Part shown: piece by piece, positions 1-64,000 of the stretch | Position numbering within the stretch: position 1 is the stretch's first letter | Layout of the letters: each line of letters opens with the position of its first letter | Made by a program: the position numbers and the translations under genes | Notes under the pieces: model-generated | The model's input: the letters and a program-made list of their open reading frames with translations, nothing else | Told to the model about the DNA's origin: nothing | Databases searched by the model: none | Assembly (NCBI RefSeq): GCF_004010195.1 | Contig: NC_057718.1 | Coordinates: forward strand, 38,979,143 to 39,043,142 | DNA length: 64,000 bases | Source of the DNA: Chiloscyllium plagiosum | Taxonomy: Eukaryota | Reading direction: 5' to 3'

Positions 1-75
1 CTGACCTGCTGTGCTTTTTCAGCAACACATTTTCAGCTCTGATCTCCAGCATCTGCAGTCCTCACTTTCTCCTCC
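1..75 (+). mobile_element. 3' terminus of Penelope family-A repeat (truncated by window edge)
   Basis: ctgacctgctgtgc...ctccagcatctgcagtcctcactttctcc is the reverse complement of the terminus of the Penelope element at 17840. Confidence 0.75.
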
Positions 76-447
76 TAGTTATTCAGCCAACTGAGCAAAC
101 TGACCACCTTACCTTCTGGTAACAAATTTGTTTGCCAGCTTACCATCTGGCTGTATTCTAACTGACTGAATTGAAGGATTGTGTAAAAGTTCAAAAAGGC
201 ATTGACAAGTTGGTGGAGTAGGCAGATAGATGGCAGATTAAGTTCAGTATGGAGAAGTGAGAGGTGATATATAATGAAACAGTAAAACATAAAGAATGGT
301 GTTCTATAGGGTGTATAGAAGTGGCAAGACCTCGGCGTAAATGTGCACAAGTCATTAAAGATGATCGAATAGGTAGAGAGCTTTTGGGGGGATATGAATA
401 AATTGGGGAAAGTGCAAAAGAGGTTGATGAGAATGGTTGCAGGGATT

Positions 448-750
448 AGATCATAGAATCCCTACAGTGTGGAAACAGGTCTTTTGGCCTAGCAAATCCA
501 CACCAACACTCTGAAGAGTATTCCACCCGGACCCTATTACTCTACATTTACCCCTGACTGATATATCTAATCTACACATCCCTGAACACTATGGGCAATT
601 TAACATGGCCAATTCACCAAACCTGCACATATTTGGATTGAAAGGGGAAAGCGGAGCACCTGAAGGAAACCCATGCAGATATGGGGAGAATGTGCAAACT
701 TCATATTGATAGTTGCCCGAGGCTGGAATTGAACCCAGATCTCTGGCACA
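448..750 (-). mobile_element. HE1-like (shark V-SINE) tRNA-derived SINE
   Basis: Minus-strand B-box (gggttcaattcc), V-domain-like tttgcacattctccc, and a CR1-type tail (ccacactgtagggattctatg). Homologous to 6538-6834. Confidence 0.75.
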
Positions 751-862
751 TAGATACTTCAGTTTTGCGGGTACATTTGATAGGTTGGAACTGTTTTCCT
801 AGGAAAGGAAAAGGCTTTGGGAGATTTGTTAGAGTTATTCAAAATTATGAAGGGTTTAAACA

Positions 863-1493
863 GATTTATTTTATTCATTTGTGGGATGTGGGCGTTGCTG
901 GCTGGCCAACATTTAGTGCCTGTCCCTAGTTGCCCTTGAGAAGGTGGTAGTGAGGTGCCTTTTGAACTGCTGCAGTTCACCTGCTGTGGGTTGACCCACA
1001 ATGCCATTAGAGAGGGAATTCCAGGATTTTGGCTCAGTGACAGTGAAGGAATGCCAAAATATTTCCAAGTCAGGATGGTGAATGACTCTGATTGGAACTT
1101 GAAGGTGATGGTGTTCCCATATATCTGCTACCCTTGTCTTTCTAGGTGCAAGTGATTATGGATTTGGAAGGTGCTGTCTGAGGATCTTTGGTGAATTTCT
1201 GCAATGCATCTTGTAGATTGTACACACTGCTGCTATTGAGCGTCAGTGGTAAAGGCAATGGATGATTGTGGATGTTGTGCCAATCAAGAGGGCTGCTTCG
1301 TCCTGGATGGTGCCAAGCTTCTTGAACGTTATTGGGGTTGCACTCTTCCAAACAAGTGGGGAGTATTCCATCACATTCCTGACTTGTGCCTTTTTGCTGG
1401 TGGACAGGCTTTGAGGAGTCAGGAGGTGAGTTACTCGCCACAGTATTCCCAGCTTCTGCCTTGCTCTTGTAGCCACTGTGTTCATGTGGTGAG
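863..1493 (-). mobile_element. 3' fragment of L2/CR1-group LINE
   Basis: Minus-strand ORF ...LLTPQSLST-KAQVRNVMEYSPLVWKSATPITFKKLGTIQDEAALLI plus 3' UTR; same family as 42985-47415. Confidence 0.8.
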
Positions 1494-2094
1494 TGCACAT
1501 TCGATTAGAGTCTTGATTTGTTAGGGAGAAACTGATGCAGCTTGTGAAAGGATCAAAGTTGTAGTTTAAAAGTGTTTTGCAAAAAAATTAAATGTAAGGT
1601 GAGAAAAGTTCTCATAGAGAATGGTCAGGTTAAAAATGCTTAGCCGATGGAATTACTTTTGGGATTTTATTACCAAGACAAAGCCAGCTGCCTTTCTTTA
1701 TCAGCTACATTCCATAAACACTTATTCTTCTTGTTTTTGTGGTATGGTTTAGGGAAGCAAAAATTAATCAGGTTTAAAAGAATTTTCTACTATTCAAATA
1801 ATGAAATGAAATCTTAAATATACAGCGAAATAGCAAATATAAGTTAATTTTAGAAGCCCAAATTGTCTGGTCTCTGGATCATTAAATACTGGACATATGA
1901 CCTCAGGCGCGTAGCTTTCTGCAGAGGTCCTGAATGCGCTAATCTCCGTGGGAATTGTCCAGGAAGTTTAATTTTCTTTGGACAATTCCCTAGTTGCCCA
2001 GGATTCTCACAAAAATCTCTGACGCAAAGCTAGACTTGGAGACGTTGGACAGTTCCATTGGACTTATCAGAATAATTACACAGGAGTTGTTTGA

Positions 2095-2250
2095 GAAAAT
2101 CTGAAATAAAAACAGAAGTTGCTGGAGAAACTCAGCAGTCTGGAGAGAAAGCAGTGTTAGTATTTTGGTTCCAATGACCATTCCAAACCTGCAGACATTT
2201 TCCAGCAATTTCTGTTTTGGTTTCTGATTTCCAGCATGCACAGTTCTTTG
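2095..2250. mobile_element. Degenerate fold-back repeat, probably Penelope-terminus derived (family D)
   Basis: Imperfect inverted arms aaatctgaaataaaaacagaagttgctggagaaa / ttttccagcaatttctgttttggtttctgattt. Related sequence at 63640-63743. Confidence 0.5.
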
Positions 2251-4075
2251 GGTTTTTTTTGTTCATAGAAAATCTGGTTTAACTTCTGTAGAAGTCCCCG
2301 CTGATCAATCACACTGAGCCACCCATCCCACCAGTCTATCTGACCCTAGCCGCTGACCCAACCCAACTTCTCCCTCCACCACCTTATGACCCTTCTGATC
2401 CCTACCCCGACCTGATACGACTACCCATGCTAACCTTCATTTACCCACTATCCACTATTGAATGCACCCCTGACCTGACTTCCACCCTGACCCCAACCCC
2501 CTCCAACTCACTCTATCCATTTGCCTCCCTCGCCCTCAAGAATGCCACTTAACTTTGCAACACTGTCCTGGAACTCTCAGGTTGGTACTGCATTCCACAT
2601 TTCTGGAGAACCCAGAAGTCCTCTACACAAGACTCCCCAAGAAATGGAGAGGAGTGTCAATGTAAGGAAAGGTTCAAGCAAAGTGATAGTCAGATAATGG
2701 TTCTGTGGATGATCTAGGCCACTATTATTTGAAGAAAAATAATTCTGGAAATATACACTTATATGCAGTGTATATTAATTTATTCAATATAAACCTAAAT
2801 TTATATGGCTCCTTTAATAGTGCAAAGTCCCAGTTCATCTTATAGGAAAATTGCCAAATGACATTTGACAGTTATTGAAGAGATGCTGGAGAATGATGAA
2901 AAGTTAATCAAAAAGATTAATTTAAAAGGCCATAATTTTTTTAAAAATGATGTGCTTAGGAATAAATCCCAGAGCTTTGGATCTTGTAGCTGAATGCAAA
3001 TGATTTAAATTCAGGATGCGGAAGAGGCGAGCCATAATTGAGGGAAACACTGATATCTTGTAGGGTTTTAAAGTTAGAAAGTGTTACAGAGATGGCAAGG
3101 AGGTCAGGGTGGTGGGAAACCTGGGACCGATTTGAAAACAGGAATGTAAAAGTGAGATCTGCTTTACCTGGACCCAGTATGGAGCCTTGAGCGCAGAGGT
3201 CGTATGGAGTGATGTTGAGGTGGCAATTGGCAGTTTGAGTGATGGCACAGATGTAGTTGAAAGCTCATCAAATCAAATGTGGCACCAAAATTGCAATCCG
3301 GCTGATTGGGATTCATGATTAATGCTCTCAATTCTGGTGTGTAACTAGAATCCACTCCTTCTGATATTCAGCCTCTATAATTGGTTACTTAAGTTGAGAA
3401 TTGCACTAACGTAGCCAAGGAAACGGTTAATTTTACTACTATCCCCATTTGTGGACAATGATTAAAAATGACTAATATGTGAAAACTGCATCTGACAACT
3501 TGAGAGCAATGATTATGTCTATTTTAAGGTAATCTAGAATTTGTTTGTGACTGAATTTTTGTTTGTTCTATTTGTAAATACTATATTGCTGAAATTGCAA
3601 AATATATTACTTTCAATGTTATTTAAAACATATATTACTGCCTCAAGAAATGTAGAGGAAATTTTAAATATAAGTACATGCATATTGTAAGTAATCGCAC
3701 AGCATTCCAGTACAGAGAATCATCTTCCATTCAGCTAAAAATAGAAAAATATGCTGGCCTTGGCAGAATATTGATGTATGCTGCTGATTTAAGCATAAAG
3801 GTTTCCCTTGTTCATCTAGTTTGATGATCAGCGCAATGTATCGGTTCATTTGCCCTGTTTCTCCAGTAGCGTAGATTCTTATCTTGAAAAGTTATTTGAC
3901 AGAGTATATTCAGAATTCCAATAAATATGTCAAACAGGATTTCCATTTCATAAATTCATGTTAATTTGTTCAAATCATGTTTTGTTTTTCTAAGAGCATT
4001 GTTAAGACTTCAATTAAATATAGATTTCAGCACTTTTCTGATGACTGATGTCAGGCTGACGATCCTGTGCTTGGC

Positions 4076-4079
<4 letters not shown>

Positions 4080-4121
<42 letters not shown>

Positions 4122-4130
4122 GTCTCTGTC
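4080..4130. repeat. (CT)n/(CTGT) microsatellite
   Basis: Direct reading of the tctctc... run. Confidence 0.95.
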
Positions 4131-6537
4131 CTTTTTGAATAGAGGTATTGTGTTTCCTAACATCCAATCTGCTAGCATTCTAGGATCTAAGGAATTTTTG
4201 AAAATAATAACCAGTGTAGCTATCCATTTTAGAATACTAGAATGTTGGCTATAATGTCCTGTGGTTTGTTGGATTTTAGTGCCTTGAGTTTTCCTTTACT
4301 ATAAAAAGGAAGAGAGTAGCTAAAGTAACTCCTTCAGAAGCGCCAGCAGAAAAAGTTATTGTGGAGAATGAGAAATCGCAGAGACAACAAATAGGTCTTC
4401 ATAGTAGAAGAGTGAGGACATTAATGCAACTCAAATGAACAGAGAAAAAGTACTTGACAATCTGAAGGGACTAAAATCTGACCCAACTTGGTGTGGTGCC
4501 CCTCAGGTAATGTAATGCCCCTCAAATTAATGGAGAGAAATGTCTATGGTCCTTTGTGGACTATGGCTTATTACCTTACAAAATTACCATTTTTTTTGCT
4601 CATTTAGAGGAACAAAATCCTACAACTGCAAAACTGCCGTCTCTGACCAGCAGCTCCTGAGGGTAGGATTTCTACCCACAGGGTTCTTAATCAAATCGGG
4701 TTCAATGCTGTACAGGTATATGCTTGATTATCTGATAATTGCATTGCGCCTCCTGTAGAGAAGAAACACTTGAGTTTGCGCTGGTTCCCCAACTGGTGAG
4801 TAAGATACAGCACTCATTAAATTCTGTCCATTGTTACGAAAGGCAAGATTCCTGCATACAAGAATGAATATTAAAAAGTAATTTTTATTTGAATGCAGAG
4901 AAATGACAGACAACAAATAAAATCAATGCAAACATTGTCAACTGGTAATAATTGGTAGAATCCAGAAATTTGAGTTTGTGGTTTGTCAGATAATTAATTA
5001 ATTAATTAAAATATAAAAGTGCTCAAAACACAGAAATTTGCATACTATAGCACTCCACTGCTATAGTAGCAACATCTGTGCAATTGAAAATTGTATTGCA
5101 TTGATGTACTCATTTTCATAAATATTAAATCCTTAAATGCCGATTGAATGCCTAAATAAAGGCTTTCTGAATCCATTCCAGTCAATTCAGTCTCTGTGTA
5201 ATGTGCACTATTATCATATTATTCTATGCTATTATATAATATTCTATTACATGGTGTTTTCAAAGTCACTGTGTTAAATATTGCCTATGCTACCACTTTC
5301 ATTTGCAGTCAAGCTGATAAAATCTCAGCTTTGTCTAATTGTATTGATGGGATATTGCTAAAGACAAAGTACACAGTAGAGAAACATCCTCTGAACTGAA
5401 GGAAATAGCATTGCAGGAATTCTTGGCAACCTCTGTTTTTGTCTTGTCTAGTGAATAGAAAATATGGATTAATCCCTTATGCTTTAGCATCTGTTTTCCT
5501 CTTGGGAAGTGTGCTAGTTTGCTTGGTTTATCTGTACTTCAGATTACCTTAATACTCATTTCAATGTTGCTAAATATCCACATTTAAGCTGAGATCATAG
5601 TTATCTGATATATGAAACTGTTCTTTATGAATATATTGTCTGCATTTTTCATCCACTGATCTTTTATTTCTCCTTTTTATATTAATGAAAATATAGCTTC
5701 AAAAATGTACTCAATGGAAATAAGGGTTGACTGCATTACAGTGACTTTTTGCTGGATGTTGTCCGGGCAAAGATAGGATCTGGATATTGTGTGACTAGAA
5801 ACTCTCATTCGTGCACATAAAATCGCAGCCCAGGCATTTTTCTCCTGGGACTGCATGTCCATGATGATCACTCTTGTGTTGAGGCAGAAGTCTCATTAGG
5901 CATGCATGTAGCATATTAATGAAGCTTGCGAGAAGCCCTATTCTTGTTTCTGATGGCTGAACATAGGTTTTAATTGGTAGTATTCTGTCCAACTTAATTA
6001 TATGTTGGTAAAAGTACTTAGTCTAAATTTAGAAAGACATGTTAGGATGGAGAGAGGATATTAAGTTCATTTATTGGGTTTATGTTTTCATTTTCAAAGT
6101 CATACTATAACTAAAGCTCATCGCTCTTTCTGTTGACTAACATGGCTAGAAATGTGACATGGCTAGCCAATATCACTGCTCCGATGTATTTTCCTTTGGT
6201 TCATTTATGAGAATGAGCATGTCTGTGACTGTGCCTTACTAATTGCACTCGGTGCTAAGGTTGCAGCATTGAAGATATTTCTGGAGGTTTGATCTTATTA
6301 TTACCCAAGGATACCTGACTATGTATCTGGAAATATTTTTGCATTTACCATTTAAATTTTACATTCCTGTATTTGAGTATATTTGAGTATATTTGAAACC
6401 CCGAACTGAAGTTAAATTGAGCGAATTATCAAATAAATTGAAGGCAGTGGTTGTTACAGTTATGATTGGAGAGGTGTACCATCACTCTCGTCCCACTACT
6501 CTGAAGGTTGTAACATTAAATAAACATACTTAATCTA

Positions 6538-6834
6538 ATTAGATTAGATTCTCTACAGTGTGGAAACAGGCCATTTGGCCTAACAAGTCCTCATTGACCC
6601 TCCGAAGAGTAACCCACCCAGATCCATTTACCTCTGACTAATGCACCTAACACTATGGGCAATTTAGCATGGCCAATCTACCTGACCTGCACATCTTTGG
6701 ACTGTGGGAGGAAACCGGAGCACCCGGAGGGAGAATGTGCAAACTCCACACAGACAGTTTGCCCGAGGCTGGAATCGAACCTGAGTCCCTGGTGCTGTGA
6801 GACAGCTGTGCTAACCACTGAGACACCATGCCGC
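6538..6834 (-). mobile_element. HE1-like SINE, near full length
   Basis: Minus strand begins gcggcatggtgtctcagtggttagcacagctg (tRNA-like A box), followed by B box ggttcgattcc, V-like core and tail. Confidence 0.8.
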
Positions 6835-8089
6835 TCAGTGATGACCAACTAATTACCTTATCTTTATCAAGTTTTGAACAAATAGATTTTAGCGATTAGG
6901 TTTCTTTCTAAAAACCATTATAATTTTATTATGAAAGTAAAACTTATCAGTTTAGATGCAGTAATTGGTGAACATATGTAGTAATATAAAATTATAAATG
7001 TTTATTCTTCTAAATATGCTCAAAACCATATACAAACACCCAACCTTCAGGAAAAGAGATGAAAAATTAATTTTCTCTTCAGTGATTTATTTTCTGAAAA
7101 TAAACACTTTGGCCAATAGGTTATTTCTGAAGGCAAAATGATAAAGCTGCTTACATTTGAGAGTCTGTTGCTGTTATTTTCTAGCATGTGATCAAGTCAC
7201 TCGTCATGCACGATTGTCTCTCAGGCACAGCTTACTTAGGAAATATAATCTTGAGGTGTTCTTTCAACCATTCTTTCAAAAGAAGAAATAGGTATCACCC
7301 TAAGCTGTTGTAGAGGGTTTTCTTTTCAGAAATGGAAAAAAAATCAGTTGGTCAACTTGTTCACAGCTTTCTTACATCTCAGTTTGTTCCTAGCAAGCTT
7401 TCCTCCAACTGAACCAGATAAAACAAGAACCTCTCCCAGCCAGGCATTGTTCAAAAGCAGTCCCAGCAGTATCTACAGCAAAGTAAGCAATTATCACTGG
7501 TCCTGTGATTTCTAGCAAACTTTGTTAAATAAAAATCTTCAATGTCCACAATGAACTTTCAGTGACCCATTTAAAGAAACCTCAAATATGTGCACAAAAC
7601 ATTTCTACAATCCTTCAAAACATAGGTCCTCCAAGCAATGTAATTATAAAGAGTCTTCATAATACCTCTACCCCTGAAAAAAAGATGCACAGTTTTAAAT
7701 GTATTTCATTGGTAAAGTGTGGAAACGATAAAAATATGAAAAACATTTAGCCATAATTTCATTGTTTAAATTGTATAAACAACACAATTAACTCTGCCTA
7801 CAGAATACATTGTAAAACATTCAAAAAAGGTTATATTCTTGACAAAGCAATGGTGATTACATTGCTTTTCCTCACAAGGAAAAGCAATATTTAAAAGTTA
7901 AGGCAGTAATTTTAAAAAACCTCTATCACAATTGTCTGACACTTATTTATTTTGTTTTTTTTTTTACAAAGGCTAGGGGTTTAAGACCACATATACCAAT
8001 ATTTCACTGTAGCCATAATGGCCATGGCCTCCAAATTGTTTAAGGGCCTGCAGCATTCTACAGTAGAGATTGTATTTTGTATCAATTTA

Positions 8090-8697
8090 ATTTTCTAGAA
8101 AAAGCATTCTACTGGCTTCTGTATGTTCCTCTCGTCATCTTGAAACTGAACTGAACCCATTACCAGCATCAATCGCTACCTTGAATGGCTTAGAGAAATT
8201 TCATGCAATCAGCACTGGTTTCATGATCAAAATGGCTTTCAAATTCTCAAAGGATGCTTGGAATTCCTTTAAACATTTTACCTTTGCTTCCTTGTGAAGC
8301 AAGTCTGTCAACAGAGCAGTTGTAGTACTGAAATTTGGTATAAACTTGCAATGAAATTCACACAGCCCAAAAATCTCAATTCCCATTTAGGTTTTCTGAG
8401 GGGAGCTTGATGAATACTTGGCAGCACTTGTCCTTGCCCTACAATATGTCCGAGAAAAGTTGCTTGTGCCTTTGAAAATGCACTACTGGCAAAGCTTATT
8501 ACCAAGTGTAATTTCTTAAACAAAGCTTCATGTTATTCTAAATAATCCTTTAAAGTGTCACTGTATACCTGTACATCATCAAGGCAGACTACACAAAAAC
8601 AAACCGTGGCAACAATATACTTAGTTCATCAGTCTCTGGAAAGATACTGGAGCATTTTTTTTTAGCCCAACTGGCATTGCTTTCTATTGCAAAAGGC
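8090..8697 (-). mobile_element. Degenerate Ty3/Gypsy pol (RT-RNase H) remnant
   Basis: Minus-strand pieces MPVGLKKNAPVSFQRLMN, VVCLDDVQVYSD, KAQATFLGHIVGQGQV, FIPNFSTTTALLTDLL, FENLKAIL..PVL, KPFKVAIDA; frameshifted. Confidence 0.85.
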
Positions 8698-8698
8698 T

Positions 8699-8868
8699 AG
8701 GAGAAAGTGAGGACTGCAGATGCTGGAGATCAGATTCGAGAGTGTGGCGCTAGAAAAGCACAGCAGGTCAGGCAGCATCTGAGGAGCAGGAGAATCAATG
8801 TTTCAGGCAAAAGCCTGATGAAGGCCCAAAACGTCGATTCTCCTGCTCCTTGGATACTGCCTAACCTA
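8699..8868. mobile_element. Short fold-back Penelope family-A element with defective hammerhead motif
   Basis: Family-A terminus followed by inverted arms around CTGATGAAGGCCCAAAACGTC (stem II collapsed, GAAA changed to AAAA). Confidence 0.75.
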
Positions 8869-9089
8869 TTGAAAAAGGCTGCCTGGTGTGATGAAGAGTT
8901 GAAAGTGAGGAAAATTAGTTTGGAAAAACTGTGTTAAATTGAAAAAAGGTAATTGCATTGGGATGAAAGCTGAAATGGCTGGAATATGCTGGGAAAAGGA
9001 GCTGAGCAAAAAAGAAGGTTGATGAACAATGGCAGACACTGTGGAGCATCTACAAAGCTGAGAGAATTGTGGTTAGCACTTATAGGGAG

Positions 9090-11180
9090 GTAGTTTCATC
9101 ACAGGCCAAAACCTGACGCTGAAAGACAATCTGTGACCACCAGGCAGGGTAAGAGCGTTAAGCACGTAGTGCAGAAGTCTTCTGTGACTATTTCCCCGAG
9201 AAAACAGATATTCTTTTTTGAGGGGAATGGCCTTTCAGGGGACAAAATGACAACAGCCAAATTTGTGACAGTTGGCTCTGCTACATAAGGGAGGAGCATG
9301 CAGTCATCATAGTGGATTCCATGGTAAGGGAAATAGGCATTTCTGTGGCAGCAAATGAGACTCTAGGATGGTGTGTTGCTTTTCTGATGATAGGATCAAG
9401 GTTGTGTGAGAGTGGCAGCAGGACACTTTGAAGAGAGAGGGTGAACAGCCAGTTGTTGTGGTATGCACTTCCTGCACACATGTTAGTCCTGGTCACTGAA
9501 AGTGTGCCCGGCTTCCCACGTACCACATGAGGAGCAAATCATGACTTTGAACTTTCCTGCCAAGACTCACTCCTTTAGATTAAACCTTCAAAAGGTGCTT
9601 AATATCAAATAGTATCAACTTATTTAGGGCCATTGTTTCTATAAAATACAGCATTAGAAACTTTTAACCAAACATCAATAGTATAGCTAAATAAAAGAGA
9701 TGCAGTCCTATTGGAATACAAAGAGATAAGAAGCAAGCTGAAAAGTAGGACCACGAAGGGTAGTGATCTAATGATTACTGCCATTGCAACATGCTAGTCA
9801 GAATAGAAATAGCAGGATATATTAAATTAACATGTAGCTAAAGAGATGGTGTGAGAGGGCAGGTTCAGATTCCTGGGACATTGGGACCAGTTCTGAGGGA
9901 TGAATTCACTGGGTTATAGCTGGGCCAGACTATGACTGAAGCCCTGTTTGCTAAGACAGTTAGGGACGGCTTAAACTAAATTGGCAGGGGAGTTGGAACC
10001 TATGCACAGAGCCAGAGGAAGAGGAATCGAGGACAACAAGAAAAGGCGGAAAGAGGAATAAGAGAAGTGAGGGGCAAAGGAATCAAAGTCTAGATTCAAA
10101 CAAGGCCATGGTTTTAAAAAAATTAGTGCGAATGGGGTCAAGATAAAAAGATAAGCCTTAAGGTTTTGTGCCTTAATGCACAGAGCATTTGAAACAAAAT
10201 AGATGTAAACAGATATGATATAGTTAGGATTACAGCAACATAGCTGCAGAATGACCAAGGATGGGAATTGAACATGGGTATTCAGTATTTAGGAAGGAGA
10301 GACAAAAGGGAAAAGGCGGTGGAGTTGCATTACTGGTTTAGGAGCATATAGTATATAATCTTAAGGAAAGATATTAGTTCAGTCAACGTATAATCTATGT
10401 GGGTAGAATTGAGAATTACCAAGGGGCAGAAAACATTAGTTAGGTGGTCTCTAGACCGCCAAGCTGTAGTGGTGATGTTGGGAATAATATTAAACAGGAA
10501 GTAAAAAATGTATGCAGGAGAGGAACATCTGTAATTTATGGTGGCTTTAAACTGCACATAGATTGGATGAATCAAATTTGTCACAATAACATAGAGGAGG
10601 ATTTCCTAGAGTGCATATGAAATGATTTTCAGGACCAATACATTGAGGAACTGGAGAACAGGTCACCTTAGAATGGTGTTATGCACTGAGAAAGAAATAA
10701 CTTGTCACACAGTTGTGAGAGACTCCGTGAGGGTGAATGACCATAATATGTTAGAATTCTTCATTGAGACGGAGAGTGAGGCAGTTGATTCTGAGATGAG
10801 CGAAACTACTGTGGTATGAGACATGAGTTTGCTATGGTGAATTGGGAAATGTTTCTGAAAGGAATGCCAGAGGATTGGTAATTGCAAGCATCCAAAGAAT
10901 GAATGGGTGAACTACAAAAATTGTTTATTACTGTTTGCAAAGAGAGCAGTGGCCAATCCATGGCTTATGAGACAAGTTAGAGATCATATTAGGTGCAAAA
11001 AAGAGACACCCAAATTGGCAAGAATGAACAATAAGACATGAGGATTGGGAACATTTTAGAAGTCAGCAAAGTATTACTACGGGATTGATTAAGAAGAGCA
11101 GAATAGAGCATGCGAGTTTGCTTGCAGGGAACATAAGAACTGACAGTAAGAGTTTTGATAGGTATGTAAAGAGAAGATTT
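9090..11180 (+). mobile_element. Old CR1 LINE: ORF1 esterase region and ORF2 endonuclease remnants
   Basis: AVIIVDSMVRE...DSRMVCCF (CR1 ORF1 GDS-like motif) and KVLCLNAQSI, FRKERQKGKGGGVALLV (APE domain); many stops and indels. Confidence 0.75.
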
Positions 11181-13189
11181 GGATACTTGTCAGCTTTAAA
11201 TACAGCCAGCTTATCCATCCAGCTATCCAACCTTCTCATCAACTTTAAAACCTTCTAGAGACTCAATTTTCTCTTTCACCATGGCTTGGGTAGGATCTTT
11301 TTCCTGGATAAAGACAGATGTAAAGAATTTGTCAATACCTCAGCCAGTCCTCTACCTCCAAGGGTAAATTTCCTTCTTGGTTAATTGTTCCTATTCCTAC
11401 CTTCGCCACTGCTTCTTATTATTTATATGCCTGTAGAAGACTTTGTGATTCAATTGTTTTTATTTGTTCGTGGGACGTGGCTGTCACTGGCTGTTAGCGT
11501 TGCCGATCTCTGACTGCCCAAAGGCAATGAACAGTCACCCTATGGGTCTGGAGTCACAAATTGGCCAGATCAGGTAAGGATGGCAAATTTCCTTCCCTAA
11601 AGGACATCAATGAACCAGGTTTTTATGACAGTCAAAGTTTTTGTGACAATTGTGTTAGCTATGCAGTCTCTTCAAAATCCCTCTTTGCTTTACTTATTTG
11701 CTTTTTAACTATCTCTCTCAATCTTCTTTTTCAGGTTCTTCTTAGCCAGGTTACATTACATTTTCTACTTAACATAAGCATTAACATAAGCATACTTTTT
11801 CTTTGTTGCAATTTCTACTTCCTTTGCCATCTAGAGAGGTCTGGATTTCTTTTCCCTACCCTTCCCTTTCAAGGGAATAAACCGTCTGTGCATGGACCAT
11901 CTCTTCTTCAAGAGTAGCCCATTGTTCAGCTCTTCCTGCCAGTCTTTGACTCCTACTTATTTGTCTGAGATACATTTATAGCCCATTGAAGTTGGCTATC
12001 CCAATTAATTATTCTTGATCTATGTCACTTATTACTCTTTTCTACAGTTACTCTAAATGGCAGGCAATGCAATTGTACTTTTCTCGTTTTGACTTTAAAA
12101 ACATTACCAAGAATTTAATGGAAATACTGCTCATCATTATTTGTTGTCTTCCAGGCCCAAAACAGTTTAACCAAAGTCTCTCTTGATTGCCATATCCTTT
12201 TATGTTTTTTCACTACTACCTTTTCTGGCAGCCCATATCTGAATTGGTGCTTATTGTGCTTAGCTTAATTTTGAAGTAAAAGTTGTGTTTCTAAATGTTA
12301 AATGTCACTGTAAGTCACGAGAAACTGAAGTTGCTTTAGGCATATTGAATTTTACTTGAAGATTTATTCTGCATATCTGCAAATAACAACCAAAAATAAT
12401 GGAAGTTTAAGCTGTTTAATTGATCTGGCAATTTTAAGCCCACCCATTGCAGCAACCAGTTCAGTTGGAAGGTGCTGGTAGTTTGTGGGAAAAGGGCCAA
12501 TAGGTGAGAAGCTGGAGTATAAAATCAATCACAATAATCTACATTCTCCACAAACAGCTACATTCTGAGATTTACAAATTAGATTCGTTAAAAGACTGCT
12601 AAATTATTTACTGTCCATGAGTTATAGAACTTGATAGGCCTAAGGCAGCTAAGAAATAGAAGAACCTAAACTGTAATTAATTTTAAAACTGCTAAGTCAA
12701 AAATTTTCCAGAATTTTTACATTGCTCAGGTACAAAGCATCAGTGCTGGTTATCAAATAATTAATTTTACAGAATGTTTTTGAAACTTTTCATGTATGCA
12801 GTAAGTGTACCCTGGAGCTGCTACTACTTAAAACGCTACTGTTCAGTGAAGGTAAGGGGAGGAAAATGGCAGAGTGCAGCAATGTTCAGACTTGTCCATC
12901 TGTTGATTTTATTTTACTAATATTGGCATTTACTCTGCTATTTACAACTTTCAGTTCATTAGGTTTGAAGAAAGTACAATAAATGTCAAGGTCAGTCATT
13001 AAAATACCTCACGTCCGAAAGTAGTTACTCCTTTGCTGTTTGTGTAAACTAGCATTAAATTTGTATGGCCATCAGCATTAGATTATACATGTGAAATGAT
13101 TTGTTATTAATGTTATAATGGATGTTGTTAGTTGAGAGCTTCAAGTTATACTCTCAGTAATGTTTTTCTGAATTTTCTGTAAGAAGAAT

Positions 13190-14940
13190 GTCAAAGACAG
13201 AAGTGGGAAGTTGAGTACGCACCCTGTGGAGATCGGGGAGGTGCTAAACGAACATTTCTCATCAGTTTTCACTCAGGAAAAGGAGAATATTGTAGAGGAG
13301 AAGAACGAGGTACGAGATATTAGACTAGAAAGGATTGAGGTTAGTTACGAACAGGTGTTATCAATTCTAGAAGGAATGAAAGTAGACAAGTCCCCTGGGT
13401 CGGATGGGATTTATCCGAGGCTTCTCTGGGAAGCTATGGAGGAGATAGTAGAGCCTTTGGCTTTGATACTTGAGTCGTCATTGTCTACAGGTTTGGTACC
13501 AGAGGACTGGAGGATTGCAAATGCTGTGCCCTCGTTCAAAAAGGACAGTAGAGATGACCCAGGTAATTATAGACCAGTGAGCCTTACTTCTGCTGTAGGA
13601 AAGGCTTTGGAAAGGATTATAAGAGATAAGATTTATAATCATCTAGCAAGCAACAATTTGATTTCAATAGTCATGTTTTCGTCAAGGGCAGGTCGTGTCT
13701 CACAAACCTCGTTGAGTTTTTTGAGAAGGTGACCAAGCATGTAGATGAGGGTAGGGCAGTTGACATGGTATAAATGGACTTCAGTAAAGCCTTTGATAAG
13801 GTTCCACATGGTAGACTGTTGAAAAAATGCAGAGGCATGGAATTGAGAGTGATTTAGCAGTTTGGATTAGAAACTGGCTTTCTGAAAGAAGGCAGCGAGT
13901 GGTGGATGATGGAAAACATTCAGCCTGGAGTCTGGTTACTAGTGGTGTGCCACAAGGGTCTGTTTTGGGACCACTGCTGTTTGTCATTTTTATAAATTAC
14001 TTAGACGCAGGCATAGGTGGATGGATTAGTAAATTTGCAGATGACACTAAAGTCGGTGGAGACGTGGACAGTGTGGAAGAATATTCCAGGTTGCAGGGGG
14101 ACTTGGATAAACTGCAGAATTGGGCTGAGAGGTGGCAAATGGAGTTCAATGCAGCTAAATGTGAGGCGATGCACTTTGGGAAGAATAACAGGAAGGCAGA
14201 GTACTGGGTCAATGGAAAGATTCTTGGTAGTGTGGATGTGCAGAGGGATCTTGGAGTCCATGTACATAGATCCTGAAAGTTGCCACCCAGGTGGATAGTG
14301 CCGTTAAGAAAACATACGGTGTGTTAAGTTTCATTCGTAGTGGGATTGAGTTCCGGAGCCGCAATATCATGCTGCAACTATACAAAATGCTGGTGCGGCC
14401 ACACTTGGGATATTGTGTACAGTTCTGGTCCCCATACTTCGGGAAGGATGTGGAAGCATTGGAAAGGATGCAGAGGAGATTTACCAGGATGTTGTCTGGT
14501 CTGGAGGGAAGGTCTTATGAAGAAAGGCTGAGAGACTTGAACCTGTTCTCATTGGCAAGAAGAAGGCTAAGTGGGGATTTTATAGAGACATACAAGATGA
14601 TCAGATGATCAGAGGATTAGATAGGGTAGACAGTGAAAGTCTTTTTCCTAGGTTGATGACATCAGCATGTATGAGGGGGCATAACTACAAATTGAGGCGT
14701 GATAGATTTAAGGCAGATGTCAGAGGCAAATTCTTTACGCAGAGAGTGGTAAGGGCGCGGAATGTCCTACCTGCTAATGTAATCAACTCAGCCACATTAG
14801 GGAGATTTAAACAATCCTTAGATAAGCACATGGATGATTTTGGGATAGTGTAGGGGAACGAGCTGAGAATAGTTCACAGGCCGGCGCAACACCGAGGGCC
14901 AAAGGGCCTGTTCTGCAATGTATTGTTCTATGTTTATGTT
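13190..14940 (+). mobile_element. 5'-truncated CR1 LINE (RT region and 3' tail), relatively young
   Basis: KSPGSDGIYPRLL, PGNYRPVSLTS, SGVPQGSVLGPLLF, KFADDTK, LVRPHLGYCVQFWSP; ends in a ttctatg-type tail; several frameshifts. Confidence 0.95.
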
Positions 14941-16602
14941 AAAATTGGGATGCCACGTAAACATGATACACTTTTTATTAATGTTTATTCATTTCTCATA
15001 TTTGAAACTGTACATAATTTTTTTTAAACTGGCATAACTTCAAGCAAACGTTGAAACCTGAATAGGAGCTATTAATATTTATACCATAGAAGGAGGCAAT
15101 TTGGCACATCATGTCTGTTTGTTTGAGAAAACCAGAAATAATTCCACTACTCTGCAGTTTTTTCCCCCATAGGTTTGTATATTTCTTTGCTTCAGAAATC
15201 TATTCATTTTTGTCAGAAATTATATAATGGTCTCTGCCTCAACCAACATTTGTGACAAAGCTGTTCATGCTCGGACAAAGTAACTATGGAATGTTTCTGC
15301 CCGTTCCTTTATGACAATCTTAAAACAATAACTTCTGTTGACTGACTCTCCAGCCGGGTGATATAATCTTATCATATTCATTCTACTGAATCCATTCATA
15401 ATTTTAAAAAAACTCTTAGTTTTTTTTCCTTCTCCAGTCCAGTGATAACAATGCCAGCGTCTAGAATTTCTCGTTGTTGTGATTCAACATCCTGTTGAAT
15501 TCTCATTTTATGCTTTATATGCTTTGATTTTCATATACTTTTAAACTAAATCATTTAATTTGTCATGAACCACTTTGGTCTTGTGTTTTGTGTTCCTACA
15601 ATACAAAGCACAACATTGTTGTCATGTTTTTTAGGCTTTACCTACGTATTAACATACTTTGCATGCTATGTATTTGAATGCCAAGGTCCAGCTGTTTGTC
15701 TACATTCTTCACAAGCCAAATAAACTCTTAACAGTATCTGTGGCAGTTGATTTCAACTAATTAAATTTATAAGATCAATAGTAGATTAATATATGGATGA
15801 TCACATTCCATCAAATGTATACTTCAGTTTCTGGATTTTCCTCCTAAATTGTAAATTCCTTGACTAAAATTGCAAAATATAAAATTGTGTTCATCAGTTC
15901 TAAAGCAAAATCATATTTGACCAGATGGGCCAGCATTTATTGTCAGTAATTGCTCTGAGTGGTGGTGAGCTGGTTTCTTGTTTTACTGAATTCCATGTGT
16001 ATAGGTACACCCATAGTGTTGATGCCTAGGCTGATCCAGAATTGGTGATGAAGAAACACCAATACATTCTAAGTCAGGATGGTCTGTGACTTGAAGGAGA
16101 GCTTGCAAGTGGTGGGTTGCCACACCTGCTGCTTTTGTTCTCCGAGGTGGTAGAGATTTCAGATTTGGAAGAGGATGTCAATATCACCCTGACAAATTAT
16201 TGCAATATGTTGGAACTAAATGAATTGCCATTTTGGTAAATATGGGTAAATTAGAGAAAGCCAGCGCAGGTTGTTAGACCATAAGACCATAAGATACGGG
16301 AGCAGAATTAGGCTGTATGTCCCATCGAGTCTACTCCACCAGGTTGAGGTAAACCCATGCTCAATGATCTTGTTCATTGACTTTAGTCAAGTAGATTCGG
16401 TCCTTGATCCCACGGGGGCATCTATCTCCCCGGCACTGCAGTGCTGTCATTTCTTCAGGTGATGCTCGATCCCTATCTGCCAGCTAGTTCAGACTGCAGC
16501 GACTGACACCAACATAGTGCAATTTGAATAAGTCAAAGGCCGTCTATAGCCTTCTATCAGGTGTGCTGAAGTATTATAAAAATTCTACATGGTTTGAGTG
16601 AT

Positions 16603-16826
16603 TGTAATGAGGTCAACCAGGTGGACTTTATAGAATATGAGTTCCCTCATTGTGGCTGTTTATCTGGTCCAATCAGGGAGCCCTGGCTGACAGATAAGAA
16701 CAGGAGTGTCAGACATTCTGTTCACTCTGACAGCTGGCTCTGTGGGAATTAGATCAGTGTCAAAGACTCTCCACATGTAAATAAAGGGTGACTTGATGGG
16801 ATACTAGTCTCTGTGGATTTATTTAA
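16603..16826 (+). mobile_element. Probable short solo LTR
   Basis: Starts TGTAAT; CCAAT box, GATAAGAA TATA-like motif and AATAAA in the expected order. 3' CA and TSD not clean. Confidence 0.45.
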
Positions 16827-17149
16827 ATAGGAGCCCTAAGACTGCAAACAAGTAGTCTAGATGAGGCATCATAGAATGCATAAAAGTTTATTTATTTTTC
16901 TGTGGAAGATGGCATGATTTATTTTTAAATCTGGATTTCAATATATATTTTATATTGGCTTTTGTATTTGCATCATGAGTAAGAGGCCCAAATAATTGTC
17001 AGAAACAGGAAATGTAAGGAATGTAGACTTGTTGAATCGTGATTGGAATTAAGGGTATTGTATTCTTCATTATTTATTGTGCAGTTAGGCAGGCCCTTTC
17101 TATCTGAGATCCAAGTTGCAGCCTCCTTTCCTCTTTGTCCTCTTCTACC

Positions 17150-17727
17150 TCCACCTCCTCATGCTCCGTTGCTTCTTGCCTTTGATGTTAAGGGTGAGTT
17201 CCTCATGATGGCAAGGTTCTGCAGCATACAGCACACAGCATACTGCAACAAATCTCAAGATCCGTTCAGCCATAAACTGCAGAGCTCTTACAGATTAGTC
17301 CAAGCAGTGGAATTGCTGATTCTGAACACTTTGTTACTACAGCATGGCCTTCTGCAGAAAAAATGAGACGTATTACCAGCAGATAGCTTTTTATTTGCTG
17401 TGTTGAAATAGAGCTGACATAGAGGGTTACTGCAGAGTTATAATTGCTACTAGAATATCAACCATTGACTTGTGCTATCAGTGTTCACACATTTGTTATC
17501 CAGGGAAGGAGAAAAATTCCTCTTCAGTACACTGTAGAGTTGACATAAAGTGAATTGAAACAATATCCATGCAGTTAATGTCAATGAGCTCCATAAGAAA
17601 AGTTACTGCTTTTGCAAGCATCTTTACTTTCTCTATCATTTCTCTGTGGAGTAAGGCAGGTGATGAAGTTGTCCCTCCTGGGGCGGAAAGCCTCATTGAT
17701 CTTTTTGCAGTTATAGCTACTGCTGGA
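17150..17727 (-). mobile_element. PIF/Harbinger transposase fossil, C-terminal part
   Basis: Minus-strand pieces NCKKINEAFRPRRDNFIT, LAKAVTFLMELIDINCMDIV (~FARIAGFPMVQGAIDCTHV), AQVNG*YSSSNY (~QVNARYPGSSHD), QFHCLD*SVRALQ...VCCMLQNLAIMR. Confidence 0.8.
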
Positions 17728-17839
17728 GAAATAGAGTTATACAGCTCGGAAATAGAACTCGGTCCAAATCACCCGTGCTGACCAGATATACTAAACTGAT
17801 AAGTCCCATTTGCTAGCATTTGGCTCATATTCCTCTAAA
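17728..17839 (-). mobile_element. CR1 3' tail (probable continuation of 21686-22368)
   Basis: Reverse complement resembles the CR1 3' UTR at 50920-51033. Confidence 0.7.
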
Positions 17840-17934
17840 GAGGAGAAAGTGAGGTCTGCAGATGCTGGAGATCAAAGTTGAAACTTTATTGCTGGAACAG
17901 TACAGCAGGTCAGGCAGCATCCAGGGAACAGGAG

Positions 17935-17970
17935 ATTCGACGTTTCGGGCACAGGCCCTTCCTCAGGAAT
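17935..17970 (-). ncRNA. Minimal type-I hammerhead ribozyme motif (intact core)
   Basis: AUUC-CUGAGGA-A-GGGC(CUGU)GCCC-GAAAC-GUC-GAAU: stem I AUUC/GAAU, 4-bp stem II, palindromic ACGU stem III, GUC site. Confidence 0.8.
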
Positions 17971-18533
17971 GAGCAGAGAGTGTTCAGCAGGAGAAGATAA
18001 AAGGTAGGGAGGAGGGACTTGGAGGAGGGGCGTTGGAAATGTGATAGGTGGAAAGAGGGCAAGGTGAGGGTGATAGGTCGGAGTAGGATGGAGGCGGAGA
18101 GGCCAAGAAGAAGACTGCAGGTCAGGAAGGCGGTGCCGGGCTGGAGGGATCCGGCTGAGACAAGGTGGGGGGAGGGGGGATGAAGAAACTGGTGAAATCC
18201 AAGTTCATCCCCTGTGGTTGGAGGGTTCCCAGTCGGAAGATAAGACGCTCCTCCTCCGACCGCCGGGTTGTTGTGGTTTGGCGGTGGATGAGTCCAATGA
18301 CCTGCATATCCTCGGTGGAGTAGGAGGGGGAGTTGAAATGCTGTGCTACAGGGTGATTGGGTTGGTTCGTCCGGGTGGCCCAGAGGTGCTCTCTGAATCG
18401 CTCCGCAAGTAGGCGGCCTGTCTCCCCAATATAGAGGAGGCCACACCGGCTGCAGCGGATGCAGTAGATGATGTGGGTGGAGGTGCAAGTGAATCTGTGG
18501 CGGATATGGAAGTTTCCTTTGGGGACTTGGAGA

Positions 18534-19352
18534 NNNNNNNNNNNNNNNNNNNNNNNNNNNNNNNNNNNNNNNNNNNNNNNNNNNNNNNNNNNNNNNNNNN
18601 NNNNNNNNNNNNNNNNNNNNNNNNNNNNNNNNNNNNNNNNNNNNNNNNNNNNNNNNNNNNNNNNNNNNNNNNNNNNNNNNNNNNNNNNNNNNNNNNNNNN
18701 NNNNNNNNNNNNNNNNNNNNNNNNNNNNNNNNNNNNNNNNNNNNNNNNNNNNNNNNNNNNNNNNNNNNNNNNNNNNNNNNNNNNNNNNNNNNNNNNNNNN
18801 NNNNNNNNNNNNNNNNNNNNNNNNNNNNNNNNNNNNNNNNNNNNNNNNNNNNNNNNNNNNNNNNNNNNNNNNNNNNNNNNNNNNNNNNNNNNNNNNNNNN
18901 NNNNNNNNNNNNNNNNNNNNNNNNNNNNNNNNNNNNNNNNNNNNNNNNNNNNNNNNNNNNNNNNNNNNNNNNNNNNNNNNNNNNNNNNNNNNNNNNNNNN
19001 NNNNNNNNNNNNNNNNNNNNNNNNNNNNNNNNNNNNNNNNNNNNNNNNNNNNNNNNNNNNNNNNNNNNNNNNNNNNNNNNNNNNNNNNNNNNNNNNNNNN
19101 NNNNNNNNNNNNNNNNNNNNNNNNNNNNNNNNNNNNNNNNNNNNNNNNNNNNNNNNNNNNNNNNNNNNNNNNNNNNNNNNNNNNNNNNNNNNNNNNNNNN
19201 NNNNNNNNNNNNNNNNNNNNNNNNNNNNNNNNNNNNNNNNNNNNNNNNNNNNNNNNNNNNNNNNNNNNNNNNNNNNNNNNNNNNNNNNNNNNNNNNNNNN
19301 NNNNNNNNNNNNNNNNNNNNNNNNNNNNNNNNNNNNNNNNNNNNNNNNNNNN
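18534..19352. other. Assembly gap (819 N)
   Basis: Run of n characters. Confidence 1.
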
Positions 19353-19869
19353 AAGGGGAGGGAGGAGTCCGAGATTGTCCAGGTGAATTTGAGGTCGGGG
19401 TGGAAGGTGTTAGTGTAGTGGATGAACTGTTCAACCTCCTCGTGGGAGCACGAGGTAGGGCCGATACAGTCATCAATGTAGCGGAGGAAAAGATGGGGGG
19501 TGGGGCCAGTGTATTTGCGGAAGATGGATTGTTCCACATACCCTACGAAGAGGCAGGCATAGCTGGGGCCCATGCGGGTGCCCATGGCTACTCCTTTGTT
19601 TGGAGAAAGTGGGAGGATTGGAAAGAAAAGTTGTTCAGGGTGAGGACCAGTTCGGTCAGTCGAAGGAGGGTGTCGGTGGAAGGGTACTGGGTGGTACGGC
19701 GGGAAAGGAAGAAGCGGAGTGCTTTGAGTCCTTCGTGATGGGGGATGGAGGTGTACGGCGGGAAAGGAAGAAGCGGAGTGCTTTGAGTCCTTCGTGATGG
19801 GGGATGGAGGTGCTTTGAGTCCTTCGTGATGGGGGATGGAGGTGAACCCCACTGGTCCTCACCTACCAC

Positions 19870-20275
19870 CCCACCAATCTCCATGTGACGATCGATGATA
19901 CAAATATCTCAGCAAGAGGCCCAGCAATCACTTCTTTAGCTTCCCACAGAGTTCTCCGGTACACCTGATCAGGTCCTGGGGATTCATCCACCTTTAACCG
20001 TTTCAAGACATCCAGCACTTCCTCCTCTGTAATCTGGACAGTTTGAAAGATGTCACCATCTATTTCCCTACAGTCTATATCTTCCATAGCCTTTTCCACA
20101 GTAAATATTGATGCAAAATATTCATTTAGTATCTCCCCCATTTTCCGTGGCTCCACATAAAGGCCGCCTTGCTGATCTTTGAGGGGCCCTATTCTCTCCC
20201 TAGTTACCCTTTTGTCCTTAATATATTTGTAAAAACCTTTTGGATTCTCCTTAATTCTATTTGCCAAAGCTATTT
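19870..20275 (-). mobile_element. CR1 ORF2 internal fragment
   Basis: ALANRIKENPKGFYKYIKDKRVTRERIGPLKD...LNEYFASIFT...SPGPDQVY. Confidence 0.9.
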
Positions 20276-20279
20276 GCAA

Positions 20280-21688
20280 AGGCTCCTTATCAATTAGATG
20301 CAACTCCAGCAAAAGGGCTACATCAGCCTTTTTTTTTAAGACTTGATTAGTATCTTTTTCCTTTTAATTGGCAAGTGGCTCCCTTTAACATTCTAGGTGC
20401 ACCATTTAAACAAATGGATAGCCATGATCATTCAAGAAAGTCCGAGACCCCCCCAGGAGGAAGAACACCACTTAAAAAGCATTGAGTAGAGACCGTAAAC
20501 ACTTTACATAAATTTTAAAATACAACTTTTGAAACAACTATATCAAAACTACTAAGAACTACTCCTAAGAAATGATAATATAAGACATAACTAAAAGGAC
20601 ACTTTCCCCCTTATTTACAGGGGGCACTCCTACCATCCAATAATCCCATCATGACTCCTTCCAGCTAGAGCCATGCCCATGGCCCAGACATCACAAAGTA
20701 AGATAAACAAATACCAATGTCTTAATACAGAAATTAAAAGTGGGCAACTAACCCTCCATATTATTACCCTGGGCATTCTTAACGAAGCAGCAACATGAAA
20801 TAAAATATATAAAATTAAAATCCCAGCAAATATTAAGGGAAAACTCAAAAACATCCCCCTACAACCAGATAAACCAAGCAAGTTATAAATAAGAGTTAAA
20901 AGAAAGAACCCCCCCCCAAGGAAGGATGAAAGAGAGTTTGGGGGAAAGAGGAGGAAAATAGGAGTAAAATAAAGTAATTGTCTATATAGTTCAAGTCCTT
21001 CAGTCTATTGGAGAGCATCCAAAAACTCTTTTGCTTTTTTTGGCGATCCAAAGTTATACACAGACCCTCAGTAACTGAAGCTCAGCGTTGCCAGATATCC
21101 CATGGAATACTGAATATTTAAATCCCTCAGACGCTTTACCTCATCAAACACCTTCCTCTTGCATACTACAACCGGAGAGAGGTCCTGGAACAGCATTATT
21201 TTGGATCCCTTGTGTGCCATAGCTTGGGGTTCCTTCCCCAAAGTTCTGGAGGTCTCCAGCAAAATTTGCTTTGCTGGAGTCGCACTAGGAACGGGCGGGG
21301 GCGTTCGTCTGACCCGGGCTTGTGAACAGCAACTTGACGGGCCCGCTCGACCCGCACTCGGCCTAACTCAGACTCTAGTTTCAGCAGTTATGGGAGCCAT
21401 TGCTCCAAAATGTCAACAAGCTGGCCTTCCTCCTCCCGTTCGGGAAGCCCAGCAATCGAAAATTCTTCTGGCCACCTACCTGTTGCGAACTCTGTGATCC
21501 TTTACCTTTAGTAATTTTAGAATGTACCAAACTGCCAAAGTTTGGTGCAAAATGACTATAGCAACTGGGAAAAAAGCTATTTTTAATAGTTTAAAAACTG
21601 AGGGGAAGGTAGGTACCCCACTTTGTGTCCTGGGCAGAGCTCAGCAAACTCAGACCTATTGGGTTGCTGCCATCTTGAATCATCTCCC
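20280..21688 (-). mobile_element. 5' portion of an L1-clade LINE (5' UTR, internally deleted ORF1, spacer, start of ORF2)
   Basis: 5' end aagatggc motif; ORF1 C-terminus GSKIMLFQDLSPVVVCKRKVFDEVKRLRDLNIQYS...FGSPKKAKEFLD; ORF2 ATG at 20425 giving MAIHLFKWCT*NVKGSHLPIKRKKIL...ADVALLLELHL (APE N-terminus). Confidence 0.8.
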
Positions 21689-22368
21689 CTCAGGTCCCTT
21701 TTAAGTCTTTTCCCTCTCACCTTAAACCTATACCCTCTAGTTTTGGATTCCCCCACCCTAGGAAAAAGACCTTGGCTATCCATGTCTTCATGATTTTATA
21801 AACCTCTATAAGGTCACCCCTCAGCCTTTGATGCATCAGTAAGAATAGTTCCAGCCTCTTCCTGTAGCTCAAACCCTCTAACCCCAGCAACATTTTGTAA
21901 ATCTTTTCTGAAACCTTTTCAAGTTTACCAACATCTTTCCTGCAACAGGGAGACCAGAATTGAATGTAGTATTCTAAAAGTGGCCTAACCAATGTCCTGT
22001 ACAGCTGCAACATGACATCCCACTTCTACACCCAATATACTGACCAATCAAATGCATCCTCCACCACCCTGTCTACCTGCCACTTTCAAGGAACTATGCA
22101 CCTGCAGCCCTAGAGCTCTTTTTTTCAGCAACACTCTGCAGGGCCCGACTATTAAATGTATAAGTCCTGCCCTGATTTGCCTTTTCAAAATGCAGCACCT
22201 CATGTTTATCTAAATTTAACTCCATCTGCCACTTCTTGGCCTATTGACCCATCTGATCAAGGTTCCAATGTATTCTGAGATAACCTTCTTCACAATACCT
22301 CTAATTTTGGTGTCATCTGCAAACTTACTAACCAATCATTTATACAAATAATGAAAAGTAGTGGACCC
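21686..22368 (-). mobile_element. CR1 3' ORF2 fragment
   Basis: KFADDTK and MLQLYRTLVRPLLEYYIQFWSP...RLRGDLIEVYKIM. Confidence 0.9.
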
Positions 22369-22399
22369 TGCAGCTCTTAAGAGAAGTCAGGTCTTTAGC

Positions 22400-22700
22400 A
22401 GTTAAGAGCTGCAATCACTTGGACAACCAGAGGCAATGTAGTTGGCGCCAAGATGTGAGCTTGGAGTCATGGCTGCAGCAATTGGCAGATTGTGAACAGT
22501 CCTTGGTGAAGCATAGACGTCGTAAGGGAATATCATCATTGAACTTTGGGTAGAAACATTCCTCCTTCGATACTCTGTGTGGAAGTGGACAGCTATGTAG
22601 ATACCTTCGACTCCTGCTCTTCCTTCCATTTATTGCAGCTTGTCTTGCTCTGCATGGGCTTCTTCATTCTCTCAGAGATGCTTATCCCCAGGAAGAAATC
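22400..22700 (-). mobile_element. PIF/Harbinger transposase fossil, N-terminal part
   Basis: PLRRLCFTKD / TICQLLQP*LQAHILAPTTLPLVVQVIAALN, matching the HARBI-type LRRLRFTKE..EICQLLQP...ALPVAVKVTAALN. Confidence 0.8.
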
Positions 22701-22795
22701 TAATGAGCACAGACTCTGTTTGGAACAATTCGTCCATGCAGAAATCTTTCTAAATCAGTTCCTTGCCGCACAGTTTTCAGCACATCATTGAAACT

Positions 22796-23463
22796 TGTAA
22801 CGACATGGAAAAGATTCACCCTGTGCTGTAATCTGTTACAATTCGAGAGGCAAAGAGCTATCCTAGAGATCACTATTTAAAGTAAAAATTAACAACTTTA
22901 TTCTTTAAGTCCAACAGAGAATAGTAAAACCAGCAACTATTTACAATTCCTTTCTCTTACCCCTATATTTTACTTCCCACTCTACAATACTAATCTGATA
23001 AAGAAAAATCCCAATTAAGATTTACATAATAATTCAACTTTCCAAAACCGTCAGCTGTCGAATCTTCTCTTTGTATCTTCCTCTGCAGATTTTCCTTTGT
23101 CGTCTTTTTGATGTTCTGCTATGCCTTTGAGAAAGCTGTTCTGCCAAGCCACCAACAAGTACAGATTGCCAGCAGTTCTCCGCCTAACTGTATTCAAAAT
23201 ATCTGATTTTTATACCCCAAAACTTCAGATTGTTTCACAGATTTTAATATTATCAAAATACTAAAATCTAATTTGATTGGATTTTGGCATCTTAAGGCAT
23301 AATTTAAACTGATTGGCTGAATTTGAATTTGTTTATGTATCATGGCAACCCATCTGCTGCTATTTGTTTCAACCAAGCGTTACATTGTTACCTTATTCAG
23401 AATTCTTTGTGGCTCTCTAAGGCTGTGCCAGCTTGTGGTGTACTCTTCTACACCTTCATAACA
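22796..23463 (-). mobile_element. Probable solo LTR (~668 bp)
   Basis: TGTAAC...ATAACA termini, flanks aact/aatt (4-bp TSD, 1 mismatch), AATAAA on the minus strand near 22900. Confidence 0.55.
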
Positions 23464-24619
23464 AATTGTAAACAATCTTGAAAAGCACCGAAATTTGTAG
23501 AAGTATAATGATGTTCAGAAATAAAAGATCAACCAACTTGTAGGTAGTTGATCGCTTTACTTTGCATTATTGGGGAATCGACATGCTGCTCATCATAGTG
23601 TTCATTTGTATGAGTGTAAGAATGGGTTGGAGTATACAGCATTGTCATCAAATCAGATTGCACACAAGTGTCATGATCATCTCAACTAACTCCTGGAATG
23701 TTAGACATGAGTATATGCTGTATCCCCATTCTCAAATATGTTGATGGGTGTCTTTCTGTTTGAAATCAAATGTACATTGCTGATTCCATTTTGGTTGCTT
23801 GAGCAACCTCATACTGTCCAAAAATGGGCACTACGGTGCCTTCCTTTGGCTTTCCCTAAAAATTCTGTCAAAAATTGTTATTGGTCAGCAAGTAGCAAAC
23901 ATTTTCAAAGAGGGATGGGAGCTTCTTTCACAGTATTGCACACAATTGAGAACTTGCAGATGTTCAAGTCCATAATCAAAATAAATGTAAACATAGCTTG
24001 ACGACAAACAATCATGCGTTTATTTGTGTTACTTATTTAACATCAGTATTCTACTGTACTTTGAGATGGGAAAATTAGAAAGTGATGATCACTGATGAAT
24101 AAAAAGAACTGCAGATGGCGATGAAGCCACATTGCTGTGATCTTTCATGAGCTCAAATGGTCCATAATTGGTATTAAGTGTTTTACCTTCAGTGAATAAA
24201 AGAACATTAGAAAATTCCTTTCACCTGGACCTGTTATTTAAATTCTCTGATCATTCTATTCTAGGTTTTGAAATCCAAGTATAAAATTTTGCAGCAGTTG
24301 CAGAGATCAGCTGTGCTGTTATGAATGTTTGGAAGGAACTGGAGAGAAACAATATTTCAGTCTTTTAAATTTCAAGCTTGCATAAATTCTGCAGCTTTCT
24401 GGGAAACAAAATCTGTGCAGACAGCTCACTAACATGATTTAGGTGTTATTTTGTGTGTCTGTCCATGTAGCACCTTCTCTAGGAGTGCAGTTTCCAGGAA
24501 AGTGGAAAGACGTTTTTTTCCCTATAATTGCATCCCACTTTGCAATGGAACGAAGTTGTTTTAAAGCACACACTAATCAGTTTTAAAAAAAAAAAATTAA
24601 TGCGTGTATGTGAATGGTA

Positions 24620-27370
24620 CACATTGCTGTCACTGTGCATTTCTGGTGAAAGGAGTGACTGTTAAAGGTGCTGGATGGGGTCCCAATCAAGCAGGATGGT
24701 TTATCTTTGTTGGTTATTGGAGCTGCACCATCCAGGCAAACTGAGAGAACTCCATCACATTCATGAGTTGTGCCTTGTGGACAGGCTTTGCGGGGTCAGG
24801 AGGACAGTTATTTACCACAAGAGTTCCCAACTTCTGATCTCTTGTAGGATTTACATGGTTGGTTCAATTTCATTTGTTGAAGATGGTCATTGCCTGGCCG
24901 TAATTAGCAGAGGTGATGGCCTACTGGTATTATCAGTGGACTGTTAATCCAGAGACCCAGATAATATTCTGGGGACAACTGCTCAAATCCCTCCATGGCA
25001 GATGGTAGAATTTGAATTCAATAAAAAATCTGGTTTTAAGAGTCTACTAGTGACCATGATTGTTGGAAAAGCTCATTTGGTTCACTAATATCCTGCAGGG
25101 AAGGAAACTGCCCTCCTTATTTTATCTGGCCTACATGTGACTTCAGACCCTCAGCTGTTGACTCTAAATTCCTAATTGCATAGAGGGTAATTGGCAATAG
25201 ATTCTGGCCCAGCTGATGATGCCCTCATCCTGTGAACGAATTTTAAAAAACTTTCGTGCCAGGAATGTTACTTAATACTTATAGGCCTGATCCTGAATGT
25301 TGCTCAGGTTTTGCTGCTTATGCATATGGAATGCCCAGTTTGTGAGGAGTCACAGATGGTGGTGAACGCTGTGTAACTAACTGCAAGCAATTCAAAATCT
25401 GATCTTATGATGGAGGGAAGGTCATTGATAAAGCACCCTAAGATAGTCGGGCCTAGGACACACTCCTGAGGAACTCCTGCAATGATGTAGGGAGTGAGTA
25501 TGATTGGCTTCCAACCACAATATCATCTTCCCACATGCTAGGTATGGGTGCAACCAGTGAAGACTCCCACCTGCCGCCCCCTCCATCCCCCACCCCCATT
25601 CTCATTGCTGTCAGTTTTAACAAAGGCTCTTTGATGCTGCGTTCAGTCAAATGCTGCTTTGATGTCAAGGGCAGTCATTTTGGTCTCATCACTGAAGTTT
25701 AACTCTTTTGTACAAGTTGAACTAAGGCTGTAATGAGGTCAGGAGTAGAGAGGCCCAAGTGAAACTCCAAATGAGCATCATTGAGCAGGATATTTCTCTG
25801 AAAGTGCCACTTGATAACACTGTTGATGATACTTTCCATCACATTGCTATTGTTGAAAGCAGACTGTTGGGGCTGGTAATTGGCTGGGATGGATTTGTCC
25901 TGCTTTTGCTGAACCAGGCATAACTGGGCAATAAGAGTGGTTGATGCCAGTGTTGTAGCTGTAATGGAATTGCTTAGATGGGTTTCAGTACTACTGCCGG
26001 AATGGTGTCATGAGTTGCTGTGGTGTCATCATCAGCAGCAGCAGATTAGCATTCAACCACAATGTGTAGTAGTCTTTGCAATATCCAGTGCCTTCGTCCT
26101 TTTTGTGGTAACACATAGAGTGAATTGGATTGGTTAGAAATGGGCATCAGTGATGTAGGGAACATCAGGAAGAGGGTAAGCTGGATCAGTACTCTCATTG
26201 AGAGCTGCAGCTGAGAATGTTTGTAAATGCTACAGCAATGACTTTTGCAGTGACGTGCTGGGCACCCCAGTTATTGAGTTGTGCAGTCTTTTCCTGTCAT
26301 TACTTGTTTAATTATGCACCATCATTCATGACTGGATGTGACAGGTCTACAGAGCTTTGATCTCATTTGTTGTTTACGTGATCATATGGCTTTGTGACTT
26401 GAACGTTGCTTTCTTTCCTTAGCAGTAAGTGTGTTTATGCCCTCACTTGGTTGACACCTTATTTTTAGATATACCTAGTGCTATTTCTGCACTCTGTATT
26501 GAACCCAGAGTTGTTCCCGTGGTTTGATGGGGATGGTGGTGTGAAAGATAAGCCAAACTGTGAGGTTACACATTGTGATTGAATACTATTCTGCTGCTGC
26601 TGATGGTCCACAGCAACTCCTAACTGCCAAGTTTTGAGTTGATAGATCCATTTGAAATCTGTACAGCTTAGCATTGGAGAACGCCATGAATGATTTCCCT
26701 CATATGAATGCAGGACTTTGACTCTACATAACTTTGTCAGGTTTTTCCCCCTTGTTGATTTTCTCACACTTACCACGGATCCACTTTGTGTCCTTTAGGG
26801 TTTGTTCAGAAATGACATTACAGTCTTAGTAATGGACACTGAAGTCCCCTAGCCAGAATGTGTTCTGTGTGTTCTTCACTTGTTGCATTCTAGTGGTCAT
26901 CAACTTAGACGAGTACTGAATTCACTTTGTAAGCCTAGTTCTGTTCAATCACCCTATGCTTTGTTTTCAAAAGATAACCTTTCACTATACTTAAGTACAT
27001 GAGACAACAATAAATCAAATCTACTGAAGGAGAGTAGAATGTGATAAACTGGAGGTTTTCTTGCTCATGTTTGACTTGATGCTGACGACTTCATGGAATT
27101 TGGATTCAATGTTGAGGACTCAAAGGGCAACTCCTTCTGAACTGCAGAGCACTGTGCTACCAGCTGTGATGGGTATGTTCTGCTGATTGTGGAGTTGGGA
27201 CTTTGCCTACGTCACTAATTTTGGCTGCTGCTTAAAAAGTCTGTTCAACAGCTCTCCCAATTTTGGCACAAGAAGATGGATGTTAGTCGGGACAACTTTG
27301 CGGGTCAAGAGTGTACTGATGTCATTTCCAATGCCCTTGTGCCAGGTGGTCTATATAGCTTCCTTCCTTT
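24620..27370 (-). mobile_element. Old L2/CR1-group LINE, heavily degraded
   Basis: Colinear similarity to 42985-47415 (e.g. gaggaactcctgca = GVPQ motif, cagtcaaatgctgctttgatgtcaaggg). Confidence 0.7.
24905..25250 (+). mobile_element. tRNA-derived SINE with LINE-like 3' tail, nested in the LINE
   Basis: A-box-like tggcctactgg (24917), B-box-like gctcaaatcc (24981), tail ctggcccagctgatgatgccctcatcc...aaaaaa. Degraded relative at about 37775-38060. Confidence 0.6.
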
Positions 27371-28649
27371 TTGACAAAGTAGTGTAAATAGAATGGAAAG
27401 AAAAACGGGTAAACACAGACTCATAAATGCTCATTTGCTTACCAATAATATTGTATTCAAAATAATGAATTAAAATGGTATTAATGCAACCCTGTAATTT
27501 AATATTTAAGGTTTATATTTTAATTGTCCAAAGGAAGAAAGATAAGTGTAAGCATGCTAATTTATTGCTTTGTGATGCTCTTGTTTTCCATTGCTATGTA
27601 TATTTGCAAGTTCAAAGTACACTTTCTCAATGAATTAAATGTTTGAATAGCTAAGTAAGGATATTGGAAACAGCTGGGAGATAATTAATACATATTTGCA
27701 TGTTAATATGTCATTAATTAACAATTGCTTTTGATATGCATATTTTTCCTGATCTTGTTAGAAAATGCTTCACAAGAACTCATCCACTCACACCTTTTGC
27801 ATCCCCTCAGTGCCTTCGCAGGTGCCCACGTAGAGCTGCTGCACAATGCCACCCTGGTGGTCGCAGCGTGGCTGTCCAACCTGGGTCCTCCATGTGTGAC
27901 CTCACATTCCAAAGACCCAGCACCCACTCAGTCCTTGTCCCCCCTCCCCTGTCTACAGGCTACTCGTGCCTCAACATCTCACCACTTGCAGGTCGCTTCT
28001 CTCTGAGAGTGTGACGGTGATTATTTGCCATCAGTTCTTCACTGTCACGCTATTACTTGGCCAAGGTAGTAGTTCTTGGGTATCTGCAAACATAAAGGGG
28101 TGCTGGGGGGGTGCTGTAGTGAGGGGAGGCAGGAGGATAAGAAAGTAAATAGTGCATACTTAGACCATGTTCATTGTATAAACCAGAAGAGATTGTGGGA
28201 TGAGATGAAGGTGAGATGTAGGCAGATGCATTACACTGTTCCAAAGACATTTTATATTTAACACTACTTGGAGGAATTAAGTTTTGAAGAATTGTGGAAA
28301 ACTGATTTATTGCAGAATTGATGGAACTACCTGGAGTGATTTTTTTTTTAAGGAAGCAGTCTGCACAAGTTCACTGTGGACACTAGAGTTTCATTTTTAA
28401 CAAGGTTTTCTGTGAATCACATGGCTGGTGGTAATTGTATGGTTTGGTGTAGACCCCTACTGGGGCTTGTTTTTTATGAACAATGACTGGTTTGGAGAGG
28501 TTCTTGCTTTATCTGTTCTATTTGGAGGAAAGCCTTCTAAGAACAAACTGTCTACCTGATCTCTTTCCCATTTCTGAAAAGAAAACCCTCTTGATAAAGG
28601 CAAATCTTATTTGATCTTGGAAGGAGTGATTGAAGAAACATCTTAAGAT

Positions 28650-28995
28650 TGAGGTATATAAAATTGAAAGGCCTAGTCAGAGTAGCTCATCAGAATAGTT
28701 TCCCTGTGGCAGAGACCAGAAGGCATGTGTTTAAGATGAGGAGTAAGTAGTTTAGAGGAAATCTGAGGAAAAAATATTTCACCCAGAAGGTGATAGAAAT
28801 ATGGAATATGGAAGAGGGTGGTGGAGGCAGATACCTTGCAACATTTAAGAAATATCGGATGAGCACTTAAAATGCCAGGGCATTGTAGGTTATGAACCAA
28901 GTGCAGGTAATTGAGATTAAGAATGGCTTGGTGTTTGTTGGGCAGCATAGTAGTGTTGTGTTGAAGGATCTGTTTATATGCTGTATGACTCTAAG
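28650..28995 (+). mobile_element. CR1 3' fragment
   Basis: gaggtatataaa...ttcacccagaaggtg...ctgtatgactcta tail. Confidence 0.7.
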
Positions 28996-29122
28996 TGTTT
29001 CCTTTGCCAAATTAAATATAAATAGGGGTGGTGTTTGCTGCATTAAAAGTAAGAAAGTAGCACACATTGTTTCGAACCAAGACGTTTGCTGAACAGGCAT
29101 AGTGTACAGCAGCTACTGTGAG

Positions 29123-29267
29123 TTTCCTGATGAATTTCCTGATGAAGGGCTTTTGTCCAAAAAGTCGATTTTCCTGCTCCTCGGATGCTGCCTGACCTCC
29201 TGTGCTTTTCCCGCACCACTCTAATCTTGATTCTAATCTCCAGCATCTGCAATACCCACTTCCACCT
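29123..29267 (+). mobile_element. Solo Penelope family-A terminal repeat with mutated hammerhead
   Basis: (tttcctgatgaa)x2 then GGGCTTTTGTCC-AAAAA-GTC (GAAAC lost), followed by the family-A 3' end. Confidence 0.75.
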
Positions 29268-29871
29268 AGCAGCTATTGTGGTCCATCTGGATCTAATAGC
29301 GTTCTGTAAGGTACCTATAAAGGTTTATTGTGTTCCAGAGACTCAGCAAGGGGGAAAATCCACATCGCAACTGTATAATTTGGAATAATACTGTTGCAGA
29401 AATAAAGCATAATTCATGTGCTTTGAATGTAAATTTCAGTTTCAGGAATATAATGTTTAGGTTGGGAATTAAAGTTTTATCAGTTTGGGGTCTTTGGGCA
29501 GGATTTTGGGTTGGTTAAGGTTCAGACAATAAGCTATAACAATGAACTTCTATTGTACTTGGTAAGAAATAGAATGATTATGTCAATTGCAAACATTTTT
29601 CTGGAGGGGTAAGATTTCCTCCTGACTGATTTGCAGCCAGAGTTCAGTCGATAGAATTAGCAAGAAAATTGAAGTTGGAGTTAATTGCAATTAAAAAGTA
29701 ACCTATATTTATCTCAAAGCCTGAGTTAAAATGCAAAACAATGGACAACCCATTTCAGGATCCTAGAGCTGGTTTGTCTCTCATTATCTCAATAAAAGAA
29801 GCTAAAAGCTACCAGTTTTGATAAGAAAAGCTATTTGATGCATCTGTGTGTCTTTGCTGATAGAAGGCCAG

Positions 29872-30210
29872 TGAGATATAGGAGCAGAATTAGGTCATTT
29901 AGCCCATTGAATTTGCTCCACCATTTGATCATGTCTGATATGTTTCTCAATCCCATTCTCCTGACTTCTCCCTTTTAACCTTGATCCCCTTATTAATCAA
30001 GAACCTATCTATCTCTGTCTTAAATACACCTAATGATTTGGCCTCCAGACCCTTTTATGGCAGTGAGTTCCACGGAATCACCACCATCTGGCTAAATAAA
30101 TTCCTCCTCTTCTCAGTTCGAAAGGGTTGTCCCTTCACTCTGAGGCTGTGTCCTGAGTGTCTACTACCAGTAGAAACATCTTCTCCACTTCCACACTCTC
30201 ACTATTCTGT
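29872..30210 (-). mobile_element. CR1 3' fragment
   Basis: gatataggagcagaattaggtcatttagccc... is the reverse complement of a CR1-type 3' UTR. Confidence 0.65.
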
Positions 30211-31264
30211 AAGGTTCAGTGGTGGACTTGGTAAAAGAAGAAGTGGAGGGTCATGTAGCCAACTTTAATAGAAGGTCTTTGATAGGATTTCTGTCTCAGA
30301 AGAACATTAATTCTATGGAGAATTGATATGAGTATATATGTAGTCATGTATATAGGAGTCGCACTATGGTGTATCTTTGGGTTAGTTGCAGAAAAAGTAA
30401 ATGAGCTTTCAAAAGTTTTTTTAGATTAGGAAAGTCTTAAGAGGTGAGTAAAAGTAGAAATAAGTATTTATAAGCTTTTGTTTTAAACTAATAGCCTTTC
30501 TTTTATTTAATGTCAGTTTATGCACAATGATGTTTGTTTCACTTAAATAAAATGAAATCTTGAGTCTGTGAATTGAGCAGTATTTGCATTTCTTCTTTAA
30601 AGGTCAGTGGTCCCGAACAGAGCTGCAATAGTAGGAAGCAGTAATTGCTCACTTAGCGCTGTTCACACCATCAGTGGTATTAACACAAAGGCAGGCAGGA
30701 AGAATGATAAGATAATACATCCTTGGTTGCTTACAGGTTCCTGGGAGGAAGGAAGGAGTTGTACCTTGTACAAAGGCACTCAGTGCCTGATCAAGGGACC
30801 TGGCACCAGATGCAAGGGGCATGCTGAGAGTAACCCCAAGTCCTTGCTGCTGACTTTTTTTGCCCTGCACCCCTTCTGCACCACCATTTCTCATGTGTGG
30901 CATGGGTTCCAGAAAGATGCTGGGCTTTTGAGTTAGTGTAGTACCAACAGCAGCAACTATCTTCCTGGTGGCACAGTCATTCACTCAAGTTGGCGGCCTC
31001 TTGATCAGAGGGAAGGCCCGTCACTGCCAGTGAGGTGCCCACTTGACACTGAAAACCATGAGCCTTCCCAAAAAGAGGTGACATTTGGCTCTCATTGGCT
31101 GTCCTGCTGGTGTCTGAGACCCAGGCATTTCCATTTAATACTGTTCATAGACTTTCTAGATCAGTCCTTTAAGTAATGGATGTAAATATCTTGAAACCTT
31201 TCCAACCTATTTTAATGTGCTTGAATTTTCTCATCTAACTTCACGATCTCCCTGACAATGAGAC

Positions 31265-32840
31265 AGAATAAGCAGAATCACAGACTTGTTGTGATGCAGA
31301 AGGAGGTCTTCCGGACCATCATGTCTGCTCCTCTCCAAATAAGCATTATGAGCTAATGTTGTTAGCCTAGCCTTTTCCACGTAACCCATGTTATTTCTAT
31401 TGAAGTAGTCATCTAATTCCCTCTTGAAAATTCCCTCTTGATTCAATCTGCCTCCATCTTTCCTCTTTCCAGATCCCTCGTGATTTGGGAAATGTTTAGC
31501 AGCTCTCCTCTTGACCTTCACCTCTCCAGGGGTTATCCAACCTGACATTACAACTAAAGCTTCTCATGTCTGGAACCATCCTTGTGAATCTCATCTATGT
31601 CCCTACAATGCATTTATGTGCTTCCTGAAGTGTATTGCCTCAAACTATTCACAATACTCCAGCTAAGATCTAAGTGTCTTATACAAGTTCAACATAACCT
31701 CCTTGCTCTTGCCCTGTTAATAAAAGCTTAGCATATGCTTTATTGTACTCTCTCAACCTGCTCTGTCACTTTTAATCATGCATGCTCATACACATTATGG
31801 TCACTTTGCTTTTGCATACCCTTTAGAAAAATATCTTTTAATTTATATTGCCTATTCATGTTCTTGCTATCAAAATATATCACCACCTACTTCCCTGTCT
31901 TGAAGTTCTATCAGCCACTTACCTATCTACTCACACCACTAGTCAATGTCCGTTTGAAGCTCTACATTATCCACCTCAACGCTTACAAGTTTTAGATCAT
32001 TTGCAGACTTTGCAATTTGCAACTGTATAGCAATCATTAATTAATTATTAAGAATTAGGATCATTAATATATTTCTGGAAAAGGTTCCAGTACCTACCCC
32101 TGGGGATCTCAACTGCAAACCTTTCTCCAGATCTAAAAATATCCAAACACCAAAATTCTCTGTTTCTAATCTCTCAAACAGTTTTATGTGCACATTCCAC
32201 TATCCTTTTTATTTCATAAGGTCTAACTTTGCTTACAGTTTTCTGGTACAAAACAGCTTCTGGAAGTCCAAAAATGCCACATCAGCTGCAATACCTTGTT
32301 AACTGTTCAAAAAAATTCCAAGTTAAACATGATTTTCCTTTAAGAAGTCCATGATAGTCCTTAATTAATGCACATGTTTATGTGATCTGGATATAAACAA
32401 ACAATCATTGTTTGTTTATAAGAGTTGCCTCACCACTAACGTTAAACTGACTGGTCTAATTGCTGGTCTTATCCTTATACCATTTTTTGAACAAGGGCAT
32501 AATATTTTCAAATTTGAAGTCCTTGAGTCTAAGGAAGACTGAAGAGATATGGACAGTGTCTCCACAAATTCGACTCTGACTTCCTTCAGTAGCGCATCCA
32601 ATCCCAAAGCCTTGTGAACTTTAAGTACTGACAGTCAATCTAACACTTCCATGTCATCAATTTTAAAACCCTTCTAATTACTGAATAGTCTCTCCTGTCA
32701 CAATGGCAAAGGTAGCATCCACCTCCTTGTCCAAGACAGCTGCAGAGTATTGCTTGAATACCATGCCACTGGGTTTCCATGTATCAATCCACTTGGTCCC
32801 TAATTGACCCTACTGCCTTTTATAACAGTTTTACTATTTA
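31265..32840 (-). mobile_element. Old degraded CR1
   Basis: Remnant RPVSLTLVV motif and colinearity with younger CR1 copies. Confidence 0.6.
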
Positions 32841-32841
32841 C

Positions 32842-33880
32842 AGAGTCATAGAGATGTACAGCATGGAAACAGACCCTTCGATCCAACCTTCCATGCCGAC
32901 TGGATATCGCAACCCATTCTAGTCCCACCTGCCAGCACCCAGCCCATATCCCTCCAAATCCTTCCTATTCATACACACATCCAGATGCCTTTTTAAATTC
33001 AAAATTTGGGTGAAGATTTGTAGCTCGGGTGCTCCTTGCTGTGGTTCTGTTCGCTGAGCTGGAAGGTTTTGTTGCAAACGTTTGGGGACAGGGGACGAAA
33101 CGTTTGCAACAAAAACTTCCAGCTCGGCGAACAGAACCACAGCCTTTTTAAATGTTACAATTGTACTAGCTGCTACCAGTTTCTGACAGCTCATTCCATA
33201 TACATACCACCCTTTGCATGAAAAGTTGTCTCTTAGGTCTCTTTTATATGTTTCCCCTCTCAGCCTGAACCTATGCCCTCTAGTTCTCCCAATCCAGGGA
33301 AAATACTTTGTTTATTTATCCTATCCATGCCTCTCATGAATTTATAAACCTCTATACGGTCACCCCTCAGCCTCTGATGCTCTAGGGAAAACAGCCCTAG
33401 CCTATTCAACCTCTCTCTCAAATCCTCCAACCCTGGCAACATCCTTGTAAATCTTTTCTGAACTCTTTCAAGTTTCACAATATCCTTCCGATAGGAAGGA
33501 GGCCAGAATTGCAGACAATATTCCTAACCAATGTCCTATACAGCTTCAACATGACCTCCCAACTCCTGTACCCAATATTCTGACCAATAAAGGAAAGCAT
33601 ACCAAATGCTGCCTTCACTATCTACCTGCGACTCCACTTTCAAGGAGCTATGAACCTGCACTCCAAGGTCTCTTTGTTCAGCAACACTCCCTAAGACCTT
33701 ACCATTAAGTGTATATGTCCTGCTAAGATTTGCTTTCCCAAAATGCAGCAATTTATCTAAATTAACATTTAGATTTATCACATTTATCTAAATTAAATTC
33801 CATCTGCCACTTCTCAGTCTATTGGCCTCTCTGATCAAGGTCACGTTGTAACCTGAGGTAACCGTCTTTGCAGTCTAGAA
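32842..33880 (-). mobile_element. CR1 3' fragment (younger family), interrupted by a Penelope mini-element
   Basis: KLERVQKRFTRMLPGLEDL...RLRGDRIEVYKFM; same family as 49672-51033. Confidence 0.9.
32999..33141. mobile_element. 143-bp fold-back Penelope family-B mini-insertion
   Basis: Matches the termini of the element at 44113-46437; ~45-bp inverted arms; 12-bp TSD gcctttttaaat (32987-32998, 33142-33153). Confidence 0.85.
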
Positions 33881-34170
33881 CAAGAGTTCATGGGTATAGA
33901 GTGGAGAGGAGGTGGGTTCAAAAATGAGATGAAGAGAAACTACTCTGAGGGTTACGAGTCTGAAGAACTCACTGTCCCAGAGTGCAGTGGAGAATGAATC
34001 AATCAGCAGATTCAAGAAAGAAGTAGATATGTTTCTGATGAAAAGTGGGATAAAGGTCTATGGGGAGCAGGCAGGAAGTGGAGTTGAAAACACAGCAAGA
34101 TCAGCCTGGTGGAGCAGGCTCGAAGGACTGAATTGCTTACTGCCACTCCTGATTCCTATGCTTCTATGAG
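33880..34170 (+). mobile_element. CR1 3' fragment
   Basis: tctagaacaagag...ttcaagaaagaagtagat...ttcctatgcttctatg tail. Confidence 0.6.
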
Positions 34171-34554
34171 CATCTTTCCTTTCTACATCCCAAGAAGACT
34201 TTAAGGTGAATTTCACTGAATTGACTTTACATCAATCCTGCAGATAATATATTGGCTGAAACATAATGAAATGACTGTGAAATATGCAACATATCTTATT
34301 TATGATGGTAATGTGTTGCTGGAGAAGCGCAGCAAACTCAAATGTGGCTGCAGAAGGTACAATTGGAAGTGAATAGCCTTCACTAATTCCATTACTGTTA
34401 CCAAATCATGTTTCATAAAATATGTAAATTTGTACATTTTTTTTTGTATTTTAATTTCTACCTTGCTGGAAGAGTAGAGCTCCCATGATAATTCAATATT
34501 TTAATATGATAATCTTGTTTAATAGTACATTAAACTCAGGAACAGCCAGCCTTG

Positions 34555-34964
34555 GATGCCAGTGGTGACACTCTTGCCTCTGATTCAGAAGGTGTCCCCC
34601 AGTGCAGGGGCTCAAGCATATAATGTATGCTGCAAATTCAGTGCTGTAGCAAGAGAGTGCACTGATACATTAAACAAAGGTACCTATCTAACCTAAAGTA
34701 AATGGACAAGATCCAGTTGCAATATTCAGAGAAGAGGAGGGAGTTCTCCTCAATGTCCTGGCGAATACTTATTCCTGAAGAAAGGTCATTAAAATACATT
34801 ACCTGGTCATTATCTGATTGGTATTAGTAGAGTTTTGCTGTCTGCCAATTTCCACACCTTTATCTTGCTGTAGTGACTCCTCTGCAGAAGTACTTTATTG
34901 ACAACACAACACTGGAATTGTCATGGTTCTGCAAAGCTCTATAGAAATATAAAGTATTTCTTTT
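34555..34964 (+). mobile_element. Deu-domain SINE (SacSINE1-like), degraded
   Basis: tRNA-like head cactcttgcctctgattcagaagg, Deu-like gagaagaggagggagttctcctcaatgtcctggcgaatacttat, tail ctatagaaatataaagtatttctttt. Confidence 0.55.
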
Positions 34965-36359
34965 AGCTACTAGTCTCGTTATAAAATTCCATTGTATTCC
35001 AAGTAGTTTTTTCAACACCTACACACACTACTGAGAAATTTCAATTGGGAAAGCATACAGCCGAATTGAGGTTGTAAGTGTTCTTCCTATTCCCTACTGT
35101 AACTTCCATGATGCTCAAGAAAAATCCTGGTGAAATAGCAACAATGTTATTTATAAAATTTTGCCAGCATTTCCATTGATCATCTGTTGGACAATGGGAG
35201 AAATTACATCACTGTATTTCATTACAGCTTCTTACAAGGCAGCAAAAAGAACCTTACATGAAAATCAAAAAGGCACTTGAGGTATTTTTAAATGAGAACA
35301 GCTAATGGTAATTTGCCTATCTAACGAGCTTTTCTGAATTATAGGGTATCACTTTTCTAGGATACAACCGAGGTTATTCTTCTTCTGTACGTCTCAGCAG
35401 GTTGCGACATTGTGTCAGAATGAAGCCAGCAATCTTGAAGAGGTTGGAGCTCAATTTAGTCTTAAATTGTCATCTATTGTAACTGATTCTTTTAGAATGT
35501 CTACAAGCCATTGAGATTCATTGCTTTCAATTATGCATTTTACGTAAATTAAATCGAATAAGGTAGAAAATTCACAGCAGTTATATAAATGTCCTGATTT
35601 GAGAGACAGACTAACATTCATCAGACTTCGGTGCTACACCCAATATGTGAAAATTCCTTTGTCTAGAGCTCTATGACTTTTCAATATTTATTTTATTTTT
35701 ATTTATGAATTATGGGTTTTGATTTCTTACTTTTAGTCTTATAAATGTCATCTCAGGTTTTTGTATAATTCATGATCGTTTGGCTTGATTTGAGTTTACA
35801 TAAAGTAAGCTTTATATTTTCTTAATTTCACATGGGTATGTGTGGTAAAATATAGTAACAGGAACAGCATTAATTGATTAATAATACACAACATCTTTTA
35901 AAAAATTGTGATATTACTTTTTGAGTTGTTAGGGTGACTATGAAAAGATCTTGTTGCACAGTGGTAGTATTCCTACCTGTGGGCCAGACGCTTCAGGTTT
36001 AAATCCAAGATTTATTTCTCCAATCAGATTGGTTATCATCCTATAAATACTTACAATTTACCTGATGACATGCAGTAGGTGCAGTCTCCTGGTCAGCCAG
36101 CCTGCAGAAAGCAGTGGCAAACTACAGCATTGGAATTTCTTTTATAAATTTTAAAATTTTATAAATAACATTTTTGCTATTTCACCAGGATTTTTAATGA
36201 GCATCATGGAAGTTACAGTAGGGAATAGGAAGAACACTTACAACCTCAATTCGGTTGTATGCTTTCCCAATTGAAATTTCTCAGTAGTGTATGTAGGTGT
36301 TGAAAAAACTACTTGGAATACAATGGGATTTTATAACGAGACTAGTAGCTAAAAGAAAT
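34956..36359. repeat. 207-bp inverted repeat pair (34956-35162 / 36153-36359), 990-bp spacer
   Basis: Manual alignment gives 6 mismatches and no indels. Confidence 0.95.
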
Positions 36360-36952
36360 TCCAATCTTGGAAACGTAAGTGGAAGCAAAAACAGGGTGAC
36401 CATGTTCGTAAATATGCAAAGCACTATAACCATTTGTACAAACTAAAATCATTACCAAATAGAGTCTATTGCTGCCTCAGAAAGCAAGGCTTATTGAATT
36501 TACATCCAAATGTTTTCACATTCTTCTACTTAATATGTTAATTAATTGAACTCATTGTTAAAATGTAAACTTACAGATTTGATTGACTTCCACTTCTGCT
36601 TACTTGACAGTGGGACCTTGATGTTTAGTTGGAATAAATCTGAATGGAGCAGATTATCTTGCGACTGTGAATGTTTACCTGCATCTTTCTGCTCCTTTAT
36701 GTTTTTACTCTAAAGTACAAGCTGATAACAGCATGGCAAGAATAATGAAACATCTGAGAGCTTGGTAAACAATGGGACTAACAGACAGTCTGTTAACCAG
36801 TGGAATTACAGGAGTGAGAAAGAATCAAAGCAATAACAGAGGTGAATTAGATTAGGCAAATTGAAGTGAAATCAAGAACAGAAATTTTAAAAAGAATTGT
36901 GATAGTGAATAAAGAAGTTAAAAGCTTCTTTAAAACTTCAAAAAAATCCTAG

Positions 36953-37098
36953 CTATAGTCTGTTGTTGTGTGATTTTTTGCCTGAAATGTTGGTTCTCCT
37001 GCTCCTCGGATGCTGCCTGATCTGCTGTGCTTTTCCAGTACCACACTCTTGATTTTTAACTTTGTCCACCTCAGTCCAACACCGGCACCTCCACATCA
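36953..37098 (+). mobile_element. Chimera of Penelope family-A terminus nested in family-C terminus
   Basis: gttgtgtgattttt [tttgcctgaaatgttggttctcctgctcc...accacactct] tgatttttaactttgtccacc...caccggcacctcc. Confidence 0.65.
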
Positions 37099-38159
37099 GG
37101 AATAAAGAAGGAGGACAGAAAAGAAAGAAAATACATATTTGGCTATCATCTGTTGTTTAAGGGTTTTGTGTGCAAATTAGCTGCTACATTTCTTATATTA
37201 GAATAGTTATATTTAGTAAGTACGTCATTGGTTGTAGATTGGGTGTCCCCAAGTCTCAAACAATGAAATAAATACTTGTTACATTTTTTTCGATCTTTTT
37301 TCTTTTGATTATTTTGTTTGGTTACAATACCCTAATTGGCATCTTCCCCAGTTTTCCTTTTTGTTGCTCTGATATTTTTAACGCTTGAAGATTTTTAAAA
37401 TGCCAGACTTTAAATATTCAATTAAAAATGTACCATCTTAAAGGGTGAGACTCTACAATTCAACAGAATCTGCAATTGGTTTAAGCCACACCACTGTTTG
37501 GTCTCCACATTATTTTTGAGAAATTGCACAATTAACTTACCTCAAAGCTTGACATGGTAATTGGTATTGTAAGCATAGTTTTAATGATGTGATAATATAG
37601 TCCATATTGATATGTCTAATCCAGAAACTGAGCTATTTAAACTGTGGAGTATCACTTCAGGCAGTAAACTGCTTTTAAACTTTACCTTGTCTTAAAGGTA
37701 GCCTGTCCCTCTTGGAAGTTGTACAGAATTTCAGGTGGCCACTACTGAATAGTATGGCAGCAATTAGGGGGAGAAGATGTCATAATTGTAATGTCATTAG
37801 GCTCGTAGTCAGGAGGCCAAGGATAATGCTCTGGAGGTATTGGTTTAAATCCACTGTATTGGGATTTAAATTCAATGAATAAATCTGAAACTGAAAGCTA
37901 GTCTCAGTAACAGTAACATGAAATTGTTAGTGATTGTTATCAAAACCCACATTTTAATTGTAGACTTAGTTATGTGATTGACTCTTAACTGCCCTCTGAA
38001 ATGGCCTAGCAAACCACTCACTTGGGTGACATGTTGTTCTTGCCAATGAAACGCATGTCCCATTAATGGATGATGTATAGAAGAGGAATTGGGCACCAGG
38101 CAGAAAGTGGGGTCCAGGTTGGTGAATGCAGTAGTGAATAGAAGAAGAGAAACCATGAT

Positions 38160-39005
38160 TAAAGAATCATGTTTCCAGCACAGAAGGAGGCTATTCAACC
38201 CAATCTCTCCACACCAGTCGATAAAATTCTGACCTCACAAATCTTATTTTCCACCTTTTGGCTTATAGCCCTGAGGGCTATGACAACATGGGTGAACATT
38301 TAAAGTTTGCTCAAGTGTTACGAGAGTTTCTGACTTAAGTCACCCTTTCAGCTAGGTTCCAGACTTCCAGCACCCTCTGCGTGAAAAAAACTTCTCCTCG
38401 ACTCCCCTCTTAACCTTTATATCTGCACTATTTATCCCCCTCATAATCTTATGCACCTCTGTCAGGGCCCCTCTCAACCTTCATTGCTCCAAGAAAACAA
38501 TCTCAGGTTATACAGACTTTCGTAATAGCACAGACCCTCCAATCAGAGTAAGTCTTCGCTGCACCCTCTCTAGTGCAATTACTTCAGTCCTATAATGTGA
38601 GCAGACTGCATGTAGTGTTCCAGTTGTGGCCTAACCAATATTTTATATAGTTCCAACATAATTTCGCAGCACCTATATTATGTATCTCAGCTAGAAAAGG
38701 GAAGTTTCCCATTTGCCATTTTAACCACCTTCTCAATTGCCTGGTTTCCTTTAGGGATCTGTAGATATACACGCCAAAGTTTCTCTGATCTTCAGTACTT
38801 TCCAGGGATCCGATCATTCATAGTGAATCGCTTTTGTTGTTAATTCTCCCCAAGTGTGTTAGCTCACATTTTTCAGTGTTGAATTCCATTTACCACTGCT
38901 TTGACCATCTCACCAGACCATTGATATCATCCTGCAATTTATGGGTATCGTCTTCACTATATTCTATTGTATCCATTTTTGTATCATCCATGAATTTCTT
39001 AATTG
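38160..39005 (-). mobile_element. Old CR1 3' fragment
   Basis: KFMDDTK...LQDDINGLVRWSKQW and a CR1 tail. HE1 tail fragment adjacent at about 39015-39085. Confidence 0.75.
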
Positions 39006-42000
39006 TACACTTTAAAATCATAGAATCCCTACAATGTGTAAGCAGGCCATTTGACCCATCACGTCCACACCGACCCTCCAAGGAGGATCAATGTTTACCA
39101 CAAACAGCAAGGGCCCCACCATTGAGGATGTGGTACTACACTTAGGTTTTCATTGCAGTGCTGGAAGACCAGAAGTTAACCAAAAAGGCTGTTCCTGTAG
39201 ATTGAGACCTTTTCAGGAACATAACTGTTATTTGTTCATTTGCAACCATTCTGCTCCCTTATCTTATTTCTGGCATCTGTATTGATTCTAAGAATTCCTT
39301 TCTTCAAATGCTGTCAGAGATCAAAAAAAAACTCTTAGGTTCCGGGATATTTCCTGCAAATTGCCAATATCTGGATCATTCCAAGGGATCTTTGTGACAA
39401 AAAAGACTGCCCCTGCTATATTTAATTAATTTCTGTCCTGTGTGTGGATGTCTAACCCAGGAAACCTAAGGTATCTGAAAAAATTGCTCTCTTTATGATT
39501 AGCTCTTCTTGAAATCCATCCCGAAAGTGTTCTTTTGGTTTTGTTTGTAAAGAAATGTGGCAGCTGAATCCAGAAATATTCTCGTGTCATAGTTTACACA
39601 TGGACATTCCAGAGTTTCCATCTATACAAAAAACGTGAACAATGACACGGAAGAAGGACAGATTGCAATTGTTCTGATTTACGACCACAGCTATTAATAA
39701 TGTGATTTTTTAAAGAACAAATTAAATTGTATTTTCTGTCTTAAGAACTGACAAACACCTTTCAAAATGTTTAATTACTGTGAGTGTAAAACAATTTTTT
39801 TTAGCTGAAACAAATAGAATAAAATTATCTGCTAGACACTCATTTAAAATTATAAACTGAAAGCTTGTTTTCTGAGCAATAAAATTGCTGGACAGGGATG
39901 TTCACTTAACAAGTCGGAGAGTATGTATGTGAGATTTGGTGTGCATTTTTAAGAGGATGATTTTCCATGGACCTTGTCCCACTGTGCCACTATAACTATG
40001 TTATAAATTCCATGTACATGAACATGAGCTATAACTCTCAGAAGTCCCAGCAGCAGTGCAGAAGAATCTTAAAATTTGTTTATTTTTAAGCCATGTAATT
40101 TTGGGTCAATGAGTTCGATATTAATAGAATGTTATCTTGATCTGATTTTTGTAAGCTGCATGCAAATAAGTGATATGACAGCCATGATTTTCTATTCCCT
40201 GGAGAAGCAAGAATAATGGCAAATGAGATGTTACTTGAGTGAAAATCGAAAAATCAGATTCTCACTGTTCTATTTAAGTCTTTCTTTTCTGGATGACAAG
40301 ATAATGTCTTCACCAGCAAGTGGCAAGAATTTTATCTCCACGCATGTGCTTCTCATTAATCACATGACTCACTAGAACTTACTTCACCTTTCCAATTAAC
40401 TTCTGCCAAATTAAGATACTTGATGCTTCAGAAACCTGGCTGCTCCAATCCGGATTGGTACATAGCTTTCACTACGTTTACTGATACCTTCACAAGACTG
40501 CTTCTCTTCATTTTTGCTGAGAATGTTACAAATGTAACCGATATCTCCTGTTAATTAAAGCAGGGTGTGTTCCTCGACCTTCGCTATGTCCCCTGGGCAA
40601 TGATAATGGACCAATCTCACCGTCTCAGTTAGTGTTTAACCAATAGGGTCAACCAGCTTTTGTTCTTATTCCAAGGTCCCATCAGCACTTTCATAAACCA
40701 TTTTACGGAGGTCAAGATTATTAAACTGCATGAGAAGGAGTATTGTAATCTTGAAAGTAATCTTGCAGTAGTAGATGCGCCCAACAATCTTATTGCTTGT
40801 GTCCTTCACCAGGTGTGACACAGCCCTCTTTAGCTGTATAACTTGGAGCCTTATGGACAAAGATGTTAGGGGTAAAGGGTCCCATTTAGTCAAGTTGCGT
40901 ACTTTGTCTTAGTGTTCTCATAGACCTGTGGCAAGTTGAGGAAGCTTAGCAGAAGTCAATCTAGCAGTTCCTCTTGTGCAAAGCAACTATCGCTGCAAAC
41001 AACTGCTGCAGAAGATGCGAGAGACAACTCCATCTGCCGCAGGCTGCTGCACTGCCTCTTGGGAGAGGCTGTATGACAAAGCTGTCATGGAGGTTAACAG
41101 CACTTGTGCAGAACAGGAACTGCAGGCTTATCTGCAAATGGCTGACAGCCAGTGCAGAAAATGCACTTACACCCTCACAATGCATGCAGAACTTTAGCTT
41201 GAAATGAGCCTTTACTGAGCCCTTGCACTATCTAAGGATTTTCACTGATACCGCTTCTAGTGATATGGACCATGAACAGAGCCCAGGACTGTGGGATACC
41301 TCATGCCTAGGAACTGGAACCCCAGGTTTTTCTCAGCCTGCTGTACCTGGTTGGAAGACAGCTCAGGTTGACTTTGAAGACATTGTGGTCATCCCCTAGA
41401 AGGTGCTGAGAGTGTTCTGCACAGACTCACCATCCTCTGTCTAAGCTGTTGGAGTTAATGGTAATGGAGTCACTGCCATGAGAATGGTGGAGGGGCAAGA
41501 CGCTTGTGGAACGTGCTGAGAGGAAGTGCCCAGTGTACCTTTCTGATGCTGCTTCTCCCTGTGGATGCTTTTGACACCATCCTGTTTCCTTGAGAAGATG
41601 GAACATCCAAATTGAGTTTGACATACATTGCCTCTCTCTCAACTTTCCTTTGGCCAAGCATCCATGGCACAGAGAGTTTTTGCCAACCTGGGTCAGCAAA
41701 GTAGCTTCTACCCTTTTCTTGGAGACAGCCAAATGCTCATGCTTTGGAGCCATCACAGCGGGTGAGAATGTGGACAGACTCCATCATTCATTTCAGCATA
41801 CAGAGAGCCTGTACCGCATCCAGCCTTTCCCTGCCAATCAAGTATTTCAATTATGACCAAGACAGGGGCATGTCTTTCCTGGGGCTGAGCAGGTGCCTAA
41901 TCTCCAGCAGTCCTCTTTGTGTCAGAGACTTCTGTCTTTCCTTCATTCATTAGCTGCAGCCAGATGTCAGTAATGTGCTTATCAGGCAGTATCCCTGAAT

Positions 42001-42269
42001 CTACTCTTGCTAAGGTACTAAGGTGACGCTGGTGGAAGGTATATGTGAACTACTTGTTTTCACAGTTTTCCTCCGCAGAGGTAGTGCTGATGCAAAGCAC
42101 CTCATGCTGTGGCCTCTTTCACTGCACAGTGTCCTGGGTGGCGCTACTACCTTCAGAAGAGAAGAGAAAATAATTACTTGCTAAACATACAGATTAGATT
42201 ATGCAGAACAATGTTTGCCTTCCTGCACCTTTGAGAAGTGGAGAGCGCAATGTGGCCTTTTGTTATCTC

Positions 42270-42860
42270 CTATCACCACGGGAATAGTTCTGGTCTTCCA
42301 CAGCTAGCTCAGCAGACCTTTCCTCCAAGGGGGAAGAAGATCTTGATATCTAGCATCCCTCCTCATTGGTCTTGGCCCCTCTATCTTTTGTGGACCAATT
42401 ATTCCTGTAGTGAGACAAAGAGAAGGGTTGAACATGATGGAAATGTATGCAGCAGCATTGTGTAAAAATGCATAACAATGCAAAGTGGTCAGGTAGGTAA
42501 GTCTGAAGTCCCAGTAGGCAGGACGGGCTAGGAGTTTGAGAGGATAATGGGGTGTGAGCTTTTGACCACATATTACAGAATGTGATGCTAAGATTTGCAA
42601 ACCTTGAGGTTTTGTGAGATGCCTCTGCAATGACAGAGTTAAACTGAGTCTCCTCGTGAATGTGAGGTAGAGGAGAGAAATGAAGCTACTTGCCATTGCA
42701 GGGAGCAGAAGATCATTGGCTTTCCAGTCCTGACCAGTACTGCAATCTCAGCACAGGCTGGTTGGATTTGATGAGATGGCCTCCTGGTGTGGTCACCCTG
42801 GAAGAGAATGGACCTTCTCTTGGTGACATAGTAGTGCCTGAAAGATAGTGTTAGCAAACC
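42270..42860 (-). mobile_element. Harbinger-associated Myb/SANT (MSANTD-like) gene fossil, two exons
   Basis: VTKRRSILFQGDHTRRPSHQIQPACAEIAVLV...ANDLL, degenerate donor gcaagt (42693), acceptor cAG (42405), then GGMLDIKIFF-LEERSAELAVEDQNYSRGD. Confidence 0.65.
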
Positions 42861-44112
42861 TGAAAGACAGCTTCACTTTGTTAAAAGGTATTTCTGGTTT
42901 CTGAGAGCAGTCACCACAGGCTGAAGGGAAATTCTTGGCTTGTAGTGATTGAAATTGTGTTTTGTTGACCTTTAAATATGTTTTTCTTTATGTATTCATT
43001 TTGTGGGATGTGGGTGTCGCTGGCTGGGCCAGTATTTATTACAAGTCCCTAGTTCCCCTTGAGAAGGTGGTGGTGAGCTGCTTTCTTGAACCGCTGCAGT
43101 ACACCTCTGTGGTTTGACCCACAATGCCATTTGGGAGGGAATTCCAGGACTTTAACCCAGCAACAGTGAAGGAGCGGCCATATATTTCCAAGTCAGGATG
43201 GTGAGTAGCTTGGAGGGGAACTTGCAGGTGGTACTATTTCCATGTATCTGCTGCCCTTATCCTGGCTCATGGGTTTGGAAGGTGCTGTCTGAGGATCTTT
43301 GGTGAATTCTGCAGTGCATCTTATAGATAGTGCACACTACTGCTACTGAGCGTTGGTTGTGGAGGGAGTGGATGATTGTGGATGTAGTGCCAGTCAAGTG
43401 GGCTGTTTTGTCCTGGATGGTGTCAAGCTTCTTGAGTGTTGTTGGAGCTTCACTCATCCAGGCAAGTGGGGAGTATTTCATCACACTCCTGACTTATGCC
43501 TTTTAGATAGTGGGCAGGCTATGAGGAGTCAGGAGGTGAGTTACTCACAGCAGTATTCCTGGCCTCTGACCTACAGTTGTAGCTACTGCATTTATGTGGT
43601 GAGTCCAGTTGAGTTTCTGATCAATGATAACCCCTGGGATGTTGATAGTGGGGATTCAGTGATGGTAACACCATTGAATGTCAAGAGACAGTGGTTAGAT
43701 TGTTTCTTATTGTTAATGGTCATAGCCTGGCATTTGTGTGGTGTGAATGTTACTTGCTACTTGTCAGCCCAAGCCTGGATATTGTCCAGATTTGGACATG
43801 GACTGCTTCAGTTTCTGAGGAGTTGTGAATGGTGTTGAATATCGTGCAATCATTGGTGAACATCCCCACTTCTGACCTTATGATGGAGGGAAGGTTATTG
43901 AAGCAGCAGCTGAAGATGGTTGGGCCTAGGATACTAGCCTGAGGAACTCCTGCAGAGATATCCTGGAACTGAGACCACTGACCTCCAACAACCAAGACCA
44001 TCTTCCTATGTGTCAGGTATGACTCTGTCCACTGGAGAGTTTGACCCCAATACTCATTGATTCCAGTTTAACTAGAGCTCCTTGATGCCACTCAGTCAAA
44101 TATAATATTGAT

Positions 44113-46437
44113 CAAAGTTTGTGAGAAGATTTGTAGCTCGGGTGCTCGTTGTTGTGGTTCTGTTCGCTGAGCTGGGAATTTTGTGTTGCAGGCATTTCGT
44201 CCCCTGTCTAGGTGACATCCTCAGTGCTTGGGAACCTCCTGTGAAGTGCTTCTGTGATGTTTCCTCCGGCATTTATAGCGGTTTGTCTCTGCCGCTTCCG
44301 GTTGTCAGTTCCAGCTGTCCGCTGCAGTGGCCAGTATATTGGGTCCAGGTTGATGTGTTTGTTGATAGAATCTGTGGATGAGTGCCATGCCTCTAGGAAT
44401 TCCCTGGCTGTTCTCTGTTTGGCTTGTCCTATAATAGTAGTGTTGTCACAGTCGAACTCATGTTGCTTGTCATCTGCGTGTGTGGCTACTCTGGTCGTGT
44501 TGTTTCGTGGCTAGTTGATGTTCATGGATACGGATCGTTAGCTGTCTTCCTGTTTGTCCTATGTAATGTTTTGTGCAGTCCTTGCATGGGATTTTGTACA
44601 TTATGTTGGTTTTGCTCATGCTGGGTATCGGGTCCTATGTCCTGGTAAGTTGTTGTCTGAGAGTGGCTGTTGGTTTGTGTGCTGTTATGAGTCCTAGTCG
44701 TCGTAGTAGTCTGGCTGTCAGTTCATAAATGTTCTTGATGTATGGTAACGTGGCTAGTCCTTTGGGTTGTGGCATGTCCTCATTCTGTTGTCTTTCCCTT
44801 AGGCATCTGTTGATGAAATTGCGGGGGTATCCGTTTTTGGCGAATACATTGTATAGGTGTTCTTCTTCCTCTTTTTGCAGTTCTGGTGTGCTGCAGTGTG
44901 TTGTGGCCCTTTTGAATAGTGTCTTGATGCAACTTCTTTTGTGTGTGTTGGGGTGGTTGCTTTCGTAATTCAGGACTTGGTCTGTGTGTATGGCTTTCTT
45001 GTATACCTTTGTGGTGAATTCTCTGTTCGGTGTTCTCCGTACCATCATGTCTAGGAATGGGAGTTGGTTGTCCTCTTCTACCTCTCTAGTGAATCTGATT
45101 CCTGTGAGTGTGGCGTTGATGATCCGGTGTGTGTTTTCTATTTCTGTGTTTTTAATGATTACAAAGGTGTCATCCACATATCTGCCCCAGAGTTTGGGTT
45201 GAATTTGCGGTAGGACTGTTTGTTCTAGTCTTCGCATTACAGCTTCTGCTATGAGTCCAAGGATGGGTGAGCTCATGGGTGTGCCGTTGATTTGTTCATA
45301 TATTTGGTTGTTGAATATGAAGTGTGTTGTGAGGCACAGGTCCAGTAGTTTGAGTATGCCGTCTTTGTTGATAGGCTCCCCGTCTTGTTGTCTGTTCTGT
45401 ATGTCCAGCAGGTTGGCTATTGTTTCTCTGGCTAGGGTATTTGTCGATAGAGGTGAACAGTGCCGTTACATCGAATGAGACCATAGTTTCTTCCTTGTCT
45501 ATGTGTATATTTCTGATGATGTCCAAGAATGCCTGTGTTGACTGTATCTAGTGTCTGGATCCGATGATCAGGTGTTTCAGTTTCTGTTGTAGTTCTTTAG
45601 CCAGTTTGTGTGATGGTGTCCCTGGTAGCGATAAGATGGGTCTGAGTGGTATGTCTGGTTTGTGCACTTTAGGTAGTCCATAGAATCTGGGGGTGGTGTT
45701 GCTTTCAGGTTTCATTCTCTGTTGGTCAAACCTGGTAATCTGTCCGTTTTTTTTGCAGGTTACTCAGTGTGTTGTTTATCCTATTGGTGAGCTGTGGAGT
45801 GGGGTCAAACTCCCTCTTTGGTAGGTGTTGGTATCTGCCAGTAGTTATTGCGCTTTCTAGATGTATTCTGCTTTGTCCAGGATGACCGTCGTTCTGCCTT
45901 TGTCTGCTGGTAGTATGATTATGTTCTTATCATTTCTTAGTGTTTTTAGTGCTTCCCTCTCCTTGGTGTTGAGGTTGTGTGTTTGTCTTTTCCTTGTTAT
46001 CAGGGGTATGATACTTTGTCTCATTGTTTGATGTGTCTCTTCTGTCAGTCCATTGTTTTTGAGTGTGCATTCTAGTACTGCTAGGAAGTCTGCTGTCTTG
46101 GTGTCCCTGTGGTTATAGTTGAGTCCCTTGGCCAGTATTGTTCTTTCCGTGTCTGAGGGAGAGGTTTCTAACCCAGGTATGTGTTGTGGCATGTGTAGAG
46201 GCATGGCACTCATCCACAGCTTCTATCAACAAACACATTGACCTGGACCCAATATACCGGCCACTGCAGCAGACAGCTGGAACTGACAACCGGAAGCGGC
46301 AGAGACAAACCGCTATAAATGCCGGAGGAAACAACACAGAAGCGCTTCACAGGAGGCTCCCAAGCACTGAGGATGTCACCTAGACAGGGGACGAAATGTC
46401 TGCAACACAAATTCCCAGCTCGGCGAACAGAACCACA
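44113..46437 (-). mobile_element. Near full-length Penelope-like element, family B, with inverted pseudo-LTRs
   Basis: ILPADKGRTTVIL, PRFYGLPKVHKPDIPLRPI, VSFDVTALFTSI, GTPMSSPI, RYVDDTF, YKIPCKDCTKHYIGQTGRQLTIRIHEH; ~245-bp inverted repeat 44152-44396/46196-46437; 11-bp TSD ataatattgat. Confidence 0.95.
46364..46403 (+). ncRNA. Minimal hammerhead motif in the family-B pseudo-LTR
   Basis: GCA-CUGAGGA-U-GUCACCU(AGAC)AGGGGAC-GAAA-UGUC-UGC. The inverted copy at 44188-44227 has GAAAUGCC (UH site lost). Confidence 0.65.
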
Positions 46438-47755
46438 ATAATATTGATGTCAAGGGCTGTGACTCTCACCTCACCTCTAGAATTCAGCTCTTTGTCCATA
46501 TTTGAACCAACGATGTAATGAGGTCAGGCGCTGAGTTGCCCTGCGAAATCTAAGCTGGATGTCACTGAGCAGGGTGTTGCTGAGCAGGTGCTGCTTGATA
46601 GCACTGTTGATGACATCTTCCATCACTTTACTGATAATTGAAACTAGACTGATGGGATAGTGATTGGCCAGGTTGGATTTGTCCTGCTTTTGATGTACAG
46701 TACATACTTGGGCAATTTTCCACATTGTTGGGGGTAAATGTCAGTGATGTAACTGTACTGGAAGAGCTTGGCTAGGGGTGCAGCAAGTTCTGGAGCACAA
46801 GTCTTCAGCACTATTGCCAGAAAGTTGTCAGGGCTCATAGCCTTTGAAGTACCTAGTGCCTCCAAGCATTTCTTGATATCACGTGGAGTGAATTGAATTG
46901 ACTGAAGACTGGTATTTGTAATGCTGGGAACCAGTGGAGGAAACAAAGATGGATCATCCACTCGAAACTTCTCGTTGAAGATTGCTGTGTAAGTTTCAGC
47001 TTTATCTTTTGCACTGAAGTGCTGGACTCTTCCATCATTGAGGGTGGGGCCTCCTCTAGTGAGTTGTTTAATTATCCAACACCAGTCCTGACTGGATGTG
47101 GCTGGACTTCAGGGATTAGATCTCTTCCATTGGTTGTGGGGTTGCTTAGCTCTATCACTTGCTGATTATGCTGTTGGGCATGCAAGTAGTCCTGTTTGGT
47201 GGCTTCATTGGGTTAGCACTTTATCTTAATGTATATCTAGTGCTGCTCCTGGCGTGCCCTTCTGCACTCTCCATTGAACCGAGCTTGATTGCCTGGCTTG
47301 ATGGTCATGGTTGAGTAGGGAATATGCCAGGTCATGAGGGTATAGATTGTGCTGGAGTACAATTCTGCTGTCTTTGATGGCCCACAATGCCTCATGGATG
47401 CCCAGTCTTGAGCCTGATGGCCTCCTCCAGACCCAAAAAGCTAATGCAGTCAAGTCATTCCATCTTTAGATCTATTCTGCTTTAACTGACCCCCCAATCA
47501 TGATCTAGAACTTCAACACTTTCACTGCCTATACAACCTCTCTTATGTTTTGATTGCACCTATCTGCTATTGTACTTTGGATTTGTGAAACAGACTTCTC
47601 ACTCAAAGGCCTATAAAGGAACTCCTGCTCCTGCCTGTGGATAGTTTTACTAACAGAGCTGCTGTTCTTTTTCTTTAAATGTGCTGTATGTTACATTCAT
47701 CTATCTTCGCGCCACCTTCGCACATTAACTTTAGATGCTGTTAAATTCAGAATGA

Positions 47756-47944
47756 TTTGGAGATGCCGGTGTTGGACTGGGGTGTACAAAGTTAAAAATC
47801 ACACAACACCAGGTCATAGTCCAACAGGTTTAATTGGAAGCACACTAGCTTTCGGAGCGACACTCCTTCATCACTGTCACCTGAAAGCTAGTGTGCTTCC
47901 AATTAAACCTGTTGGACTATGACCTGGTGTTGTGTGATTTTTAA
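47756..47944. mobile_element. Fold-back family-C element (probably Penelope-derived) with perfect 62-bp arms and hammerhead remnants
   Basis: Arms 47792-47853 / 47883-47944 are identical in reverse complement; flanking duplication ttaaattcagaatga (47741-47755, 47941-47955). Confidence 0.85.
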
Positions 47945-49671
47945 ATTCAGAATGAGGAGACATAGTTTAAGATTAAGAGGTTTCTTTTGTAAGATGGACA
48001 TCAGGAGAAATTATTTCTTTGAGGAGAAGCTTTTTTTTATGTTGTGAGTCTATGGAAATCACTTCAACAGACAGCAGGAGAGGAGGGTTATTAAATATGT
48101 TGATGGCCGAAGTGGATAGATTCTTGATTAACAAAGGAGTCAGGATTAGGTACGAAAGTGGATTTGAGGCCACAGTTGATCAGCAGATATAACCTTATTG
48201 AATATGGGACTAGGCCTGAGGGGTCAAATGGCCTAATCCTGTTCCTAATTAATTTGAAATGTTATATTATAATATTTGGGAAATCAATTCTTTTTTCCAC
48301 ATGATGAAAAGTCTTCATCCTTCCAAACCACAAAAGGATTTGGTTAAAATCCAGGTCCACCAGTCAGCCTTGAAGTAATTCACTTACTCCATCCCTTACA
48401 GTGATACAGGAGTCAAAAGTAACTTGGCCGGGTTATTTCTTAACATTTTTATCCTTAAAAAAAATGGAAAATGCACCAAATAAACCAAATTCTGTATGCA
48501 TATTTAATGTTTGTTTAGAAAATATTTATTTCACTTTTAGCTAGTAACTATTGCATCTTCTGAAGTATCTTTGTTTCTGTTCACTCCTGCAGATGAAAGT
48601 TGTCTCACGTATTTCAGTATAGTGATTTGTTTTCAAATGTTGTGGTCTTTATTTGAAATGCCAGGTGTTTTGGAGATCTGCAACTTATTTTCTGAAACTT
48701 TTCATTATCTTTTCCTTTCTTATAAAATAGGAAAATAGGTGGCAATTTTCTGAGCGCAAACTTCTGTTGAGAATCCTGCCTCCCGGGGGCACATATGGTA
48801 AAAATTAAAAAAACTTCACAGGCAGAGTTCCTTTGATCTTGCACTATTTGCTTCCACAGGGAAGGACCGAACATTCAGAAAATTAGCTCCATTGTCAGCT
48901 GTTGAAGAGTCCTCTTCTCCACTGTGAGCTTTTCCATGGTGATAACCCTCTCTAAAGGTCTTCATAGCTCATTGTAATGGTAACTACTTGGCTCTGACAA
49001 ATAAATCATTTGTAGGAGTCCTTGATCTGGAAAATTATATTTTTGTATTTATCTCCCAAAATCCTTTTGTTTTAATTGAAGAGGGTTGATTTCTTTTCAA
49101 GTATTTCCAGATCAGGTATGCCAGATGGAAAGTAAAGTTCCCTCTATTTTGCCTGATGATGTGACTTTGATCTTTTTCCAAGACAGAAGTTTTTTTTAAT
49201 GCATTGGTGTAAATTTTCCCATATCTCTTGCCAATCTTTTTCATGGCTTCCCTAATAGCTCTTATAAAATTGACATTGATATCAAGCATATCATTGAAGG
49301 CTTTTTAGTCCGCTATATTTAGTTAGCCAATGTTACTGAAAGCACCACAATCCTGTTTGGGATGGAATTCTGCTTATTGGCCCTGAAAGGAAAGGACTTT
49401 TTGCTACCAGTGTGGATGCTGTGCATGAGGACTGACTTTTAAAAAATTACAGAAATTGTACACTTGCTTAAAATTAAGCTCATTTTGCTGCTACATTAAA
49501 TTGTTTGCTCTAAGTATGTATTGAAGTAACATTGAGTTTTTTGGTACGAAGGGAACAGGCATAGAATTGGAAACTACATTCACTGGAAATTATTCATTAA
49601 TACAAATGGATTTTAATTGAATAAGATTACCAAAACTAAAAACAGATAAAGTGCCACAAAATGTCAACACT

Positions 49672-51033
49672 AACTATAGACCATGAGTCTGACGTTGGTG
49701 GTAGTCAAGTTGTTGGAAGGAATCTTGAGGTACAGGATTTACATGTATTTGGAAAGGCAAGGAATGATTATGGATAGTTAATATGGCTTTGTGCGTGGGA
49801 AATCATATCTCACAAACTTGATTGAGTTTTTAACGAAGTAACGAAGAGGATTGAGGAGGGCAGAATGGTGGAGGTGACCTATATGGCCTTTAGTAAGGCA
49901 TTTGACAAGGTTCCTCACGGTAGCAAGGTTAGATCACGTGGAATACAGGGAGAACAAGCCGTTTGGATACTAAACTAGCTGGAAGGTAGAAGACAGAGGG
50001 TGGTGATGGAGGATTGCTTTTCAGACAGGAAGCCTGTGACCAGTGGAGTACCACAAGGTTTGGTGCTTTATACACTACTTTTCGTCATTTATATAAATAA
50101 TTTGGATGTGAGTGTAGGAGGTATAGTTGGTAAGTTTGCAGGTGGCACCAAAATTGGAGGTGTAGTGGACAGCGAAGAAGGTTACCTCAGAGTACAATGG
50201 GACCTTGATCAGATGGGCCAATGGGTCAAGGAGTGGCAGATGGAGTTTAACTTAGATAAATGTTAGGTGCTGTATTTTGGAAATGCAAATCTTACAGGAC
50301 TTATGCACTTAGTTGTAAAGTCCTAGGGAGCGTTGCTGAAGAAAGAGACCTTGGAGGCAAGTTCATAGTTTCATGAAAGTGGAGATACAGGTAGATAGGA
50401 AAGTGAAGAAGGTGTTTGGTGTGCTTTCCTTTATTGGTCAGTGCATTGAGTACAGGAGTTGGGGGGCCATGTTGCAGTTGTCCAGGATGTTAGTTAGGCC
50501 ACTTTTGGAATATTGTGTGTCATTCTGGTCTCCCTCCTATAGGAAAGATGTTGTGAAACTTGAAAGGGTTCAGAGAAGATTTACAAGGATGTTGCCAGGT
50601 TTGGAGGATTTGAGCTGTAGGGAGAGGCTGAACAGGCTGGGGCTGTTTTCGCTGGAGCGTAGGAGGCTGAGAGGTGACCTTATAGAGGTTTACAAAATCA
50701 TAAGGAGCACAGATAGGGTGAATAGACAAAGTATTTCCCTGGGTTGAGGGAGTCCAGAAATAGAGGGCATGGGTTAAGGTGAGAGGGGAAAGATTTAAAA
50801 GGGACCTAAGGGGCAAAATGTGGTGTATGTATGGAATGAGCTGCAAAGGAAGTGGTGGAGGCTGGCACAATTACAACATTTAAAAGACATCTGGATGAGT
50901 ACATGAATAGGAAGGGTTTAGAGGGAAATGGGGCGAGTGCTGTCAAAGGGACTAGATTAATTTAGGATATCTGGTCCGCATAGATGAGTTAGACTAAAGG
51001 GACTGTTTCCGTGATGTACATCTGTATGACTAT
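49672..51033 (+). mobile_element. 5'-truncated CR1 LINE
   Basis: NYRP*V*, FSKAFDKVPH, VTSGVPQGLVL, LVRPLLEYCVSFWSP, RRLRGDLIEVYKI, tail ctgtatgacta. Confidence 0.92.
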
Positions 51034-51269
51034 AAATCTACATGCACCTGTGGAGTGGGAAAAAGCATTAAAATTTCTGCTGGATGACTGTTCCTGAATA
51101 TTTTCATATTTCCTGTTTTTTATTCTGGATCTCTACCATCTTCTGTGTTTTGTTTGGTGGTAGTGTGTAATTTACTGCTGCTTCTCTTTCTGAATGCGCA
51201 CCTTGAAGTTCTCTTCTGTCTGGAGTGATTTCTGTTTCTCACTTTTACATTGTTTACTTTCATTATTTG

Positions 51270-52390
51270 AAGTTTCCCCTCAAGTGTTTGACCAGGTAGT
51301 CACTAATACTCCCTTTCACAGCTGTATCTTCCTCAGCAAGTTGAAGGTAGTGGACTGGGTATCAATCAGACAGGCTGATTTGTCCTGGTGAATGTTAAAC
51401 TTCTCGAGTTTTACTGGTGGTGCGCTAGACGAAAGGAGATTATTCCATTACACGCCATGCTTGTGCTTTGCAGGTGATGATCAGGCTTTGTGGTTGGAGT
51501 CGAGAGAAGAGTAAGCAGAGTTCACAGCTGCTGATATCTTATAGCCACAATTTTATAGGGCTGATCCAGTTCACTTTTTGGTCACGGTAATCTGCAGAAT
51601 GTTGATAGTGGGCAATTCAGTAATGCAAATGCCATTGAATGTCAAGTGGTAATGGTTAGATTCTCTCTTGTTGGAAATGAACATGGCCTGACATGAATGT
51701 TACTTGCCACTTATCAGCCCCCTGCTGGATATTTTCCAGGTCTTGTGTGTAGACATCATCTGCTTCACTATTTGAGGAGCTGTAAAAGGTGCTGAACATC
51801 ATGCAATCATCAGCAAACATCCCCACCTCTGACCTTACAATAGAGGGAAAGTATTTGATGAAACAGCTAAAATGCTTAGGCTAAGGATTCTTACACTGAA
51901 ATCCTGGGACTAACCTGATTGACTGCCAGCAACCACTAGCACCTTTCTTTATATTGGGTATGACTCCAACTAATGGAGAGCTTTCCTGATTCCCATTGAC
52001 TCAGCTCTTTGATGCTGCATTCAGTCAAATGTGATCTTGGTGTCCAGACATGCCACTCTTACCTCACTTCTGGAGTTCAGCTGTTCTGTCCATGTTTGAA
52101 CTAACCATAATGAGTTGAGGCATCCTGGTGGAACGCAAACCGAACAAAAATGAGAAATTGCTGCTCTTCCATTACTTTGCCAGTGATCAAGGGTAGACTG
52201 ATAAAGCAGTTGTCTTTTTTTTAATTCATTCATGTGATCTGGCTGTCACAGTCTGGACAAGAATTTATTGCCATTTCTGTTGCCTTTGAGAAGATGATAG
52301 TGAGCTATCATCTTGAACTACTGCAGTCCATTGGTGTAGGCACATACTCAATGTCATGGGAAATAAGGTTACAGGACTTTGACCCAAATT
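51270..52390 (-). mobile_element. Degraded L2/CR1-group LINE fragments
   Basis: Colinear with 43350-44100, plus a 3' UTR-like piece at about 52215-52390. Confidence 0.7.
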
Positions 52391-53650
52391 CTGCTCAATA
52401 AGCAAAGTATCAGGAAGATATTCCTTCAATATTCCTCTCTCAGTCTTGATATTTCTCCATCTGAAGAAGACCACAGCCTAATGAGGACTGTTCTTGCCTT
52501 GGCACACCCACTAGTATACACTATTCCTAGGGGTTGGTTGTTTACCCTATGTTAATCACTTGTTTAAATTGCTTTAACTAATGATCACAAGGCAAATAGC
52601 TAAAGTGTCACCACTCTCCCAACCATCACTTTATCGTAAGGTCACCTTTTCATTGACCTCATGCTGGGAGCCATTTGTTAGTCTGTATGAGACATTTGTA
52701 TAAATAATAGGTTGCAAGATGCCATGCTGTTAACTTAGGAATATCAATATTGCAACCTGAACCAGGAGATCACAATATTTCTAGTGAGTGTTTGTACTTT
52801 TCCAGAGAAAAGAGCAAGTTTCTCTGCTAAGTGACTTTATCCTATGACAAAATTCCATAGGAATTCTGTAATTCCAAAAACTACCATTCCAGATGTGTAA
52901 ACTGCTAACAAGACTGAATCTAGTCTTCTGTGTTGATTTTAAACACAAGTTGACAAAATCAAAAATGGATAAATTCCTTGACATAATATAAACTTTTCCC
53001 AGTAGAATCTGTGGTCTTTATATAAAAATAGCAATTTGGATGTTTATTTGTGAAGTTATCTATTTTCAGAGTTAATTGGGATACATATAAGAAATCTTCT
53101 TAATTAGTCCCTAATCACTTAAGTACTTTTCCATTTATGTAAAAGGGTATTGCACTATGGAGCATTCATTTATTTAGAATGTTTTGAATATCTATGTGTG
53201 CAGTGAAAATCACACTGCAGAACTTTAATTTTGTAGGCCTGATAGTAACCTATGATGGGACTGTGACACGCTGGCTGAGGGCTGGGAAAATGGTGGCGTT
53301 GGTGATGGTGGAGGGAGCGGTTGTGAGGTCCAGTGTGGGTCAAGGCCATTTAACTCCCAAATTTCATTTAACTTAGCGACGCAAGATCGAAGGGCAAAAA
53401 TGGTGGAAGGCTCAAAGGGGGTCAGGAATATAGCAGTTAGCAGCTGACTATCTATTAATTACCCAGTTTTGCTATTCACGGAAGGCAGGCAGGATTAAAA
53501 GTGGAATTGTTTTTCAGATATCAGCAAGGGTGGGGTTTCATTCAGTTTTGTTCCTATGCATGTACTTCCACAGTATTATATAGAAGAGATATGTTTCAAT
53601 CTAACCTCCTAATGTTGTGTTTGTTATTTTTTGATTTCTTATTTCTGCAG

Positions 53651-53852
53651 GTATATTTATATTCCTTTGGGAGGTTCACGGCATGGCATACTACGGATCA
53701 TGTTCTCTTCTGCCGTGGCCTTTAGCTTTGTCTGCTACTGGCATGGTGGCCATAGCTTCATGCTAAATTGGGCAGCTTTGAATTGGGCTGGAGTAATGTT
53801 AGAAAGCATACTGAAGATGATCTGTTCCATTTCACCTGTTCAGGAGATTATT
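53651..53852 (+). CDS. HHAT: Internal coding exon of hedgehog acyltransferase (MBOAT family) containing the catalytic histidine
   Basis: Polypyrimidine tract plus ttctgcAG acceptor (53649-53650) and GTAAGT donor (53853). Translates (R)YIYIPLGGSRHGILRIMFSSAVAFSFVCYWHGGHSFMLNWAALNWAGVMLESILKMICSISPVQEII, matching vertebrate HHAT RYVYIPVGGSQHG...FVSYWHGG...WAALNWLGV as I recall it. His codon at 53742-53744; HHATL has Leu at this position. Confidence 0.95.
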
Positions 53853-54546
53853 GTAAGTGCCAGTTTTATATATCCTGTTGGAAACCTTTACAATACTTTG
53901 TTTCTCATTGTCAATGAATGCTGAGAGTGGAGGATTGTAGTAGATTACAAAACCAACATCCTTATATTGCTGGTTCAATTCCATCTTAAAGGACTCTGAA
54001 TCGTTTACCATCTTGTGTCACAGTGATAGAGTCCCAAGCTCTGGGCTCGACAATTTGGCTTCAAGTTCCACCTGTCCCAGAGGTCTGTCCACATGTCTGA
54101 ACAGGTTGGATAAAATTTATCATCTTTAAATTATAAATTAAATTGTGAAATGTTTTGAAAGTCCCACATAGGTGCTTCAAGTCCACATCAATATGGAAAA
54201 AGATAGCTAATTAATCAATCTTTTTCCATATTAATGGTTTATAAAATGTAATTTATGAAAAGATAATTGTAAGCCACATTGCAAACTGATGATTATTGCT
54301 CCTTGCTGTTCAAGCCTGATGCTCATTAAATGAAAGTGGAAGATTTTCTTAGTCTTCAGCTGAGCACTTGAAATTTTAATTTCAAATTTATATATGCAAT
54401 GAAAATTTAATTTAGCTGAAGTGTATACCCAGTAGGTTTAATTAGTATAACTTGTGAATAGAAATTAAAGAATGATGGGAAACAGATAATGATTTTGTAT
54501 TTGCATGTAATTTTCTTTTTGTTCTGTAAAATATCCTAAGCTAGAG

Positions 54547-54709
54547 TTGTGCTGTCAAGGTGCCGGTGTTGAAGTGGGGTGGGCAAAGTTAAAAATCACA
54601 CACCACCAGGATACTGTTCCACAGCTACCAGATGAAGGAGCAGTGCTGTGAAAGCTCGTACTTCCAAATAAACCTGTTGGACTATAACCTGGTGCTGTGT
54701 GATTTTTAA
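54547..54709. mobile_element. Family-C fold-back element with degenerate hammerhead
   Basis: 11-bp TSD ctaagctagag (54536-54546, 54710-54720); UAC-CAGAUGA-A-GGAGC(AGU)GCUGU-GAAA-GCUC-GUA at 54626-54660. Confidence 0.8.
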
Positions 54710-57700
54710 CTAAGCTAGAGCCTACATGTTCCTCTCATTATTAACTGAAAATAACCAAAACAGTATTGTTTGTTTGGCACATCCTTAGTTCATTACTTTC
54801 AAAGCAATTCTTTATCATTAAATTCCTAGTTGAAGAGAAAAAAAAGTAATATTTTGAGTTTTTGAGTTCATCCAGGACAAATATATAAATTGATCTATAA
54901 ATAAAATGATTGTATATTTATTACCCTAAATCCTGTATCTTCAGATCAAACAAGTAAAGACTTTTTAAAAGGATTTTTAAAAAATAATTTAGGTTTCAAT
55001 GATTTCCTCAAATATATAGGGTGGAAGTTATAGTATTCTATATTTAAACAGGAAATTGACTTGACTAATTGACTCAGATATGCAGTATTGTTCATTGGAA
55101 TTTCTTTCCATTGATAAAAATGTAACTGATTAAGTACTTGGCCTTTTAAAATGTACTGCATAGGCTACCACTGATTGTGTATATTTTTCCTATAGTTTGG
55201 CTTCACTTGGGAAATTCCAGTACCTTGTCAACATTTGGTACTTTTTTTTCCAGAATCTCGGTGACTGCTCTTAAATTCTTTGTTTAATTGTATGATTTTC
55301 CCTTTTTAATATCGTAATTTATATAGCAAACTGGGTGTTTAGTTTCTAACTGCCATTTATCACTTTTCCAAATTGGCATAAATTACACAATGATCAGCAT
55401 GCATTTGCTATATTCCTTCTCAGTGACTCATCAGTTAAAATAGTTAATCATTTTTTTTTTGTTGTTAAAACATATACAAATTTTATAAGTGAAACACAAT
55501 ACCAATCAGTAAATGATTCAACTTGAGATCCACCTACATGTAACATATTCATAATTTGATCATCTATATGTAATTGATTCAGTTCACTCATTTTAAAAAT
55601 AAAATGAAAGAAAAATGTATGTGCTATATCCCTACATTTTACATTAGAGATTCAGGTATCCACTTGTTTCCTATTGTGGGAAAAAGGAACATAGTTATGA
55701 CAGTACATTATAAGTGTGCAATTGCCTGTGTTAAATTAACCTGCTGTGGGAACAGGCAGAGGGATACCATTAAATTAAAATAGAACTATGTCAATATTGC
55801 TGGAGACAAAAGTTAGTCCTTCTGAGATTTCTTTGGTACTTAATGCAGTAAATGAAATAAATGTAATTACCTGTTCATGAATAATATATCCACTGTACTT
55901 TTTGAGCATTTACCCCGAAAATGCAAGCTTTCATCAGTCAATTTCCAGATTGTCCACTATAACTATTCATTATTCTTGTAATTTGTTTTGTTACTTGGCA
56001 GTCTGAATTTCCACAAACAATATAAAGTGACTAACCTGTTTCATAGAATACAGTTTTTATCTGAACATGTCTCATGAAGTAATGAAATGCCAGATTTTTG
56101 AAAGCAGCTATAGTAATACACTACCAATTCAAATAAAACTGCATACAAACTAGTTCTATCATGTATTTATATTTGTCTGGATAAACCATACATTGCAGGG
56201 CAATAACAACATTTTTTAAATCAAACAGTTGACACTTATTGTAGTTCTGGGAATTTCAGAAATTCTGATGTGAAATACAAATTCAACAGGACCAATACTA
56301 AATGCAAAGTATCCTCAAACCTGGAGGTTTTGATTTGCCTTTGTCAGGCTGCTTTCATGTCTGTTTTCAGTTGCCATTATGTTCCTTGAATAATAAATTA
56401 ATTACTGTTGGGCAAGCTAAAGAAATACATTTCAAAACATCTTCACAATGCTACACAGTGACCCAAAAAAAATCAGAACTGTCTCACAAGTGAGTGGCCT
56501 GGTCTGCTATGCTGTTTTGATCTTGAGATATTTGATAAGTGGAATGTATAGTCTGCCTCTGTAACATTTTTATAATGGACTGTCACCATCACTTTAGCAA
56601 TTAATTAAGAAATAGTATTACTTAATGTAATAGGTTTTTTAAAAATTGCAGAGAATACATTAATTGAAGTTTTATTCATTTTATTTTTTATTAATTTTTT
56701 CACTGATGTCACTGACAAATGCCTTCGAAAAAATGAGCATTGTATTCCCTGCTCCTGAGGAATCAAGATAAATTTGCAGCAGTGCTGCATGCTTAGACGT
56801 GTCCTCCATAATACTGAATCAGGTGTTTGAGTAAACTGGAAAAATAAATACTAGTCTTCTATCAAAATGAAGAATTTCCAGTATAATTTATAGCAGGAGC
56901 CTCCATATATTAGTTTAGCCAATAAGATGTCTTTCCTCGTAACTATGTGTTTTTTGTAAATGTTGTAAATGCAGTAAAGAATAATTAAAGCTCCATATAT
57001 TTATTTTTTAGTTCATCAGAAACTTGAACTTCATTCAGAGGAAATAATTCTGAAAGGATTACATTTTGCTTACTGCATGAAAATGCTAGTCAGGAGGGTT
57101 TCCTTAATGGCTTAATTGATAAATAGGTTGTTTGGGATGATACTGCCATGTTCATAGATTCATACAGCACAGAAAAGGGCCTTCGGCCCATCGAATCTGT
57201 ACTGACATAACTATCAGTAAAAGTGCACAAATCCCAATTTCCTGCACTAGTCCCATATCCTTGGACAACAGTTTTAGTTCCCTATCACAAGCTACTTTAG
57301 CTAGTTTAGTGTTCTCATGTTCCTGATTCCCTAGGCAATATATATGAACTTTAGTTGGTCTCAGGGTGTCTGAGCAGTGTTTATGAGCTGCAGTTAGGTC
57401 TCAGACTGTTCAAAATGGAAAAGGAAAATTGAACAGTGTTGCTAGTCACTATCCAGTGATGCTGATCTGTATATATGAAATAAGGAAAGGCTAGGATTTG
57501 ATGATGTTTTTCCATCCTGCGGTCAAATATCCTGATGAGAAAGCATAAAAGGATGCCCAGCACCCTGAAACTATATCCTGACTTGGTTCTGGGTGAAGAG
57601 AAAATGTTTTAAAGTAGGTAAGTGCAGCAGACCAAAATAAATTGTAATGCACTAAAAAAAGTTGAAGGAACAGTAATAAACATTCCAATCACATGCTCCT

Positions 57701-58167
57701 TATAAAGCCTTTATTGACCTGTTCACTAAAATAACACTAACTAGATGCAGCTGTTCTATAAATAATGCCATGACATTAAATAGAAAAATAAGATCGTAAC
57801 CCATGTTTAATCAATGTTTATTTTGTAATCATGAATGATTTTTGTGTGACAATGTTTTTGAATCAGAGAATAGTGTGCTACATGGTGATTGGAATATTAA
57901 ATGATACTAAATAGATGTTACTTTCTTAATATTTGCCTGAGTAACAAAAGACAGCAAGGATGAAAAAGAGGAAGGGTTAATTTTACGCTTTTCAAAAACT
58001 GAAAAGCAATTTAACCCTTTGAACTTAACAAATGGATTTTCCCAAAATACTATATTTCAATTTTGTACACTCTGTGCAGGATTATGTCAGTATTTACTCA
58101 CTGAAATAGATTTTATGAATGCTTGGACACCCATAAATTGATGTGAAATGCTAGAACTAAAATGGAT

Positions 58168-58640
58168 CTGAAGTTTTGGATGTAGGTTTGCTCGCTGAAC
58201 TGGAAGGTTCATTTCCAGATGTTTCATCACCCTACTAGGTAACATCTTCAGTGGGCCTCCGGTGATGTCATTTCCCGTGGTGATGTCACTTGCTGTCCTT
58301 TTTCTCGGGGGGTGGTAGGTAGAGTCTAACTTGATGTGTTTGTTGATAGAGTTCCAGTTAGAATGCTATGCTTCTAGGAATTCTCGTGCGTATCTCTGTT
58401 TGGCTTGTTCTAGGATGGCTGTGTTGACCCAGTCGAAGTTGTGTCCTTCCTTATCTGTATGTAAGGATACTAATGAGAGAGGGTCATGTCGTTTTGTGTT
58501 GATGTTCATGTATCCTGGTGTCTAGTTTTCTGCCTGTTTGTCCAATGTAGTATTAGTTAACAGTTCTTGCACGGTATTTTGTAAATGACATTAGTTTTGT
58601 TTGTTGTCTGTATAGGATCTTTCAAGTTCATTAGCTGCTG
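58168..58640 (-). mobile_element. 3' fragment of a Penelope-like element (family-B relative) with GIY-YIG remnant and hammerhead motif
   Basis: KTNVIYKIPCKNC..YIGQTGRKLDTRIHEHQ; CCA-CUGAAGA-U-GUUACC(UAGUAG)GGUGAU-GAAA-CAUC-UGG at 58215-58254. Confidence 0.85.
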
Positions 58641-60466
58641 TTTACAGATCAGCACTCAGTAAAAATATGCCACTACATCACATAGCCACTGGTCAGATGT
58701 AGCGACAACATGAAAGGTTATATTATATGAACCTATCATTGTAGATGTTTTTCTACTTATATAACAGAAATAAATTGTAAATTGCAAAATGATCATGCAG
58801 TATTTGTAGACCCAGAACATTGTGGGCTATGGTGAGAAATTTGGGAAAATCAGGGAATTTGGGAAAATGTCAAGCAAAGTCCTTCTTGATATCCAGACCA
58901 AAAAGTTGCAATTTAAAACTAAGTCCCACATGTTTAGACAAAATTCTCACTTGTCAGCAGTGAGAGGCCTCTCAAAAGGGATTATCGCTCATCATCACTC
59001 TCATTTCTACCTCATCTCACCTAATTAATATACAGACTCCCATTCTCCCATCCACTTGATGGAAACTAGAGGCGGAGAATTCCCGACATGAAAGTCTTAA
59101 GTGGGTACCTGGCAATTCCAGCTCACTTCCTCTGGACTTCATCTTGGACCTCATCGCTAATATCTTAAGGCTCATTCCATTGACATCAGCTGCACACACA
59201 CCATGTCCAAAGACATTCGTTTCCAACAATACCAGCCTCATTGCTTCATCATAGTGTATCTCAATTCCAGTATGCTGCAATCTGTACCTTTGAGTGTCCT
59301 GGAGTTTTCATTGAAATGCTGCTGCAAGGACGTTTTGCACTCGGAAAAAGGAACACAGCTCACAGCCCTAAGGAGCATCTCAGGGCTGATCGATCACACT
59401 CCTAGCGCTCATTTATTTTGCCTATACCTGGATGCTTACAGAGTCCATGTCTTGCTGTGCTTTACTTCCTCAACCAGAGCTTAAAGGCTCACAGTATATG
59501 TGTCTTTGCTGTCTATTCCGCATAGACAGAAAGCCAAGCAGCTTGCCATGATTATCAGCAGTCATCAGTCAGTGAGATAGATAGTTTGCTGTATTACACC
59601 ATTTTATTTCAATGCCACATTATAGCATTTGTTAGCAGCCCTTTGTGGCAAGCACATTGCACATGCTTTAACCAAATGACCATGTCTCAAGGTTGAAGGA
59701 GAGTGATCTATTGTCAGATTGCAGCATTCCTTAATTCAAGGAATTAAGGGCTACGGGGAGAATGCGGGTAAGTGGAGTTGAAATGCCCATCAGCCATGAT
59801 TGAATGGCGGAGTGGACTCGATGGGCCGAATGGCCTTACTTCCGCTCCTATGTCTTATGGTCTAACTGAGGAGCTTCTGTCAGTCAGGGATCCCAGTACA
59901 GTTAGTCAAGGGCTTCCGCCAATATTGTCCAGGCATGTGGGCACGGTGAGTCGGATGTTTAGGATGGTCATGCTCATGATCTTGTACTTATAAGGGGTGA
60001 GGAGACAAATATTGGGCACCCCAACATCCATCTTGGTTCTTGGTAGTTTCCCCTGGAATTAGACAAAGGAGGGATTAAGAGATGAAAGTGGCTTGCACAG
60101 TCGTTAGAGCAAGTACAGTTGAAGGCAGAGTTGGTTGGGTGCCATAGTGTGTGAGTAGGAACATAACTCTTAGTGGGTGATGAGTGCAGGAGCAGTGATA
60201 GAGTGAATGTGAGGTAGTAGAGAGAAGATGGCACCAGAGTAACAGGCTAGCATCAGACAAGAGGGGTGCATTAGGGATGTGGCACCTAGTGAAAGAAGAG
60301 AAGTTTGGTTGGTAGCATGAGGAAACTCTTTGGGCCTCGAGGAGAGGAACTCCCATGAATCTTGACAAAAATGACAATTTTCTCATTTCTGGTATGATTC
60401 AACCCATAATACATATAATCTGTCCAGACATGTTATGATACATCTCTGCAGCAGGTGGGATTAAGT

Positions 60467-61390
60467 CACTTGTCACTCCCTGCCACATTGAAAAGGACCA
60501 GTTTTTTCAACTCTCTGCTTCCTGTCTGCCGACCAGTTCTCTATCCATCATTTCCGTTTGATACCATGAGCTTTAATTTTCCTTACTAATCTCTTAACAT
60601 TAGTAAGAAAAATTAAAGCTAATCGTATCGGAGTTAATGTATTGATATGGATAGAAAACTGGTTAGCAGATAGGAAGCAGAGAGTTGGAATAAATGGGTC
60701 CTTTTCAGAGTGGCAAGCAGTGACGAGTGGGATACTACAGGGATCATTGCTGGGACCCCAGCTGTTCGCGATATACATTACCAATTTCGATGAAGGAGTT
60801 GAATGCAATATCTCCAAATTTGCAGACGACACTAAGCTGGGTGGCAGTGTGTGCTGTGAGGAGATTGCTAAGAGGCTGTCGCGTGACTTGAACAAACTGG
60901 CTAAGTGAGCAAATACTTGGCAAAAGTAACGTGAATAAATGTGAGGTTATCCACTTTGGTCACAAAAGCAGGAAGACAGATTGTTATCTGAATAGTGGCA
61001 GTTTAGGAAAAGGTAAGGTGCAACGAGATCTGGGTGTCATGGTGGAATGGTCATTGAAGGTTAGCATGCAAGTGCAGCAGCAAGTGAGGAAAGTTAATTG
61101 CATGCTGGCCTTCATAGCGAGGGGTAAGTCATTCAGGACTGAAATAAGGAAGAATGTCTTCACCCACAGCTGTGAACCTGTGGACTTCTCTCCCACAGAA
61201 AGCTGTTGGGACCAGTTCATTAGATATATTCAAGACGGAACTTGTGGTGAAAGTGATCAAGAGGTATGGAGAGAAAGCAGGAATGGAGTACAGAAATTGC
61301 ACGATCAGCTATGATCGTATTGAATGGTGGTGCAGACTTGAAGTGCTGAATGGCCTACTGTTGCACCTATTTGCAATGTTTTTCCATATA
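60467..61390 (+). mobile_element. CR1 fragment with 5' fold-back inversion and internal deletion
   Basis: WIENWLADRKQRVGING...GSLLGPQLF...KFADDTKL; 60467-60590 is an inverted diverged copy of 60599-60729. Confidence 0.85.
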
Positions 61391-62594
61391 TCTGTGAACC
61401 TGGGCCTTCAAACCCAGAGATAGGGACACAAAAGCCCTTTCAGCAAGTACATCAAATCGTTTTGGTTTGTATCAGCTTCTGCTCAAATAATGCAAAATAT
61501 TCACTAAAATAGTATTAGCCATGTACTGTTCTCTATAAATAATGCAGGATTGAAGGACATTAGTGCCCTAAACCCTTATTTTAGCTATTTATCTCTATTT
61601 TGAAAATATTTGTGCATTACCTGAGACAGCATTCAGAATGACCTGGAACAAACAGTGTTGACATTAAATGGTGCAAAGTGCATTTTTATCATGAATCTGC
61701 TGTACATGGTTTCACAGTTTAAGGTGAAGAGGTCTTCCTTTTGAGGCCTAGATAAGAATTCTTTTCTCTGATGGTTTTTGGTCTGTAGAATTCTTTTACC
61801 CAGAAAATGGCAGAGGCTTCTATTGAATTTATTCGGGGTTGAGATTTAAGACTTTTGAGAGAGTTACGTGGGGCGGATAGACAAGTGGAATTGAGGCCCA
61901 ACAACATCAGCCTTGCTCCTGTTGAATGGTGGAAGAGATTTGAAGGGCTAAATGGCCTGGTACTGCTTCTAAATCTTATGTTCTTACGCATTGCTCACAA
62001 ATTTATACAAATTGTTTCTTAATTGTAAAACATAGGTAGGTACATTTTAAAAGAAAGTTTCACATGCAAATAAGTGTAAAGGACCACAAGTGTAAAATCA
62101 TTTAGTAAAAAGAACAAAAATGAGAGAGCTGAGCTGGATAAGGAAGATGTTGGCTTTAAAAGGGTAAATAATGATTGAATAGGAAATACTCATTCAGAAT
62201 GCATGTGGAATTGCTAGAGAGGACAATGGATGTGACAATTAAGTTGAAGAGAATAAAACAAAAATGTATCATTCAAAGGTGAAATAATTAAAAATATAGT
62301 CTGAGATGTGTGCAGAATTAGATGACTAAGCATTTTGTATCCTTAGTTGGTTTATTACATATTCATCATTCTGTAATTTAAAGATATGGCAGTGGATTTA
62401 AGTTTGGAAATGCTATGGGTGGAGAATAGTTGTGCTACTCGCCTAAATCCCTACTGAGGGTTCTTGCAGTTCAGTGGTAGCATTTCTATATCTGGGTCAG
62501 AAGACCCACCTGCTCCAGGGGTGTATCATAAAATTCTGAGCAAGTAGATTTTAAAAAGAAACACTGAGAAATCTTAAGGATAGTGCCTCATATC

Positions 62595-63325
62595 AGTTAG
62601 CCCAGCAAATGGCAAGTAACATTCATAATGTACAAGTGCTGGAAGATGACCATGTCCAACAAAAGAGAATCTAACCATCTTCCCTTGAAATCCATTGGCA
62701 TTGCCATCACTGAATGCTTCATCATCAACACCCTGGGGATTACCATTAAACAGAAACTGGACCAGTCACATTGTGGCAACAAAAGCAGATCCAGTTCTGC
62801 AGAAAATAATTCCATCTTTTCAAATCCTGTCCACCATCTACAAGGCTCAAGTCAGAATTGTAATGGAATAATTGCCACTGCCTGAATTAGTGCAGCTACA
62901 ACAACACTTAAGAAGCTTGACACCATCTAGGAAAAAGCAGCCACTTGTTTGGCATTTCTTCTGCCACTGACACACAGTGGCAGCAATATATACTATCAAC
63001 AATCCTCTTCAGCCAGATTTTTTCATCAGCATTTTGCAAACCCCATCATCTCTACAATCTAAAAGGACAATGGTAGTGGATACATGTGAGCTTGCAGGTG
63101 GTGGTGTTTCCCTCCAAGCCACACACCATCCTCGCTTGGAACTATGTTATTGTTACTTCACTGACATAGGTTCGAATTTCTGGATCTCACTTCCTAACAG
63201 CAATGCAGCTGTACCAGATGGACAGTTGCAGTTCAAGAAGGTAGGTCACCACCACCTTGTCAAGGGTATTTAGGACAATCCATGATGGCCTTGCCAGCGA
63301 AGTGCACATCCCATGAAAAAATAAA
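62595..63325 (+). mobile_element. L2/CR1-group LINE 3' fragment
   Basis: KCWKMTMSNKRESNHLPL, cttaagaagcttgacaccatc (LKKLDTI), 3' UTR gccagcgaagtgcacatcccatgaaaaaa. Confidence 0.8.
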
Positions 63326-63639
63326 TTACAAAAATGTTGATCCAACAAGCAGCTTGCTGATTTGGTATATAACATCATGCACTACCACCAAGAATGGGTG
63401 CATTGCCCAGCTGAAACTTCCAAGGACACCATATGTTCTATGTAGATAAGTACAACATAATCGGTTATACAGAATTGCAAACCACAATTGCAAATTTAAA
63501 TTTGATGAAATCTGAAATATTCCTTTGTTTTGACTAGTTATCGTAATTAAGTCCTTCAGATAACTATTCATTTGGTTGTTGACCAGAACGGAAAAAAAAG
63601 CTGGAGAGCATTGATTGAATACAAATATAGTACTAGTGA

Positions 63640-63743
63640 AATGAAACTAAGAATTGTGGATGCTAGAAATCTGAAAGAGAAACATAAATTACTTGAGAAC
63701 CTCAGCAGGTCTGGCAGCATCTTTGGAGAGAAAGCAGAGTTAA
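63640..63743. mobile_element. Family-D terminal repeat fragment
   Basis: gatgctagaaatctgaaa...ctcagcaggtctggcagcatc...gagagaaagcagagttaa, similar to 2095-2160. Confidence 0.5.
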
Positions 63744-64000
63744 TCCTTCTCCATAACTGATGACAATGGAGGGGGGAGGCATCCATTGGAGGTGATGGAA
63801 GTGGTGACTTATGATCTTTTAGATGTAGATGTTGTGGGGTATTGTGGGAGGGGAGAGTAATGGTGAGTGCAGATGAGCCCTCTTTGGAAATGTTCACCCT
63901 GCTGTCACCTAATTTGGTTCAACTCTGACTCCTGCTTTTCTTCCTCAACGTTTACCTGGACAATGCATCCTCATATCCTCCATTACATTTTCCCAGTTTT

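Follow-up and report, generated by a model that had tools for sequence, protein, structure and literature searches.

Short Penelope insertions near an HHAT exon of a bamboo-shark-type genome are probably one-off, truncated PLE copies with decayed hammerhead motifs

Background

EN+ PLEs leave insertion units that, in the accessible parts of two studies, have an inverted pLTR, a tail on one arm and a TSD of 8-10 bp (PMC3846280; PMC8557442). In vitro, nicking and extension take place on both strands, the tail is bounded by two RT start sites, and uncleaved RNA is the main substrate (PMC11167929). PLEs are also known to be associated with hammerheads. The available sections of one survey report mostly single motifs from truncated PLEs, and already note opposite-strand pairs 100-700 bp apart (PMC4209133).

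The origin of the inverted arms and the one-sided tail is unsettled, with self-priming put forward in 2013 and two internal RT start sites demonstrated in vitro in 2024. A genome rich in short two-armed insertions makes the two-nick, two-start-site model testable by counting alone. We describe such insertions here, adding shark PLE families to the known PLE-hammerhead association.

Results

PLE copies and the host gene

The window is the whole 64,000-nt stretch of DNA that was analysed. It contains six short inserts that are PLE terminal pieces near an HHAT exon in a bamboo-shark-type genome. This internal coding exon (53651-53852, plus strand) is bounded by AG/GT and belongs to the MBOAT family, and its 67 aa match a protein named Chiloscyllium plagiosum HHAT with 100% identity. 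We looked for a second HHAT exon within the window and found none. A 6-residue HHAT match at 39459 is likely due to chance, given that about one is expected and that stops close the frame on both sides. The initial annotation had placed the inserts inside one host gene. One internal HHAT exon is indeed present, but because it is the single one in the window, the distant inserts are only presumably intronic. A Pfam search of all 412 stop-free frames of at least 52 aa gave one MBOAT match (the host), one GIY-YIG match, five LINE-type RT matches and some weak sub-threshold ones.

We assigned the following copies to families A to D.

1..74, plus strand: tailed 3′ end of a family A copy, cut by the window edge.
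2104..2266: family D fold-back, overlooked by the initial annotation; shorter arm on the minus strand, arm with 43 extra 3′ nt on the plus strand; TSD of 10 bp (2094-2103 / 2267-2276).
8699..8865: family A fold-back; tailed arm on the minus strand (117 nt, starting in stem II); plus-strand arm ending 68 nt short, with 7 nt deleted from stem II and G12>A; arms 81% alike; TSD of 15 bp with one mismatch (8684-8698 / 8866-8880).
17841..19860 (end approximate), minus strand: 5′-truncated family A coding copy with an RT motif and GIY-YIG; a search for a TSD found none.
29121..29267, plus strand: single tailed arm of family A, not a fold-back, whose 5′ junction carries a 12-nt tandem duplication; hammerhead with G12>A and a broken palindrome; TSD of 13 bp with one mismatch (29108-29120 / 29268-29280).
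32999..33141: family B fold-back; tailed arm on the minus strand (85 nt), tailless arm on the plus strand; arms 95.5% alike, CUGAnGA absent from both; TSD of 12 bp (32987-32998 / 33142-33153).
36953..37099, plus strand: tailed family C fragment, split by a family A fragment (~36976-37052); 5′ half of the hammerhead missing; 11-bp repeat (36907-36917 / 37100-37110) whose left copy is 35 bp left of position 36953.
44113..46437: family B coding insertion; 2078-nt tailed arm on the minus strand (RT, GIY-YIG, terminal repeat), a 5-nt spacer, then a 242-nt tailless arm on the plus strand (46196-46437); TSD of 11 bp (44102-44112 / 46438-46448).
47756..47944: family C fold-back; tailed arm on the minus strand from U4, with C3 missing where the arms meet; tailless arm on the plus strand beginning in stem II; arms 97% alike; TSD of 15 bp (47741-47755 / 47941-47955), with a 4-nt overlap with the arm end.
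54547..54709: family C fold-back with a junction unlike that at 47756; tailed arm on the minus strand stopping downstream of the hammerhead; tailless arm on the plus strand spanning the hammerhead, with U4>A and a disrupted stem II; arms 82% alike; TSD of 11 bp (54536-54546 / 54710-54720).
58165..58620, minus strand: divergent, 5′-truncated B-like copy with a GIY-YIG remnant; a search for a TSD found none.
63650..63745, minus strand: second family D fragment.

Family D is probably of PLE origin, judging from the anatomy of 2104..2266 and a weak likeness to family A.

Anatomy of the insertions

Self-BLAST and alignments confirmed that all six short intervals named by the initial annotation consist of PLE terminal-repeat sequence. 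That several are inverted pairs holds for four of them. Alignment of the arms ruled out fold-backs at 29123, which is a single arm, and at 36953, where a family A fragment is nested in a family C fragment. TSDs had been claimed for three inserts and are more common than that: five of the six have a TSD of 11-15 bp at their boundaries. Over the window, a TSD of 10-15 bp flanks seven of the ten intervals tested, compared with 2 of 3000 random intervals of matching sizes. The 11-bp repeat around the split family C fragment may, tentatively, represent its TSD, with ~35 bp of filler in between.

There are six inverted insertions in the window: the four named ones, 2104-2266 and the 2.3-kb RT/EN element. 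In every one, the arms are head-to-head with their 3′ ends directed at the TSDs, and one arm is longer at its 3′ end (by 68, 41, 36, 42, 43 and 40 nt). The tailless arm has 11-53 nt of 5′ sequence that is missing from the tailed arm in four cases (8699 of family A, 32999 of B, 54547 of C and 2104 of D), so that neither arm simply copies the other. This extra sequence aligns to its own family in the A, B and C cases. In the family C fold-back at 47756 and the long family B copy, the tailless arm is contained within the tailed arm. The tailed arm is on the minus strand in five of the six, a bias that is within chance.

The 143-bp family B insert and the 2.3-kb coding insertion share both their tailed and their tailless end. 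Their junctions differ, lying 85/96 versus 2078/283 nt from the tailed end, and the junctions of the two family C fold-backs also differ (118/~107 versus ~77/~123 nt). In family A, the asymmetry is 68 nt in the fold-back and a separate fragment ends ~35 nt short. These positions disagree, so there is no single inner site in family A. The short inserts are all within a narrow size range (143-189 bp).

Coding partners

As initially annotated, coding elements for families A (17841-~19860) and B (44113-46437) occur in the window. In both families, the terminal sequence runs into an ORF with RT and, at the C terminus, a GIY-YIG domain. The family A copy has a Pfam GIY-YIG match (E 4e-5) and an RT motif read by eye; Pfam gave no RT match in this copy, which has an 819-bp N gap (18534-19352) that includes the RT-EN linker. 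The family B element shares 79-83% identity with an RT protein of Chiloscyllium punctatum. Its ORF takes the first 53 aa from the terminal repeat plus tail and has its AUG where stem II begins, and the cut site is 28 nt past the start codon. From the appearance of their motifs, family B may be Poseidon and family A may be Neptune. A coding partner for family C or D was not found in the window.

Hammerhead motifs

Most of the inserts had been thought to carry whole or partial hammerheads. A scan for CUGAnGA-stem II-GAAA finds no whole hammerhead in any of the six short inserts, whose cores are partial or mutated. Its four matches (17966, 44224, 46367 and 58251) are all in longer copies, and only that at 17966 retains the palindrome. 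No other minimal hammerhead in the window is fully intact; this one has C3 at 17966 and a cut site after 17939. By its sequence it appears to be a min-HHR, having CUGAnGA, the extra base, stem II, GAAA-palindrome-UH and a short stem I. Both hammerheads of the family B coding insertion are mutated in the palindrome, and that of the B-like copy (C3 at 58251) has a broken one. The family B read consensus regains the palindrome at the family level, as does protein P0016. The assignment of stem III to ACGU in families A and B and AGCU in family C proved correct, with these sequences following GAA in the respective copies.

The loose CUGAnGA-stem II-GAAA pattern is not above chance (shuffle mean 0.75, maximum 6), but the pattern with UH and stem I added is (three observed versus none in 100 shuffles). 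Rfam, run in E-value mode, reported no hammerhead. Its six matches, all to miRNA-hairpin models below the gathering score, were rejected as generic hairpin matches. This lack of a hammerhead match is not evidence against minimal hammerheads.

Nine of the 15 arm 5′ ends are inside a hammerhead span of ~35 nt, from the cut site to 4 nt upstream of C3. Compared with random truncation at decay lengths of 100-500 nt, this clustering has a P of 3e-4 to 3e-8, in a post hoc test that counts both arms of an insertion although these are not independent. Truncation is thus not random for the short class. None of the 15 ends is between 130 and 282 nt, and none is at the cut site. The clustering suggests either that RT ran off the RNA 5′ end or that it stalled at stem II.

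Family B in related species and RNA data

We summed the contig depth of family B in three DNA-type runs from three related species. Depth, which does not equal copy number and comes from contigs that break in repeats, falls from the 3′ end in all three runs, by 10- to 31-fold over 2 kb, with decay lengths of 470, 516 and 612 nt (R2 0.96, 0.92 and 0.75). There is no step at the hammerhead in these runs, where the ratio of the first bin to the upstream bins is 0.95, 0.96 and 1.18. Copies share the tailed end as their insertion point, next to flanks that are AT-rich and unlike one another (240-270 contigs per DNA run, agreement 0.36-0.37). Of 333 joints, each of the 15 with the best support is private to one run, with one or two contigs and a depth of 37-445, compared with 0.5-2 million at the family B 3′ end.

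The tailless end is not among the 24 loose ends listed of 3947 in the DNA runs, and support for two fixed start sites therefore comes only from the window. Private variants of the reference copy may hide this end. Loose-end peaks at 44180/44181 and 44490/44491 are private indels of that copy, and a peak at 44091 belongs to a flanking LINE-type repeat.

In one RNA run, 1308 of ~13 million reads match, just 15 of them at no less than 99% identity and the others at the family level. The ~9:1 strand bias at the 3′ end may reflect the library chemistry or oligo-dT priming on the A-rich strand, and counts neither way. A search for RNA runs containing 52200-58100 gave none. There is no pile-up of read ends in this fragmented single-cell library, which is not able to show self-cleavage. 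A 19-nt family A motif found at 48 metagenome loci was dropped as chance or unrelated, since no match to the window exceeds 42 nt.

Discussion

The short inserts are best seen as ordinary dead-on-arrival PLE debris with decayed ribozyme motifs, and not as a new self-copying mini-element. Most probably, they are one-off 5′-truncated insertions by autonomous EN+ PLEs with two-nick priming, each with a junction made anew. Of the two readings that the initial annotation offered, truncation plus inversion is favored by an anatomy like that of the coding family B copy, by junctions that are private, both within the window and for the family B joints with most support, and by the smooth 5′ decay of family B. 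Unique junctions, the sign of independent truncation named by the initial annotation, were seen in every comparison made.

We propose that three or four autonomous endonuclease-positive PLE families inserted at different times. The GIY-YIG endonuclease would make staggered nicks 10-15 bp apart, a spacing indicated by the TSDs, and reverse transcription of uncleaved element RNA would most likely start from both nicks. One nick would use the outer RT start site and the other the inner one, apparently ~35-45 nt apart (68 nt in the family A case). Both cDNAs would end early and be joined head-to-head via short filler or microhomology, with a new junction each time, giving a hairpin in which one arm has the tail and the other lacks it. 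The hammerhead would be a passenger that is 80-125 nt away from the 3′ end and is thus reached by every short arm. The copies would later have decayed, often at CpG sites, and neither self-cleavage nor spread would be expected of them.

The short size could be set by the template, if RT starts at the internal sites of the 5′ terminal-repeat copy, at the pLTR-ORF junction, and then either stalls at stem II or runs off the RNA 5′ end close to the hammerhead. This is a refinement of the preferred explanation rather than a replacement, and we consider it quite possible, if slightly less than evenly balanced. It would account for the nine ends at the hammerhead and the empty interval at 130-282 nt. 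RT also initiates internally in pLTR-ORF junction RNA in vitro (PMC11167929), and the family B terminal repeat doubles as the ORF start, so that full-length RNA carries RT start sites near its 5′ end too. However, family B depth has no step at the hammerhead, the nine ends are scattered over ~35 nt rather than falling on one base, and the sample is small and was picked for shortness. Somewhat less likely is a fuller reading, in which each nick primes its own cDNA from a different one of the two RT start sites, with many products being run-offs from the 5′ terminal repeat that stop at the RNA start beside the hammerhead; that family A or C also used a short dedicated template RNA is less likely still. 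Self-priming or snap-back synthesis on the cDNA or an antisense template, with one priming event, was proposed for head-to-head PLE inversions in the accessible text of PMC3846280, and would fit the two insertions whose tailless arm is within the tailed arm. It is nevertheless unlikely here: the tailless arm reaches further 5′ in four of six inversions, which would require later trimming, and both strands are nicked and extended in vitro (PMC11167929).

The other reading initially offered, a non-autonomous ribozyme-bearing mini-PLE or retrozyme-like class mobilized in trans, now seems very unlikely, also in the form of a short hairpin or monomer RNA from one or a few master loci, most plausibly of family A or C. 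The narrow size range, the 5′ ends at the hammerhead and the absence of a coding family C partner from the window would suit it, and non-autonomous PLE derivatives are described in the available parts of two reports (PMC8557442; bioRxiv 10.64898/2026.07.22.740005). By contrast, a replicating fold-back family would have the same junction at many loci, and no two fold-backs in the window share one: the family B and C pairs have unique junctions, and the best 15 of 333 family B joints are private. No arm starts at the cut site, none of the six inserts has an intact core, and no tandem array covers the short inserts among the six TRF rows. In predicted folds, the arms at 8699 (A), 32999 (B) and 47756 (C) would pair into a single long hairpin, in which the sequence after GAAA is buried. 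It is also highly improbable that the hairpins are assembly artefacts or longer palindromic insertions whose center was later deleted. Long palindromes are unstable, and there are small deletions or rearrangements near the center at 8699 (7 nt) and 47756, but the arms differ by 3-20%, unlike assembly duplications, the TSDs are intact, and the one-sided tail and hammerhead clustering would be left unexplained. If the fuller reading with run-off products is true, mapping arm ends across the genome would reveal where transcription starts, where the two RT start sites lie and how the nicks are arranged, for several families at once.

Comparison with known elements

Non-LTR retrozymes (Cervera and de la Pena 2020, PMC7229834; Li et al. 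bioRxiv 10.64898/2026.07.22.740005), as portrayed in the accessible parts of these sources, share with the shark inserts a non-coding nature, a type I hammerhead and a derivation from or relationship to PLE terminal repeats. In the same portions, they are tandemly repeated head-to-tail, consecutive units each have a complete ribozyme, and circular RNA is produced. The shark inserts are instead head-to-head or single and lack an intact core: neither the six TRF rows nor the six cores (none complete) reveal head-to-tail units with at least two complete hammerheads.

The min-HHRs of metazoan PLEs (Cervera and de la Pena 2014, PMC4209133) are closer. In the available text, they share a short stem I, an extra base between A9 and G10.1, and palindromic positions 15-16 without a true helix III. 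Sharks are not named among the hosts in its results and discussion, and the cores of the shark short inserts differ in being only partial or mutated.

The insertion units of canonical EN+ PLEs, as far as the accessible text of Arkhipova et al. 2013 (PMC3846280) and Craig et al. 2021 (PMC8557442) goes, share the head-to-head inverted 5′-truncated arm, a one-sided tail of 30-40 bp and a short TSD, and with family B a terminal repeat that overlaps the ORF start. The shark short inserts differ in having no coding body left in their arms, in TSDs of 10-15 rather than 8-10 bp and in the 68-nt asymmetry of the family A fold-back.

PAc, the Poseidon of Anolis carolinensis (Frangieh et al. 2024, PMC11167929), has an ORF that starts at hammerhead stem II, as in shark family B. 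Its start site is no different between the strands, unlike in our proposal, and the available main text does not feature short head-to-head products. Its tail lies between two internal RT start sites, its targets are AT-rich and its template is uncleaved RNA, which matches the AT-rich flanks seen for shark family B and the start sites and template proposed here. The cut site follows the start codon by 26 nt in PAc and 28 nt in family B, and the tailed end is 111-118 nt and 106 nt within the ORF, respectively.

Short insertions, coding partners and genomic setting

The short insertions are real and mostly ordinary, and we regard them as probably truncation-plus-inversion products of Penelope-like element (PLE) integration. 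Sequence comparison bore out the PLE terminal-repeat identity that the initial annotation had proposed for six intervals, beginning at 8699, 29121, 32999, 36953, 47756 and 54547. Five of these have their own target-site duplications (TSDs) of 11–15 bp, where three had been claimed (comparable repeats flank 2 of 3000 random intervals). The proposed fold-back form holds for 8699, 32999, 47756 and 54547 (4/6); the other two intervals differ, and a further fold-back lies elsewhere. Features newly described are:

29121–29267: single family A arm, not a fold-back
36953–37099: family A fragment nested inside a family C fragment
2104–2266: fifth short fold-back, family D, 10-bp TSD
53651–53852, + strand: HHAT internal exon, AG and GT bounded

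Short family D repeats occur at 2104–2266 and 63650–63745, with a weak likeness to the family A end and a decayed stem-loop as the sole remnant at the expected hammerhead site. To the left of this nested insert, the filler at 36907–36952 includes a short stretch in which the flanking 11-bp repeat recurs inverted, as though the target site had served as template.

Coding partners for families A and B are present in the window, as annotated. The A copy (17841–~19860) has a GIY-YIG domain (Pfam, E 4e-5) and an RT motif read by eye only; the B insertion (44113–46437) shares 79–83% identity with an RT protein of C. punctatum. No coding partner for C or D was found in the window. Perfect tandem duplications of 59 and 32 bp at the 5′ junction of the A copy (19694–19847) resemble a 12-nt duplication at 29123, and may stem from template slips as the junction formed, or from misassembly.

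The window consists of vertebrate sequence rich in repeats. Among all 412 stop-free frames, MBOAT at 53613–53921 is the sole host domain (Pfam). The 67 residues encoded by the HHAT exon match a protein annotated as Chiloscyllium plagiosum HHAT at 100% identity, so the inserts are probably intronic. Placement in one host gene stands as far as this exon; no further HHAT exon was found in the window, and we infer the extent of the gene.

Other repeats are also arranged in inverted form. The arms at 34956–35162 and 36153–36359 (207 nt, 97%, AT-rich, 990 nt apart) match nothing else in the window and no protein; candidate origins are a young MITE-like element, local inverted duplication or misassembly. 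Two LINE-type RT fragments abut in inverted orientation at 60467–60729, forming a 263-bp imperfect palindrome (77%) at which no TSD was found. An inverted repeat of 39–57 nt, 500 nt apart, within another LINE-type repeat (26012–26620) resembles 5′ inversion. Small near-perfect AT-rich palindromes at 54186–54236 (19-bp arms) and 32392–32420 (29 bp) are unrelated to the PLE families.

Hammerhead motifs

The annotated stem III palindromes, ACGU in A and B and AGCU in C, were confirmed. A scan for CUGAnGA-stem II-GAAA gave four matches, all in longer copies, with the palindrome kept only at 17966 in the coding A copy. On its own, this loose pattern does not exceed what shuffled sequence can give (mean 0.75, up to 6). 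When UH and stem I are also required, the window has three, versus none in 100 shuffles. The initial annotation saw whole or partial motifs in most short inserts. Partial or mutated remnants do occur, and a whole core was found in none of the six. CUGAnGA is absent from both arms of 32999, the tailed (3′-longer) arm of 8699, the A fragment in 36953 and the tailless arm of 47756, whose tailed arm lost C3 at the junction. G12 is A in 8699 and 29121, while 54547 has U4>A and a broken stem II. At the family level, the B palindrome is preserved in the read consensus and in the protein P0016. In predicted host-strand folds the two arms would pair as a single hairpin (−44 to −127 kcal/mol); in three of the four fold-backs among the six intervals, the sequence following GAAA would be buried in it.

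Junctions, truncation and integration

Both 3′ ends point outward to the TSD in all six inverted insertions, and one arm exceeds the other at its 3′ end by 68 nt (A), 41 and 40 nt (B), 36 and 42 nt (C) or 43 nt (D). The B insert of 143 bp and the coding one of 2.3 kb stop at identical positions at both ends, which makes the short inserts the smallest members of a single series. The two arms of an insertion are 80 to 97% identical, so the insertion events differ in age.

A replicating family should share junctions, and none are shared in the window: arm reach from the tailed end is 85/96 versus 2078/283 nt in the B pair and 118/~107 versus ~77/~123 in the C pair. For family B the survey also took in four of the 24 listed runs, one of RNA and three from as many organisms, whose contigs were placed on 44050–46190 at 80% likeness, which misses subfamilies under 80% alike. 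Depth drops 10- to 31-fold toward the 5′ end (decay lengths 470–612 nt) and crosses the hammerhead without a step. At 44112, the tailed end is joined to AT-rich, unlike flanks in 240–270 contigs per DNA run. Were there a B hairpin of high copy number and constant junction, its joint would be expected at the top of the list of joints. The best 15 of 333 (10 strand switches and 5 skips) are all differently placed, each confined to one run and 1–2 contigs, at depths of 37–445 versus 0.5–2 million at the family B 3′ end, given that contigs break in repeats and depth is not copy number. The family B tailless end was absent among 24 of 3947 loose ends, and a search of metagenome contigs for extra family A copies gave nothing usable. 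A replicating mini-element, the other reading originally offered, is very unlikely, given junctions that are private in the window and among the best-supported family B joints, and the failure of all six short inserts to pass the hammerhead scan; common PLE anatomy, private junctions and graded B truncation support truncation plus inversion.

In X21, a poly(A) single-cell library, family B reads at 44122–44265 fall ~9:1 on one strand and are densest at the terminal repeat, which may reflect sense transcription or oligo-dT priming on an A-rich strand.

One result speaks against purely random truncation: 9 of 15 arm 5′ ends (A 4/5, B 2/5, C 3/5) lie in the stretch that runs from the cut site to 4 nt upstream of C3. 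Under exponential decay of 100–500 nt, P is 3e-4 to 3e-8, in a post hoc test that omitted the D arms and a cut copy at the window edge and treated singly arms that are not independent within one insertion. Run-off could account for the clustering: the terminal repeat doubles as the ORF start, so RT start sites also lie close to the 5′ end of full-length RNA, and starts there would yield short cDNAs ending near the hammerhead. RT stalling at stem II is an alternative. As family B depth lacks a step there, the effect may be specific to A and C. None of the 15 arms begins at the cut site, consistent with uncleaved templates.

The TSDs record staggered cuts, alongside two outward 3′ ends and a one-sided tail; each nick probably primes its own cDNA. 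Self-priming, proposed in PMC3846280, could instead produce the inverted arm, and still fits the C insert at 47756 and the long B copy. In 4/6 inversions, however, the tailless arm has 11–53 nt of additional 5′ sequence relative to the tailed arm, yet has no tail, so neither simply duplicates its partner. What merits counting across the genome is the combination of run-off and two-nick priming.

Comparison with known systems

Within a literature search mostly outside subscription papers and repeat databases, and so weak, we found no account of these shark PLE families and no statement of two-nick, two-start-site priming for PLE inversions. Retrozymes, as described in PMC7229834 and bioRxiv 10.64898/2026.07.22.740005 (whose supplements include one cartilaginous fish), are head-to-tail units with complete ribozymes. 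The short inserts failed this comparison: fold-back arms are inverted, and all six inserts lack a complete core. The window motifs fit the minimal PLE hammerhead of Cervera and de la Pena 2014 (PMC4209133), with a short stem I, an extra base after A9 and a palindrome. That paper describes mostly single motifs, probably from truncated PLEs, and certain pairs 100–700 bp apart on opposite strands.

PMC11167929 shows nicking and extension of both strands by purified PLE protein, with RT starting on uncleaved RNA at two internal sites bounding the tail. Family B is close to that element: stem II begins with an AUG, and the terminal repeat and tail together correspond to residues 1–53 of P0016. PMC3846280 (adjoining inverted pLTR, 31-bp tail on one arm, 9-bp TSD) and PMC8557442 (30–40-bp tail, frequently at one end only) describe the same anatomy as our inversions, which behave like canonical EN+ PLE insertions and, for families A and B, are such insertions.
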